DNA of 62,200 nt, counting the filler, from Kipferlia bialata (taxonomy: Eukaryota), in NCBI GenBank assembly GCA_003568945.1. It is 5 parts of 5 records of this genome, joined end to end, with 100 filler letters (N's around TTAATTAATTAA, not from the genome) between each part and the next. Parts side by side here need not be neighbours in the genome. Positions count along the whole stretch, not along the records: positions 1 to 17,900 come from BDIP01000502.1; positions 18,001 to 35,899 come from BDIP01000503.1; positions 36,000 to 53,862 come from BDIP01000504.1; 2 more parts are not named here. The stretch is one strand, 5' to 3'. A model generated the notes under the pieces. It had not been told where the DNA came from. It searched no databases and was given only the letters and a program-made list of their open reading frames with translations. This document shows positions 1-62,200 of this stretch, piece after piece (position 1 is the stretch's first letter; each line of letters starts with the position of its first letter). The position numbers and the translations under genes were made by a program.

Positions 1-3000
1 GTGAGAGTGGGGGAGAGAGTGAGGGAGAGAGTGAGGATGAGTGCATCAGCATGTCCGAGGGTGACAGTCCCCTCATCTCCAAGCACACAAGGACACCCCC
101 TCTATCCCCTACCACAGTCAGCCCCCACCCCATGTCCCCTGAGTACACTGTTGACCACATCCACGCCCATGACAGCTCTAGTGACTCTGCCTCTGACTCT
201 GACGCAGGCTTTGAGAGTGCCAGATCAGAGGAGGGGAGCCTCTTGGAGGATAGGGAGAGTGAGGGAGAGAGTGAGTCTGATGTCGATGTTGCTGAGGTTA
301 CTGTACCCGAGACCACCATCGAGCCCGAGGGCAGTGCCTCTGATGTTGACACAGAGGACGATGGGTACAGTGACGATGACGGGTATGACACAGAGCAGGA
401 GACAGAGGTACGAAGAATGATGTATATATTTGTGTATATGACTCTGTTCTGCATGGGCTGCCCCTCCCCCCTGCCACTTTATGGAACTGTCTATGACCCT
501 GCCCCTCACCCCACAGGTCGAGGCTGAGGGCAGTGACGATGAGACAGACGAGGACTCACGGGAGGATGAGAGTGAGGGGGAGATAGAGGAGGATAGTGAG
601 GGGGAGGAGGTCCCAACTGCCACACGGCTGCTCTCTCACTCAGGAGAGGGTACCCATGCTACACACACCACTGAGGGAGAGAGGGAGGGAGGCAGTGACG
701 ACGTTGATATGTGGAGTGCCTGTGAGGAGGATGAGAGGGCATCCCAGCTGGAGGTGGACTCAGAGGGGGAGAGTGAGGGGGAGAGTGAGGGAGAGAGTGA
801 CATGAGCGAGCTGGACCTTGGTGTCCCTCCCTCTCTCCCTCTAGATACCCTAGATGCCCTAGATGCCGTTGGGTCAGACATGGAGGGTGGACTGGAGGAG
901 TACCCCAGCATGGTACAGAGTGAGGGAGAGGGAGAGGCTGTGAGTGAGGGAGAGGGAGACATCTCCGTCCTAGAGTTTGGCACCCCCCCTCCCCCATCTA
1001 CCCAGCCAACGGAGTCCAGCCCTGTACACACACCCAAGGCAGAGACACAGAGAGAGAGGGAGAGAGAGGAGAGTGGCTCTGACAGTGAGGGAGAGAGTGA
1101 CGCCAGCTGTCTGGGGGATGAGACCACTGAGGAGGAGGAGGAGGACTCTCCCATCATCAATCCCTCTGCTAGGGTGCCCCTGTCACAGAGAGTGAGGGAG
1201 AGTGGCAGGAGGGGTGGCAGGACACTCAGAGGGGCGGTGCAGAGGACAGGTATGTGCAGCTGTATGTAACTATATGTATTTACTACTATGACATATAACT
1301 ATGTCTAGTTCTCACCCCCCAGGTCTGTTCGACTCTGACTCTGACTCTGACTCTGACTCTGCCCCATTGTCCATGACCAGGGGTGGCATGTCACTCTCTA
1401 GGACAAGCAGGAGACGCAGGAACAACAGGGTGGTTGAGTCTGAGTCTGAGGAGGAGGAGGAGAGAGAGGAGAGAGAGGAGAGAGAGGAGGAGGGTTCTGT
1501 GGGAGAGACTGGTGTGGCTGATGGCACTGTATCCCCTGTCACACTCAATGACACACCGGCATCCCCTGCGTCCCCTACATACTGTACCTCTCCTACCATG
1601 GGTAGCACCAGTCCCGTCCCTGCCTCTCTGGACAGCCCTGTACATAGTGTACACAGTGTACTGAGTGACATGGAGAGTGAGGGCGACGACGATGAGTATG
1701 GGAGTGAGAGTGACAGTGAGCTGCCCCCATCCCTCAACCCCAGTGAGAGAGAGGGAGAGGGAGAGGGAGAGGGAGAGGGAGAGGGAGACGGAGACGGAGA
1801 CGGAGAGGGGGATAGCCTCCTGGACTCTGACCCAGAGGACAGACCCAGACAGAGACCCAGAGAGAGAGAGAGACAGAGAGAGAGAGGGACTGCACACACC
1901 ACCACCTCCCGTGTTGGCGAGTCTGAGTCTGATGAGGACTCTCTCTCTGCCAGTGACTCTGAGGACGAGACATCCCCCATACTCACTCGTAGACAGAGGA
2001 GGAGGAAGAGAGCCCCCTCCCTTGTGTTGCTGAGTGACTCAGAGCTAGATGCAGAGAGTGAGGAGAGTGAGGGAGAGAGTGAGGGAGAGAGCGAGGAGGA
2101 GAGTGAGGAGGAGAGCGATGGCTACAGAGACGCCTCCTCCCTCCTCTCAGAGAGTGAGAGTGAGAGTGAGAGTGACCCCTTCGAGGCTGACTCACCCATA
2201 CCCAAGAGGGGCAAGGCTAGGGCTAAGGGGTCTAGGGGGGCTGCACAGAGACGCAGGGAGAGAGAGGCCCTGTATGACCAGGAGGAGGAGGAGGATGTGT
2301 CTGACATGGAGCCTGGCATAGTGTTCACACCCATTGACAGGGAGACAGCACCAGTGGACATACCATCGGAGGGCAGGCTCCAGAAGGTGGGGGGATATGC
2401 TCTATAGAATAGTATACTATCTACAACCTCCAATTGTTGGTCAGAGTCAAGGAATCCCTCAGTCTCTCGATACACACTCCCTCTGTGACTCACCCCAGGG
2501 CTACGAGTGCCTGTACCCCCACCAGAGGCATGGTGTGCAGTGGCTATATACCCTGTGGAGGCAGGGGCAGAGGGGGCATGGGGGTATACTCGCAGATGAC
2601 ATGGGCCTGGGCAAGACTATCCAGGTGGATACAATACTATATATATACACACTCACATTCTCCCTCTGCCCCCCTTACCCCAGGTCTCCTACACCCTGCG
2701 TGCCCTGTTCCACCTCAAGACTCTCTCTCTCTCTCTCTCTCCCCCTCACTCCCTCTCTCTTACCTCCAGGTCTCCTACACCCTGCGTGCCCTGTTCCACC
2801 TCAAGGCCATCAGACATGCCCTGCTGGTAGTCCCTGCCTCACTGATCGGCAACTGGCAGAAGGAGTTGGCCAAGTGGTGCCCCAACGCAAACGTGAGTGC
2901 ATAGATGCATAGGGATACTGATATGTATTGGTAGTTTTGTGGTATATGTATATACCGCCTTACCCCAGGTTGTACTGTTCCATGGTGCAGTGGGACCAAG

Positions 3001-6000
3001 GAGGAGGGCCATACAGCAGGTGGAGTGTACATACAATCATACGCACTCATTTGTATATATATGCGTGTGACTATCGATGTCCGTATACACTCTCTCATCC
3101 CAGGCCATGGGCTCTAGGAGTGTTGTCATCACCACCTATGGCACCATGGTGTCTGACCTGGCATCCATAGTCAACCCACTAGGTATATAGTATAGTATAT
3201 AGTATATTAATATATGTATATATAATAATAGATAGTGTGTGTGTATATATGCATATATGTATATAGTATACATATGCACCTATGGCACCATGGTGTCAGA
3301 CCTGGCATCCATAGTCAACCCACTAGGTATATAGTGAATACATATACATGTGACATGTTGGTGTAGGTATACATGCATATCCACTCACCCCAGACCAGTC
3401 TGACATGCGTGTGTGGGACTCTATCCTCTCTCTCTCTCTATTTATATTCATTGCAAATACTCACCCCAGACCAGTGTGACACGACTCTACCAGTACCTCC
3501 CTCTCTTTGTCTCTCTATTACTTATGGATTCTTCTCTTTTGAACTGATACTCACCCCAGACCAGTGTGACATGCGTGTGTGGGACTATACCATATCCCTT
3601 CTCTCTCTCTCTCTATATATATATGTAACTAATACTCACCCCAGACCAGTGTGACATGCGTGTGTGGGATGCTGCCAAGGAGGGTGCTGGCAAGTGGAAG
3701 GGCAAGGGCAGGGGGAGGGCAGGGTACGGCAGGGACGACGGCAGAGACCCAATGCACCCACCAGAGGGTACGTGGTATCATGTCTATATACGCTATGGAT
3801 AGCTCTTATGTGTACCCTTACCCCCAGCTGCCATAGAGTGCGGCTCTGCGTAGTGTGTTCCTTGTATAATGTATAATGTATATTGTATGTATGTGTATAT
3901 ATACATATATATACGTGTCTCACCCCCAGGTGCCATGGAGTGGGGCTGTGTGGTGTGTGACGAGGCCAACAAGATCAAGAACCCCAAGAGCCAGATGGGC
4001 ATGGCCATCAGGTACTATGAGACATATACCTACTTCTGTACATACATACTAACCTGTATGTATTCAATAGTCAAACCCCAGGTTCATCGAGGCCCAGACC
4101 AGAGATACTATGAATCTATATCTATATATATATATTTTGTGTGTATTATTATTATTATACGTGCATACCCCCCCACCCCCCAGGTTCATCGAGGCCCAGA
4201 CCAGAGTGGCACTCACAGGCACACCCCTACAGGTGGGGTCTCTCTCTCTCTCTCTCTCTGTATATCCCTATACTAACCCTAGAACCAGCTGCAGGACCTG
4301 TGGGCCCTTGTCAACTGGGTCACCAAGGGGCAGATACTAGGACCTCACAGGGAGTTCCTAAAGGTATATATAGTACTCTCTGAGACATTGCTCTCTCTGC
4401 GTCCCTCTCTATCACATTATGGTGTCAGTTTCCTCCCTCTCGTATTTGTAGTGTGTTTGATGAGTCTTCCCTCTCTCTCCCTCACCCCCCAGAAGTTCGG
4501 TGAGCCTGTCAAGAGGATGCGGTCCAAGGATGCCTCCCACTACGAGAGGAGACACGGGGCACAGATGCTGACGAGGTATACACTATCTGTATACTGATGC
4601 ACTGTGACTATATAGTCATATATATACTGGTACCCTGTTCTGACCTCAGGCTGCATGACCTGTGTGAGCCCTTCCTGCTGAGGAGGGACAAGGCCAGTGT
4701 ATCAAAGGCAGAGGCAGAGGCAGAGGCAGAGAGGGCTCTGCAGATAGAGGCCAGTGGTGATGGCAGTGTGGTACCCTCCCCTCCCTCCACCAAGGGGAAG
4801 CTGGACACACTGCCTGCCAAGCTGGACCTGGTGGTGTGGGTACCACTGTCCCTGACACAGCTGCTGATGTACCACACACTGCTGAGGTACGGTGTATTTA
4901 TACATTTATGTATTCATATATATATATATATATATGTATACATAAACTTATGCCCAGGTCCGGTGCCTTCCGGGCCATGCTCAATGCAGACAGAGAGAGG
5001 AAGAGAGAGTCCTTCAAGCTGATAGCACTGCTCAGGAAGATATGCGACTCGGGGGACATGGTGGGTGGCAGTGTCACCATCAATATGGGGTCTCTCTCTC
5101 TCTTTATATATATATACCTAACCCCAGGTCTCCGAGCATGACTATGAGATGTGGCCACCCGAGGTGACGGCCATGCTCAGGGGCCTACTCAGACAGGTGA
5201 GTGTCTCTCTCTGTCTCTCTTTACTCTCTTGCTAGCCTCAACGCCTTCCCACCCCAGGTCCCCCCCCGCCACCGTTCCTCCAAGCTGTCCTTTGTGCATG
5301 ACCTGTCTGTGTCACTGAGGGGGGTGGATGCAGACAGACCCGACCACAAGCTACTGGTCTTCAGTGAGCACACAACAACACTCGATATGATACAGGTGCC
5401 ATATACTGTATAGTGTACTTATGATAGTGTACTTATATTAACCTAGTGTCTATGCACCCCCTCACCCAGGCTGGGTTTGAGGAGCAGGGCCTGTCCTACC
5501 TCAGGATGGATGGAAGTACACCCATCAAGGACAGACAGGGGCTGATTGACAGGTATAGATTTAGTGTATGTATATTTGTGCATATATACGTATCCCTAAC
5601 ACCCACTCCTACCCCACATTTGCCATATAGAAATCACATAATTCTTCCCGTATATTCACTACATAATCTAACCACAGATTCAACGCCCCCTCCTCGTCCA
5701 CCTTTGCCTTCCTGCTGACCACCGGGGTGGGTGCCATGGGACTCAACCTCACAGCGGCAGACAGGGTGCTGCTCTTTGACCCGGGTAGGGTGTCCCTCCC
5801 AATACATTGGACATATATACAAATATATATATACCAGAACATTGGATATATGTACAGATCTATTACTAACCCCAGCCTGGAGCCCTGGCATTGAGTTCCC
5901 GCCCTCTCTCTCTCTTCTATTCCTCTCTCCCTCACCCCAGCCTGGAGCCCTGGCATTCTCTGCCTCTCTCTCATATCCAGTTCCTATTGCTAACCCCCAG

Positions 6001-6204
6001 CCTGGAGCCCTGTAATCGATGTCCCCCTCTCTCTCTCCCTCTCTCTCTGTCTTTCTTCCCAACCCCAGCCTGGAGCCCTGGCATTGAGGAACAGTCCATC
6101 GACAGGGCATACAGGATAGGCCAGAAGAGACCAGTCGTGGTGTACAGGCTCATCACTGTCAGCACAATCGAGGAGAGGATGTTCTCGAAGCAGGTACTGT
6201 CACC

Positions 6205-6238
<34 letters not shown>

Positions 6239-6968
6239 GCCCTTTATTCACCCTAGGTGTTCAAGCATGGCCTCTCCCTGGCAGCAGTGGAGAAGAAGAA
6301 CACACGGAGGTTGGTATATCAGTTCTACTATGTATCTGTCCATGTGTATGTGTGTATCTGTGCGCATATATATATATATTTATATATATATGTGTGTTTG
6401 TGTATACTCTGACCCCAGGTGGTTTGGCCAGAAGGAGATGGGCGGTCTTGACACCCCCCCTGCCATCCCCCACTATGATGCATGTACTGCCAGGGCATTG
6501 TCAGATGCAGCAGGGGATGTCTTTGAGAGACTGGCAGACCACTATGAGACACTGATACCCGGTGTGTGCACCCACCTTAAGGGTCTACTTGGTCAGTACA
6601 GACTGGGGGCAGATGCGGCACTGCCCCTATTGAGGGCCGAGTATAGGACAGCCCTGCTGGGTGGGGACGGGGACTGGGACGGAGACAGACACGCGGCTGG
6701 GGAGGAGGGAGAGATGAACCCCCCAGTGGCCCTGTCTCTCCATAAGGAGACCACATCCCTCAAGGAGAATCCCTTAGCGGAGGGGGGTATGGGTATGGGT
6801 ATGTCTCAGGAGATGGGGCAGGGGCGGAGGGTGATGAGCATCAACACTGGTGGTAGGGGCAGGGCCAGGCCTAGCAGTGTACCCACACCCTCCCAGGCAC
6901 AGACCGACAAGGCCAGGGAGATGGCAATGCTCTTTGGGGCACCTGGATCCAGACTCGGCCAGAGGTAG
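1..6968 (+). CDS. SNF2-family ATPase, ERCC6L/PICH-like, multi-exon, 5' end outside window, long acidic N-terminus
   Basis: Spliced exons give [25 protein letters not shown] (motif I), [110 protein letters not shown]. Stop TAG ends at 6968. Confidence 0.9.
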
Positions 6969-7344
6969 AGAGACCCTATTTGAGAGAGAGGGTGTGGAGT
7001 ATGTGTTTATCACTGTTGACCCCTTTCCCATTTGGGTGACATCACACTGAGTAGTGGATGCACCCCACACTAAATATCGTTTCGTATATAGAGTAGATCT
7101 AATGCGAGAGCTTATTGAAGGAGTAGTCGGGATCTCACTATTACAGTCACTGCCAAAATCAACAACCAACAACACAATTGACGAAACGACAAATATATTT
7201 GAAAATGGTAAAAACACGTACCAAATACACATCCACGCTACCAACTTAGTTGTAAAAGGAGACAGGACGACAATAAGCCACAACAACCACTCCCCACCCA
7301 TACCCTCGGGCGGTCAGAGTCTAACGGAGTCTACCCGAGCCGTC

Positions 7345-9944
7345 TTACTGGCTCTTCTTGCCCTTCTTGCCCTTCTTGGCCTTCTTCTCAGGCTTGGCGG
7401 CACCCTTGGCGGCCACCTTCTCGGTGAGCCTCTCCCGCCTCTCCTCCCTGACCTGATCATGCCTCTTCATCCGAGAGTACACACGGGCCTGCTTCTTCGA
7501 GAGCATGGCCTTCCTGACCTCTAGCTCGTCCTCCTCGAGGGTGACGTTGGCCTCAACCACATCTCCGGCATCGGCGCCCTCCTCGACAACCACGTCCTCC
7601 TCCTCGTCAGAGACAGCCTCGCCCTGGCTCTCCTCATCCTCGGCGCCCTGCTCCTCGCCTCTCTCGTCCCTCTCCCTCTGCTCCAGCTCAGCCAGGTCCA
7701 CGCCCAGCTCCCTGGCCTTGGCCTGCTTGACGTACATCTCAATCTCGTTGGCCCTCTCGGGGATGTGGCCGTCCTGGAACCTCATGTCGATCTGCTGGGC
7801 GAAGGGGGAGAGGTGGGGGGGCAGGGCATCCACAGAGGTCAGGTACTCGGAGGTGGGGAGGCGCACCACGTGGTTGAGAGAGTCAAAGAACCACTGGGGC
7901 TGGAGGTACTCGCAGCCGGGGATCCTGGCGCCAACAACCTGGGGTCAGTATCAGTATGATGAGACATCCACACACACATATAATATGTATACTATAGAGT
8001 ATATACATACAAGAGTACATACACGAACCTTGTCCATGTGGTGTGGGGGCCTGTCCACCACAAAGTGGGTGGGTGTGAGGTCCGAGTCCTTGAGGCATGC
8101 GAAGGGGATGACGGTGGCACCGGCAGAGGTGCATGTCAGCCACAGGGGGTGGTGGGGGATCTCGCGGCTGAAGGCAACGACCATGCCCTGCAGTGAGGGG
8201 AGGGGGAGGAAGAGAGATAGGGAGAGTGACTGGGACTACTATTATCTCTCTATATACACTGTCCCTCTCACCTTGAAAATCTTCTGGGATAGTGTCCATG
8301 TGGGTGTCTTGGTCTTCTCCTCTCTCTCCACAACCTCTCCGTCCTCACCACTGCCCTCACTCTCCTCGCTCTCCTCCTCGACCTCCTCCCTCTCCACAGG
8401 GGTCCACACCTGGGGGTCAGCATCATTCTGCTACATCAATATATATATATATATATATATACATATCAAGGAGTATATATATACATACCTTGGTGGTGTA
8501 GTCCACGAGGACAGGGGGGTAGGGCCGGGAGATGGAGCCGTAGAGACGGAACAGCACAAACCCGAGCATGGTGGAGTAGAACTCAATGAAGGTGCGCATC
8601 ACACGGAAGTCGACATCGGCATTGGGCTCGGCTGGGGGTGAGAGTGAGAAGGAGAGGGGGGGGGGGCAGAGAGAGAGCAAGAGAGAGAGAGAGAGTGTGT
8701 GTGTGGTCCGTACCCAGGTACTGGTGGGGCTCCACCCACACGATGGGGACGCCCTCGACATTGGCCTGGTAGTACATGCCCTTGATGGAGGCAAAGGACT
8801 TGGACACAGCCCTGGGGGTGAGGGAAGGGAGAGAGAGAGAGGCAAAGGACTAACACAGCCATGAGTGGTAAGGATTGCTTGGGATATACCCAGGAGTGAC
8901 CGATACATCCACCATGTCTCCCTACCTAGTCTCAGCCAGGTATGCGTGCCACTCATCGAGCAGCCTCTTGCAGTTAGAGATGACCCTGGAGTCAGAGAGA
9001 GGTGGAGAGACAGAGAGAGCAGAGAGGGAGATGACCTGGTCAGAGAGATGGGGATAGTCGAGAGGAACATACTAATATATGGGATACTGTCTGATAGTAA
9101 CCAGTACACCAACCCTTCCCCAACACCCTTCTCCATGCACCCATAATAGGGGCATATAGGGCATATACGCATACCTAGGGTCGACTCCCTTCTCGGCTGG
9201 GAGGTGTGCAAAGAGGCAGATGAGGGACAGACAGTCTCCCAGCTCCCTGAGGGCATCCACAAAGGTGGGGTACCTCTCACGCACAATGTGGTCAAGGGCA
9301 TAGGTGGGAGCCATGACCTAGAGTGAGGAAGATGTATAGGGAGCAGCAGTATGTGACTCTGAATCACACAACAATTACTCACTCACCTTCAGCATCTTGG
9401 CACGGCTACGCTCGCCTCTGTGGGCCCTCTTGGCAACCTAGGAGTAAGAAAGAAGATACATCACAGACAAAACCTGTTCAAACATGAATGATGTGGAAGA
9501 AATGTAGTAAAGATATGCAGACACTCTGAGACTTGTACACAATCTCACCTTGCGCTTGTGGACCTTGATCTCCCTGAAGCTGTTAAGCACTGGCTCATGG
9601 GCCAGGAATGTGATATCCTTCTTCAGGTAGTAGGTGGTGTTGGGGCCACTGAGCTTCTTGCTAGGGACACGGGGGTAGATGCCCTTCAGGATGCACAGAC
9701 GACGGAAGTCAGCCAGAGAGATCTGGAGCTTCTTGATGGCCTGGCTACGGGACACAAAGTTGGTGCCTGGTCCGACGGTTCCCTGAGTGAGCAGTAAGAG
9801 GAGATAGAGGGGAAAAAGTGACAGTGTGAAGAGATTCCAGCCTATACCACATTACAGATGTCTTAGAGCACCCAGACGACACAAAAATATTCAAAAGGAA
9901 CCTAGCCGTCGTCACTGACTAACCTTCTTAATGATCTTGCCCAT
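7345..9944 (-). CDS. PES1: Pescadillo/Nop7 homolog (PeBoW complex), multi-exon
   Basis: [84 protein letters not shown]-like [27 protein letters not shown], basic C-terminus. Confidence 0.97.
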
Positions 9945-10059
9945 TTTGAGAGGTTCAAAGAGACCAAGGTGTCGATTTGCATATCTGGACACAGAGTCAG
10001 ATTGGTAAGTCACACTTCTAACATTTTTACAAGTTTTACCTTAATTGCTAAACTTGAGG
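9945..10059. promoter_or_regulatory. Putative bidirectional promoter (115 bp between divergent ATGs)
   Basis: Pescadillo ATG at 9944 (-) and next gene ATG at 10060 (+), with an AT-rich core at 10015-10055. Confidence 0.55.
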
Positions 10060-12414
10060 ATGGCTGGCTGTCTCTCACATCTTTCTGCCAGCACTACTGC
10101 AGATGAGTGGCGCTACTGAGAGCGGCAGGCAGGGCCTGTCCCCAGAGTGCACTGCAGTCCCATATGGGAAGCTCCTGGTGGTGTTCATTGACCAGACATT
10201 GGCCATAGTCGACACAGGTGCATTTACATAGTGCCCATGTATATACTCATTCATGTAGGGCAACTCATATCAGAGATGAAGCTGGCTCTGTGGGCCCAGA
10301 CGCTGCCCTCTACTGTCCGGACGGTGACAGTGGAGACTGTGGAGGGTGAGAAGGAGGAGGGAGAGACTGAGGGTGCCAGGCAGTCCTTTGCCGTGTGTGA
10401 GTGCTACGAGGAGGAGGCAGACAAGGAGATAGTCAGGGTGCCACTCCCAGCATCTGCCCCCAGGACAGCTCTTGCTGCCATTGCTCACAGGTCAGTGTCA
10501 CTCTCATAACAGCATATGAATCTGATACACCTAGTAACACCCCTCATGTATAGGTCTGTGACCCGGCGAGTGTTCAGCACTGGTGAGGTGCACGCACCCA
10601 AGAAGGGATTGTCCAAGGTGAGAATGTGTGGAGTCAGTATCAGCGCCTATTACCTCTAGTGTCTTACTCCTTATATACTCTCACACAGTTTCTCTCCCCT
10701 CTCACCCTCAGGTGAAGGACGTCGCTGCCTCCATCGAGGCTGTCCTTGCCCACCCCAACACTGTGTCTGCCATGCTGCCTGCCCTGTGCACAGCAGTCCA
10801 GGACCTGAAGAGAGTGGCACTCACCACCAAGGTACAGAAACTCATATACTAAGAGATAGGTGCAGTGTACACTCTCTTACCCCCCCCTTCTCCCTCACCC
10901 CCCCAGGCTGCCTTCTACGCCGCCCTAGCCGTTGTTGCTGAGGAGCTGAACGTCCCTCCCCCACCCCTGGCCGCTGCTGAGTGTGAGGACCTGGTCACCC
11001 ATGCTCTGAGCGATACTGATGCCAAGCACACCCAGGCATACACCGTGTCCCTGTCCCTGCTGGCACCCGTCCTGCCCACCTCCTGTATCGTATCTATACT
11101 GGAGGGGGAGAGTGGGTCTGACAGCATCGAGGGGGAGGCAGAGAGGGCCCATGCCCTGACCCTGTCGGCTGATCTCTTCATGGCTGTGGTGGGGTCCAGG
11201 ACAGCACCAGGTGTGTATTGAGCTATAAGTGTATATTTATGTATGTATGTGTATTCTGTACGTGTGGCTGTTGTCTATGCCGCATCTAGTCGGGACCGTG
11301 GTGTCTCTGTATCTTGTGGATGGCTGTTACTTGCAGTGTCAGATTCAGAGGCTCACCCCCAGATGTGCTTGGGAAGCAGATTGGATCCAAGCTGTCCCCA
11401 GCTGCTGCCCTGCAGACACTCAGGTATATATATATGTGTATATGTATATATATATATATCTGATACAGTATATACCTATAGGCAGAGTGTAGGGTGTATA
11501 TATGTGTGTGTACAAGCTGTCCCCAGCTGCTGCTCTGCAGACACTTAGGTATGATATGCATGTATATATGCAGACAGCGTATATACTATTATTATTTTGA
11601 ATAGAGCGTATCCATGTATATATACTGGCTGTCCCCAGCTGCTGCCCTGCAGACACTCAGGTATGGATACACCTATGATATCGAACATATCTATACCTAT
11701 TCTGGTATCCGTATTAGTATATATGCATGTGTACCCCCTGTATCGTGCATATCCATGTCTCACCCCCCAGGACCTGCACCCTCATTCTGACTGGCTACCA
11801 CACCATGAGCCCCCTCGTCTCAGGTGACACCCCCTCTGCCCCAGTGGAGATGGGGGCATTCACCCGGCTCTTCTCAGCCTCCTTTGTAGAAAGGGTCCAG
11901 GCCAGGGCGGCCCTGCGCCTCCGGTCCCCCCCCTCCCCCACCCAGCTCACCTCTCTGCTCTGCGGGATAGTGCACCCAGGCGTCATGCCCCTCATCAGGT
12001 ACATAACTTAATACACACACACGCACACACATATATATACTCATAGTATATACCTCTAAGCCCCAACGGCCGATGCCGAGTGGCTGGAGGGCATGTCACG
12101 TATTCATATTAATTATAATTTATATATGTATGTCTATGCATGCACTCACCCCAGGGCCAATGCCGGGTGGCTGGAGGGCATGTCACGTATTTATATATAC
12201 TATTATATATTTATATATGTGTGTCTATGCATTCACTCACCCCAGGGCCGATGCCGAGTGGCTGGAGGGCATGAAGACCCTCCGCACCGTTGTCCAGGCC
12301 CTAGTAGAGTGTGGGTCAGCCTCGGGTGCCCTGGTGGGTGCCATTGAGGAGATACTGTACTCCAGGATGGGGGAGCCAGAACCCCTCTACTACGTGGAGC
12401 ATGTCAGTCTCTAA
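10060..12414 (+). CDS. Multi-exon hypothetical protein, possibly NOL11/Utp8-like
   Basis: Canonical introns link a plausible reading frame ending ..MKTLRTVVQALVECGSASGALVGAIEEILYSRMGEPEPLYYVEHVSL*, resembling the NOL11/Utp8 C-terminal Y-x-[IV]-E-x-x-x-[LF] end. Confidence 0.45.
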
Positions 12415-12758
12415 GTAGGGTTCATGTGTGTGTGGTTGTTTTGTGTACCCAGTGTGTGTGCCTGATTCGATGTATCCGTCAGGCATCAATTTAATATAGT
12501 GTTCGTCACCTATGACTGTGTTTGTGTATGGGAGGCAATACTGATTGCAGTAGGAAGCTACTAGACTCAAATGCTAGTGAGAAACGCAATGATTCTATTG
12601 CCGTTGGATACCCGTACAAAGCAGCAAGTGGACGATATATAAAAGAAGACAGACTAATTGACACACAAGAGAACACGACCAACTGCCTTTGGATGGGCAC
12701 ACATCCACACCCACATACATATGCATGAGTGAGTGCGTGGGTGTAAGGCGAATGCCTT

Positions 12759-13721
12759 CTACGCCTGGTTGACCCTCCACAGCTTGACCACCATGTCGTT
12801 GCCACCAGTGGCTATGACCTAGGGGGGTAAGGTGGGGTATCATAACATCACATCACTATATATATACACATATATACATGTATACATCCACCCACCCTCT
12901 GCTTGGGGTGGCTGTCCACAGCTAGTAGTAATACACACCAGTAAATATATATATATATATACAAACTCATATCTATATAGACTCACCCTCTGCTTGGAGT
13001 GGCTGTGCACCGCTAGGACAAGCATGTGTATATGACAAATGCCAGAATATATACATTCATACATATACATATATGTATATATACATATATATATACATAA
13101 TACTCACCCTCTGCTTGGGGTGGCTGTGCACAGCCAGGGCAGGCACCACAGTCCCACTGCCCTCACAGTGATCAACCCTACACGACATGACACCGTTCCT
13201 GATGCCATTCTGGGTGTGGCCTGGGGGTCAGGGTATGTACATAACAGTATATGAGGCACTTATGGTCTGTCCATACCTCCCTGCACCGAGTATATGCCGG
13301 GCCTTCCGTCCTCTGACCCAGTCAGCACATAGGGGCTCTTGCCACCTAAGATGAGTAAGGAGACATGTAAAGTGTACGTATATATGAACCACATAGGGGC
13401 TCTTGCCTGGGGGGAGTGGGCAGGCGCAACAGTCAATATACGTGTAGTGAATAGTGCACTCTATACCCCTTACCTCCATAGAACCATGAGACGTGATGGG
13501 CAAGGCCTCCACTCTGGTGGCCTCCGCTGAATCTGGGTGAGACGAGAGTCTACAATGAATACAGAGATATTTACTAATAATATATCAACGTAGCACCGTA
13601 CCTAACCACCCTGACTTTCTTGGCCACGGACATGAGAGTCATCTCACTGTCCAGTCCGGCAGTCAGCATGTACTTGCCATTGGCTGAGTACTTGACAGCA
13701 ACCTAGGGTGAGGAAGGATAC

Positions 13722-13759
<38 letters not shown>

Positions 13760-13827
13760 GAGAGGGAGAGAGACAGCATGTACTTGCCATTGGCAGAGTA
13801 CTTGACAGCAACCTAGGGTGAGGAGGG

Positions 13828-13863
<36 letters not shown>

Positions 13864-14141
13864 AGAGAGAGGTGGTTGGCTACACCTGGGGCACTGGCTT
13901 GTGGTCCTTGTCGTCCATCCTCAGCACGTGACGGGGCTCTGAGGTGCGGCTGTCCCATATCCTAGTGTAAGGGAGGGAAGTACACTTCATATCTATCTGC
14001 ATATGTACCTGATGTGTCCATCGAATGACGCCGTGGCGAGTGTTGTGGCATCACTGCTGAAGGACAGACCAGACACAGGCTGGGAGTGGGCCCTGAGGCA
14101 GCTCACCTCATGCCCACCACTCCTCACATCCCAGATACGGG
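12759..14141 (-). CDS. WD40-repeat protein, WDR5/Swd3-like, C-terminal part only
   Basis: RIWDVRSGGHEVSCLRAHSQPVSGLSFSSDATTLATASFDGHIR|IWDSRT, VAVKYSANGKYMLTAGLDSE, final exon VIATGGNDMVVKLWRVNQA*. Confidence 0.8.
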
Positions 14142-14245
14142 CTGGGGGTGAGAGGTATATACATGTGGGTATATACATAGAAGAGGACGGTTAGGGAATG
14201 ACACTCCAGATACACCCAGGAGAGAGAGAAACAAGGTACCCGAGA

Positions 14246-14246
<1 letters not shown>

Positions 14247-14280
<34 letters not shown>

Positions 14281-14283
14281 GAA

Positions 14284-14325
<42 letters not shown>

Positions 14326-14326
14326 G
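14247..14326. repeat. Poly-G tract, probable assembly junction
   Basis: About 80 nt of almost pure G. Gene identity and intron phase differ on the two sides. Confidence 0.7.
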
Positions 14327-14442
14327 CTCCAACTACCCGCTGGTATTGCATTGCAATGTTTCTGAGAGTACAGGCCATAAGAGTGTATTGTATTCGTGAC
14401 ACTAAGGGAATAATGGCAGTCAGTCCACTCTGAAAGGCCATA

Positions 14443-14748
14443 CCTGGTCCAGTGCCTCCACCCTATTACCCTCTATTACATCAGACACATCAAGGCCTAG
14501 GGGTGAGGAAGTATGCCCATTCTCACATAGAGAGAGGCACTCGTTGCCGTGGAAGAAGAACAAGTCAAGGACTATATACCTGACACCGCCCGCCAGTCTA
14601 TAGGATTGGAGGGGGGCCGAAATGAGAACGGAGGCAGTGAGCCTGGTGCTGGCTGGGGGTACGCGCCATCTGGGTCCTGAGAGTTAGTATATACACCAGC
14701 AGCAGAGTATCAAAAACTCTTACCAAATACCGCAATCATTGGAGACAT
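14443..14748 (-). CDS. 5' exons of a DZIP1/Iguana-like (Dzip-like_N) basal-body protein
   Basis: Exons read (MSPMIA)|DPDGAYPQPAPGSLPPFSFRPPSNPIDWRAVS|GLDVSDVIEGNRVEALDQ, matching the F-x-FR...[IV]DWR..S.[LI]DV..V pattern of DZIP1 N-termini. Confidence 0.6.
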
Positions 14749-15282
14749 CAGCAAGAGCCAATATACTCCGCTACACAGTATCCGCACAGAATTCATCAAC
14801 CCACTAATAATTGATCATATGGGACGCATGATCACCTAAACCATGCTCTAGCCCGCTCAACTGGTGTATCTCATTGTAGCAATAATCGACACTCATACCC
14901 TCTCAACATCCAACCGTACCTTCGTGTACTGCATCCACAGCAACACTAGTGGGCCAGACGAATAAACTAGAGTGTATGGTCTCTCTGCTAACTGGTTACC
15001 CTGTCCCAATGGCACTCACTTAAGGAGTACCAGAAGGACATCACAGGATCAGTACCAAAAATTCAGAAATGTGGCGGTGAAACTGAGGGTCCAACCTCTG
15101 ACCGTCATTCTGAGTACGTCTGCGATCGTCTCTCTGCGATCCTCGTATTGTCACTACTCAGAGCATAAGACAAGTAGAGAACCCCTCAAGTGTCCGCGGG
15201 ATATTCAATCATAGTTTCAATCCATTTCGGGAGTCGTGATTCTCACGGTGATCTATTAGGCCTAGTAAGAGACTATTACTAT

Positions 15283-16385
15283 TCATGAGAGAGCCTCCTG
15301 TACCAGGAATCCGATGAACCTACAGGCTGTGTCCGTGTAATTGTACTTGAGTCTGTAGTATACGCCTGGCTGGATGGGCACAGAGGCAGACCCGAGACCA
15401 GTGTTATACCCTGTCCCTAGTATGAGATGTGCAGGGAGAGAGAGAGGGAGAGAGACTCTCAGGGTGAGAGAATATCACAGTAGTACCTGCCCAGCGGGTA
15501 TAGGCCATCGGGAGCCATGCATCTGGGTTCTCCGGCGTGGCAATCTGGACCTCGGCCTGGCAGATGCCTAGTTCAGTCTCAACAGGCCGGACGTACCAGT
15601 TCAGAACGCCAGACCTGTCAAACTCAGTTCTCTCCTCCGAGAGGGAGAGAAGCAGCTGGTACGTGCTAAAGTCGAGAGGGAGGGCGCCTCTCTCGCCCTG
15701 TGGCCCTGTCAGACCTGGTGTGGGTACTACCCACTGGGTAGTAAGGAGGTGTGGAAATTGGAATATTAGCACATACCCGTGTCTCCCTTTGGACCTTGCT
15801 CCCCTGTGACACCGGATACACCTGTGTTGTGAGGCATTTGAAGTAGAAATGCGACGTGTAGGAGGAAGCAGGGATGTCCTGCATCATGTGCTATGGTAGT
15901 ACAGTACTATCCTACTTAGATTCCTTACCGTAAACACTATCAGCTACAAACGGACCAAATACCTGTGTCTCCCTTCGGTCCAGCCGCTCCTGCAGGGCCA
16001 ATCACTCCTGAGGTGAGATTCTCACCTGGATTCTCCCTGAAAATCCATCCTGGTAAGTGGCTATATTGTCACAATGTGAGGCTACACACAATGGCTACAC
16101 GCTACAATCATCACACTCACCTGGGTCTCCCTTAGGTCCAGTCTCTCCAGGTGGACCGACAGTTGTCTGTGCGAGCTGGTACGCTATGAATCCGAGGATA
16201 AGGCACCCAATAGAGAGGAGAACAATGGCAATAGTGGTCGGTGTGACATAGAAGCCTTTCGAGACAGGCTTCTCTAGCCCACGTGGCCCACTGTGTTGGT
16301 GAATTGAGGATCCATGAAACTGCAACTCTACTGCACCCAGTTGAGGGGCTGGAACCACTGACGTGTCTTGTGGGAAGTCATACAT
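15283..16385 (-). CDS. Type II transmembrane collagen-like protein (18 Gly-X-Y triplets plus C-terminal globular domain), 5 exons
   Basis: Exons 16385-16121, 16007-15963, 15821-15777, 15714-15487, ~15416-15283. TM segment IAIVLLSIGCLILGFIAY, then GPP GET GPK GDP GVI GPA GAA GPK GDT GVS GVT GEQ GPK GDT GLT GPQ GER GAL. Confidence 0.85.
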
Positions 16386-16707
16386 TCTGAAGGAGAGTAC
16401 CTCGACTGTCGAGGCTCGACAATAATATGGTCGATTGTCTAGCAGTGCAATAGGGGTGTAGCACGGTGTCGGTTCATTAGGGTCTGACCATCAGGTCCTG
16501 GGCTGTTTCACCGGGTGAAATTCACCCCACTGACTTTACCACAAGTAATAATTGACGCCAGGGTCATTCAACAACTCTGTCTGACTTTGGAGTCAGCTGT
16601 CTTCAGTGGAGACTCCACCAAGTCAAAATGTCAAATTATCTCTATTCTCTCTGATCTTACAATCACTATCAATGCACTGATATACATCGAAATAATGCAC
16701 AGACGCA

Positions 16708-17752
16708 TTACTCCTCGTCCTCAGCAGCCTCAATATCAACATCACCGGAGGTGGTGATCTCAACCGCCTGGTATTAGAACTGAGAGGAAGAGCTGAAGAC
16801 AAAACGAGATAGTATTATCAACCCGGATCTGGAAGTGACTGAAGAGAAGAATATGTGTATAGACCCATACCATAAATGAGCAGCTGTTGAGGTCGCTACT
16901 TCCGAAGGCATCGGAGGAAAGGTAGGAGAACTCGGTGAAGTCCTCGATGACGATCTGAGGATCAGAGGGAGAGAGATAAAATGGGATGTATATAGAGTAC
17001 ACATCTTCCCCATCTCCTGGTCGGTGCCTGTACATATATTAATGTAATATACAACTATACTATATATATATATATATACTACACACCTCCTGGTCGGTGC
17101 CTGTCTCCACGATGTACCCACACACCGTGTCAGGCATGTCAATGGCAGCCTCGATGTCACCGGCAGTGGTGAGGGTCACCTGGGGGTGAAAAGAGGGGAG
17201 AGATAGAATGTATGGACACAAATATATATATGTATGGATGTAGTGTGTGTGTCCCTATACCTTGTCATCTCCGTCAGTCTTGAGGAGGGCATCGGTGTAG
17301 ACATCTCCTGTGGACACGAGGGTGAGCACAGCAGAGGACTGGGGGTGAGGGGAACTGTGTCTGTCTGATAGAGATAGCCACCATACACAGAGGCCCATAC
17401 CTCCATGGAGATTGCTGTGTCACAGTCCTCTGTGAAGACATTGATCTCACCGAAGAGAGCAAGGTTGGTGTCGATGAGCATGGCAAGACCAGACTGGGGG
17501 TGAGGGAGAGAGTGACAGAGAGAGAGAGAGAGAGAGAGAGAAATATATATATATCAATAATGCTCACCTCCTCCACCTCGTACCCTCCTAGCTGGCCTCC
17601 GGCAGTCATCTGCACCTTGAAGGTCTTTTCATTCTGGGGGTGAGAGGGTGGGATAGAGGTCCAGTATGAGATAATAGTGTGCACTCACCCTGGTGGCGGT
17701 ATCGTCCCCAGCCCCGTCCTCCCCAATGGCCATGAAGACACAGTTGGCACAC
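16708..17752 (-). CDS. Multi-exon acidic hypothetical protein, 3' part (5' end cut by contig edge)
   Basis: In-frame exons with canonical splice sites, e.g. NEKTFKVQMTAGGQLGGYEVEE, VTLTTAGDIEAAIDMP, final AVEITTSGDVDIEAAEDEE*. Confidence 0.6.
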
Positions 17753-17900
17753 CTGGGGTAGGGGGATGTGTATATAACAACGGATAGGACAAAGGGAGAG
17801 GGACCGCACGCATCACACAGTACCCTATGCATGCACCACACCGCCACCCACCTGATGTTGACGTTGACGTCAGTATCAGTATCAGTATCAGTATCAGTAT

Positions 17901-18000
17901 NNNNNNNNNNNNNNNNNNNNNNNNNNNNNNNNNNNNNNNNNNNNTTAATTAATTAANNNNNNNNNNNNNNNNNNNNNNNNNNNNNNNNNNNNNNNNNNNN
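17901..18000. other. Artificial contig spacer
   Basis: 44 N + TTAATTAATTAA (stops in all six frames) + 44 N. Confidence 0.97.
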
Positions 18001-18009
18001 CCCCCCCCA

Positions 18010-18047
<38 letters not shown>

Positions 18048-18106
18048 GGGAGAAAGATACTGGAGTAGGTTTTGAACATATATACACACTACCACCACAT
18101 ACATTC

Positions 18107-21100
18107 CCCTGTAGTATATCTTGGACACCCTGAGCTCCTGTGCGGGTGACTCCCCGCACTGTCCATCCCCACTGTCACTCTCGGGGTCTGTCTGCTGGCA
18201 TAGCGGCATGGGGGGGAGGGCAACGGGGTGGAACACGAGGGCATTGGCCTCAATCCTGGCGCCCAGGTACCCAAAGATGTAGGTCTGGGGGTGAGATGGG
18301 GTGAGGAAGATGCATACATGTGCATACATCCTTGTGTACCTGAAGGAAGTCCCCGGCCCCTGTGATGAATGGGGTGTGGCCGTACACATCGGCCTTCTCT
18401 GAGGGGTGAGAGGGTAAGAGCAGACTTCCAACGCAGACACCAGGCAACATACACTGTACACAACACACCACGTCCATACCTGTCCATGTGTAGAAGGGTC
18501 CCCTGAGGTGGTCGTAGTTGGCCTGCCACACGTCATCAGCCTGGGTGTTGGGGTACATACAGAGGGGGTATATATAGTATATATAGTATATATAGTATAT
18601 ACCATACAAGACCACTAGTCCCACTCTAACCCACCTTGTCAACTGCGTACTCTGAGTGCCCCTGCTGCTGGGTGTCGCCATCTGCCAGGGAGGCAGCAAG
18701 ACCCAGCCAGGCATTGACGTAGAAGGCATCACCTGAGTGAGGAAGAGAGAGCGAGAGATATACATTGACACTTACTGACCCTAGAGGCATCAGCTGACAG
18801 ATAGCAGAAAAGGCATGACGGATAAGAGTGGCACAATGACACAATACACTACTCCCCCCTCACCTGTTAGGTAGCCTGTGCCCCAGTTTGTCCACTCTGT
18901 GTAGTAGTCAATGTCACACTCGGCAGTGGTCACATTCATGCTGGGGGTGAGGGGGTACTACACGATACATACCACGAGATTGCCAATACCTAGGGTATCC
19001 GAGTGGATACTGCAGCAGCACCACATCACACTGCCGAATCAGGTGTGGCTCCTCTATGAACCCATCGTACTCTGGGTGCAGGGCAAGGTCGCTGGGGTGA
19101 GGGGGGGGAGGGGCTCGATATACTATGCAGCTGATATTGGCCTGTAAATGAACTGTATACTACCCTACCTGTCAAAGGGATAGTACATCCTCTGGGCAAT
19201 GTCAGTCCAGGTGTCGAGGTCGGACTGGGGTCAGGGGAGTGTAAGGTGCAAGGCTATCGAGTTCAATATAGGGGTACATATATCTTGGGTATCTACACAC
19301 TCCATCTGTACCTGGTTAACCCCCTGGTATCCTGTGAGGTTGCAGATGTCCACGATGAAGCCAAGGTTGACTGCAGCCACAGCATTGGTGTAGACGGAGT
19401 TGTCTGGAATGAGTGACGTGAATTAGGATATATACAGAGAGGCCGAAGTATGCGCATAACACTCAATATCAATATATACATGATATAGCTCTACACTCAC
19501 CCACGTGGAGGCTGCTCTCATCTGGGCACTGGACATCTAGGATGGTGTACAGAGACATGGTGGAGTTGAACACAGCTGGGGTAAGGAGGGAGAGTCCGTG
19601 CATCGGCATGAGACACTGTCAGTACCACTATCAAAGGGTGTCACAAGGCAAGCACTCACTTCTGCTCTCCCAGTACCGGGCTGTGTCCACCAGCCAGTCA
19701 ATCTGCTGTGTGAGCCACTCTACGTCACCTGGGGGGTGGGACATACATAGGTACAGGAAGGGGTTGGTCATGTCTCTACCGTGTCATGGTTGTATTTACC
19801 TGTCATCTCGAAGGCCTGCTTGACGGCAAACACAATGTCTCCAGTCACATGCACCTCCAGGGTGCCCTGAGGGGTAGAAAGGGGGAGAGAGAGAGAGAGT
19901 ATACAGAGTCCTTCCCTCACCTCTGGGTTACCGTCGGGGGTACACTCCACGCCAGAGTAGGCACTCTCCCAGGGGAACACAAGGCCATCTGGGGGTTCAG
20001 AAGGGAAGTGCAAGACAGTAGTATACATACCACTGAGAAGTCGTTCAGATGTATATGCCTACCGTACCGTATCCGAGGTTGTGTGCCTTGAGCCGTGCCT
20101 GGGATATGCGCTCACTATCCATCCTGGTGGTGAGTGGTGCTTATAGACATCCATATACATGGATATACTATACATCATACCCCTCATACCTGTACTCGAG
20201 CATTGAGAGACCCATCTCTGGACTGATGAACATGAAAGTGGGGAAGATGTGGGTCTCCTGGTCCTGGTACAGTGAGGGGGGTATGGGATAGGCATACACA
20301 TGTAGTGCTATACATGATACACTCAGATGGAGTCCACGCACCCAGAATGTGTGTCCGTTGTACATGTTGTTGGTGAGGCCACCCGGGGACAGGCCCTGGG
20401 GCTCATCGTGCCTGGGGGTAGATATGGAGGGGGGGGGGGGTAACATGGCACAGATTGATTGGATGTAGCAGAGAGAGAGAGAGAGAGTACCTGAGGCCTG
20501 AGAGGATGTAGTACACAGCACTCATGCTGGTGCGGGACAGGAACTGAGAGCCATCTAAGGGGTCAGTCGGGGTATGCAGCGAAGACTATCCTGAATAACA
20601 TACAATATATATACATATACAAACACCCACCCTGCTTGATTGTGATTCTGGCACTCATGATGTCATTCCACACCTGGGGCGTAAGGGCAGAAGGTACAGA
20701 CAGTATTATATGACCATATATTTACACATATGCCTGCACCTGTGTGTGTGTGCTGTAGAGCGTGTCTCTGTCTGTGTATGTGCAGTGGGTGTATGCCTCA
20801 AGGGCACTCTCAGCAGGGGTCAGAGAGCCACTGGGGGGTTAGGACATACTACATACTACATGTATTGATTTGTATCACTATCACATATATAATGCATCCT
20901 ACTATACCTGGTGAGCATCGTGTCCACACTGAGGGTGAAGCGGGTGTACTCGCCGGGTGTCACCTCTATGGTGTCGGGTATGACCGGGACAACAAGGCCA
21001 AACTGAGGATGAGACACACTGATAGAGTATATGCATGGGTGTATATGCATGGATATAGAGCCCCACCTCCTCAATCCCTGACCCCTCTGTCTCCTCTGTC

Positions 21101-21676
21101 ACAGTGTGACATGTGTACAGGTCATACGTAGGGGTGTGCTCAACCTGGGGTGGGGCATATTTCATAGGTGGAGAGAGAGACAGAGAGGGATACGTCCAAG
21201 GAGGGTGTCTGATATCAAACTGGGCGTGCACTGTGAATACATACACTCAGTGAGAGAAATAGTTACCTACCTTGGCCACCACCACATCTCCACTCTCGAT
21301 GTCATCCCCTATGAAGGGAGAGAGAGAGACAGTCACGGGGTTGATGGGGGCACAGGCACCGGAGGGGCATGTGAGACCGATCTCCATGACAAGGCACTGG
21401 GGGATGGTCTGGTGGGCTATCCTGGGGTGGGCTCTATATACACATGAATATATAAATGAATAAATTAATACAAACACATATATATATATAATGACCACAG
21501 ATAGAGTAGAAGTGGGAGAGTGTATGACGGATGTCTATGCCGTACCATGTCTGCTCCAGCACATATCCCTCATAGGCTGTGCCTTCGTCCCCGGTGTAGC
21601 GCCTGATGACCTGGAGGTTAGAGTATATGGTGATACTGACACCAGCACCGTCATCACACAACCTATGTACATCTAT

Positions 21677-21707
<31 letters not shown>

Positions 21708-21813
21708 CATCCACCCGTACCAGTCCGTTGACCATGTCTAGGGCTGTGCCGCAGTGGGACATCTCAGGCATGGTCACATTCACATTGAGGTAGGGGGGGA
21801 TGCGGGCCCTGAG

Positions 21814-21850
<37 letters not shown>

Positions 21851-21908
21851 CAGTCACCTGTGGCTGGGTGTACTTGTGGCTGCACCGTTGAACAGACCGG
21901 CCACATAC
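18107..21908 (-). CDS. Glycoside hydrolase family 65, PGGHG/ATHL1 (acid trehalase-like), multi-exon, both ends missing
   Basis: YVAGLFNG..HR|ARIP, GLSPGGLTNNMYNGHTFW|DQETHIFP..MLEYR, FPWESAYSGVECTP, EVHVTGDI, QCPDE..V|DNSVYTNAVA, HPEYDGF..IRQCDVVLLQYP, FITGAGDFLQ|TYIFGYLG. Confidence 0.9.
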
Positions 21909-21910
21909 AC

Positions 21911-21959
21911 TGGGGGGAGAGGGGGGAGGGGGGGGGGGGGGGGGGGGGGTATGGGGGGG
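21911..21959. repeat. Poly-G tract, probable assembly junction
   Basis: The divergent genes on both sides lack their first exons. Confidence 0.6.
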
Positions 21960-21987
21960 AAAAGTGGTGCCTCCACAGTCTCCTCTG

Positions 21988-22025
<38 letters not shown>

Positions 22026-22178
22026 CATATACACCACTTACTCTCAGGTGCCTCCACAGTCTCCTCCCCTCTGTCTCTCTTTCTCTCTCTCTCTCTCTGT
22101 CTCTCTCTGTCACACTTACCTTCCAATCCCCTTCTTATCCCCATGTGGCTCTTTGCACCACATCCAGACTCTCTCTTT

Positions 22179-22218
<40 letters not shown>

Positions 22219-22304
22219 ATTACCATGCTAACGTCAGTACATCCCTCCATCATATCCAGGCTGTCTCTCTCTCTCTCTCTCTCTTCCTCTCTCCCTTACC
22301 CCCA

Positions 22305-24194
22305 GGTGCATCCCTCCACCATATCCAGGCTGTCAAGGACCTGGCCAGACATGCCCCAGACGGACTCATACACGTCATCATGATCAGTAGGTATCTAGTC
22401 ATCGAGGAGATTATATACATAAACTCTATCTCCCCTCTTAGCCTATGGAGTGTTATATTGCATGGTTGGATACATTACCATGTGTAATAGCGATACTGCG
22501 TATGTGATTCATGGCCTACCCTCTAACCTCCTAGGAACAGGCACACATGGATGGAGCTATATATATATATATATATATATATATAAGTACGATGATGTTT
22601 GTACTGTTGTGGTATTCATCAACTATCACACCTCTTACCCCCCTAGGACCAGGTACACATGGCTGGATGGGGGTGTGCTGGGATACCTCAAGGGGGACCT
22701 CGACATCTGTCAGGTATGCTGACTCACTCTCTCTCTCTCTATATATATATATATTAATATATATATATATACACTTTGTATAAAGAGCGACCTCGACATC
22801 TGTCAGATACGTGGATTATCTCTCTCTTTCTCTCTCTCTCCCTCTACACATATATATAAATGTATTAAGGGGGACCTCGACATCTATCAGGCACGTGGAT
22901 TTTCTCTGTCCCCCTCACCCCAGTCCCGTATCGATGTGAGTGCCTTTGCAGGGTGGGCAGGGGCCAGGCTCATCATAGGGCAGGTATCTATGTATATACT
23001 ATACTCGATACGCAATGTGCTAAATATAAATATATATATACTGATATTATGCATCATTATACATGTCTATGAAGGGTGGGCAGGGGCCAGGCTCATCATT
23101 GGACAGGTATCTACTTATTCTCTTCCATATACACGTGCAGTATATAAGTGGATACTGATAGTGTGATGGTAACACCTGTCAGTGTAGGATGGGCAGGCTA
23201 GGCTATCATTGTTCTGTACATTAGTGATTGTATGTATTTCTGAACATTTTATCGCCTTCCACTCTTCCCCCAGGTCGTTCTATGTAATGTTTACCCATAT
23301 GTACCTATAATCCTTGTGCTCTTTCACCCCAGGTGTCCCACATTGACTTCCATCGAATAGTTTACAGTATTAGTTTAGTGTGGAGCTATGTATTCGTTTG
23401 TGTATATATGTATTCTCCTTTCACCCCAGGTGTCCCACATTGACTTCCACAGACAGACTGTGCAGATCATCACATCCGGTGTAGGTGGGGCATGGCTCTC
23501 TCTCTCATGCCACGCATACACACTCTCTCTCATGCCACGCATACACACTCTCTGTAGTAACTACGAAACCACTGCATCCCCCCGAACTCTCTCTCTCTCT
23601 CTTTACATATATCTTTCCACTAGACCCCACTGCCTCGCCCCCGTCCCAAAAGACCCCCCCCCCCCCCTCTCTCTCTCTCCATTTTCCTATTGTTTCCTAT
23701 TCTGTATCGTTCTAACCACTAGACCCCACTGCCTCCCCCCCGTCCCCCCAGGCCCCAGGAGTGACAGACCCAGATGCCCATGACACACTGCTCCCACCCC
23801 CTCTGCACTACGACGTCATATCTGTGGGGCCAGGGTATGTATCCATGCATAGAGTATATGTGTGTATGGTATGTATATATATACATTCCTATCCCTCTGC
23901 ACTACGACGTCATATCTGTGGGGCCAGGGTATGTTTTATATGTGTGTAGTTATATGTGTGTATAGTATATATATATATTCCTATCCCTCTGCACTACGAC
24001 GTCATATCGGTCGGGCCAGGGTATGCATTTATTATATGTACACACTATTCATATTACTATATGTGTAGATATGCCTATTCTCTCTGCACTACGACGTCAT
24101 ATCAGTCGGGCCAGGGTATGGACATGTTATTGTATTGTATATGTGAATATATAGTAGATGCTCATAGTACTACATGTATCGGATTCTGCCTCCA

Positions 24195-24225
<31 letters not shown>

Positions 24226-25125
24226 CTCTTCCCCACTGTATATATTTATGTGTGACACCAGGCCGGCCTTTGCGACCCCTCCCTACCAGATGCACATGCA
24301 CATGCAGCTAGGAAGGGAGAGAGAGAGAGATACAGAGATGGGGGACACCCAGAACCCACTCTTCTCACACAGGAGGAGGGAGAGAGAGAACCCCCTCTTC
24401 AGGTGGATAATTACATATATGTATTATGTACACCTTATGATAATTAGTGTATGTATTCTAACACTCAGGGAGATGACAAGACAGCAGCGGGAGAGAGAGA
24501 GAGAGAGGGCCAAGCAGAGAGACAGGGAGAGAGAGAATGATCTGCTGGACCTGACAACACTGCCAAGGGTATGTGGTATATTATATATACTTATATACGT
24601 ATACACACACATATATATATGGATGTATATATATATGTGACCTGCTGGACCTGACAACACTGCCAAGGGTGTGTGGTACTGTCATATCTACCTATGTATA
24701 GCAAAGAGGTGGTGTATTGGCTGTCTAGAGCAGGCAAGTATTCAAACACACACATATATATAGCTGATAATTGCGTACATTTATATAACTGATATTTATA
24801 CATTATTAGTATATCTCTTCCCTCCTTGGTATGTATTTCTGATACGTTCATGCATTATATATCTCTCCAGGCCTGTATCTTTGGCGATGCAGACAGACTC
24901 CTCAGCCACCTGTGTACCCTTTCTCTCTCTCTCTCTCTCTCTCTCTCCCCCTATATATAGATATATATATATCTGAGGTCGTCACTTCCATTACTTATGC
25001 ACTAGGCATGTATCTTTGGCGATGCAGACAGACTACTCGAGTGCATAGAGAGGGCGAGGTACTGATGTACTTATATATACAATTATATTGCTATATATAT
25101 ATATATATACATATTTATTATATAT

Positions 25126-25158
<33 letters not shown>

Positions 25159-27391
25159 GGGACAGGCTCCTCGAGTGCATAGAGAGGGCAAGGTACTGAT
25201 ATACTCATGGTTTTTATATATGTATGTATATATATTGTGTTGTTTATTATATATGTATATATATATGTATATGTATATATGGTCCGAATTGTATTTCATA
25301 TATGTATATATGGCACGTTCCGATCACGTTAGTCGTTCATAAGTGGTGCTGCATACATATGTCCCTTCCTCTGTTATGTGTAGCATGAGGGTGTCTTTGC
25401 TTGATATATGTGAATGTTTGTATATGTATATATAGGTATCGATATATTCCTCCTATGCATATCCACCCCCTAGGATGAGGGTGTCTCCCTCAGCACATGC
25501 TATTTACATGCCATATACATGCATTGTCGTATATTTATGCCCCTTCCTCCTCACCCTAGGATGAGAGCGTCTCTGCCTCAATGTTATATATAAATGAATA
25601 TGAATATGTATATAGGTATAGGTATTAATATGTACATAATCGCCCTCTGACCACTAGGATGAGGGTGTCTCTGCCTGGAATGCTCAAGCCGGTGCTGGTC
25701 GAGATATACCAAGGTATGTATACAGCTATTTGTGGTATCTGACCCGTGATACTGATACTGATACTGGTCGAGATATCCCAGCTGACCCTTGACGAGGGGG
25801 GTATTGAGGGGGGATTCTGTGACATATGCCATCGGTATATTCATGTAATATTTGTGTGTCCTTCTATATGACCCTCAAGAAGAGGATATACAGATGTATA
25901 TACACATGTATATATTATTCATGGTATATATATATGTCCTTCTATATGACACTCTAGATGAGGATATACACATGTGTATGTATTATTCATTGTTTAATAC
26001 TCATGTATCTGACCCCGAGGTGAGGATGAACCAGCCCATGTCAAATACTATAGTGTGTACACGCATATGTATATATCTACATTAATACATGGCTGTATAC
26101 GCATAGGACTGACCCCCAGATGAGGATGACCCCACCCAGCCCCCCAGAGGCACACTGACAAAGCAGGGGGTGTTGGCAGGTATGGTCTATGTTGGATTTT
26201 CCAGACAGTGCATAGTGTGTTCTGTCAGTATCACTATCAGAATACTATTCTCTATGATGTGTTGAAGCATGCCGCTCGGTATGTCTTTTACCCTGCTTCT
26301 GTCTAACCCACTAGGTGCCTCTGGGGGCAGGTATCTGACCGTGGCCAGGGTTGTGATGGACTGCACCAGGTATATCAGTATATAAATATACATATACCTA
26401 TCCTGATACTGATACTTATACTAATACCAGGTATATCAGTATATATAGTATATATATCAATAATATATATAATATATACACACAATAATATATATAATAT
26501 ATAAAGATACTGATACTGATACTAAGGGTTCTGATGGACTGCACCACGTATCAGTATCTATACATATATCAATAGTTTTTATATTTACTGATACTGATAC
26601 TGATACCAGGGACAGAGACTCCTACACAGACGGTCTGTGCACAGGGGTACTCACTAGCGTCAGGTACTGTTATAGCTAGTATGATGCATGGTATATGATA
26701 CTAGTATGTGCATGTATATACATATGATACCAAGTATGAAGTATACACTCATAGACTGTGCACGGGGGTGCTCACTATCGTCAGGTATATTGGTACTATT
26801 ATGTGCTTGGCCTGTGGGCAGAGCAGGGCGTGTGAAGAAATACACTATTCTATCATATTTTCAACCTCTCTCATGTCACTTCTCAGTATCAGTATCAGTA
26901 TGCTGATACTTCTCTAACCACCCAGGCAGCGTCTTGTGAGGAGTGCTGACATCGTGCACTGTACGTTGGTCGTAAGGGGTACGGGGGAGAGACATGCAGA
27001 CGGAAGGGCAGGTATATTGGATGTATACACAATGTGTACATACAGTTGTTATGTTGTTGGTGCCATCGCAGTTAGGATCCGACCAGCGTTCTTCTTGTGT
27101 CTTGTACCCAAGTGTCATACTCCTTTCTGTTCAATGAACTTATAAGTCACCCATCTCTCACACAAGGTGGAATCTATCCTCGCACGGTCTGTACTATATA
27201 TGTAAACATTTATGTTGTGTTCGTATACCCTCTCACAGCAGGTGGTGGCGAGAAGGGTCTGTACAAGGCATGCAGAGATGCCGGTATAGTGCTGCTGCAT
27301 GACAGAGTAGGTACCTACGTCTGGTATTGAGTGTTTACCTACTAATTGGGTCATATCCATATTTGCCGTGTATTTGTCTTTGCCATTAGCT

Positions 27392-27428
<37 letters not shown>

Positions 27429-30400
27429 GTCTCTCCCCCCCTCACCCCAGTCTCTGGCATTGACAGTGACACTGTCCTCCTCGATGATGGGAGCCAGGTG
27501 GGTATATATCCACGAGATATTGTATATACAATACACTACTAATGTTTATACTTATGAGTATACTATTGGTAGTGACACTGTGCTGCTGGACGATGGGAGC
27601 CAGGTATTCATGCTCTATTTGTATGTAATATATACTATATAATATACACTATTGATATAATATAGGTAGTGACACTGTGCTGCTGGATGATGGGAGCCAG
27701 GTGGGTAGGGATGTGTATATGTACTCCCTCTACATATATTCTCCTTTGGTGATATCCATATATATATCTATCTATATATATATTTATCTTTGTCTATATA
27801 TCCATATATATATATCTATATATCTATTTATATCTTTGTGATTGCTTAGCCATCTCACCCCCAGCTGAAGTATGACATGTTCATTGCCATGACCCCCTCC
27901 AGACCCCACCCAGTCACTGTGTCCCTGGCCCTGTCCTTATCAGAGACAATGACAGGGGCAGAGAGGGCACTCAAGTGGAGGTATATGCTGTATATATATA
28001 TATATATGTATGTATATGTATGTATATAGTGAGAGAAAATGACAGGGGCAGAGAGGGCACTGAAATGGAGGTACACTACTCTGATATACTATACTGAGTA
28101 TAATGTACTGTATATATATCAGAGAACATGACAGGGTAGAGAGGGCACTCAAGTGGAGGTATTGCATGTCTACACTTGTATTTGAAAATGTCATCAGCGA
28201 CAATGGCAGGTTCAGACTCCTTAACATATAGCTACGGATACGCAACGGGAGAGAGATAATATATATATATATATATATATATATGTGTATGATATATCCC
28301 ATTGACCCCAGGGATGCCCAGCGTGAGAGAGAGAGGGCCAGGCTGAGTCAGTACCTATCAGAGGACTCAGAGGAGTCAGACATGACATCCGTCAAGGTCC
28401 CAATCAGTTTACAGGTATGTATAGATGATATTTGGTGGTGCGAATGGGATAGTGTAGATTATTACTACCACTGTCAATATCACATATCATGTATCTATTT
28501 TCTTTCTTCACATGAGTAATTGATATGCTCTTTTTCTTTCCCTGGGGTGAGCTCTTTTCCCTATCGTGTCTCCATTCAATACCATGTCATATGACCCCAG
28601 GTTAATGAGTTCCTTGAGCTCTGTCCGAGGGCTTATTCCAATGCATTTGCAGTGGGTACGTGTTCAGTATATTATATATTATAATTATTTCTATATTAGT
28701 ATAATAATAATAATTATTATTATTATTAATCAGCATATTGCCTCAAATGCATTAACGTGTATACATTCTTCCTGTGCTGTGTTCCACCTCATCAGCCTCA
28801 TCTGGCACTCAGTCAGTCTCTCTCTCTATCTGTCTTATCCCCGGGCCCCGTCCTGTCCCATCCTTCTGACCAGTATTATATGTAAAATACACTGCTTCCT
28901 ATATATACAACACATATATATGCACTCTAACCCCCAGGCCCCTCTGCCACCCCCTCCTGCCCCATACCCCGCATGTGTCTGGGACCCACACACATGTGAG
29001 TATCAGTATTGTGTATAGTATATATATATATATGGTATATATATACTACACAATATATATACAATATATATATATACTGTATAGCATTACTATATGACCA
29101 TTATACATCCCCACATGTGTCTGGGACCCACACACATGTACGCGACACCCAATAGTAGTATTCTGTGTATACGTGCCTTATATAGATATACCGATGCCTA
29201 TATTATCTACTTCCATACTCTATTCACCTCACATGTGTCTGGCATCCACACAGATGTGAGTAGTATCACTATACTGCTATTACTATACTTATATATGGAA
29301 TGTATCCCCATATGCCCTCCCTCCTCATCTGTTACTCTGCCATCCCCCTTTCATTTTAACTATTCATTTTACCTCTACTGTGTATTGTGTTTCCATATCC
29401 CACTTATCACTTCTCCCTGTACGAGTATCTGCCCGTATCCTCAGTTCTCAGGCCCACCGATGCCTCCTTCGACGGTGTATATGGTATATATACACTACAC
29501 AATATATACACAATATATATACATATATATATATATCCATGCCCTAGTCTCTGCCCTTATCCCAGGCCCACCGATGCCTCAGTATCAGTATCAGTTAGAC
29601 TATTCATTTAACATGATACACTATATATATATATATATCCATGTACTGGTATCTGCCCTTATCCCAGGCCCACCGATGCCTCCTTCGACGATGTCCACAT
29701 GTACTCGGGCAGCAGGTATATACACATGTGACATGGATAGTATATATATATATATATATATATACATGCTAAATGATACTGATACTGATATTGCCTCCTT
29801 TGACGATGTCCACATGTACTCGGGCAGCAGGTATACTAGTCTGCTGCTAGGCTACTGGTCTACTATATATATTCATGTACTCGGCTAGCAGGTATATACA
29901 CATGTGGCCAGAATAGTATATATTTATATATGCTATATGACGCTGGTACTGATATTGCCTCCTTTGATGATGTCCACAAGTACTCGGGCAGCAGGTATAC
30001 TAGTCTATATACCACTATATACTACTATATATATGCGTGTACTCGGGTAGCAGGTATACATGTGCATATATCCACATGCGTAATACAATAAATCCTTGTC
30101 ACATTGTATTGTTGCTCTCTCACTCCCCCTTTTTCTCTCTCTCTCTCTATCGTTACATGTCTGACCTCCTAGATGGCTAGGTGGTGTCCTGGCCCACAAC
30201 ATCCTGTCCAAGTGTCTCACCTTTGCCCCTGACTTCCACGCCCTGTCGGCATCAGCACCATCGGCATTCAAGGGTATGGATATGTATATATATATATGTG
30301 TGTGTGTGTGTGTAATCATCATTCTTGGTCAGTTATGTATGTTGAACAACTGTCAGTCTTCTGTATCTACATCGCTACCCTATACTTCCTTTCCTTCTAA

Positions 30401-31580
30401 CCCCTCAGCCTGGTCTGAGAGGATGGTACATATATATATATAATCATATCTAACACGGTATATATATATATATATATATCTAACCCCCCAGCCTGGTCTG
30501 AGCGGATGGGACATATATATATATATATATATCTTATCATATCTAATACGGTATATATATATCTATCTAACCCCCCAGCCTGGTCTGAGCGGATGGTACA
30601 TATATATANNNNNNNNNNNNNNNNNNNNNNNNNNNNNNNNNNNNNNNNNNNNNNNNNNNNNNNNNNNNNNNNNNNNNNNNNNNNNNNNNNNNNNNNNNNN
30701 NNNNNNNNNNNNNNNNNNNNNNNNNNNNNNNNNNNNNNNNNNNNNNNNNNNNNNNNNNNNNNNNNNNNNNNNNNNNNNNNNNNNNNNNNNNNNNNNNNNN
30801 NNNNNNNNNNNNNNNNNNNNNNNNNNNNNNNNNNNNNNNNNNNNNNNNNNNNNNNNNNNNNNNNNNNNNNNNNNNNNNNNNNNNNNNNNNNNNNNNNNNN
30901 NNNNNNNNNNNNNNNNNNNNNNNNNNNNNNNNNNNNNNNNNNNNNNNNNNNNNNNNNNNNNNNNNNNNNNNNNNNNNNNNNNNNNNNNNNNNNNNNNNNN
31001 NNNNNNNNNNNNNNNNNNNNNNNNNNNNNNNNNNNNNNNNNNNNNNNNNNNNNNNNNNNNNNNNNNNNNNNNNNNNNNNNNNNNNNNNNNNNNNNNNNNN
31101 NNNNNNNNNNNNNNNNNNNNNNNNNNNNNNNNNNNNNNNNNNNNNNNNNNNNNNNNNNNNNNNNNNNNNNNNNNNNNNNNNNNNNNNNNNNNNNNNNNNN
31201 NNNNNNNNNNNNNNNNNNNNNNNNNNNNNNNNNNNNNNNNNNNNNNNNNNNNNNNNNNNNNNNNNNNNNNNNNNNNNNNNNNNNNNNNNNNNNNNNNNNN
31301 NNNNNNNNNNNNNNNNNNNNNNNNNNNNNNNNNNNNNNNNNNNNNNNNNNNNNNNNNNNNNNNNNNNNNNNNNNNNNNNNNNNNNNNNNNNNNNNNNNNN
31401 NNNNNNNNNNNNNNNNNNNNNNNNNNNNNNNNNNNNNNNNNNNNNNNNNNNNNNNNNNNNNNNNNNNNNNNNNNNNNNNNNNNNNNNNNNNNNNNNNNNN
31501 NNNNNNNNNNNNNNNNNNNNNNNNNNNNNNNNNNNNNNNNNNNNNNGCGGATGGTACATATATCTAATCATATCTAATAC

Positions 31581-31617
<37 letters not shown>

Positions 31618-32295
31618 AACCCCTCAGCCTGGTCTGAGAGGATGGTATATATATATCTAATCATATCTAATACGGTATATATATATATATATATATAACT
31701 AACCCCTCAGCCTGGTCTGAGCGTATGCGTCTCAGGAAGTACCGGTACATTTATATATCAAATATCCAATACAGTCATTATATATCTAACCTCAGCCTGG
31801 TTTGAGCGTATGCGCCTCAGGAAGTATCGGTACAGACTGGACATACAGACATCGAGACTGCAGGTACTTGATGAATATATACATATATATACACCGAAGT
31901 AGAATGTGTATATGTATTCAGAACCATTGTATCTGTGTCTCATGCGTCATACCCCCCTCACCCCCAGTCCAAGATCAAGAGGAAACCCCCCTCGAGGAAG
32001 CATGTCAAGAAGGTAGGGATATTTCTATATCAATGATTCTATATATAGTACTGTACACTTAGACTCTCCAGGATAGCATGTCAAGAAGGGAGAGCTAAAG
32101 ATGTATAAACACGGTATTGATATACTATATTGGTGACTTGATACTATACTGGTAACTGTGGAGGAAGCATGTCAAGAAGGTAGGAATCTATCCACATCAT
32201 TGATTATATATATACTGTTCACATTAGACTGTGAAGGGAGAGTGTCAGGAAGGGAGCGCAAGGGGTGGACGTATATCTGAAATACTGCCAATGCT

Positions 32296-32335
<40 letters not shown>

Positions 32336-35300
32336 CCCCTTCCTCTCTCCCTCTCACCCTCAGGTGTCGCGTCGGTTTGACGTGGGTGTGCTTGAGTACT
32401 GTGCCTCCAGACTCATCACTGTATTCGACAGTAGGTGTCCCAACCCATTTGCAGAGCCAGGTACTACTATACTGTTATTAGTAGTGATAGTGATATATAT
32501 ATATATATATATATATACTATATAGTATATATAGTATATTTATATTTAGGACGAGTGGTGATAGAGGTTTGTATATTATATGTCCCAACCCATTTGTAGA
32601 GCCAGGTGATATGTGCTATATGTCTGTGTATATGAACTGCTTACAGATACTGGTATTATTACTACTCAGAAACTGGTATATTATATGCCCCAACCCATTT
32701 GCAGAGCCACGTACTGTCTGATATACATGTATAAGTGTATAAATTACATACATATACTGGTACTACTACTCAGAATCTAGTATATTATATGTCCCAACCT
32801 ATTTGCGGAGCCAGGCACTATTGTTATTATTACTACTTGTTTGGCTACTGTTGGCATCACTTTGTTATTATATTCCATTTCTTCCTGACACCAGGTTTTG
32901 AAGGCTTTGGTGGACACTCTGATGCTGAGACTGTGGAAGAGGAGGGGGAGACACGGTATGACACTGGGTATGGGAGAGGGTATGAGTCGAGTGAGGAAGA
33001 AGAGTGGCCAGGGAGTGTGTCTATAACAGGCCAAGGGGAGAGAGGGACGGAGAGAGAGAGGGAGAGAGAGAGGCAGGGAGATATGGATGGCTCCCAGACC
33101 CCACTGGGTACCAAGGGTGCTAGAGCCAGAGGGTCACGTGCTGACACCACTCTATCCCCACAGGTACATTTGCCCTCTGTCCCATACTCTCTCTAGTTCA
33201 AGTTAATACTCTTTACCATTCATTTCCCCTACATGTATATATCCTCTCACCCCTCAGACCCTCACCCTGTCCCATGCCAGGAGCAACCTCTCTCCATCTT
33301 ATATATATATATATATATGTGTGTGTGCTCCATCTTATATATACATATCCTCTAACCTAAGGTGCTCACCCTGTCCCCTCTGTCCCATGCCAGGAGCAGG
33401 GTGTTCAGTGCTAGGAACTCGAGTGCTAGGTATAAGTATTGATATGTGTTGTATAAATATTAGTAATTATTGTTTAGTATTATGTATATGTATGTATATA
33501 TATATATATATATATATTCACTTTATTAAGTAGGGTGTTCAGCACTAGGAATTCAAGTGCTAGGTATATATTATAATATTACTAACATATACATTTGTGT
33601 GATTACCTATGTATATTGGAGCATGTCCTTCATACACCACTCTACCCCCACTATTTGTGCACTCACAAGGAGAACTGATAATACTGTTAGATACTCAGTG
33701 CATTTTAGTATGTGTAGGAATGTCTAACACTTCAGGAGTACCCGCAGCGGCACTTCCTCAACCACGACAGGTGCCTCCTCTCACAGACCCCGTGCCAGTC
33801 ACAGACCTGTGGTCAACCTCACCCAGATGGGAAGGTGTGTATGATGTGTGTTTGTATATAGATAGACAAATGGATATGTGTTTGTATATATATCGGAGAG
33901 TGTGCCATAAGCATCAACCTCACCCAGATGGGAAGGTGTGTTCTACATTGACTGATTATTTGTTGCTCGTGAATGGGGTACTATGTATGTATATGTTTGC
34001 GTTAGTTGACGTCCATACGCTGCCTCACCCCAGGAGCATCATATATCCTGTGTGTCTAAACTCTCTAATACGTATGTATAAATTTCAATGTATGTATATA
34101 TATGTATATGTATATAAATTTACACACTAATACACAAATTTATGTATATATATTTACACACTAATGCCTCACCCCAGGAGCATCATATCCAACACCAGCC
34201 CGTCCTCCCCCCTCTCTGCGTCAGTCAGAACAGACAGTCAGAGAGAGAAGCAGAGAGAGACTCTGAGAGAGAGACAGTCTGGCAGAGTGATGCCACCACA
34301 CAGAGGGAGAGGGAGAGGGGTTGATTCCACCACCCCTGCTGCCTCCCTCTCTGTCTCTGCATCCAGACCCAGGAGACAGGCACCCCTGCCACCCCCACTC
34401 AGCAGGTATGGAAATATTTGTTTATATATATATATATGTATATAGTGTTCTTGATGGGTTCTGTTAACCCCTAGGACTGTCCCTGCCATCAGGCCTACTA
34501 GAGACTCCAGAGACACTGGAGAGAACAGACAAATGGTACCTGAGGTATGTGTCGGTATCAGTATTTCTAAGAGTGTTGCTGTCGTGTATAAATACTGTTT
34601 TCCGAGACACATATATACTCACCCCAGCCTCGCAAGGCCCTCTGGCCCTCCACCTTTGGCACAGATGACATCGAATTAGACATGGAGAGAGAGAGGGAGA
34701 CAGAGAGAGATGGTGTGGTGGGTACCTTGCATTACAGCAACGATTGCTATGCTGGTGATGGTGAGAGGGGGAGAGAGAGAGAGGGGCAGAGGGAGCGGCT
34801 ACCCTTCTCTTCCAACACTGCTGTGACAGTCTCTCTCTCCGCATCGTCAGGGGATAGAGAGAGAGAGAGAGACAGTATGGGACTTGGACCTGCAGAAGAG
34901 ATTGGCGAAGACTCCCTGTCTGCATCCCCCACCTCCTCTCTCTCTCCCTCCCCTGTCTACTCTAGAGCCCCTCTGGTGCTATCCCTAGACCCCCAGGCTG
35001 CACTGTCTACTGCATCACGTATAGGGGGACACGCTGCTCTCTCAGGACTCAATACCTCCAGTACCTCTGGTCCTAGGTTAGGAGTGAGTGTCCCTGCCGT
35101 GCCCCCTCCCAGACCATCCAGGCCACCACCTAGGTAATCAATATATATATACTGACAGTACATACTGATGTATATATGTCACTATACTGATAGTGTATGA
35201 TACTGATACTGATACTGACACTAGGCCATCCAGACCACCCCCAAGGTATATGTTTCAATGTACTAGACTGATAGTATACAATACTGACACTGATACTGAT

Positions 35301-35633
35301 ACCAGGCCATCGAGGGCAGCACCTAGGGCACCAGTGCCCATATCTGCACAGACTGGTGTTGGTAGTACAAGCTCAGTGACTATTGGCACATCTACACCGT
35401 CTAGTGGCAGTGGATCCTACTCTGGCCCTATTGGTACTGGTACGATTGTCACTCTGGACCCCCCTACTGACAGTGCCCTGTCACACTTAGGCGACATGTC
35501 ACACACAGTAGACAGTCCCTCTGGTGTAGAGAGTAACACCAACACTGTTCAGAACACGACTGGTGACAGTGACAGAGAGGCCGAGGACGGGTCCACAGTC
35601 TATGGACACACACCACCCCCAAGCTTCTTCTGA
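22305..35633 (+). CDS. Divergent pyridine nucleotide-disulfide oxidoreductase (NDH-2-like, resembling the N-terminal domain of SelD fusion proteins) with a long low-complexity C-tail, about 30 exons
   Basis: GASLHHIQAVK..VIMIS|RTRYTWLDGGVLGYLKGDLDICQ|SRIDVSAFAGWAGARLIIGQ|VSHIDFHRQTV..LHYDVISVGPG; VSGIDSDTVLLDDGSQ|LKYDMFIAMT; VNEFLE..NAFAVG; RAAG|GVLAHNIL. Last exon ends PPPSFF* at 35633. Confidence 0.65.
30398..31810 (+). repeat. Tandem ~85-nt intronic repeat containing a splice acceptor plus exon start, spanning an N gap (30609-31546)
   Basis: Unit ctaaccc(c/t)cagCCTGGTCTGAG(A/C)GGATGG-(ta)n-tcatatctaatacgg-(ta)n seen at ~30398, 30481, 30567, 31547 (partial), 31616, 31699. Confidence 0.9.
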
Positions 35634-35899
35634 GTATATGCTTAGTGTATGCATGGCTGTGTTGGTACCACTCCCTTTTGATCCTGGTTGCCTGATGACT
35701 CACTTTTAACTGTGTCTTGACTCTCGTTGACACGCATCCCATCTGTATATATTCCTAGCATGATTCTTGCTCCTTCTGGCAGGCCTCATGCGACATGTCG
35801 TCAGTAAATTAGTTAGATTGTATGATTCATCAGTAGTCATGAATTGCCATTTGACACAGGGAGGGGGGGGGGGGGGGGGGTTTTATTTTTTTTTTATTG

Positions 35900-35999
35900 N
35901 NNNNNNNNNNNNNNNNNNNNNNNNNNNNNNNNNNNNNNNNNNNTTAATTAATTAANNNNNNNNNNNNNNNNNNNNNNNNNNNNNNNNNNNNNNNNNNNN
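35900..35999. other. Artificial contig spacer
   Basis: N run + TTAATTAATTAA + N run, 100 nt. Confidence 0.97.
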
Positions 36000-36336
36000 G
36001 GTGATGCTAAGGGATCTGGTGGCTGAGAGATGGGAGGGGGGAGGGGAGGCGATGCAGTGTTTACTTCACTGACAGTATTAATGTGGCTACGAATGCAGTA
36101 TCCGACATACACGATAGATCAGGCACCGTCTTTGTTCCATTCTACTAAGTCATACTCCAACCCGTCGATCATCCTTTAGACACAGTATATGTCTGTTATT
36201 TACAACGTCAAGTACTCTCCAAGAGAGGCTGTTCTCTATCATCTCTTTTCCACATACTGTGCTATATGCGCCATATACCAGTTCATACTCAGTGTGTTGC
36301 TATAATTGGTCTTCTATTTGCTGTATAGATATCCAC

Positions 36337-36906
36337 TTAGTCCTCAGACTCATCAAGCGGAGTTCCCTTCCCACAGCAGGGTGAAGGGAGTGACTGTGCA
36401 ACAGTAGTGTTGGGCTCCTTCCTACTATTACGAGTCTGAAGCAGAGAGAGAGTGGTACCTACAAACACACTGACACCCAAGGCTGATAGTCTCATTGGTA
36501 GACCTGCAAGCTGTATATATAGGTTACGTCCTGGTACCATGTATCTAACAGCCTCCAGTGTAAGGAAGACAGTTGGAATGCCATATATCATTGAACCGTT
36601 CTGTCCGATCTTCGGAGAGAAGGGAAGACGGTCAGCTACTGCTAGAATGGAGCCTATCCACTTGAGACGAGTGTGGAAGTGGAGTGGGGCGTGTCTGACA
36701 TACAGCACAGACAAGATGCATATGAAGAGTACGGTGGAGTGTACTATATCAAGAGGGATAACTGGTGGAGGGAGGCTCTCTCTCACTGTGTCCCGTAGGT
36801 CGAGTGCCCATGATACTGTCTCGTCCAGACACCGCCTAACTGTAGTCACTGCCTTATCCTCGTCCCAGGTCAGAACTGCCTCAACGGGTGAGTCAAACAG
36901 ACCCAT
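36337..36906 (-). CDS. Intronless hypothetical membrane protein (189 aa)
   Basis: ATG-to-TAA ORF free of microsatellite, with several hydrophobic segments (VLFICILSVLYV, LSALGVSVFVGTTLSLL). Confidence 0.55.
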   Translation of the reverse strand: MGLFDSPVEAVLTWDEDKAVTTVRRCLDETVSWALDLRDTVRESLPPPVIPLDIVHSTVLFICILSVLYVRHAPLHFHTRLKWIGSILAVADRLPFSPKIGQNGSMIYGIPTVFLTLEAVRYMVPGRNLYIQLAGLPMRLSALGVSVFVGTTLSLLQTRNSRKEPNTTVAQSLPSPCCGKGTPLDESED

Positions 36907-36959
36907 GGCAGTTGTTTTGGTGTATAGGGAGTCGACACACTCCTCCGCTAGCTGATACC

Positions 36960-37333
36960 ATGTCTAAGTGCTTGAGGATATCTATACACAAAGTAGGAAA
37001 GCCTTCAATCACGGAATGGGAGATTCTAGATACAATTATTCTAGATATTGTCCTATGGGAGTCTGTAGATGGAAAGATTGCTTCCACTACAACCAATACT
37101 TCAACTATGATGACACATCGGTGACTGCACTTGATCAGGGCCTGAGTCAGGCACTGTCTGCGCTTAAGTTGAATGAATTGACACCAGGTGGCTATACTCA
37201 TTTGAGTCAGTTTCTTCCAGATACCTCAGTGACTTCACGTATAGCACATAATTGCGACTATTATGGTCACAATACGGTGATTCTGGGAGAAGAACTGGTT
37301 TCTGAGAGGTTGGAGGAGGAGGTGAGGTCATAG
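36960..37333 (+). CDS. Possible small hypothetical protein, start unresolved
   Basis: Open frame of about 120 codons with complex sequence. No recognisable motif. Confidence 0.25.
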
Positions 37334-37634
37334 ATTGCTTGGTAGCCAAGGCAGCCTTGGCCCAAGTATAACCTATACTCAGTACATTACTGAGCCAGAC
37401 ACAAAACGCAAAGTAATCTATTGCACATACAACTCAATGACCTGAGTATCCTGGTGGCTCCAACCCTATCAGTCGCTAACAACCGCTAAGAGTCATTAGT
37501 TATTGAACACACATCGTGGGTCATCGGTCGGCTTGTTGCGAAGTCCTATTCTGACCCGAGACTGTGAACCTACACAGAGGCTGTCACAACGCACAAAGTA
37601 CGGGGCCATCTAGCTGATCTCTATGACCTCTGTC

Positions 37635-40600
37635 CTATCTCCTCAGCCTCCTCCTGGCCCTATGGAGAGTGCGCCGCTGGGAGGAACCTAGAGGTGAGGC
37701 ATCTATAAATATGAGTATGAAAATATTGGAAGTGACTCCGGGAGCTACCTGGAGGTGAGGTATACATATAAACATATAGTATATAGTAGGAGAGTGCGCC
37801 TCTGGGAGGAGACTGAGGGTAAGCAGGGGGAAATACATATATAGTATACACTATAGAGTATGCGGGCTGCTGGAAGGTACCTGAGGGGAAAGGAGGCAGA
37901 AGAGTAGGTGAATGGAAAGAGACGCACATATATGTGATGTACGTATATGCGATATATATATATATATATATATATAGCTGGGAGCAACCTGTGATATCTA
38001 GATAAGATATATCAACGCACATACATTTGAAACTATTGCATAACGTATTGTACTACATATGACTCACCATCACTAGCGGCAGGTGTGGCAGGGGCAGCAG
38101 CTCCAAAGCCTACAGGTGAGAACAAGAAGAAACAGCGAAAGAGAGTACAATATACATTTAGAAGAGGTAATAGAGTATCAATGATATGCAGCAGCTCCAA
38201 AGCCTACAGTGAGAACAGCAGAAGAGTCCTCTATAGTGTGAACACAAAACAGAGAGTATGAGTGGAGGTACATCAAGCGGCGCAAATGGTAAACGCATAC
38301 CTGATGCGGGTGCTGCAGCAGCGGCTCCGAATCCACCTGATAATGAGAGTAATACAGTTAGCATCATACCTCTTCAAGAATTCATCGAAGATGTATATAT
38401 GACGATGTATGTATATCCCTCTGTACCTGTGGCAGCTGCACCGAACCCACCCCCTGGGGCAGCAGCACCAAAGCCACCTGGGAGTGAGTGATGGCCATAG
38501 TATATACACAATACCAATACGTTCTAGATGAAATAGCCATTCACGCTTCCACATGTTCTGGTGATACTAATGCGAGATTACTGCATGTTTACCTGTTGTA
38601 GCAGCGGCACCGAAACCTCCAGCGGCTGGGGCGGCGGCAGCGCCAAAGCCTAACAGTGAGACTGTGAGATTACTCCAAAGACAACATAACTAATCCATGT
38701 AGTATTTGGATATAATGGTAAATGAAATGAATATGAGTACATCTACATCTGCATCCACATATATATATGTATGGATACAAAGCATGTCTACATCTATACA
38801 TAAAGAGTATGAGTACCTGACGCAGGGGCAGCAGCTGCTCCAAACCCTGAGGCAGCAGGGGCGGCTGGGGTTAGGGCAAGTGATATACCGAGAAGACGAA
38901 GCAGAGAACATCATAGTATATATAGAAGTGTATATACCTGCAGTCTTTGCCCCGAAGAACCCTCCGGTAGAAGGGGCAGCGGCAGCAGCTCCAAAGCCTG
39001 AAAAGGTTAGAGGGCAGGTAATCAACACGTCTATCTGATACACTACTGCAAATGCTTTTAGGTTATAGAAACTATTAAATGTGACTACCCATACCTGAAG
39101 CAGCTGGGGCGGCGGTTGCGGCGGCGGCTCCAAACCCAGTGGTGGAAGCACCGAATCCTAGGGATGAGACTATCACTCAGAAGAGAGGCATCAATACAGA
39201 GGAGTATCAAATCACTAACAAGTACTATGTAGTAATACACACACACACACACATACATATATATACTATATACATATCCATGTACCTGTGGATGCAGCGG
39301 GGGCAGCAGCGGCTCCGAAACCTGGCATCAGTACAAATGACCACATACGCAAAAGTGGCGAAGAGGTCCCCAGGAGAATATATTGTATGTGTACATATAT
39401 GTGTCCATTTGAGTGTACCTGTGGAGGCAGGGGCAGCAGCAGCTCCAAAGCCAGTGGCTGCAGGGGCGGCGGCTAGAGATTAGTCGTGGAGCCGAACGCA
39501 TCAAACATATGTATATGGACTAGTGAGAAGTGCACACATATATAATATACCTGCAGCAGCGCCGAAACCTCCTGTGGCGGCTCCAAAGCCTAGGTTGTCA
39601 GTATCAAGATGGAGAAGGATTAGTGATGTGATTGAAGGAATCATTATATCCACACCAGATACTCTTTAATCTACAATAATGTACAACTATGCATCATTGA
39701 CGTCTAACACACATAGACACATACACTACCCCTATATATGCATACATATACACTACCCAGTACCATATAAATGCATACATATACACTACCCAGTACCTGT
39801 GGCAGCAGGTGCAGCGGCAGCGCCGAATCCAGTAGAGGCAGCAGGGGCAGCTAGAGTGAGGGAATACCATTGGCTGAATATATCTGTTGACAATGCACAG
39901 ATTGAAGATAATATGATATGGTGTGAGTATACCTGCTGCTGCTGCGCCGAATCCAGTTGTCCCTGTAGCGGCGGTACCAAAGCCTGATATGTGAGAACAA
40001 TAATCACACTAAATAACAATTTCAAATGTGGATTGACACACAAAGGCTAAAGAAATATGGCGTATAGAACCTGTGGCTGCGGGTGCGGTAGTTGCGGCAG
40101 CCCCGAACCCTGCACCGAATCCAGTCGCTGAGGGTGAGGACCCAAGTGAGTACATATATGCCTACTGTACATGCAGCGATGAACTCTATATGGCATGGAG
40201 GGAGAGAGGAGGACCCACTCTCAAATATATACCACACACACACATATATATATACCTGCTGGTGCAGCGGCAGGGGCGGCAGCAGCAGCTCCGAAGCCTG
40301 GCGTAAGATCTCAGTTGCCACCAAGTAATAGATATAGTAGACTCGTTCTACGAGTGGCTGAAGAGGTGGCAGATACCCACAAGTATAGAGGGCGAGAAAC
40401 CTCAAGAATGTCGTGGAATAGTATATATCCCATACCTGTGGCAGCTGGCTTGGCGTCTGCGGTGGGGGCAGCGAAGGCAAAGCCTCCAGCGGCTGGCTTA
40501 GCGGCTGGGGGTGAGGTTACACATGTGTGAATACAACAGTTACGTATCATATCAGGAGGACTGCGCCAACGAACAACATACATGTGTATAGTATACATGT

Positions 40601-43600
40601 AAGAGTATGTATATGTGTATATATATATGTAGTATGTATATATATATATACCTGCTCCTCCGAACATGCCTGTCCCAGCGGCTGGTGCTGCAGCTGCGGC
40701 ACCAAAACCTAGACATCAGACTCACAAAAAATAGACACCGTTATTTCGGGTAATAATATTATTATAAATACCCATATCAAACTTCTTGCAAAATCAGATC
40801 TGAATCAATATTGATACCTGTGGCTGGGGTGGTGGTAGACGCAGCGGCGCCAAAGCCTGGAATCAACAAAATATCGAAGAACAAATTGACTCTAATACGG
40901 GAAGAATAATATCACCAATATAGTAATACCCGTCCCAGCTACTCCGAACCCATAAAGAGGAAGAGTATACACCTAACCACATTGCCAAAAAGTTGTAAAT
41001 ACCGAACAGTTCAACTCAATACGTGTGCCATTACCTGTTCCAGCTGTAGCTGCTCCGAACCCAGTGGAAGTGGCAGGGGCAGCAGCGGCACCAAAACCTG
41101 GGGTCATACATGGATAAGGAACTCTTATCTAGAGATTTCATGGAAATAGTCACTATCAGAGTGTATAGTACCTGTTGTGGCAGGGGCAGTGGTAGCAGCA
41201 GCACCGAAACCTAGAAGTGAGATATAGTCAAGACCAATATTCATCACTTGAGTGCATTCATACAAGTAACGCTAAGTATCCATGGAATATATGGAATATA
41301 TATATATATATATATATACCATATATTTACATATTAATACCTGTGGCAGCAGGTGCAGTGGTTGAGGCAGAGGCCCCAAACATGCCTATTGTCAGTGATT
41401 GACACAATACCAATGACAATAGAGGGGGAAGAAGCGATAATGACCGAATGCCGACTGATAACGAAGGGGTACTTGGAGAGAACAGCCTTCGTTGATTAGT
41501 ATAATATAAAGTGAATAGGGTATAGTCTAAAGTATACCTGTGGTGGCTGCAGGTGCGGCAGTAGTAGTGGCAGCAGCGCCAAAGCCTAATGTGAGACTTA
41601 AAAAGGGACACAAGACACAGCGGCGTGTAGATAAGCACATAATGACAATATATATATGTATACATATGCATGTAACAGTGTATACCTGTGGCAGGTGTGG
41701 TTGTAGCAGCCGCGGCAGGGGCTGAGAATCCAAAGCCTATATGTAAGGAGTTGAATAGTTGCCACACTACCAAGATTGTATAATAATCTGCTCCAGGCCA
41801 CTATGATCGATAGATGGTTGGTTGTATAGCAATAGTAAAGACTTCTTATACCTCCTGCGGCAGGTGCGGCAGCTGGTGCTGCAGTGGATGAACCAAACAT
41901 GCCTGGGGGTGAGGATAGGCCAAATACAGTATTTGTACACAGTTCAAACCTAGACATATGAGTGTACTACATAGTATCATACCTGTTCCTGCTGGCTTGG
42001 CGTCTGTGCTGGCAGTGGGTGCTGTGAAGCCAAACCCACCAGCGGCAGGGGCCTCGGCAGGCTTGTCAGCTGAGTGTGAGAATAGGAATCAAGACAAAGA
42101 GATGAGATCAGATACCACGACAGCATAGCTAGATACACATTCATCATGATTAAATAGGTGAATAAATATATAGTATATACCTGCAGCGGGTGCCTTGGGA
42201 GCAGAGAAAGAGAAGGCTCCTGCAGCTGGGGCAGCAGCTGGGGTAAGGAAAGAGAAACCAAAGCAACACCACACGTATGTGTACCCATGCAATCCGACAC
42301 GCGATATATAGAGAGATACATACAGTCAATATTCCTATAGGTATATGCTATATGGTATATAGTACCTGCGGCAGGTGCGGCAGCTGGGGTCTCAGTGGCA
42401 GGGGCAGCTGGGGGTGAGTATATATTCATGATAACAGTACAATTAGAGTGTCCCACACGTATAAACTAAAGTACAAAGTATATTTCAATAATGCTTCGTA
42501 CCTGGTGCCGCTCCGAAGCTGAACCCTCCCGCAGCAGGGGCTGGAGCTGCCTCTAGGGGTCAGTATATACATTGAGTGTCACACTTGTACTATCCTGGAA
42601 CCATACAATGTGGGATCCACATACCCTTGTCGGCCTCCTTAGCGGGTGCCTTGGGTGCAGAGAAGGAGAAACCTCCTGCGGCAGGGGCAGAGGGAGCGGC
42701 AGCTAGCATGAGGGAACAATGAAATACAATAGTAATATATGGACAGTTATAATAACACCATATTCAGATACAGCTATGCATAATTGCATGTAATTATATA
42801 CGGGCAGAGGGACCAGCAGCTGGACATTAGCCTATATACAATGAGCGTGAACAGCACTATATCACATAATGTGTACCTCCGAACATTGGCTTCTCGGCTG
42901 GGGTCTCTGCTGGCTTGGTGGCAGCTGAAGTGAGAAATGAATATATATACACACACACATATATATATATATATATGCACCATGATACCGAACGTGTGTA
43001 TCCGATGGGAATGATAAGAAAGATGAGAGAAGATATAGAGAAATACATGCTACTAGCGAATACGTACCTGCACCGAACATGCCAGTGGAGGCAGGGGCGG
43101 CATCGGCTGCTGGGGTGAGAACTAAGGTACATCAATAAATATGAGATATAATAATAGACCAACCCATTGCAATGAATACATAGTAATATGTGCAAATACC
43201 GTTACCCTTGTCTCCCTCCTTGGCGGGTGCCTTGGGGGCAGAGAAGGAGAAGCCTCCAAGGGCAGGGGCAGCTGGGGCAGCAGCTAGGTATGAGTGTGTA
43301 TCAATACTGAACATGTGACAGTGTTCACATATATATATCTTAGTAGATATACCCCTACCTGTCTCAGCCTTTGCTGCCTCAGTCATAGTGTGTAATAATA
43401 TAGATACACAAATGAAGAGTACTGTCTCAATATATATAGAGACCAATACCTGTCTCAGCCTTTGGTGCCTCAGCTGGGGTCTCAGTCTCAGCCTTCTTGG
43501 GGGCACTGAAGCTGGGAGGGTCAGATTGACTAAGAAACACTCTGTTCACAAACTGTCATACTCTATACCCCATATCCCAATGCGGCATTGTAGCTACACT

Positions 43601-44958
43601 CTAGGATTGGGTATTCGTACCTGAATGCAAAGCCTCCCGCGGCAGGGGCGGCAGGAGCAGCAGGCCTAGAGATGAGGAAAACACTATACCCTACATTCAT
43701 ACTCATTGTGGTGTCAATCCATGTTCTTAATTACTGGTGTCCTTCACAACAAAAGAATAATTCTCAGTATATATAAATAAATGTGTATAATCATAACACT
43801 CACTCTGCTGTCTCCTCCTTCTTCTCAGGTGCCTTGGGTGCACTGAAGGAGAAGCCTCCGATGGCAGGGGTGGTAGAGGGGGCTGGAAGTGAGCTTAAAG
43901 TATATAGGCGATTCTAAACGATATATATATATACTGCCAATACCTGCTGCGGGTGCCGGGGTGTCACTGAATGACACCTTCTTGGCCTCGGGCTTGGCTG
44001 GAGGGTTAGTAAGGTATGAGGGTCAGCACAGTATTAAGAAAACAAGATTCATGATTAGTCTCGGGCTTGGCTGGAGGTCAGCACGGAATACATATGTGAT
44101 AAAAGGGAACACTCATAATAAGGAGAATGAATGGTCAAGCAGTGTTGGCCGGGTCAGTCCGGTATATGTATACATATATATCTAGAGAGAGATATAAAAT
44201 GACTATCCTCCACATCACTAACAGATATATTACCTGTTGCTGCAAATGCTGACATAGTGAATGGTGTCCCCTTGTCCTCCTTGGGCTGGTCGGGCTCAAG
44301 GTCGCCTAGGGATGAGGGATATCGTGTATATATGGTCTGTTAGTATACATGAACACAAATGTGCATATATATATATATATATATATGTGGGTGGTCTGGC
44401 TCAAGGTCGCCTGGGGGGTGAGAGAAGAATTCCCTAGGTTGGTGATACCTCTATATTCATAAACATTATAGTGGAATCAAGGTTATACAAAGGTACACTC
44501 GATACCTAGGCTGAATGCAGGTGGTCTGGGCTTGTCGACCTTGGCCTTGGACTGGGAGTGAGGGGTGATATATATATATATATACAAATATAGTAAAAGA
44601 GTCTATAATACAATCATTGTCGGCCATGGACTGGGGGTGAGACGCGCAAATGATAGATGACTCTGCGACTATACGTATAATAATGTATGTATGAAACATT
44701 TACTCGAGAACCAATATCACCGATCTTGGGAATCGAATGAGTGGTATTAGTTTGTAGTGCATGCATACCTCTCCCACACTGCTGATCTGTGTCTCCCTCT
44801 CCACCTGGGTGGCCCTGGCACCTGCAACGACAGAGGTGCTGAGGCCTAGAGTCAATGAATTTAGTTATACATTGGTACATATGTACACATATATAATGTA
44901 GAGATAGAGACTATGTCTCTGGCACCTGCCACGACAGAGGTGGTGAGGCCTAGTGTAA

Positions 44959-45001
<43 letters not shown>

Positions 45002-45944
45002 CAAGTCCCTGGCACCTGCAACGACTGAGGTGCTGAGGCCTAAAGTTAGTAATGCATTCAGTTTCATATACATTGGTACATATACGCGTATATAAACATG
45101 TATAGAGAGAGAGATTATGCCAATGGCACCTGCAACAACAGAGGTGCTGAGGCCTGGGATAAGAGGGAGAGAGAGAGAGAGAATGAAAGACCTTGGTACC
45201 TGCAACAACAGAGGAGCAACAATAATTACTGTACAATTTGAAATAATATGGAATATAGTACCACCCTGTGCATACCTGTGGCTGTGTTGCCTAGGAACCG
45301 TCTCCTGACCACCTTCACCACTCCGTCGTCCTCGTTCTCTCTCTCTCTCTCTCCATCTCCCTTCTCCTTCTCAACCTCAGCTGCAGAGGGACGGCCCACC
45401 TAGGGGTAAGGACTAAAGTATAATACAATACACTTCTGTAATGATGCACTTAGCTATCATACATGAACCTCAGCTGCAGAGGGACGGCCCACATAGGAGT
45501 TAGAGTTAATATAGTATCATAAATGAAGTACATGACACACATGTATATGCAGTACCCTTACCCTGATGGATGAGGCCAGACTCCTGGACAGAGGCTGGAC
45601 AGAGGCCTTGTCAGAGGGACCTGAGGGTGGGGGTGAGTGACATACGACATAGAACTACCGAATATACACTATATCAACAATATGGAAGAAAATACAAAGA
45701 AAATGAATGAGGGATGATGTTGGTGGAATACTATCACTACCAACAACTTCATTTCGGATGTCAGAGAGGGTCAGAGCGGTACATAGGTATGCGGGTATGT
45801 AAAGACACTTATAGAATACATAGTTGCATGTACTTACCCTTGGCTCCTTGGAAAAGTCCCGGTGGGGCACACATACGCCCTGGGGTCAGATACACTCTTC
45901 ACATGTATATACCGTCAACACTAGCCATCGGCACACTCCCACAA

Positions 45945-45979
<35 letters not shown>

Positions 45980-46360
45980 TATACACACCTGTCTGTCCGA
46001 ATGACATTGTGGGTGAGTCAGGGGTCACCATGTCCAGGGGCTCGGGGGAGCCTGGGTGAATATAGATACTATATCCAATATTGATAAATGTGCATATATA
46101 TATATATACAATGTGTATATAAGTTGTATCATGTCCAGGGGCTCGGGGGAGCCTGGGGGTGAGTTGATATATATATATGTGTATATGTGTGTTTGTGTAC
46201 ATATAGATACAATTCCACTATTGCGGGGAGGCAATCGTGTCAGACAATTGTACTTGTGGAGTGAGGTTACCTGTTGCCAGCTCTCTCTTTCTCTTTGCGG
46301 GTCTCTGCCTGTCCTTCTTATCGACAAGGGCACTCATCCTAGATATCAGTATGGTATATG

Positions 46361-46393
<33 letters not shown>

Positions 46394-46868
46394 TCTGTCC
46401 TTCTTATCGACAAGGACACTCATCCTAGATATCAGTCTGGCAGTATGATATATATATATAGAGAGAGAGAGAGATGGAGAGAGAGAGACAGAGGGAGATA
46501 TAGAGACTCTTGTCGACAAGGGCACTCATCCTAGATATCAGTATGCTGTACAAAGACTTATATGCACATACAGAGAGGGGGGGGGGAGAGGGAGAGAGAG
46601 AGGGAGAGAAAGAGTGAAGTAGCTACCTGAGCACATCATCGAGGGCTGTCTTTGCCTTCTTCTCAGTCTCTGTCTCTGTCTCTCCCTCTCCCTCTCCCTG
46701 TGTCTCTGTCTCCACCTCCTTGGGCTTGGCCTCAAGCACTCTCTGGAGTGAGAGGAATACTATATGCTACTATCATACATAAGTGTATTGAGAAATGATA
46801 ACCTATACATATATATGTATACCTCAGGTGACACCTCCCTCTGCCTCTTCTGCCCCACCCTGGCACTG

Positions 46869-46906
<38 letters not shown>

Positions 46907-47076
46907 CATACATACATACACATACATATACATACCTCTGGCGACACCTCCCTCTGCCTCTTCTGCCCCACCCTGGCACTGTCTGTGACAGAGTCTCTCT
47001 CTCTCTGCCTCTCAATGTCCTTGGCATGCTCAGACACAAGGGGGGTCGGCTGATGTCAGAATATACTAAAGAGGCG

Positions 47077-47107
<31 letters not shown>

Positions 47108-48030
47108 TATCTCAATGTCCTTGGCATGCTCAGAGACAAGGGGGGTGGGCTGGGATCAGTATCTGTATTACAATATACATTAGTGTATATACATAGAGAG
47201 AGCGAAGGAGAGAGTCTCAATGTCCTTGGCATGCTCAGATACTAGGGGGTGGGCTGGGGTCAGCGACAGTTACATTACTATCTGTATATATATGTTCACC
47301 TGCCCCACCCCAAGGCACCCATCCTGACATATAATATATAATATATATAGTACATATATCATATATAATATTTACACTATACCACTATACGATCTATATA
47401 TGGATACTCTCTCTATATACACAATATATGTATATGCTCACCTGCCCCACCCCTGAGGCACCCATCCGGGGCATCACACTCTGCTCCATCTGGGGGGTTA
47501 GGAGATATAATATGTATATGACATGTGATATATAGTATGTGTGTGTGACTAGGGCATCACACTCTGCTCCATCTGGGGGGTGAGTATCTCTATCTAGGGG
47601 GCACACCATAATGGTGCATAGAGAGATCATATCACAGAACTGGCAACAGTCTGTCATATATATATCATATTTATATATCAACATATACCTGCATCTTGTG
47701 GAGGAGTGCCCTCTGGTGGTACACATTGGCCTGGGAGGCACTCTGGCATCAGTTATAGAAGTATACTTGAATGTGTTAATAAAGATCTCTCTCTCTCTAT
47801 ATATATATAAGTATAGGGAGTGGTACACATTGGCCTGGGAGGCACTCTGGGGTGAGGGAGGCGTCCACATTGTATGGCTATTCACTAATCTCTTACATTC
47901 AAGCACAGTTTACCATACATATCCACATACCATATACTGCTGCTGCTGTGCCATGGCCATCTGCTGCATCTGGGCATACTGCATCTGCTGGGCATACTGA
48001 CGGTGAGTACACAATACTAATACAAATATA

Positions 48031-48065
<35 letters not shown>

Positions 48066-49703
48066 ATACGAGTTGTATGGGCATACTGCATCTGCTGGGC
48101 ATACTGGGGGTGAGAACACAATACCTATGTACTGTATATACATTAATGTATGTATATGTATGACAAATGAACTTTAAGAATTGTATGGTCATCTGCTGCA
48201 TCTGCTGGGCATACTGGGGGTGAGGACATAAGACTAATATACTGTATATATATATATATATATATTTGGATGCACTCATATATATATATAAATATACAGG
48301 TACCATACGAATACATACTGTATGGGCATACTGTATCTGCTGGGCATACTGGGGGTGAGGACATAATACTATTATAGTATACTGTATACACACACACACA
48401 TATATATATATGCATATATATATACATATATATATATATGTACCATAAGACTTGTATGGGCATACTGCATCTGCTGGGCATACTAACGGAGAGGACACAC
48501 GACAATGATCTAGTATCCTACAGAAACACCATATACTGCTGTCGGTACTGAATACAAGGAGAACTATACACATACGCCACATTCTGCTGTCACTGTGGGT
48601 TCTGCAGGAATATATATATACAAATAGATAGATTTAGATAATCGTACCATGTACTGCTGCTGGTACTGCTGCTGGTACTGTGGGTACTGCATGTACATGA
48701 CAGGCTGGACAGGGGCCTAGGGGGTAAGAGTGTATATATATACATATAAGGAATATATATATATATGTATACAAATATATTAAGGGTAGGTATATGTACA
48801 TGACAGGCTGGACAGGGGCCTGGGGGTGAGATGTATTCTAATATGCGTACCATATACACTTCTATTTCAATTCACCATGTATATCATGTATACCTGTGGC
48901 TGTGTGTTCTCTGACTCTGTCTCAGTGGAGGGGGCACGCTTGGCCTGATATAAGGGGGTAGAGAGAGCGCAAGTATACCCTACACTATACATATATACCT
49001 GGTGCATAATGGGGTGGAGAGAGACAGAGGTCGACAGGGAGAAAGAGACACAACCACACGCATAATACGGGTAGATGGAGAGAGACTGATAAATGGTAAC
49101 ACTTCCATATACACTACTTGTGTATACCTGAGGGTGGGTGGGGTTGCTGTCCCAGAAATGGTGTGTGATGGGCATATATAGGAGAGAGTATGTAGGTATA
49201 GTATGTGTCATACCTGGGGTGCTGCGGGTGCTGCCTCAGCTGTGGGGGATGCCACATCACGCACAGGCTCTGGGGTGAGGGGAGACCAAGGGTATGTATA
49301 GACACGCATATTAGTGTATTGGTGTATTGGGTGGGTGGGGGGGGGGGGGTAGGTTATCAGAGTAGACATGCACTCTGGTAGCGGTATATACCGGTGCATG
49401 GGGATACATATATGTATGACTAGTATAATGGGACGAATATATGCAGTATGGTACGTACGTACGTACCCCCTGCATTGATCATACATGATTGTAACATGGA
49501 GAGGTCCATCTCACAATAATGAGTATCCTCTAATCATATTCTCCACAAGGTATAAGGCAGCTGTATCAATGTACCCGTCATATATACCCACTGTGTGTGT
49601 GTATCTGCTGGGTGTATGTACCTGGGGATGGCGACCGTCTGCGCCTCCTGAAGAAGGGTATCCTGCTCCTCTTCTTGCCACGCTTCACACTCTCCTTCGC
49701 CAT
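37635..49703 (-). CDS. FG-repeat nucleoporin, Nup1/Nup153/NUP136-like, roughly 55-60 exons
   Basis: Start MAKESVKRGKKRSRIPFFRRRRRSPSP, Q/Y-rich segment, FSFS/FGF repeats, many GFGAAA repeats, terminal exon GSSQRRTLHRARRRLRR*. Confidence 0.8.
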
Positions 49704-50169
49704 TTAGACACTCTCTGGGTACTATGGGTGTGTATGGAGTGGGGGGGACAGTCTCGGATACAGGTCAGCCAGCAGGTAGGGACCCTCAAAGAGAGACGGA
49801 GAGAGACAGAGCTATGCTCAGATATGATTTGTGCGGCACTTTGACAAAAGGGTGCAAGAATACCTATCACAATACGTCTCTCCCTCTCTTTTCGTGAGGT
49901 CCTTACACACTTTGAACCGCATCGCATCTCCTAATAGGCGTGTATCGCACAGGAGAGGTCTCAATCAACACGTTTTTGTGTTGACGGTTAGAGTCTAGAG
50001 GTCAGAGTGACTCCATAGAGAGAGAGAGAGAGAGAGAGAGATGGTGCTGCTGAGCAAGGGTTCCCCCCTCCTGGATGCATCTATTCTGCTGAAGAGGACA
50101 GAGGCATCGGTGCTGGGGTGTGTGCTGCTGGGGCTGCTGGTCCTGATACCAAGGTAACCTATCACCTCC

Positions 50170-50203
<34 letters not shown>

Positions 50204-50300
50204 ACCCCCCCCCCCCTCCCCCCCTCTCCTGCTTTTCCCTCTGTCCATTATGTCGTCTTCCTGGAGTCTGCTTATGCATATGTGTCTATCTCTCACCCCA

Positions 50301-53009
50301 GGAACAGTGAGCGTCTGGCCGACATCTACTACCAGCTGGGAGTGGCAGGCCTTGCCATGTACAGGTCCCAGGCAGCAGTGACAGGTGGGTGTTAACCCCT
50401 ACACAGTAGTATCTATGTATGCTTATATTCAACCGCACTCTTACCCCCAGGTGATGTCGATATGTCCTGCGAGTGCTGTGATGAGGAGGGTGTGTGTGAG
50501 CACGCACCCACAGGCTATGAGCAGTATGTGGTGGATGCCTGTGATGACCAGGACATCGATGAGGACGAGGAGATCCCATCGGACACAGAGGTGCGGCATG
50601 GGGTACCTCTCTCATTGACCAATGAGCCTAGCACCATTCCACTCTCACCAAGATATCATATCCTCCCCCTCCCCCCCCATTTGTTCCTATCAGCTACATA
50701 ACATACCCCCCCCTCTCTCCCCCCAGGACCAGGCCCAGGAGATAGAGGACGAGCTGGAGCAGGAGGCGGACTTCCAGGCCAAGATTGATGCCCTGGTGGC
50801 AGATGGACAGATGGTGGAGGCAACAGAGGAGGAGGAGGGTTCCAGCATCGAGGTAAGCTGTGTCTTTCTCTCTAGTTATTGCCCTGTTACCACATTTGCC
50901 TTACCCTCACCCCAGGATGTTCTGCAGGCATCTGAGGGAGAGACAGAGACAGAGGAGGAGGAGGAGGAGGAGGAGGCTGAGCAGGGAGAGAAGTGTGACC
51001 CAGCAGACTACCTGACACTGGCATTCAGGTGGGATACTATTATGGGTATATACATCCACAATTACCATCATATTACTTCACTGATACCCTTAACCCCTCT
51101 CACCCCCAGGGCACTGGAGTGTGCCAGACAGACCATCGCTGGAGCCAACCTCATCCACGGCAGGTAAGGCATATTGATTTGTATGAATGTATGACAATGG
51201 GGAGTATGTGCATGCGAGGGTGATATACCACTAATGTATCCCCCCCCCCCCTCCCCACCCCCAGCCCCCGCCCCTCCCTTGTCATGCTGGAGGCCAGGGT
51301 GATGCTTGCCCTGTGTGCCATCAAGGCAGAGCTCGAGGAGGCAGGTGTGTATTGTGTATGCATATATCTATCTAGGGGGACATGTGTGTGTGTGAATACA
51401 TATATACTTGTTATGTCTAATCCCAGGCACCGCTGAGTGCTCCCAGGCTCTTGAGCTTCTGGAGTCCCTCCCCGCCTCTGAGGAGAGAGACAGACTGCTG
51501 GTCAGGGCTAAGTTGGGTGGGTGGACATGGTTATAGATACTCGTATCGTATATCCCTCGTTGTCTGACCCCTCAGAGATGGCTGATGCTCTGGCCCTCGA
51601 TGACTGTCTGCTGGACGCCAAGGTATGCAGTGGGGGTATCTCACATATATCCAATAGTGGATATGACTCAGGCTACCTTCCCTCATGCACTGCGATGAGT
51701 ACTCGTATTTGAGTCGTAGTGTCTGTGTAGCGTTCCCACCCCAGGTTGCCTTCACCCACGTGCTGACAGACCTGACTAACGAGCTGGAGAGGCTGGTTAA
51801 GAAGAGGGCCAGCAGAGGATGGGTCAAGAAGGTGGGGGAGTGCAGTGGTGACGCATTAGAATCCACTCATCTATCTGTTTCTCTCTCTCTGACCCCAGGT
51901 TGGGACCATGCTTGTGCCCGGCAAGAGGAGGAGAGAGGAGCTTAGGGAGGAGGAGCTCATGATGCAGCTGCTCGACATCGAGGTGTGTGGGTGTATGTGT
52001 ACATGTGTATATACAGTATGTATCCATTCTGACTCCCAGGGTGATGTGGACATGCTGTCAATTGAGATTGGAGAGCAGCTTGCCATGTCAGACGATGAGG
52101 CAGAGGCAGAGGGAGAGGGAGAGGGAGAGGGAGAGGAGGAGGAGGAGACTGAGGAGGAGGAGAGAGAGGAGAGGAGCTTCGAGGGCGATGTGGAGTCTGA
52201 GCCTGAGACTAGGGCTATTGAGGCTGAAGAGGATGAGGAGGAGTCCACTGAGGTAGAGGCCGAGGCCGAGGCCGAGGTGACAGACAGTGAGGCCACTGTG
52301 GAGGGAGATGCCGATGGGGTGTATCAGGAGGAGAGCACAACATCAGAGCCAGAGGCAGAGGCAGAGGCAGAGGCAGAGGCAGAGGCAGAGGCAGAGGCAG
52401 AGGCNNNNGGCAGAGGCAGAGGCAGAGGCAGAGGCAGAGGCAGAGGCAGAGGCAGAGGCAGAGAAGGAGGAGGAGAGTGAGGAGAGTGAGGAGGAGACTC
52501 AGGAGGAGGAGGCCGCAGAGGAGACAGAGGAGGAGGAGACTGACAGTGAGGCTACTGTGGAGGGAGACGTGTCTCAGGAAGAGAGTGAGTCATCCTCTGA
52601 GGAGGAGGAGGAGGAGGCTGTTGTAGTCCCCATCAGGGCCACCCCCAAGGCTAAGGCCCCCACCCCCAGGGCCAAGGCCATCAAGGCCACTCCCTCCAAG
52701 AAGGCAGCCGGCAGGAAGGTGCTTGTGGAGCTGGTGGAGTCAGACGAGGACAGGAGCGACTCGGACTCTGAGTCCTCTGGCCCCCCCGACCCCACTCTCC
52801 TGGAGGAGGAGGGAGAGGAGTCTAGTGAGGAGGAGGAGGTCAAGGCCCCCTCCCCCAAGAGGGCCCCTGCCCCCAGACGCAGTGCCCGGCTACAGAAGAG
52901 GATGGCACCCAAGGTGGAGAGTGAGAGCGAGAGCGAGAGCGAGAGCGAGAGTGAGGGCAGCGGAGACTCTGACTCTGAGTCCTCCGGGCCTGATATGCCC
53001 ACCGCATAA
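50301..53009 (+). CDS. NASP/Sim3/Hif1-like (SHNi-TPR) histone chaperone with long acidic tail. First exon uncertain (candidate 50041-50153).
   Basis: ERLADIYYQLGVAGLAMYR, an acidic insert, DYLTLAF|RALECARQTI, ARVMLALCAIKAELEEA..SQALELL. This is the interrupted-TPR2 layout of the NASP family. Confidence 0.6.
52350..52462 (+). repeat. (GAGGCA)n coding microsatellite (EA repeat) with 4-N gap
   Basis: Visible hexamer array. The NNNN causes the apparent frame change in the ORF track. Confidence 0.9.
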
Positions 53010-53284
53010 GCTCTCTCTCCTTCCATTTGTCGTGTTTCTTGTATGTCCTATTGTGTTTTGAATATAGATTTGGTGGATCTACTTGACCATGTCGCAGGCT
53101 GGGTACGAAGACTCTATTGGGAAGCATCACTCTCAACAACACAAATACAAACAAAACATATACGAACAGGGATAACAAATCAGGACTCAACCCACTTGGG
53201 CTAGTGAGTGTTTCCGTCTCCAGGCATCATATGATATACAAACCATATCATGTCTCTGAAGCTTAGTCTGCCTGCCTGTGCCCC

Positions 53285-53810
53285 TCACAGACCAGACAGA
53301 AGAGCGGACTCAATGGTGATCTCAGCCTAGGGTCAGGAGTAGACGAGTATGACTGGTAGCACTGATAGTGTACCACACTCCATACCTTGGCCACCGTCCT
53401 CACAAAGTGCACCCCGAATATGACTAGACAGGACTCCAGGCCTGTTAGTACAACGGCATCGAAGAGAACAGACTAGGGGTGAGGAACTAGAGATATATAT
53501 ATAGGGATATGGATAGACAAGTGTATCAGTATCGATAGACTGACTGGGACATATATATACACACCTCCCGTGCTGTGGACTCCAGACTGAAGAAGCAGAG
53601 GTATGTGGTGCAGTAGAGCATCTCAGCCAGAACCAGGATGCATGCCTGGGTCAGAAGAGAATATGAGACAAAGAGAGAGAGAGATAGGGTAAGAGTCAGT
53701 CCCACCTCTATGAGGAGCTTGGGAGAGAGACCCCTCCCGTACAGCTCTGCCTGGTTTCTGTGCCATGTGACCACAGTCAGTATGCCCTGGCCCAGCATCA
53801 CTCCCAGAGA
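53285..53810 (-). CDS. 3' exons of a polytopic membrane protein (5' end cut by contig edge)
   Basis: GVMLGQGILTVVTW..LLIE|ACILVLAEMLYCTTYLCFF..RE|SVLFDAVVLTGLESCLVIFGVHFVRTVAK|AEITIESALLSGL*. Confidence 0.6.
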
Positions 53811-53862
53811 TAGATACACTGCGGTGAGGGTATAACAAGGATAGGAGAGACTAGCGAGTGGG

Positions 53863-53962
53863 NNNNNNNNNNNNNNNNNNNNNNNNNNNNNNNNNNNNNN
53901 NNNNNNTTAATTAATTAANNNNNNNNNNNNNNNNNNNNNNNNNNNNNNNNNNNNNNNNNNNN
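53863..53962. other. Artificial contig spacer
   Basis: N run + TTAATTAATTAA + N run, 100 nt. Confidence 0.97.
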
Positions 53963-54234
53963 TTCACTGCTGCATCCTCCCCCTCGGGTGTGTGTATAGA
54001 CCTAGCCAGACGCTTGATGCCAGGCTCACTCTTGACAGGGACTAGGCCAGTGTCCATGTCACCTTGCTGCACACTACTCCAACCTTTCTACCGGAGCACT
54101 CTCTAGTGCACCCAACCTTGGCACGAGTTGCTAAACGTGTCACGTGTTATTAGTGATACTAATATAGTCTCTGTTACCTTTGGTAGGAAGGAGTGGGTCT
54201 CCTGAGGAGACTCTCCTCGTGACACCCTTTCCAT
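53963..54234 (-). CDS. Possible 5' end of a hypothetical gene running off the contig
   Basis: MERVSRGESPQETHSFLPK|gtaac followed by open frame ..QQGDMDTGLVPVKSEPGIKRLAR.. Confidence 0.3.
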
Positions 54235-54413
54235 GGTGACATGGAATGTAGATAGGTGGTCGAAATGTTCTCAACTTTCAAATCACTTGTCACATATTCT
54301 CAACATCATCACTCGGAATGTCTCTCCAGACAAAAGTGACTTGGCCTCTATTAATACCGTGTATCTACTCTCTAATGAAACATAAGTGATCTCTCTGTCC
54401 TATGAGCTCTTGT

Positions 54414-56274
54414 CTATCCTCCATGCAGTGTCATCGGGGCCTTGTATTGCTCAGTGTATGTTGTTCTGTCCTCAACATACTGGAACACCTCTGGATCCCC
54501 TCCCATTAATGCCGTGATGGCTTGCATTGAGGCCTCTGGGATATTGGCTGAGAATGTGTAGCTAACCCTGAGCTTCGTCAGAAAGTGATACAATAAGTAA
54601 TTGAATAACTCATGGGTCCAGGTTCAGTCCTAGTCTCACTCTTTACGACTATACAAACTTGTTTCAGTAGAGTAACGATATAATGAAATCGGCACATATA
54701 TTATGCTGGATTCAACTAGACACTAGACTCACCTGGGACACTCGTAGCCATCTCAATGCCCTAATAAGCTCTGTAGTCACGTGTTTCCCCTCGTTGTGGA
54801 TGGGCCCGATAGAAAGCTGAGGTAACCACACAGAATGAGCTTACAAACTCTTACGTGCGTTGAAATGAGGAATCCAACGTACCGCCTCTAAGTTGGGACA
54901 ATGGTACAACTTTCCGATCAGGTATGTCAGCTGCGTTTGATACGCAACCGTCACAAAGGCATGTAGCTGAGGAAGAGAGTTGGAGATACATCGTTATATC
55001 GCGAATATCACTCTATTAGCAGAGTGAAAGCTGATGAATCAATAAGTGCTGGTACTGCGTATGTACCTGGCGTAGATTGGGTAGGTGGGGGAGTACACCC
55101 GCTAGGCTTACGAGGCAGAAATCATCTTCCAGACCTGAGACATTCAACTAGGGTAAGTCTAATCGTCAAATGATGAACGTTGATGAAGTGTAACGATATG
55201 TTGCAAACAACATACAGTTGTTAGAGACCCTGTCGGGTATACTCACATTCGTCAGAAGAGGCGCATGAACTAGGCTCCCAATAATAGAGTCGATACTTGT
55301 GTCCAGGTGGGTGTGCGCGAGGTTAAGCTGTTGTTAGTAGATCTGTCGACAAGCGTCAGAAGGCTATTCTCCTACCTTTCTGAGATTGGGTAGTAGTCCC
55401 CCATTGATGGCGTCAGCAATGCAATTCACTATATTTGTGGAGTAACCTCTCAGTGAGCACCCGGATAGGTCAAGCTTGGGTCAGAAGACTGAATATGGGG
55501 CAGATGAAGAGTAGTTAGTTTAGTCGGTCCCCAATTCCCCTGGGTGAATAATGAATATACATTCATGAATCCCAGCGTCAATAGTTCAATAGATATATAC
55601 ATGCCTCGGTCAGATGAGACATGAGCCCGGACGGCAGTAGCTTCAGCGACAATGTGAGGTCCATGGCGTTACTGCCTGTGGAATAGTGTAGCTATTGTCA
55701 GCGGGAACTGTTATCACATAGTGAGGAGAGAGGTATTAACGAGACGCTCTCAGTTCTTTTTAGCAGTGTATGGGTATAGTGAATACCTTGGTGTCTCCGT
55801 GAAAGATACAGTCTTTCGCTTTCTCTGGACATGGATGGGGCCCAATGAACCGGGTGAGTATAGTCCTTACACGATCCTGAAGTGAGTGTATCGATACTAT
55901 GTATATCTCTTAAGAGGTCCACATATCATCCATATACCCATCACATGCCCAGACAATGACATATAGTCGCCTTAGCAACAATAATTGTCAGACTTTGGTT
56001 TAGTCACCTTCTCTCTGCGTTCCTTCTCCACTCTCCGCCTCACCTCCAGCTCTCTCTTCAGCCTTCTCTCCTTCTCTCTTTGCTCTTCGATGACTCTCTC
56101 TCTCTCTGCCTTCTCAAGTCTTGCCCTCTCGCATCTCTGTCTCTCTAGTGTCTGGGCTCTCTCCCTCTCCTCTCTCTCCACTCTTCCACTCCGTTTAGCC
56201 TCCTCTAGTAACACAGTCATGTTGAATGGAGACCTGTGGTCGGAGCGCTTGTCGTGTGTCTTCCTGCTTGACAT
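54414..56274 (-). CDS. Coiled-coil + RNI-like leucine-rich-repeat protein, 9 exons, all introns phase 0
   Basis: Exons 56274-56008, 55876-55787, 55691-55605, 55474-55376, 55327-55247, 55147-55067, 54966-54883, 54816-54733, 54572-54414. Junctions read SHLTE|LDLSGCSL, PNLRK|LNLAHTHL, PLLTN|LNVSG, PNLRQ|LHA, CPNLEA|LSIG. Confidence 0.85.
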
Positions 56275-56960
56275 AGTGACTGATGCACAATGTATGGCTG
56301 AAAGAGCAGTGAGGATGTATGGGTATCCAGGTGGTCAGGAGAGATGCCATCATTATCATGAGAAGAGAAATCTTCAATATTGTGTCCCTAAACAATTTTG
56401 CAGCTAGGTAGGCCCTGTGTATACCATGTAGCGCACAGTAAGTGCATGATGTTGGGAGACGTATACTCTTTATCGATGGTAATCCCAAGCGTAGTCTCAT
56501 CATCATCTTCGATTCCACTCCCTCATGTCCCATCTCGTTGCTTTTCATCGTTGCGTTTTCGTGAATATTGTTCCTCCAATGTCCCACACATGATGACGTG
56601 CCTGCTGACTTAGTTCCTTCCTGATACCCTGATGTTTACCCACTGTCGTAGTAAATTGTACGCGACAGCGTAGAGATATATTCTATAGAGCTTCACACAT
56701 GGTACCCAACTGAATAACATATGATACCTTACTGGTATACATAATTCTAGTCATCGTATGATCTTAACACTGTTAAGTTAACAGTCACATGGACTCACAA
56801 TATTGGGACACATAAATTCATACCCGGTTCAATGATAATACACTGATACTGTATGTAATGATACACTATGAAGACTAATAATACGTCTTAGAGCTACTAT
56901 AGAAACCCACTCTATCAAAGAAGGTCCCTATTCATAATAAGACTGATGTCACCCACGGCA

Positions 56961-59900
56961 CTATAGTTCTCCAGGTTCCTCAGCGACAACATGGAAGTCA
57001 CACTCAATCTCACCCTCAAAGCCTAAGGAAGAGTCGGATGCGTCTGAGGCTTCCTGAGTAGCCAGCAGAGGGACATCGGTCACCGGAGTAGCGATCATAA
57101 GCGGGGAAGTGATAACGGGGCTGGTAGGTATGAGGGTGATCACAGGCTGTTACTCCTGACTGGGCACTGGGGAGATGAAGACACCATCCTCCAGATCACC
57201 CTTAGCACCCTTAGTGCAGTCATCCTGCTGCTCAGACTCCTTGATGGCACTCAAGCAACACCACATGCCTCCACCCACCACAACCAGCAGACACACAGAC
57301 ACAATGAGTACAGGGACCCAGGGGAAGGTTGAAGCAAGGGTGACGGCCTCAGTGAGGATAGTGACACCCCCCACCGCTACAGTCATCGTGTAGTCCCCCT
57401 CATCGCCAGCAGTGCCAGACACACTGTACTCACCATATCCCTCCCACACAGCTACTACTGAAGAACCAGCAAATGCCACTGTAGGAGAGATGTCACTCTG
57501 AATGACAGTGCCTCCGATGTCCCTCAAGGTAAGACTGGCAGAGTACTCCTCCTTTGCTGTGGATGGAAGACCAGTGAGAGTTGAGTGCACTCCTGACACA
57601 CCAACACTCGTAGAGTCGATAGTCACAAACACAGGGGCGACATGTACTGACGCCCTATGCACGGGTACTCTTCCCAGTGTCGTGGAGTATGTGTAGACCC
57701 CCTCCTGGGTGGGGGTCTGGGTGTAGGAGAAGGAATCACCTGAATCGAGATCGTGTGTCCCAACGACGGTTCCATCAGCACGAGTGATAGAGAGGGACAC
57801 TACCTCACCCCCCATCTCCTCGTTACAGTCATTCCTGGGGGGCATGCTAAAGGTGACATTGTCACCAAGAACAGCAGTAGTGGGGAGAGAGACGACTGTG
57901 TTGGTAGTGTTGAGCACGGAGGCGAGGGTGGCTGTGCCCGTGGCTAGGGTCTCTGTGTCAATAAGAAGGGTAAGAGTGTGTGACCCAGGGGTAGNTGGCT
58001 AGGGTCTCTGTGTCAATAAGAAGGGTAAGAGTGTGTGACCCAGGGGTAGAGGGAGCAGCCACGTCAAGAGTGTACGAGGTGGTGGACGGGACCCAGGCCA
58101 CGGCCACATCTGTGTTGTCCTCCCACCTGGCACTGAGAGCAGATACCATGTTGGTGGTGTGGGTGACACCCCCCTTCACAAGGGAGAACGGTACAGTCTC
58201 GGTCTGGCATGTCCTGTCAACAGAGATATCGAGAGAGGTGGTGATACCATATGTGGTAGCCACACTCTCTGAGAGTATCTGGACAGAACTGACCGATACA
58301 GTGACTGTCTCAGCAGATGGGGATATGCCCTCAGTCCCAGTGTAGGTGTAGTGGTTGGATGCAGGTACCCAGGTAAGGGTGACAGGAGACCCACCCCAGG
58401 ACATGGAGGGAGAGACGTCAGATGTGATGACTGAACCAAAGATGTCCATCAACACAAGGATGGCGGTGTAGGCCTCCTCGGTGGAAGATGGGAGGCCTGT
58501 GAGAGTAGAGTGCACAGCTGATACTCCCACTTGGGCGGAATCAACAGCTACAAAGACTGGCGCCACGTCGATGGTATCGGTGTGGAGTGTCTGACCATCC
58601 ACTGACGCAGAGAAGGTGTACACACCCTCCTCCGCGAGAGATGTACTCAGTGTGTATGAGTCTGTATGTGTCAGACTGAGGACAGACCCCACCTGGGCCC
58701 CGTCTGCGTCAGTAACTGTGAGTGCCACAGTCTGTGCCATGGAGTTGAGGCAGTAGTCGACGGGGGGCATGGAGACAGAGAAGGTGGCACCAGTCACAGC
58801 GGTGGGGGGGAGGGTGAGGATGGTGCTGGCAGGGCTGGCCTCTGATGCCAGAGTCACGGAGTCAGAAGATAACACCTCTCCATCGAGGTAGAGGGTGAGG
58901 GTGTGGGGGCCAGCAGTGGAGGGACCGGTCACATCTATCGTGTAGGATGTGGTGGCAGGCACAAAGGTCACAGCAATATCGACAGCATCCTCCCAGGAGG
59001 CAGTCAGGTAGGCAGAGGCATCGGTGGTGAAGAGAGACCCATCCCTCTGACATGTGAATGCCACAGTCTCAGTCTGGCACATGCCACTGATCGAGAGGGA
59101 GAGGGACGTGTCAATGTCGTACCTGAGTGTGAGGAAGTGCTACTACACGATTGACAGATATTTGAGATACAATAGGTGAGACGTACATGGTGGATACAGT
59201 GTCGGACACAATGATAGTCCCAGACACGGATACTGTGACAGAGTAGGACTCAGGGGTGCTCCCAGAGGTGTCGCTATATGTGTAGAGGTGGCTGGTGGGG
59301 TTCCAGACAAGAGAAGGTGCAGTTGCACCCCAAGCCATCGTGGGAGAGAGGTCAGACGTGATGACGTTGTTGCTGACATCACGCAGCACAAGAGTTGCTG
59401 TATAGGCCTCATCCGGCTGGGTGGGGATGCCTCTCAGAGTGGAGTGCACGGCAGAGACAGCGACAGACTCAGACGCCACTATGACAAGGACAGGTGCAAT
59501 CTCCACAGTCATGCTGTCGATGTCAACCCCACCAACTGACCCCGTGAAGGTGTACACTCCCTCAGCTGGGAAGCTGTAGTACATACCATACAGGTCGGCC
59601 TGGTATGTCAGGCTCTCGTCCGGTGCACAGGTCACACCGTCAGAGGCACACACGGAGAGCACCACAGTGGTATCCTCAATCAGGGTGCCACAGTCGTCAT
59701 ATGGAGACATCTCCCACTCCACCTCCTGATCGATGAGGGCCTGAGGCACGAGATACTCGCACACTGTGTTGGTGGAGTTCACCACCCGCCCCACTGTCTG
59801 TGTGTCTGTGGCCAGGGTGGTCGTGTCGAGTGCAAGAGTGAGGGTGAGGTCACCCACAGCGTCAGGGACCACCACAGCTATCGTGTAGCTGGTTGAGGCC

Positions 59901-60410
59901 TCGACCCAGGTCACCGTGTTGGTATCGGTGGTCTGCATTGTCCCAGGTGGCAGAGAGGGACGCACTCTTGTCCTCTGTGCATAGAGCATCGTCTGCCAGG
60001 AGGGTGAAGGTGGCAGTCTCAGTGACACAGGTGGAGACAGAGGTCAGAGGAGAGAGGTCGGTCACAGTGTACACGGGAAGGCGGATGATAAGATGAATGG
60101 TGGCTCCTTCCCCGATGAGGTAGCTACTCACCGTTCTGCTGTCCTCTAGCTGTTTCCCTCCAAAGACCAATCTCTGGTCCGCTGGTTCAATACCTACTAT
60201 GAGAAGAGAAGATTGTGACATGTCATATAATATGAGAGGGTGAAATGAGGGTAGCTGCTACACCCACTCACCACTGGCTGTATAGACCTGGGCCTTGACG
60301 GATGCTATGGTGTCAGACTCATCCACAGTGAGGTTGTACTTGATGCCTGTGAGGGTCTGGACACTGATACCAATCGTAGACACCTTAGGAGACATGGAGT
60401 CTGTTGTGGC
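56961..60410 (-). pseudogene. Ubiquitin-like domain + three ~290-aa Thr/Val-rich beta-sandwich-like repeats + TM + tail. Frameshift and internal TAA as assembled; 5' exon missing.
   Basis: ISVQTLTGIKYNLTVDESDTIASVKAQV..|GIEPADQRLVFGGKQLEDSRTVSSY.I..GATIHLIIRL. Repeats begin C[VQ]TET. Intron 59185-59123. TM WVPVLIVSVCLLVVVGGGMWCC. Frame break at ~59925-59931, TAA at 57150-57152. Confidence 0.7.
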
Positions 60411-60557
60411 CTGAGAGTGAATAATATTCACTCAATATAGTCAATGTGTATGTACTTGGTGCAACAAGAGAGCGGAGAGAGAGAGTTGAAGCTCATAGTG
60501 AAAGGGGGGGGGGGGGGGGGGGGGATATACAGAGTCCCAGGGGGGGGATTGGAGTAC

Positions 60558-60657
60558 NNNNNNNNNNNNNNNNNNNNNNNNNNNNNNNNNNNNNNNNNNN
60601 NTTAATTAATTAANNNNNNNNNNNNNNNNNNNNNNNNNNNNNNNNNNNNNNNNNNNN
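60558..60657. other. Artificial contig spacer
   Basis: N run + TTAATTAATTAA + N run, 100 nt. Confidence 0.97.
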
Positions 60658-60852
60658 AAAAAAAAAAAAAAAAAAGAAGGGGGGGGGGGGGGGGGTTATG
60701 GTCTCTACCAACGCTAGGAGTATAGAGAATGCCCTGTGAGCATCCTGTGCCACATTGAGGAATGACACCAGTACGCATCATATAGTATATAGCACAAATA
60801 GCAAGAATTGTAATTGACATTATATACATACAATATCATGTATTATACACAC

Positions 60853-61522
60853 CTGTCTCTCTTCCTCCTGCTCCAGGTCCTGTGCCACATTGAGGAATGA
60901 GAAGCTGCTGAGAGGGGGGCCTGTCCAGCTGAGCTTGCCCCTGGTCCTGCGCAGAAGACCTAAGGTGAGGAGAGATAGAAAAATACAAAGCAGAGAGGAG
61001 ACAGTACAATGTGTATATATGATATATATGAATACTACACTCACCGATTGCCTCGAGTGGGTTGGTCACATCGTAGATACGCCTCTTGGGTATGGCCAGG
61101 AAGTCCGTCACCTCCTTGACAGTCACACTGTCTGCCCCACTCTTGGCAGCTGCGTTGGAGAAACAGGCCAGCAGCCCCCTGGTCAGCTCCCGCAGCTTGC
61201 TCCCAGCGGCATCTGCCTTGGGGGCACCACTCTTGCGCCCCCCCTTGGGTGTGGACATGGGGGTAGCCTTGGCAGAGTACCGGGGTGTGCTCTGGCTGCT
61301 CCTGGTGGCTGACACAGGGGCAGTGGGGGGTCGGGAGGATATAGAGGCCAGGGCAACTGGCTCAGTCTTCACAACCACCCCATGCTGGCCCACAGCCGCA
61401 ACAACTGCACCCTCATCTAACACTGGCGGCCTCTTGGCCTCAGGTTGCAGGGGAGGCGTGTCCACAGGGTCTACAAGGCGAGAATCCACGGCTTCTTGGT
61501 TCGAAGAGTGTGGTCTGGACAT
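60853..61522 (-). CDS. E2F/DP-family winged-helix transcription factor, 3' end cut by contig edge
   Basis: SKLRELTRGLL..VTVKEVTDFLAIPKRRIYDVTNPLEAI|GLLRRTRGKLSWTG, the E2F RRIYD signature. Confidence 0.88.
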
Positions 61523-61815
61523 ATCAAGGTCGAATCCGGCTACAAAGCCCGTTCCAGAGTACTATATGGTCTGTCGAAGCACTCTGTGCTCTACCCAACA
61601 CCAGTGAGGTTGCGTAGGTACCGAACTGTGTCGAGGAAGATCAACTCTGGAGTTCCAAAGTTTCCAGCTACAAAGGGTGTAGTAGTTTTTGGTAACGATT
61701 GCACCCTTTTGTCAAACGTGTTTTTGCATGAACTCCCGAGAGGCTGTGTCCTGACTGCTTCACTCATTCGACCCCCAAACACCCCTTACTCCACTCTTCC
61801 TGCACTCCATACGTG

Positions 61816-61877
61816 ATGGAGGCGCTCAAGGACAGTCACATGCAGGCCACGGAGTTTGTGGCCAAGTCTGGAGACAC
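61816..61877 (+). CDS. Possible first exon of a gene divergent from E2F
   Basis: ATG..MEALKDSHMQATEFVAKSGD then donor gtacgt. The intron runs into terminal poly-C. Confidence 0.35.
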
Positions 61878-62169
61878 GTACGTTTCAGCACTGTCTCTAG
61901 TATGTACACTGCCCTATCACACTCTGTCGTGATTATATCCCCTTGACACATCCCAGAGGTAGTGTAGTATTTAGGTGGTGTATGTGGTGTATATGTGGCT
62001 CAGTGTCGAATCAGCTTACTGGCAGAGACTGTGTGTCGCTGTATACTCTGTCACAGTGTTTATCCAATTTGTGATTTACTTCCCACGCTCCCCATATGTA
62101 ACACATAGGATATACATAATGAGAGTGCCTCTGTATTTCCGATATCCCCCCCCCCCCCCCCCCCCCCAC

Positions 62170-62200
<31 letters not shown>

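Follow-up and report, generated by a model that had tools for sequence, protein, structure and literature searches.

Copies of exon–intron junctions in the short introns of Kipferlia bialata, a probable outcome of ordinary tandem duplication

Introduction

In the Rogers model, and in Gao and Lynch 2009, introns and exons are reportedly gained by internal tandem duplication, which produces new splice-competent units. Closer to the present case are the amphioxus 'mirages' of the Adh3 gene and the globin genes BflGb6 and BflGb9, which are reported from a few loci, in an animal, with units 81–100% identical along their length (PMC3087553). In the human F7 IVS7 37-bp VNTR, the first repeat is described as spanning the exon–intron border, and the identical downstream donor pseudo-sites as functional yet silent, the most upstream donor being the one used (PMC1557585). 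Cross-intron pairing is described for introns below 250 nt, with exceptions tied to GC differences (PMC9225289).

Kipferlia bialata is a free-living protist (metamonad) with 124,912 reported introns; a survey of 174 spliceosomal proteins recovered only 87 in it, and snRNA candidates were not found (PMC6679479). Here we analyze a window of 62,200 nt from this genome, five contigs with N spacers between them, in which introns carry copies, here termed echoes, of a neighboring exon end together with its splice site. The echoes are of a known kind, that of the mirages and the F7 repeat, at a density that is unusual (PMC3087553, PMC1557585). Judged from the sequence, what also appears unusual is the presence, in a short-intron genome, of echo acceptors as strong as the real ones, together with a decoupling of exon part from spacer and an excess of synonymous differences.

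Results

Junctions were scanned in 9 gene models with 162 introns, all inside the window. Junction copies occur in 45/162 introns; the total is 85, of which 49 are acceptor and 36 donor copies, grouped into 53 arrays. As in mirages, the units are head-to-tail and include the junction, and they lie at acceptor and donor boundaries alike, many with AG or GT intact (AG in 46/49 acceptor echoes, GT in 32/36 donor echoes). Each unit spans one junction and is ~100 nt long (range 59–193 nt). The exon-derived part measures 11–50 nt with a median of 25, rather than the 20–60 nt of the initial annotation. Spacers are about intron-sized (median 76 nt, against 87 nt for plain introns in this window); one echo brings an intron to ~190 nt; gene medians of exon length are ~55–140 nt. 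Intron-only duplications are scarce, with 4 matches in 3/117 plain introns.

The initial annotation saw echoes in at least five genes; in the assembly the copies are confirmed at the positions then given and at others, in six genes that lie on three contigs and on both strands. In the SNF2-family helicase gene (+ strand, 5/20 introns), an acceptor echo in 2672..2769, with an exon part (2684–2719) identical at 36/36 positions, precedes exon 2770–2892, and a donor echo in 3183..3335 (3277–3326 plus GT, one synonymous difference) follows exon 3104–3182. Three acceptor echoes in 3383..3644 (3394, 3470, 3560) precede exon 3645–3767; within 3816..4183 lie a decayed acceptor echo at 3828 (exon 3930–4011) and an intact one at 4082 (exon 4184–4232). 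In the conserved helicase C-terminal region, three acceptor echoes in 5864..6068 (5876, 5941, 6001) precede exon 6069–6193. The gene at 10.3–12.4 kb (+, 2/6 introns) has two donor echoes in 11424..11665 after exon 11363–11423 and two acceptor echoes in 12056..12245, the first without AG, before exon 12246–12414. On the minus strand, the WD40 gene (3/6 introns) has two donor echoes in 12890..13107 after exon 13220–13108 and, in 13346..13824, acceptor echoes at 13812 (with an alignable spacer) and ~13409, and the gene at 16.9–17.8 kb (1/5 introns) has a donor echo that has lost its GT in 17010..17086, after exon 17179–17087.

KIPB_002844 (+, 18/31 introns) holds 17 arrays across exons 2–20 (22523..30060), among them three donor echoes at 23835–24120 and, around exon 29668–29715, two acceptor and four donor echoes in alternating dimer units. 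A young acceptor array in 30397..31795, with at least five echoes in near-identical units of ~80 nt, precedes the real exon 31796–31863 and contains a 938-N gap (30609–31546). By the present criteria arrays hold 1–5 copies, against the 1–6 first claimed, and more copies are probably hidden in this gap. Five more arrays span exons 23–28 (32013..34177), an interval that also has an acceptor echo at ~33258 without 9 nt of the exon. On the same strand, in 35111..35326, a duplicated unit has been retained as a real 21-nt in-frame exon (35225–35245) with homologous intron ends. The FG-repeat gene (−, 16/52 introns) has acceptor echoes before its last two exons (37688..38215), six arrays over exons 14–25 (42703..45504) and ten over exons 4–11 (46052..48830); three echoes with alternating A/B spacers (45153, 45039, 44949) precede exon 44845–44769, and four, three of them potentially in-frame mini-exons of 39, 45 and 39 nt, precede exon 47996–47931.

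Pescadillo (0/9 introns) and the genes at 18–22 kb (0/23) and 50–52 kb (0/10) are echo-free, and echo frequency is heterogeneous between the 9 gene models (P=8e-5). The final exon of the helicase gene and one exon of the FG-repeat gene had no matches when searched for homologues, and so both gene models are ones built here rather than deposited. Relatives of P0023 and P0001 sought in metagenome contigs were not found, and Pfam gave no family match for P0023 or for four exons of the 18–22 kb gene.

The polarity of the echoes is near-absolute. When 14 nt from either end of every exon were compared with introns (at most 2 mismatches), exon 5' ends matched the upstream intron in 28/162 cases (one a poly-C false match) and the downstream intron in 0/162, and exon 3' ends matched the downstream intron in 22/162 and the upstream intron in 1/162, the latter because two adjacent exons end alike. 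Against introns elsewhere in the gene that do not adjoin the exon, matches occurred in 12/4710 and 7/4710 comparisons. The consistent polarity first reported thus stands as a description; as a sign of a special process it is not supported, since every head-to-tail duplication that has one of its breaks in an exon must, by geometry alone, show it. A geometry simulation gave 51% single-junction, 12% intron-only and 37% whole-exon, whole-intron or exon-only events, and where simulated duplications of ~100 nt, placed at random, leave the protein intact, ~80% cross one junction. With chance and selection already giving that proportion, no junction-seeking process is required, and the targeted centring on junctions originally proposed is not upheld. 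Under random placement the exon part should have a median of 46 nt, and the intron part should be below 43 nt in 37% of units, against an observed median of 25 nt and no intron part below 43 nt; no unit is shorter than 59 nt. Extra selection or a size-biased mechanism must therefore be added.

Three derivations of this anatomy were rejected or found no support. Whole-exon duplication followed by truncation would yield both polarities, and the spacer resembles the opposite flanking intron in 4/51 cases. Whole-intron duplication with a silenced chimeric exon is supported as a general route in just 3/48 cases, in which the spacer start resembles the upstream donor region, and 5/36, in which the spacer end resembles the downstream acceptor region. 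Erosion of longer exon parts should leave similarity beyond the boundary, which is residual in 9/80 cases, mostly as gapped extensions.

That the exon-derived part is almost unchanged held up well: it is ~95% identical to the real exon. The accompanying description of spacers as unrelated TA/TC repeats holds for most pairs insofar as they are unalignable, but much spacer is AT-rich and non-repetitive, and intron sides align significantly in 21/84 real–echo and 11/46 echo–echo pairs. These 32/130 copy pairs have a mean aligned identity of ~80%; the others are at null level. Identity continues past the junction into the intron side for a median of 5–6 nt. In 63/84 real–echo pairs the intron sides show no homology above the null level, and the exon parts of these pairs are still 94.5% identical; in simulation, null-level intron sides need ~45% divergence. 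Alignable spacers, the dimer periodicity of the arrays at 45153–44845 and 29716–30054, and the young array demonstrate tandem descent for these copies, in agreement with the local duplication first suggested. Echoes also span a range of ages, with decayed copies at 25867–26030 and 3828.

In junction-anchored alignments, with one exon boundary corrected, 50/90 differences between echo and exon are synonymous and 54 fall at third positions; the two wrong frames give 9 and 19 synonymous differences. A clock simulation predicts 38% ± 6% synonymous (P ~0.003 for the observed excess), and bootstrapping over arrays gives 43–68%, so the excess is modest. That the differences are nearly all synonymous is dismissed by these counts and by those of local alignments (56/106); coding constraint on all differences was likewise rejected, non-synonymous changes being no more conservative than random (P=0.25). 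Non-synonymous differences run 18:6 toward GC-to-AT change in the echo, and A–T transversions took 7/127 synonymous but 1/693 non-synonymous opportunities. Near-identical exon parts, unalignable spacers and the synonymous excess together suggest that exon parts were refreshed from, or born from, functional alleles.

Echo acceptors score 8.9 bits against 9.1 bits for their real partners, and 22/39 are at least as strong; a neutral-decay simulation, which may overcount C-run changes, allows them 6.8 ± 0.5 bits. In SNF2 homologues with solved structures the exons on either side of three echoes are contiguous, and helicase exon 18 runs to residue 934 of ERCC6, exon 19 resuming at 936; exons 4 and 5, with the acceptor echo in 2672..2769 between them, also adjoin in homologues. 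Deposited model P0023 omits every echo in its own gene. Together with the open frames, these are indirect signs that normal splicing may be unaffected, as in mirages. Use of an echo site would give a frameshift or stop in 73/75 cases. As the initial annotation anticipated, functional mRNA would thus have to skip strong upstream acceptors. The stepwise (ratchet) re-splicing suggested as one means finds no support in AG|GT enrichment, exons with acceptor echoes starting with GT in 8/30 cases against 45/162 overall. Most echoes lack a partner site, as had been claimed, with exceptions: a donor-like site accompanies 5/46 acceptor echoes that bear AG, and an acceptor-like one accompanies 1/32 donor echoes that bear GT, so the copies are not duplicated whole exons with both sites. 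Exceptions to this last point lie at 35225–35245 and possibly 48103–48482. The former, a candidate for exon and intron gain, lends substance to the proposed route to new exons.

Discussion

We propose that the echoes are probably ordinary short tandem duplicates over one junction, tolerated through a choice of the splice-site pair that gives the shortest exon. With exons of ~55–140 nt and introns of ~87 nt, most protein-sparing duplications would cross exactly one junction, and copies of whole exons or whole introns would be purged unless the protein tolerates them, as may hold for FG repeats and the 21-nt exon. By geometry, one acceptor copy, the last, and one donor copy, the first, adjoin the rest of the exon; use of these two is predicted as a requirement of the proteins. 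A spliceosome that chooses the shortest-exon pair would likely explain the tolerance, and buried sites are likely flagged as intronic by the spacer, whose AT content is 70%, compared with 40% for coding sequence. Arrays may expand and contract through unequal exchange. What copies chiefly share is the exon-derived part, and it is there that the functional exon, or its allele on the homologue, would exchange sequence with an echo or convert it, keeping the exon part near-identical and importing synonymous variants; spacers would drift through slippage and indels, and echoes escaping exchange would decay. Counting against tandem duplication are exon and intron parts whose sizes depart from random placement, echo acceptors stronger than neutral decay allows, the unalignable intron sides of 63/84 pairs together with the modest synonymous excess, and the usual preference of short introns for cross-intron pairing, the opposite of the choice needed here.

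Unalignable yet consensus-strong acceptors would be explained in one step if the echoes were allele fragments: an intron break is repaired on a diverged homologue that shares homology in exons alone, synthesis crosses the junction, and the product is rejoined without homology, so that the copies were never identical and each intron side is a functional intron end with its own separate evolution. The synonymous excess, especially in A–T transversions, the intron-like spacer size, the in-frame differences of 3 or 9 nt between exon and echoes 13409 and 33258, and the reported diploidy of K. bialata (PMC5874029) fit this account. We nonetheless regard it as unlikely. The published assembly size matches the estimate from k-mers, whose coverage has a single main peak, which makes unalignable introns between the culture's two homologues improbable; moreover, 40/90 differences are non-synonymous and neutral-looking, and spacers diverge fast also in arrays of proven tandem descent. 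The wider proposition, that introns archive other-allele fragments, newly made or refreshed through exon-only homologue pairing in tens of thousands of introns, and that a reduced spliceosome ignores the copies by cross-exon site choice despite 90-nt introns, is speculative as a whole, and we give it about one chance in four.

A junction-targeted process, in which for instance splicing-coupled DNA damage or pre-mRNA-templated repair copies 30–50 nt around the splice site and inserts new low-complexity filler between the copies, would suit the short reach of identity into the intron side, the narrow unit size and the rarity of intron-only duplications. It appears improbable: geometry and selection already predict the junction-spanning survivors, intron-only copies would become unrecognizable as spacers do, alignable spacers show copying of whole units, and the intron bases in donor echoes exclude spliced mRNA as template. 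An assembly artefact, in which the assembler chained short repeats, or the haplotypes present in a culture that was heterozygous or not clonal, seems very remote. Conserved exon parts, synonymous differences and diverged introns do resemble haplotypes, the published draft was assembled with SPAdes from short reads (PMC5874029), and one array contains a gap; yet the longest exact match between copies is 42 nt across 53 arrays, short of the exact repeat near assembler k, often with N, that marks a seam, and the sole clear seam, a 54-nt exact repeat with a single N, lies in an exon (57941–58049), unlike the echoes. Every echo has a novel junction of exon part and spacer absent from both alleles, and the copies show nested descent and decay. 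Equally hard to credit is that splicing makes use of the echo sites, be it for recursive (ratchet) steps, as decoys under regulation or to form alternative mini-exons. Acceptors remain strong, in-frame mini-exons are possible at 48482, 48348 and 48103 (39, 45 and 39 nt) and at 45153, 45039 and 44949 (24 nt), and one duplicated unit is an annotated exon; against this, AG|GT is unenriched, normal-strength partner sites are few, helicase homologues have no room for inserts, and spacer edges seldom resemble opposite splice regions.

If the rest of the genome resembled the window, duplicated splice sites would be expected in 28% of its 124,912 introns, although genes differ strongly, and existing RNA-seq could then be used to test across the genome how a spliceosome decides between sites of equal strength. 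The echoes also bear on whether K. bialata introns are ancestral or expanded in their own lineage, a question left by the genome paper, and show how duplication can lead to longer introns and to new mini-exons. If the allele-archive reading were true, nature would have run in this genome a whole collection of experiments on duplicated splice sites, and introns would grow and exons arise by the same means.

Set beside the described systems, the K. bialata echoes differ from amphioxus mirages by their presence in 45/162 introns of a short-intron metamonad, their narrow unit size, the decoupling of exon part from spacer and a synonymous bias, which the passages on mirages do not mention (PMC3087553). 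The F7 repeat resembles donor echoes in its border-spanning first unit and its need for the first donor; as described, it concerns the donor side only, at one locus, with homogeneous 37-bp units, whereas K. bialata has both sides, and the oriented scanning put forward for it would account for first-donor use but not for the last-acceptor use required here (PMC1557585). Under the proximity rule as presented, sites subject to exon definition are paired over the exon, and echoes would require just this choice on both sides; K. bialata plain introns, at a median of 87 nt, and those with one echo, at ~190 nt, are below the 250 nt under which cross-intron pairing is described (PMC9225289).

The 21-nt exon at 35225–35245 fits the model of gain by internal duplication, whereas most K. 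bialata echoes add intron length and decoy sites and leave the mRNA unchanged.

Results

Nine gene models, comprising 171 exons and 162 introns, underlie the counts: two were obtained by mapping deposited proteins by exact spliced alignment and seven were constructed from splice motifs and open frames, and all nine are open end to end once the echoes, intronic copies of a neighbouring exon's end with its splice site, are skipped. The window consists of five contigs, separated by N spacers, at 1-17900, 18001-35899, 36000-53862, 53963-60557 and 60658-62200. One pescadillo exon matches a deposited K. bialata protein with 100% identity, and an exon of contig 2 likewise matches K. bialata KIPB_002844, a gene probably longer than annotated, its open frame running 5′ of the annotated methionine. 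The published description of the draft reports a ~51 Mb short-read SPAdes assembly at ~150x, a diploid organism and 124,912 introns (PMC5874029); we assume that its methods apply to the window. A term search of that paper found neither duplication nor microsatellites mentioned.

When 14 nt from either end of every exon were compared with upstream, downstream and non-adjacent introns, the exon 5′ end was copied in 28/162 upstream introns (one a poly-C false match) and 0/162 downstream, and the 3′ end in 22/162 downstream introns and 1/162 upstream; non-adjacent introns gave 12/4710 and 7/4710 matches. A junction-anchored search found 85 copies, 49 of them acceptor and 36 donor, which group into 53 arrays and are spread over 45 introns in six genes. 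Units are 59-193 nt long (median ~100, one spanning an N gap), with exon parts of 11-50 nt and spacers of at least 43 nt, and occupy 8.7 of 27.2 kb of intron sequence. Median intron length is 284 nt with echoes versus 87 nt without, and the share of echo introns per gene is very uneven, from 0/23 to 18/31 (P=8e-5).

Further copies were seen individually. Exon 26120-26179 has three decayed acceptor echoes at 25857-26040 (+), under the detection threshold, two with a common spacer, and more acceptor echoes lie at 21966-22334 (+), 5′ of the deposited KIPB_002844 start. On the fifth contig, at 60743-60900 (-), a 23-nt copy of the inner part of exon 60959-60853 of an E2F-family gene lies downstream, the exon end being absent; it is possibly a degraded donor echo. 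The intron at 48945-49213 (-) has two internal acceptor-like sites, each directly followed by donor-like sequence, which are either old echoes or possible recursive sites.

The gene at 51-6968 (+) encodes a SNF2-family helicase whose N-terminal region is acidic and very long; the helicase's top structural matches include Rad26/ERCC6, ISWI and INO80. A WD40 gene is also among the nine models. An echo-free 24-exon gene at 18100-21910 (-) has short, less AT-rich introns; four of its exons gave no Pfam match when searched, and its product may resemble a glycoside hydrolase family 65 enzyme. The gene at 57030-60410 (-) has an N-terminal ubiquitin-like exon (weak Pfam match), then long exons in which beta-rich domains recur, and a C-terminal segment that is hydrophobic; its product is possibly a surface protein.

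Discussion

Judged from the sequence, the echoes are real in the assembly, and their production by strung-together alleles or repeats is very improbable. No exact match between copies exceeds 42 nt, and every echo has a junction absent from both of two hypothetical alleles. Copies show nested descent, seen where A and B spacers alternate (45153-44845 and 29716-30054), and old decayed copies occur as well as a young near-identical array with an assembler gap inside. The window's one obvious seam looks otherwise: at 57941-58049, within a long coding exon whose frame is broken, an exact 54-nt repeat flanks a single N and is likely a product of assembly.

The scan bears out the consistent polarity and junction-centring described in the initial annotation, but not the special process read from them. 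Polarity is automatic, because head-to-tail duplication with one exonic break leaves only the last acceptor or first donor copy joined to the exon remainder. When duplications of observed sizes were placed at random on the window's exon-intron architecture, 25.5% took in an acceptor alone and 25.8% a donor alone, 12% stayed within an intron, and the remaining 37% were whole-exon, whole-intron or exon-only; after removal of this last class, ~80% span one junction. Both features are thus largely ordinary. The sizes depart from the random model: exon parts have a median of 25 nt versus 46 nt in the random model, no spacer is below 43 nt versus 37% expected, and no unit is below 59 nt versus 19% expected from a flat size range. 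This would fit either selection against copies that lie close or are rich in exon sequence, as these would disturb splicing, or a mechanism that favours a certain size.

Identity to the exon is 95% in the exon-derived parts, yet no more than 21/84 real-echo pairs have intron sides that can be aligned. For point mutation alone to obscure homology at such a rate, divergence would have to reach ~45%, and 17/63 unalignable pairs have no exon-part differences, although detection is biased toward well-kept exon parts. Slippage of TA/TC tracts explains some spacer divergence, probably not all. Among 90 distinct differences, 50 are synonymous, 54 fall at third positions and no stop codon arises; the two wrong frames yield synonymous counts of just 9 and 19. 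In a clock simulation where echoes are neutral and the functional exon changes at synonymous sites only, the synonymous share is 38% +/- 6% (P about 0.003; array bootstrap of the observed share, 43-68%), and the 40 non-synonymous differences look neutral. Together these observations imply that echoes decay, yet that part of the difference arose in protein-coding lineages. Within the tandem-duplication model, we propose that exchange or conversion with functional alleles, mainly possible through the exon part, would explain the synonymous bias. Birth of echoes from a diverged homologue, a stronger and rival version, seems to us unlikely.

Functional mRNA must, as first claimed, skip strong upstream acceptors. 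In the helicase, exon 18 covers ERCC6 residues 905-934 and the alignment resumes in exon 19 at 936, the intron that separates these exons holding three acceptor echoes. In Snf2, exon 5 likewise follows directly on exon 4 (residue 132, then 137 at exon position 5). Use of an echo site in place of the real one causes a frameshift or stop in 73/75 cases, and the deposited KIPB_002844 model, itself a prediction, skips every echo of its gene. Acceptor echoes score 8.9 bits versus 9.1 for their partners (22/39 at least as strong), whereas donor echoes are weaker (4.2 versus 6.0, P=0.004). In 19/28 arrays the donor lies at normal intron length, 57-144 nt, from the first echo acceptor. The proposed stepwise re-splicing finds no support in its ratchet form (AG then GT): exons with acceptor echoes start with GT in 8/30 cases versus 45/162 overall, showing no enrichment.

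Choosing the last acceptor and the first donor, as needed here, amounts to cross-exon proximity, a rule that one study ties to introns >250 nt, with exceptions linked to GC contrast (PMC9225289). As the preferred mechanism, we propose that AT-rich spacer sequence would mask echo sites, since AT content is 70% in spacers, 54% in the introns of genes that lack echoes and 40% in coding sequence. AT-rich spacers would parallel the AU-rich elements that plant introns require, according to PMC3355732.

A suggested route to new exons finds support in one candidate case, at 35111-35326, where one copy of the unit is annotated as an in-frame exon of 21 nt and the intron ends are homologous. A few other echoes could act as in-frame mini-exons (39/45/39 nt, 24 nt). 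The 3′ half of the FG-repeat gene, a label describing its translated sequence, is a run of symmetrical mini-exons; its product may be nucleoporin-like. Its FG/GFG-repeat region at 37635-43900 (-) has >30 short exons (~36-87 nt) with intron phase nearly always equal at both ends, and appears to have expanded through whole-exon duplication.

A literature search, mostly of open papers, found the echo pattern unreported in Kipferlia or other metamonads. Three features are worth genome-wide testing: how densely the echoes occur, the passing over of full-strength acceptors in a genome with short introns, and the bias toward synonymous differences. The pattern itself is a variant of an already known kind of structure, that of the junction-spanning tandem repeats named mirages in amphioxus (PMC3087553).

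Follow-up and report, generated by a model that had tools for sequence, protein, structure and literature searches.

Collagen domains have been found in every major eukaryotic group surveyed but Haptista (bioRxiv 2021.10.08.463732), and on more than one occasion fusion has joined a short collagen to a C1q-like head (PMC7058181). The choanoflagellate collagenous lectin ChCL has an N-terminal membrane helix, a collagen region of ~50 aa and a C-terminal beta-rich domain, and has been proposed to meet bacteria (bioRxiv 2021.10.08.463732). A gene with the same arrangement lies on the minus strand at positions 15283..16385 of the 62,200-nucleotide stretch of DNA analysed here (the window), from the anaerobic, free-living flagellate Kipferlia bialata. 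The Kipferlia protein has 238 aa and an orphan head of 108 aa, in a lineage distant from animals, whereas ChCL has an extra region of ~700 aa and a ConA-like head of ~200 aa (described in the same preprint). On balance, we favour the reading that the gene encodes a membrane-anchored collagen stalk with a predicted homotrimeric head, likely a surface adhesin or recognition protein, from a family limited to K. bialata.

Gene structure and neighbouring DNA

The five-exon, minus-strand gene model put forward in an earlier sequence-only reading was confirmed as drawn. The product comprises one membrane helix, 18 Gly-X-Y triplets at residues 77-130 (4+5+5+4 across the first four exons) and a 108-aa head at residues 131-238. 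Exon 1 (16121..16385, 265 nt) contains the start codon, a short N-tail, the membrane helix, four triplets ending in GPKGDP and the first base of a Gly codon split by intron 1. Exons 2 (15963..16007) and 3 (15777..15821) are each exactly 45 nt, with five triplets ending in GPKGDT. Exon 4 (15487..15714, 228 nt) carries the final four triplets followed by head residues 131-194 (the head starts at 15679), and exon 5 (15283..15416, 134 nt) carries head residues 195-238 and the stop codon. Introns 1 to 4 (16008..16120, 15822..15962, 15715..15776 and 15417..15486) are 113, 141, 62 and 70 nt long, are all GT..AG and phase 1, and split a Gly codon in 4/4 cases, the last within the non-collagen head. 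The uninterrupted triplets, the paired 45-nt exons and the phase of every intron had been claimed from the sequence; the C-terminal domain is present as claimed, but is larger than the ~95 aa first given.

A database protein labelled Kipferlia bialata (P0001, KIPB_002841), the sole protein returned by an exon 4 search, is identical to all 238 modelled residues. Published K. bialata gene models were made using AUGUSTUS with transcript hints (PMC5874029), and P0001 is therefore an independent prediction and not a cDNA. Five runs of at least four Gly-X-Y triplets were found in the six frames of the window, of which four are exons of the collagen gene. The unbroken Gly register supports introns 1-3, and intron 4 is supported by a head profile made from six paralogues, with P0001 left out, which runs consecutively over exon 4 (profile positions 2-67, E 1e-19) and then exon 5 (positions 70-108, E 3e-13). 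Using an acceptor matrix from 10 neighbouring introns, the modelled acceptors of introns 1-4 ranked third, third, first and second (top in 1/4), and the acceptor of intron 1 at 16008 scored above an alternative in-frame acceptor within this intron at 16050, use of which would add 14 residues and break the collagen helix. A consensus-like branch/acceptor motif is also present in intron 4, ending at 15458 in GAG, 29 nt from the donor; its use would lead to an early end of the frame. RNA from two small-share runs gave three contigs, with spliced joints in both neighbouring genes (16766-16870 and 14495-14579); the collagen gene was uncovered, which has no bearing on its expression. With the stop of the upstream gene at 16708 and the end of its RNA contig at 16677, the latter 291 nt before the collagen gene start codon, the collagen gene stands alone.

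The upstream gene (16708-17752, minus strand) encodes an acidic protein of at least 179 aa with 6/6 modelled introns in phase 0 and one joint confirmed by RNA in both runs; the one exon scanned had no Pfam match. The downstream gene (12780-14850, minus strand) encodes a WD40 protein (WDR5-like leads) with one RNA-confirmed joint, and some of its exon ends seem to have second copies within introns, near 13690-13810 and 12890-13110. The window contains filler at 17901-18000, 35900-35999, 53863-53962 and 60558-60657 (44 N, 12 bases, 44 N), across which genes are not real neighbours; the 12 bases of the first filler form a stop-in-all-frames linker. Elsewhere in the window, 57150-60043 (minus strand) has long, intron-poor, Thr/Ser/Val-rich frames in which Ig-like units recur (weak matches to Filamin and CARDB) and a C-terminal hydrophobic helix, and probably encodes a large surface protein. 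An E2F/DP winged-helix domain (Pfam E 1.1e-7) is found at 60836-61561 (minus strand), and 38690-42465 has many small exons with FG-type, Ala/Thr/Pro-rich repeats, resembling those of an FG nucleoporin.

The head family and its predicted fold

The Pfam Collagen profile (PF01391) matches the product at E 9.5e-10 (38.5 bits against a cut-off of 27.2) and is its sole Pfam match at E up to 10; as expected of a collagen domain, Gly occupies every third residue across the 18 triplets. The membrane helix (16176..16238, minus strand; residues ~50-70, hydrophobic peak 50-68) has three K+R on its N side and one after it, which predicts a type II topology (N inside).

A phmmer search of 1.84 billion representatives using the head returned six matches: P0001, a repeat protein and four paralogues with E of 1e-26 to 4e-6. 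A head profile search added two further members. The repeat-rich P0006 (phmmer E 9e-5) was dropped, as the head profile fails to recover it. The head family comprises seven proteins, all labelled Kipferlia bialata by their sources, two of which are partial models (P0003 and P0008). The paralogue labels include KIPB_004781, KIPB_007715, KIPB_010098, KIPB_011580 and KIPB_012184. The paralogues with other stalk lengths that the sequence-only reading had suggested looking for were found: the collagen-bearing members have stalks of 18 (the gene studied), 10, at least 14, 21, 23 (in three runs) and 17 triplets, and P0008 (KIPB_006166) carries the same head on a non-collagen repeat of ~24 residues with no collagen triplets, suggesting that the head is a movable tip. 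The P0008 stalk has ~10 copies of a 21-38-residue repeat with the core Y-V-x-x-P-x-x-W and no Pfam match, and may be an undescribed trimeric fibre stalk. Head identity is 34-57% among the six collagen-bearing members and 22-30% for P0008, and 0/4 inner branches of a tree of the seven heads were supported. A membrane helix is present in 4/7 members, with K+R counts of 3, 3, 3 and 4 before it versus 1, 1, 0 and 1 after it; basic residues on the N side in all four would place the C-terminus outside. In P0004 the membrane helix is missing (hydropathy reaches 0.83 at most). Both Cys170 and Cys226 occur in 6/7 heads and P0005 has neither; being kept or lost as a pair fits an extracellular disulfide.

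Sequence comparison found no credible relative of the head outside K. bialata. There was none by word search or among PDB sequences, and none among plasmids searched with P0005; PHROGs gave two weak rows only (E 0.016 and 0.047), and phage records four rows at E 0.9 or worse. The head had no NCBIfam match, and the Lcl/Scl models matched the stalk only, far under their cut-offs. Among 80 metagenome and 80 viral loci, all drawn in by the collagen stalk, the best head match was E 0.7 in the former and there was none at E 1 in the latter. A match in an archaeal genome (L081) was rejected because the strand opposite it carries a long ORF. Atlas feature scores of 0.80-0.83 to BclA_C/collagen clusters, with none for P0007, are treated as leads only. 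Neither C1q nor BclA_C was found in two sets of stalk-adjacent domains (0/50 and 0/25, of 56 and 30 candidates) or in genomes (0/301), where the controls were silent as well.

The head model is all-beta, with pLDDT mostly 70-90 and jelly-roll matches, and a compact jelly roll is its predicted fold (a weak single-sequence AlphaFold model, pLDDT 49, was not used). The beta-rich domain of the sequence-only reading is borne out to this extent, while C1q/TNF, one of the folds it named for checking, divides the methods: C1q or TNF chains account for 32/40 of the Foldseek PDB rows listed (E 2.5e-3 to 6.4e-3), whereas a structural aligner did not single them out above other jelly rolls. The C1q, TNF and BclA_C Pfam profiles had no match at E up to 1 in 7/7 family proteins. 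Viral Foldseek rows were discarded as fold evidence, being mostly long, stalk-driven alignments with rmsd >20.

Trimer prediction for residues 110-238 gave a score of 0.90, relative to 0.02 for the best of three controls, and the head is accordingly modelled as a homotrimer, as the earlier reading had supposed. The runs showed contact agreement of at least 97% and pLDDT of at least 85, with head-to-head contacts (for example 188-231, 189-157 and 190-159) and stalk contacts at 110-132. The mark used, calibrated on two copies, was reached by 21/30 solved pairs and 0/23 single chains from microbes, and by 17/29 and 0/30 from eukaryotes; among eukaryotic pairs without an older solved relative 1/7 passed, and the score may be partly memory of solved collagen-plus-head trimers. 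Predicted interface residues are no better conserved than the rest (0.57 vs 0.65), and the least conserved head segments are the loops 161-168, 194-203 and 222-225 (0.44, 0.50 and 0.33 vs 0.57-0.83 elsewhere).

Composition and history of the stalk

The description of the 45-nt exons as animal-style does not hold, as the 54- and 45-bp exons of fibrillar collagen genes start with an intact Gly codon (PMC2852846), whereas here all are phase 1. Split Gly codons have been cited as a collagen IV feature (PMC5395295); the resemblance to type IV stands for the feature itself, which is present at 4/4 introns, but not for its diagnostic value, because intron 4 splits Gly outside the stalk. The sequence at each of the four joints is CAG|G or CGG|G, a context that in phase 1 makes the split codon Gly. 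G|G is an ordinary splice context, and the exons of neighbouring genes are also short (53-133 nt). Pfam scanning of the product showed neither an NC1 (C4) nor a COLFI domain, and its 18 triplets compare with >100 in collagen IV.

Across 103 family triplets, the Y position is Pro in 3.9%, Thr in 20% and Asp in 20%, and the gene studied has Pro at Y in 2/18 triplets, in place of the frequent Y-Pro of hydroxyproline-stabilised collagen. Reported values are 33-42% Pro at Y in human collagens and 32% Y-Thr in bacterial collagens (PMC8968730), and Pro at Y was 3.6% of 3994 triplets in viral collagens. In composition the stalk matches prokaryotic and viral rather than animal collagens, as far as bacterial and phage collagens are described in PMC8968730 and PMC3368898, and low Pro is typical of other protist collagens too (bioRxiv 2021.10.08.463732). 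No link to animals follows from the gene, and collagens were already known from protists. For an organism of low-oxygen settings, a hydroxyproline-free triple helix would be fitting.

Duplication of a phase-1 45-nt exon probably lengthened the stalk, in convergence with animal collagen genes, which keeps the earlier proposal of exon duplication at the level of probable. The three stalk introns fall exactly on the three GPKGD[PT]-G glycines, as expected ~1 in 680 times by random placement, and a triplet shuffle gave p 1e-4 for the joint likeness of the three exon ends; exon 2 versus exon 3 alone is borderline (27/45 nt identical, p 0.051). Duplication is held no higher than probable because exon structure was read in one gene of the family. 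A less probable, though weighty, account is that an intronless collagen-plus-head gene with the 15-residue repeat ready was acquired from a phage, giant virus or bacterium, and that introns were inserted later at G|G without any exon duplication. GPKGD[TP]G at 15-residue spacing does occur without introns, in 18/127 intervals and 11/80 viral loci (loci picked for likeness to the protein of this gene), so the repeat may predate the introns, and 15-residue DTG spacing is present in P0002 as well. Such an acquisition, which would be compatible with a surface adhesin or recognition function, sits less well with a head that has no sequence relative outside K. bialata, and with the choice of intron sites: five Gly sites have the CAG|G context, yet introns are found at only two, and the third lies at CGG|G in the repeat register. 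The low Pro is weakened as an argument for acquisition by its occurrence in other protist collagens (bioRxiv 2021.10.08.463732). It is quite unlikely that the protein is a genuine collagen of the C1q/TNF family, a relative of ectodysplasin or C1q that was passed down from early eukaryotes or taken up, exon pattern included, from an animal donor; the identical domain order and the Foldseek majority point that way, as does the last head strand, F-x-G-[FY]-[LM], which we take to resemble a C1q motif, and the structural aligner and Pfam results apply here also. Growth by exon duplication is preferred over both.

Proposed function and comparison with known systems

In the favoured reading, the membrane helix would anchor the chain N-inside, and three heads would join to fix the register for a triple helix estimated at ~15 nm (9-20 nm over the family), stabilised by Pro at X together with Thr, Lys, Asp and Gln and not by hydroxyproline. 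The stalk, probably lengthened in this gene by tandem duplication of the phase-1 45-nt exon, would lift the head from the membrane, and the variable loops would bind substrate or a bacterial surface, with paralogues differing in stalk length and loops. K. bialata is described as feeding attached to surfaces by its posterior end and as having a flagellar vane with tape-like hairs (PMC11145212), two places where the protein might be sought. TNF-like trimers of bacteria can act as lectins whose sites lie between protomers (PMC12914763), which is cited by analogy only; the head has no known sugar-binding motif, and SRCR, C-type lectin and ConA-like domains are absent from Pfam scans of the family.

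The trimers might instead build a surface coat or the flagellar vane hairs, the head having no task beyond trimerisation or lateral packing. Prokaryotic collagens bear C-terminal trimerisation domains as caps (PMC3368898), the same head tops a non-collagen stalk in P0008, and a species-specific structure would fit a species-specific family; we nevertheless consider a structural role unlikely, since the predicted stalks are just 9-20 nm, and variable loops and stalk lengths would suit recognition more than a lattice. Very unlikely is a gene that is silent, decaying or otherwise spliced, for example at acceptor 16050. Its acceptors deviate from the strong consensus of its neighbours, and the P0001 branch is 1.22, relative to 0.40-1.20 among collagen-bearing heads in the unsupported tree, but the frame is open through five exons, head residues and both cysteines are conserved, 16008 outscores 16050 and the independent database model is identical. 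A bolder extension of the adhesin or recognition reading is that a metamonad independently built an ectodysplasin/C1q-like repertoire, with a minimal true C1q/TNF head, stalks tuned by 45-nt exon duplication and the head swapped to a non-collagen stalk. This is doubtful; if true, collagen by exon duplication would have originated a second time, separately, for prey or substrate recognition.

Surface-protein families found in their parasitic relatives are reported to be absent from free-living fornicates (PMC5874029), whose own surface proteins are little known; the head family is a candidate for substrate or prey contact. The head is small, without detectable relatives, and easy to express and solve. 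Beyond animals, the gene makes it possible to test whether duplication of 9n-nt exons is how collagen genes grow, and it exemplifies a eukaryotic triple helix, likely free of hydroxyproline, in a low-oxygen cell. Collagen has no mention in the genome paper (PMC5874029), and no description of the head family was found in the literature searched; the main text of the preprint bioRxiv 2021.10.08.463732 does not include Kipferlia, and its figures or supplements may list these proteins.

The Kipferlia protein is without an SRCR, lectin or cuticle-collagen Pfam domain or a coiled-coil spacer, unlike class A scavenger receptors and nematode cuticle collagens. These otherwise have a type II helix, short collagen and C-terminal region in the order predicted here, and ectodysplasin also has a type II anchor. 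Ectodysplasin A and the C1q-type collagens (C1q, adiponectin, collagens VIII/X and Cthrc1) have a trimeric jelly-roll head after the collagen stalk (PMC7058181), as predicted here, whereas the Kipferlia head is ~25-35 residues shorter, with no detectable sequence match, and its stalk is low in Y-Pro. BclA, Scl1/2, Lcl, prophage EPclA and giant-virus collagens have hydroxyproline-free, GPK/GDT/GPQ-rich triplets, a C-terminal trimerising head and surface display, as would the Kipferlia protein; relative to these, the Kipferlia gene is eukaryotic, with introns, a predicted type II anchor and a head without sequence match. Fibrillar collagen genes encode a triple helix, predicted here too, in apparently duplicated exons of 9n nt, but their exons are phase 0, and they have a COLFI domain and hundreds of triplets, compared with phase-1 exons and 18 triplets here. 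The overall layout is already known; in the literature searched there was no earlier account of the orphan head family, of its stalk swapping or of 45-nt phase-1 exons in a metamonad gene.

Follow-up and report, generated by a model that had tools for sequence, protein, structure and literature searches.

Why should one protein domain be divided among dozens of tiny exons, almost all of them interchangeable in reading frame? The question is raised by a gene on the minus strand of the window, the whole 62,200-nucleotide stretch of Kipferlia bialata DNA (filler included) that was analysed. The original prediction placed here, at 38069..44310, an FG-nucleoporin domain built from more than 30 symmetric mini-exons of about 35-90 nt. 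The array does lie there, but the gene reaches well past it, provisionally from 49703 to 37635. Between 44305 and 38068 the exon table holds 36 FG-region exons of 36-87 nt (mean 54), separated by 35 internal introns of 61-236 nt, and both the predicted exon size and the predicted number are borne out. Symmetry is nearly complete, with 33/36 exons of the 1-1 type and one of the 2-2 type, and 31 of the 1-1 exons follow one another without interruption. Counting the intron that follows each exon, 34/36 are phase 1 and the other two are phase 2. Those 34 split a Gly codon 19 times, an Ala codon 14 times and a Glu codon once, much as expected from the claim that splits follow the G of Gly or Ala codons. 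Dropping any one exon leaves the rest of the protein in frame, native C-terminus included, in 34/36 cases, which upholds the idea that almost any exon could be skipped in frame. One or two strict FG motifs occur in 26/36 exons, agreeing with the claim that most exons encode one or two FG units; the count reaches 32/36 when FxF is included. The introns are mutually unrelated, as had been proposed: their mean local score against each other is 17.5 (630 pairs), versus 16.7 in control pairs (2736 pairs), and in the top eight listed pairs the matches run through AT-rich tracts, mostly (TA)n/(TG)n.

The gene surrounding this array (Table 1) is anchored by an RNA contig, record 9, from 44845 to 37405, and its exons above 47250 are provisional. 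The loose end of a second contig, record 10, continues into the exon at 47489-47442. The 1044-residue model contains 36 FG, 28 GFG and nine FxF motifs, and its N-terminal half is Gln-rich and lineage-specific. Intron phase changes along its length. Seven consecutive phase-0 introns are modelled in the provisional N-terminal part from sequence and open frame, the 16 introns upstream of the FG region show a phase split of 9/6/1, and both phase-2 introns found in the FG region fall within its proximal part. Proximal residues 396-640 carry 20 K/R and 22 D/E (42/245 residues charged). Distal residues 641-1027 are made up of A, G, T, P and S at 344/387 positions and are charged at five of 387.

Table 1. 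Parts of the gene and copied splice borders within it, in window coordinates.
Feature	Coordinates	Strand	Evidence or detail
Whole gene, 53 exons, 1044 aa; likely FG-nucleoporin, Nup153/Nup1-like layout	37635..49703	-	open frame from ATG 49703 to stop 37637-37635
Provisional N-terminal exons: basic start, then Gln-rich part	47442..49703	-	sequence and open frame only
Three whole-exon copies (48482-48444, 48348-48304, 48103-48065)	48065..48482	-	39, 45 and 39 nt
Charged middle region without repeat array, 9 exons, mixed intron phases	44506..47049	-	model; RNA records 9 and 10; depth bins partly masked at microsatellites
Young mirage ahead of exon 46338, copies 46530 and 46424	46309..46530	-	whole 86-nt unit repeated, 92% matches
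Three mirage copies of acceptor and start of exon 44845 (45153, 45039, 44949)	44926..45153	-	outside RNA contig
Proximal FxF/FG region, charged spacers, 13 exons	41983..44305	-	exon table and composition
Uninterrupted series of 31 symmetric mini-exons (phase 1-1; 36-87 nt)	38068..43283	-	exon table; RNA joints, length anchors, depth bins
Clearest old duplicate exon pair (43283-43206 and 42702-42625)	42625..43283	-	both 78 nt, same borders, 85% identical
Distal GFG region, nearly uncharged, 23 exons, all 1-1	38068..41902	-	exon table and composition
Mirage copy of acceptor and start of exon 38109	38188..38203	-	spliced out in contig: joint 38108/38300
Mirage copies of last acceptor and exon start (37988, 37880, 37812)	37812..37988	-	spliced out in contig: joint 37685/38066, zero X2 depth bin 37729-38057
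Last exon: 17-residue non-FG tail, 8 Arg, stop 37637-37635, then 3′ UTR	37405..37687	-	RNA record 9 positions 2498-2778

This architecture makes it likely, judging from the translated model, that the product is an FG-nucleoporin with a layout like that of Nup153/Nup1. Those proteins have an N-terminal pore-targeting region with an amphipathic helix; the tail of Nup153 is basic, and Nup1 is not known to have zinc fingers. Shared with them are a C-terminal FG domain, spacers that are charged at first and less charged further on, and a 17-residue non-FG tail: excerpts of PMC3679279 describe human Nup153 as having FG linkers that carry more charge proximally than distally, and a tail of 17 residues that binds importin-alpha. 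By analogy, the FG/FxF motifs are predicted to bind transport receptors, and the basic tail importin-alpha. The present gene differs in its lack of detectable homology, its Ala-rich GFG units, the absence of GLFG, and the division of its FG region into 36 mini-exons. It also differs from Nup153 in having no zinc fingers, the translated model being without paired cysteines, and for this reason we do not assign it to Nup153 proper.

The nucleoporin label predicted earlier thus stands on FG/FxF motifs and architecture, while homology searches came back empty. Protein-sequence and HMMER searches with single-exon queries matched neither a protein nor any deposited model of the gene; these negatives carry little weight because the queries spanned only 20-41 residues. 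Pfam returned no hits for 9/9 single exons, including two control exons from neighbouring genes, and a PDB search with the 17-residue tail gave no match. The Atlas gave weak leads, among them Nucleoporin_FG at 0.84, under the reliable range, and a Nup42 cluster at 0.78. The missing homology (with single-exon queries), the missing zinc fingers, the Nup42 lead and the Gln-rich, lineage-specific N-terminal half would also suit a different FG-nucleoporin, of the Nup214/Nup159, Nup42 or POM121 type, or a low-complexity protein outside the pore, whose gene layout would have arisen in the same way. We regard this as improbable, given the Nup153-like order of charged and uncharged FG spacers ending in a basic tail, and given that neither a folded domain at the N-terminus nor a coiled coil at the C-terminus was evident by eye on the sequence.

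The original prediction went further, proposing that skipping of exons allows combinatorial tuning of FG-domain length. The transcript evidence does not support this. In run X2, record 9 is a spliced contig of 2781 nt, unbranched and the sole contig spanning the FG region, and every FG-region exon is present in it. Two runs of a single sample carry this DNA; neither is catalogued as RNA, and X2 is presumed to be. That record 9 is a transcript is shown by its spliced GT..AG joints: 8/8 listed joints have such ends at model positions (among 15/44 joints listed). Its positions fit the gene model at 11/11 length anchors, and 12/21 depth bins over 37400-44308 lie within two letters of the model. 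No exon skipping appears among the listed joints (15/44); this RNA basis consists of assembled contigs, which lose rare variants, and low-level skipping could escape. Since the only assembled transcript retains all exons, the layout is likely a trace of exon duplications that took place long ago, and is no demonstrated tuning device. Joints in X2 with depths of 296.2 and 181.7 would, at face value, leave out many exons. They were rejected as isoforms, having non-GT-AG ends and sides of only 21-24 letters; as X2 also contains long loose ends that differ from the window, they likely represent other FG-repeat genes.

A precedent for cassette splicing in such a layout exists in tropoelastin, the product of amniote ELN, likewise a repeat protein that is disordered and rich in Gly, Ala and Pro, and whose many short exons have phase 1:1 borders; excerpts of PMC12554196 report that all ELN borders are 1:1 and that cassette splicing is extensive. 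In K. bialata, 1:1 borders are confined to the FG run, the N-terminal part being mostly phase 0; no cassette splicing was seen in the one contig, and the proteins are unrelated. If the FG exons were nevertheless maintained as cassettes, skipping would produce a ladder of FG lengths that tunes receptor binding or cohesion. The tropoelastin parallel lends this some colour, as do the 34/36 in-frame single skips and the lower acceptor scores of the FG region (median 7.8, versus 11.6 elsewhere). We nonetheless rate it a poor prospect, with a single unbranched contig, no skip in the listed joints and FG-region donor scores that are high (9.9 versus 8.6). Outside animals, moreover, intron retention is believed to outweigh exon skipping, according to excerpts of PMC6142364.

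How, then, did the array arise? Its intron phase and density were compared with a background of 80 introns from seven neighbouring gene models, all but pescadillo being unverified predictions. The background leaves out two genes whose structure was not well resolved (22000-30600 and 31560-35700) as well as terminal exons that were uncertain, and mirages (tandem copies of exon borders, considered below), which the gene predictor had called as micro-exons, were removed by hand before counting. Neighbouring introns are distributed by phase as 41/19/20, and at this phase-1 rate (19/80) the probability of 31/31 phase-1 introns is 4e-20. Density is 7.0 introns per kb in the neighbours, whose median internal exon is 84 nt, and 18.5 in the FG array; the provisional non-FG N-terminal part is also intron-dense, at 14.1 per kb. 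A single constitutive isoform, together with an intron density or phase like that of the genome background given CAG-G frequency, had been named beforehand as the outcome contrary to the prediction. One isoform is seen in the contig, but the density exceeds that of the neighbouring genes.

Repeated intron gain at CAG|G proto-splice sites had been put forward as the alternative. On this account the FG repeat expanded first as coding DNA, and introns were then gained singly at CAG/G sites supplied by Thr/Ser/Ala-Gly codon pairs, leaving symmetry incidental. As regards phase, the account largely holds. Unused CAG sites are phase 1 in 46/48 cases within the run and in 31/31 within its GFG part, and proto-splice supply therefore accounts for much of it. 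When strict CAG sites alone are counted, the probability of 31/31 phase 1 is 0.27, and composition by itself is therefore able to yield the phase. A general junction model trained on the neighbours is less accommodating: it expects 0.66 phase 1 in the run, and 0.656 to the 31st power leaves ~2e-6 for 31/31, which the model does not explain.

Density and register are a different matter. CAG sites carry an intron at 30/88 positions in the run versus 30/359 in the neighbours, a four-fold excess (p 9e-9). Introns are also in register with the repeat unit, interrupting the first Gly of G(G/M)F motifs in 18/26 cases versus 5/44 other phase-1 AG sites (p 1e-6); restricted to AG|G sites the comparison becomes 18/26 versus 0/4, and the test is confounded because AG|G makes a better junction than AG|C. 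Much of the array's phase is thus explained by codon composition; its density and GFG register are not. Serial gain also draws support from the mutually unrelated introns, from the lack of a clear synonymous signal of duplication, and from a genome of 124,912 introns for which excerpts of PMC5874029 deem recent gain on the lineage possible. With occupancy, register and the presence of a duplicate exon pair with identical borders against it, we consider this origin unlikely. Codon composition sets intron phase within this one gene, with phase 0 in the Gln-rich and phase 1 in the Ala/Gly/Thr part.

Exon duplication, raised at the outset as a mere possibility, fits the array best, albeit with no recent copies in the FG array. 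The clearest duplicate pair (Table 1) has intron flanks whose similarity is at background (flank null), and for the 14 best FG exon pairs the flanks likewise come out at background or close to it. Within the GFG array no recent duplication was found: synonymous identity between exons is 0.378 versus 0.339 expected, and it does not vary with distance (rho -0.03, p 0.66). Fresher copies lie at 48065..48482, where the start of exon 47996-47931 is repeated as candidate exons, each bordered by AG and GT, in phase 0-0 and stop-free. Among human disordered proteins, excerpts of Schad et al. 2013 (PMC3632108) describe consecutive exons of the same phase and often attribute such symmetric runs to internal tandem duplication. 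What sets the present run apart is its host, a single-celled fornicate, the very small size of its 31 exons, and the erasure of similarity among its introns. On balance, and with modest confidence, we favour a Nup153/Nup1-like nuclear-basket FG-nucleoporin whose assembled transcript keeps its 36 FG exons, and whose phase 1-1 array grew by old whole-exon tandem duplications.

We propose that this growth reflects a general process acting on unusually small exons. A tandem duplication of ~100 nt would usually capture one splice border, leaving a silent mirage; where exons measure only 36-60 nt, both borders may be captured and a new exon born. Such an exon would persist only if symmetric and placed in a tolerant disordered domain. 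Because Ala/Gly/Thr codons supply CAG exon ends almost exclusively in phase 1, the array would have begun in phase 1, copying would have preserved that phase, and rapid intron turnover could have erased intron similarity. Within one gene, exon birth is then apparently represented by three stages: border copies that remain silent, recent copies of whole exons, and cassettes fixed long ago. The layout principle is not new, since tropoelastin and other disordered proteins already display it; the setting is, a free-living, intron-rich protist with a tropoelastin-like gene layout. Our literature search found no paper describing such a layout for an FG-nucleoporin. Metagenome scans for the bordered GFG mini-exon pattern (four matches in the window) and for pescadillo relatives found nothing. 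With ~125,000 introns, the genome would allow duplication-driven gain of exons and introns to be tested at scale.

Mirages themselves occur in 26/132 curated introns of the window, against 3/13534 in wrong-gene controls, and wrong-side copies are absent from 124 exons (0/124). On the acceptor side there are 31 copies, of which 28 retain AG; on the donor side there are nine, eight of them with GT. Copy number is low, with 1-4 detected per intron side, in tandem repeats of roughly 100 nt. In most copies the intron part has decayed and the exon part is intact, an intact exon part being what the search selected for, and copied intron tails reach a similarity of at least 0.75, the null's 99th percentile, in 6/28. 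They affect 15/52 introns of this gene and 11/80 neighbouring introns. FG introns are not enriched (4/36 versus 11/80 in neighbours, p 0.77); the same counts give no support to a shortage of mirages there through whole-exon capture. An assembly artefact was rejected, as no two copies are alike and X1 contigs, which may come from the sample already assembled, cross several mirages with 0 differences.

These copies are silent in the transcript. Eight copies in six introns between 44551 and 37687 are absent from the contig by length anchors, and three more by depth bins (76 versus 77 and 21 versus 20 letters expected without mirage copies, at 44926..45153), all in one contig. Mirage acceptors score as high as or higher than the real ones in 17/28 cases, yet the contig omits them, which suggests cross-exon recognition in this short-intron organism, whose spliceosome is reduced (87/174 proteins found, in excerpts of PMC6679479). 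Recursive splicing is unlikely as a general account, because many copied exon starts lack an initial GT. Cross-exon recognition is a mode that would permit skipping, and in that respect the silent acceptors hint at cassette splicing. One could imagine a fornicate pore tuned in this way, in which a genome-wide mirage process built 31 interchangeable FG exons, recognised as exons despite ~90-nt introns and yielding a length ladder that depends on growth state; we think this very doubtful.

Comparable border copies are known from amphioxus, in Adh3, troponin C, the globins BflGb6/BflGb9 and PGBD5, where AG or GT is likewise kept and the copies are absent from mRNA (excerpts of PMC3087553 and PMC3902484). 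Intron 7 of human F7 likewise carries a VNTR of tandem intron/exon border copies that are absent from mRNA (PMC1557585). Literature on Kipferlia introns and splicing and on duplicated splice borders yielded nothing on this gene or on Kipferlia mirages. Compared with amphioxus and human F7, the present case concerns 26/132 introns of one protist window, at low copy number. In the literature seen, mirages belong to amphioxus and one human gene; their presence in a protist is a side finding that may outweigh the main one.

The minus-strand FG gene, which probably encodes an FG-nucleoporin, has an FG region of 36 exons measuring 36-87 nt, 32 of which contain FG or FxF. Downstream introns are in phase 1 in 34 of the 36 cases (splitting 19 Gly, 14 Ala and one Glu codons), and 31 consecutive exons, hereafter the run, have 1-1 symmetry. 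The original prediction of more than 30 symmetric FG mini-exons, nearly all bounded by phase-1 introns, is thus borne out, as is the mutual unrelatedness of the introns, whose mean local score is 17.5 (630 pairs) versus 16.7 against other genes' introns (2736 pairs). That any exon could be skipped in frame holds for 34 of the 36 single-exon skips computed and fails for the other two.

Coordinates of FG-gene exons and of other features in the window
Feature	Position	Strand	Details
FG-region exons 1-6	44305-44234, 43997-43944, 43882-43804, 43665-43621, 43511-43450, 43283-43206	-	
FG-region exons 7-12	43109-43068, 42924-42877, 42702-42625, 42552-42502, 42407-42366, 42237-42181	-	
FG-region exons 13-18	42069-41983, 41902-41852, 41736-41686, 41585-41538, 41385-41341, 41210-41172	-	
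FG-region exons 19-24	41097-41035, 40856-40818, 40708-40652, 40504-40436, 40297-40256, 40127-40071	-	
FG-region exons 25-30	39983-39933, 39850-39797, 39589-39551, 39472-39419, 39321-39286, 39157-39095	-	
FG-region exons 31-36	38997-38938, 38864-38817, 38649-38593, 38477-38427, 38336-38301, 38109-38068	-	
Last exon of FG gene	start 37687	-	
Presumed helicase gene	1-6968	+	21 exons (predicted model); N-terminal region long and acidic
Pescadillo gene	7345-9944	-	10 exons; 99% identical to Kipferlia bialata pescadillo
WD40-repeat gene	12759-14141	-	mirage copies in 3/6 introns
Gene with 23 short exons	18240-21808	-	12.8 introns per kb
Long, nearly intron-free frames	57150-60043	-	repeated Thr/Ser/Val-rich units; C-terminal hydrophobic segment

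Intron density, exon length and phase statistics place this layout far from background. The background comprises seven neighbouring models, predicted and then hand-curated, of which only pescadillo was compared with a deposited protein (P0001, reproduced by the predicted model). Its 80 introns (phases 41/19/20) occur at 7.0 per kb, its internal exons have a median length of 84 nt, and 32 of 73 are symmetric. The FG region carries 18.5 introns per kb, its exons are shorter (p 3e-10), and 31/31 phase-1 introns would arise at the background rate with a probability of 4e-20. The N-terminal part of the gene, a provisional model, is also intron-dense (14.1 per kb). Genome-wide figures available from PMC5874029 (124,912 GU-AG introns; 17,389 genes; mean 333 aa) correspond, by our own arithmetic, to about 7.2 introns per kb of coding sequence. 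A branch-point-like motif lies near the acceptor in 116 of 132 window introns, with its A 7-8 nt before the intron end in 89, similar to the fused signals described for other metamonads (PMC6679479).

Codon composition partly accounts for the phase-1 layout. Unused CAG sites are in phase 1 in 46 of 48 cases in the run and in 31 of 31 in the GFG part (the distal 23 exons), and at the unused-CAG phase frequency the probability of 31/31 phase 1 is 0.27. The Gln-rich part provides an internal control, with seven successive introns all in phase 0. A looser junction model, trained on the neighbours, gives phase-1 expectations of 0.66 (run) and 0.79 (GFG part), under which, by our own arithmetic, the residual probabilities are about 2e-6 and 0.005. 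Composition leaves intron density unexplained: 30 of 88 CAG sites carry an intron, whereas neighbours have 30 of 359 occupied and the N-terminal part has 9 of 71. Intron gain at CAG|G proto-splice sites, an alternative already raised in the original prediction, agrees with the phase of unused CAG sites but does not account for density, and we consider it rather unlikely. Introns are in register with the repeat, occupying 18 of 26 AG sites that open G(G/M)F versus 5 of 44 other phase-1 AG sites, a test confounded by the post-junction base (AG|G sites alone: 18/26 versus 0/4).

Every FG exon is retained in the assembled transcript form. The RNA evidence comes from X2, one of two sequencing runs from one sample matching the stretch, in which record 9 is a spliced contig of 2781 nt at depth 237.6. 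All eight of its joints in a listing of 15 of 44 joints have GT..AG ends at model positions, and cumulative exon lengths equal record-9 positions at 11/11 anchors from 44844 to 37685, so no exon is missing or added between anchors unless lengths cancel. Across 21 depth bins over 37400-44308, 12 lie within 2 letters of the model, two within 6 and seven above it. The excess likely stems from partly matching contigs of depth 296.2 and 181.7. These align at about 38650-39822 and 42222-43231, and are one or two other transcripts from the same run with similar Ala-rich GFG repeats, likely from other FG-nucleoporin genes. Regulated cassette splicing has a precedent in tropoelastin, a disordered Gly/Ala-rich protein whose gene has 1:1 borders throughout and extensive alternative splicing (PMC12554196). 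Low-level skipping is compatible with record 9, because contigs drop rare variants; with all exons retained in the assembled form, regulated skipping here seems improbable.

The open frame spans 1044 codons over 53 exons from the ATG at 49703; its first seven exons are provisional, the RNA comparison having covered positions up to 47250. The protein has a basic start, a Gln-rich stretch, a charged middle, a charged FxF region, a GFG region and a tail. Charged residues number 42/245 in the FxF region versus 5/387 in the GFG region, and the non-FG tail has 17 residues, 8 of them Arg. In human Nup153, too, the FG linkers are charged proximally and less so distally, and a tail of 17 residues binds importin-alpha (PMC3679279). 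Because charge order and tail match, a Nup153/Nup1-like role is likely. Unlike Nup153, the 1044-codon model contains no zinc fingers; searches with single exons as queries returned no homologue, and the Atlas lead to Nucleoporin_FG (0.84) lies below the Atlas reliable range. A different protein identity seems improbable.

The GFG exons reach a synonymous identity of just 0.378, where 0.339 is expected, and show no distance trend, so any duplication there would be old. Exons 43283-43206 and 42702-42625 have equal lengths, the same borders and 85% identity, with flanks at background. The FG region is real and extreme, yet of a kind already known; disordered human proteins typically show symmetric-exon runs from tandem duplication (PMC3632108). 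On balance, we lean towards constitutive splicing of a Nup153/Nup1-like gene in which old duplications of whole exons would have enlarged the FG array, with phase 1 set by codon composition and then maintained by the reading frame.

A duplication process can be seen in the window. Adjoining exon ends are copied inside 26 of 132 curated introns, giving 31 acceptor-side copies (28 with AG) and nine donor-side copies (eight with GT); controls yielded matches in 3 of 13534 wrong-gene pairs and wrong-side copies in 0 of 124 exons. They are of the same type as amphioxus mirages, border copies in the Adh3, troponin C, globin and PGBD5 genes that keep splice signals and leave splicing undisturbed (PMC3087553 and PMC3902484); a donor-side example is the minisatellite in intron 7 of human F7 (PMC1557585). 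The exon-like part is 12-40 nt, with the nearest copy mostly 68-128 nt away from the real site. Clear similarity persists in 6/28 intron tails, one 86-nt unit is repeated at 92% matches, and the copy acceptor scores at least as high as the real one in 17/28. The RNA contig leaves out eight copies between 44551 and 37687 and three before exon 44845. Each of the latter (45153-44926, minus strand) extends for 24 nt up to an AG|GT inside the exon, and is a potential symmetric micro-exon.

Mirage-bearing introns make up 11/16 in the N-terminal part of the FG gene, 4/36 in the FG region and 11/80 in neighbours. Part of the gene's interest lies in this high frequency in a protist. In the Gln-rich part (48482-48065, minus strand), three copies of an exon start (39, 45 and 39 nt) have both borders, and all are in frame and stop-free. 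This is as expected of an exon being born, making them candidate newly born or alternative exons. A fourth copy, at 48213 (minus strand), lacks a donor. Our literature search, with most subscription papers outside it, found nothing on this gene, cassette-built FG domains or K. bialata mirages.

The window joins separate contigs by N runs around a six-frame-stop linker (near 17900-18000, 35900-36000 and 53860-53960), so neighbourhood across joins is meaningless; the FG gene lies on the piece beginning near 36000. A shared intron style suggests that it comes from the same genome as the pescadillo gene. From motifs, we take the helicase to be of the SNF2 family and the 23-exon gene to be a likely glycoside hydrolase of family 65, in whose 22 introns no mirages were found. 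The long, nearly intron-free frames likely encode a surface protein. Splice-border copies are frequent window-wide (for example at 2683, 3393-3560, 5875-6000, 11548-11660 and 12907-12986, and many in 22500-34200), and a model-free scan found a near-identical twin within 400 nt for 34 of 352 branch-point-plus-AG sites. Donor-side copies are especially plentiful in the gene at about 22000-35600. At 30380-31790 (plus strand), units of roughly 95 nt, each comprising an acceptor and an exon start, form a young array that reaches a gap of about 940 N; the array's copy number may therefore be much higher than visible.
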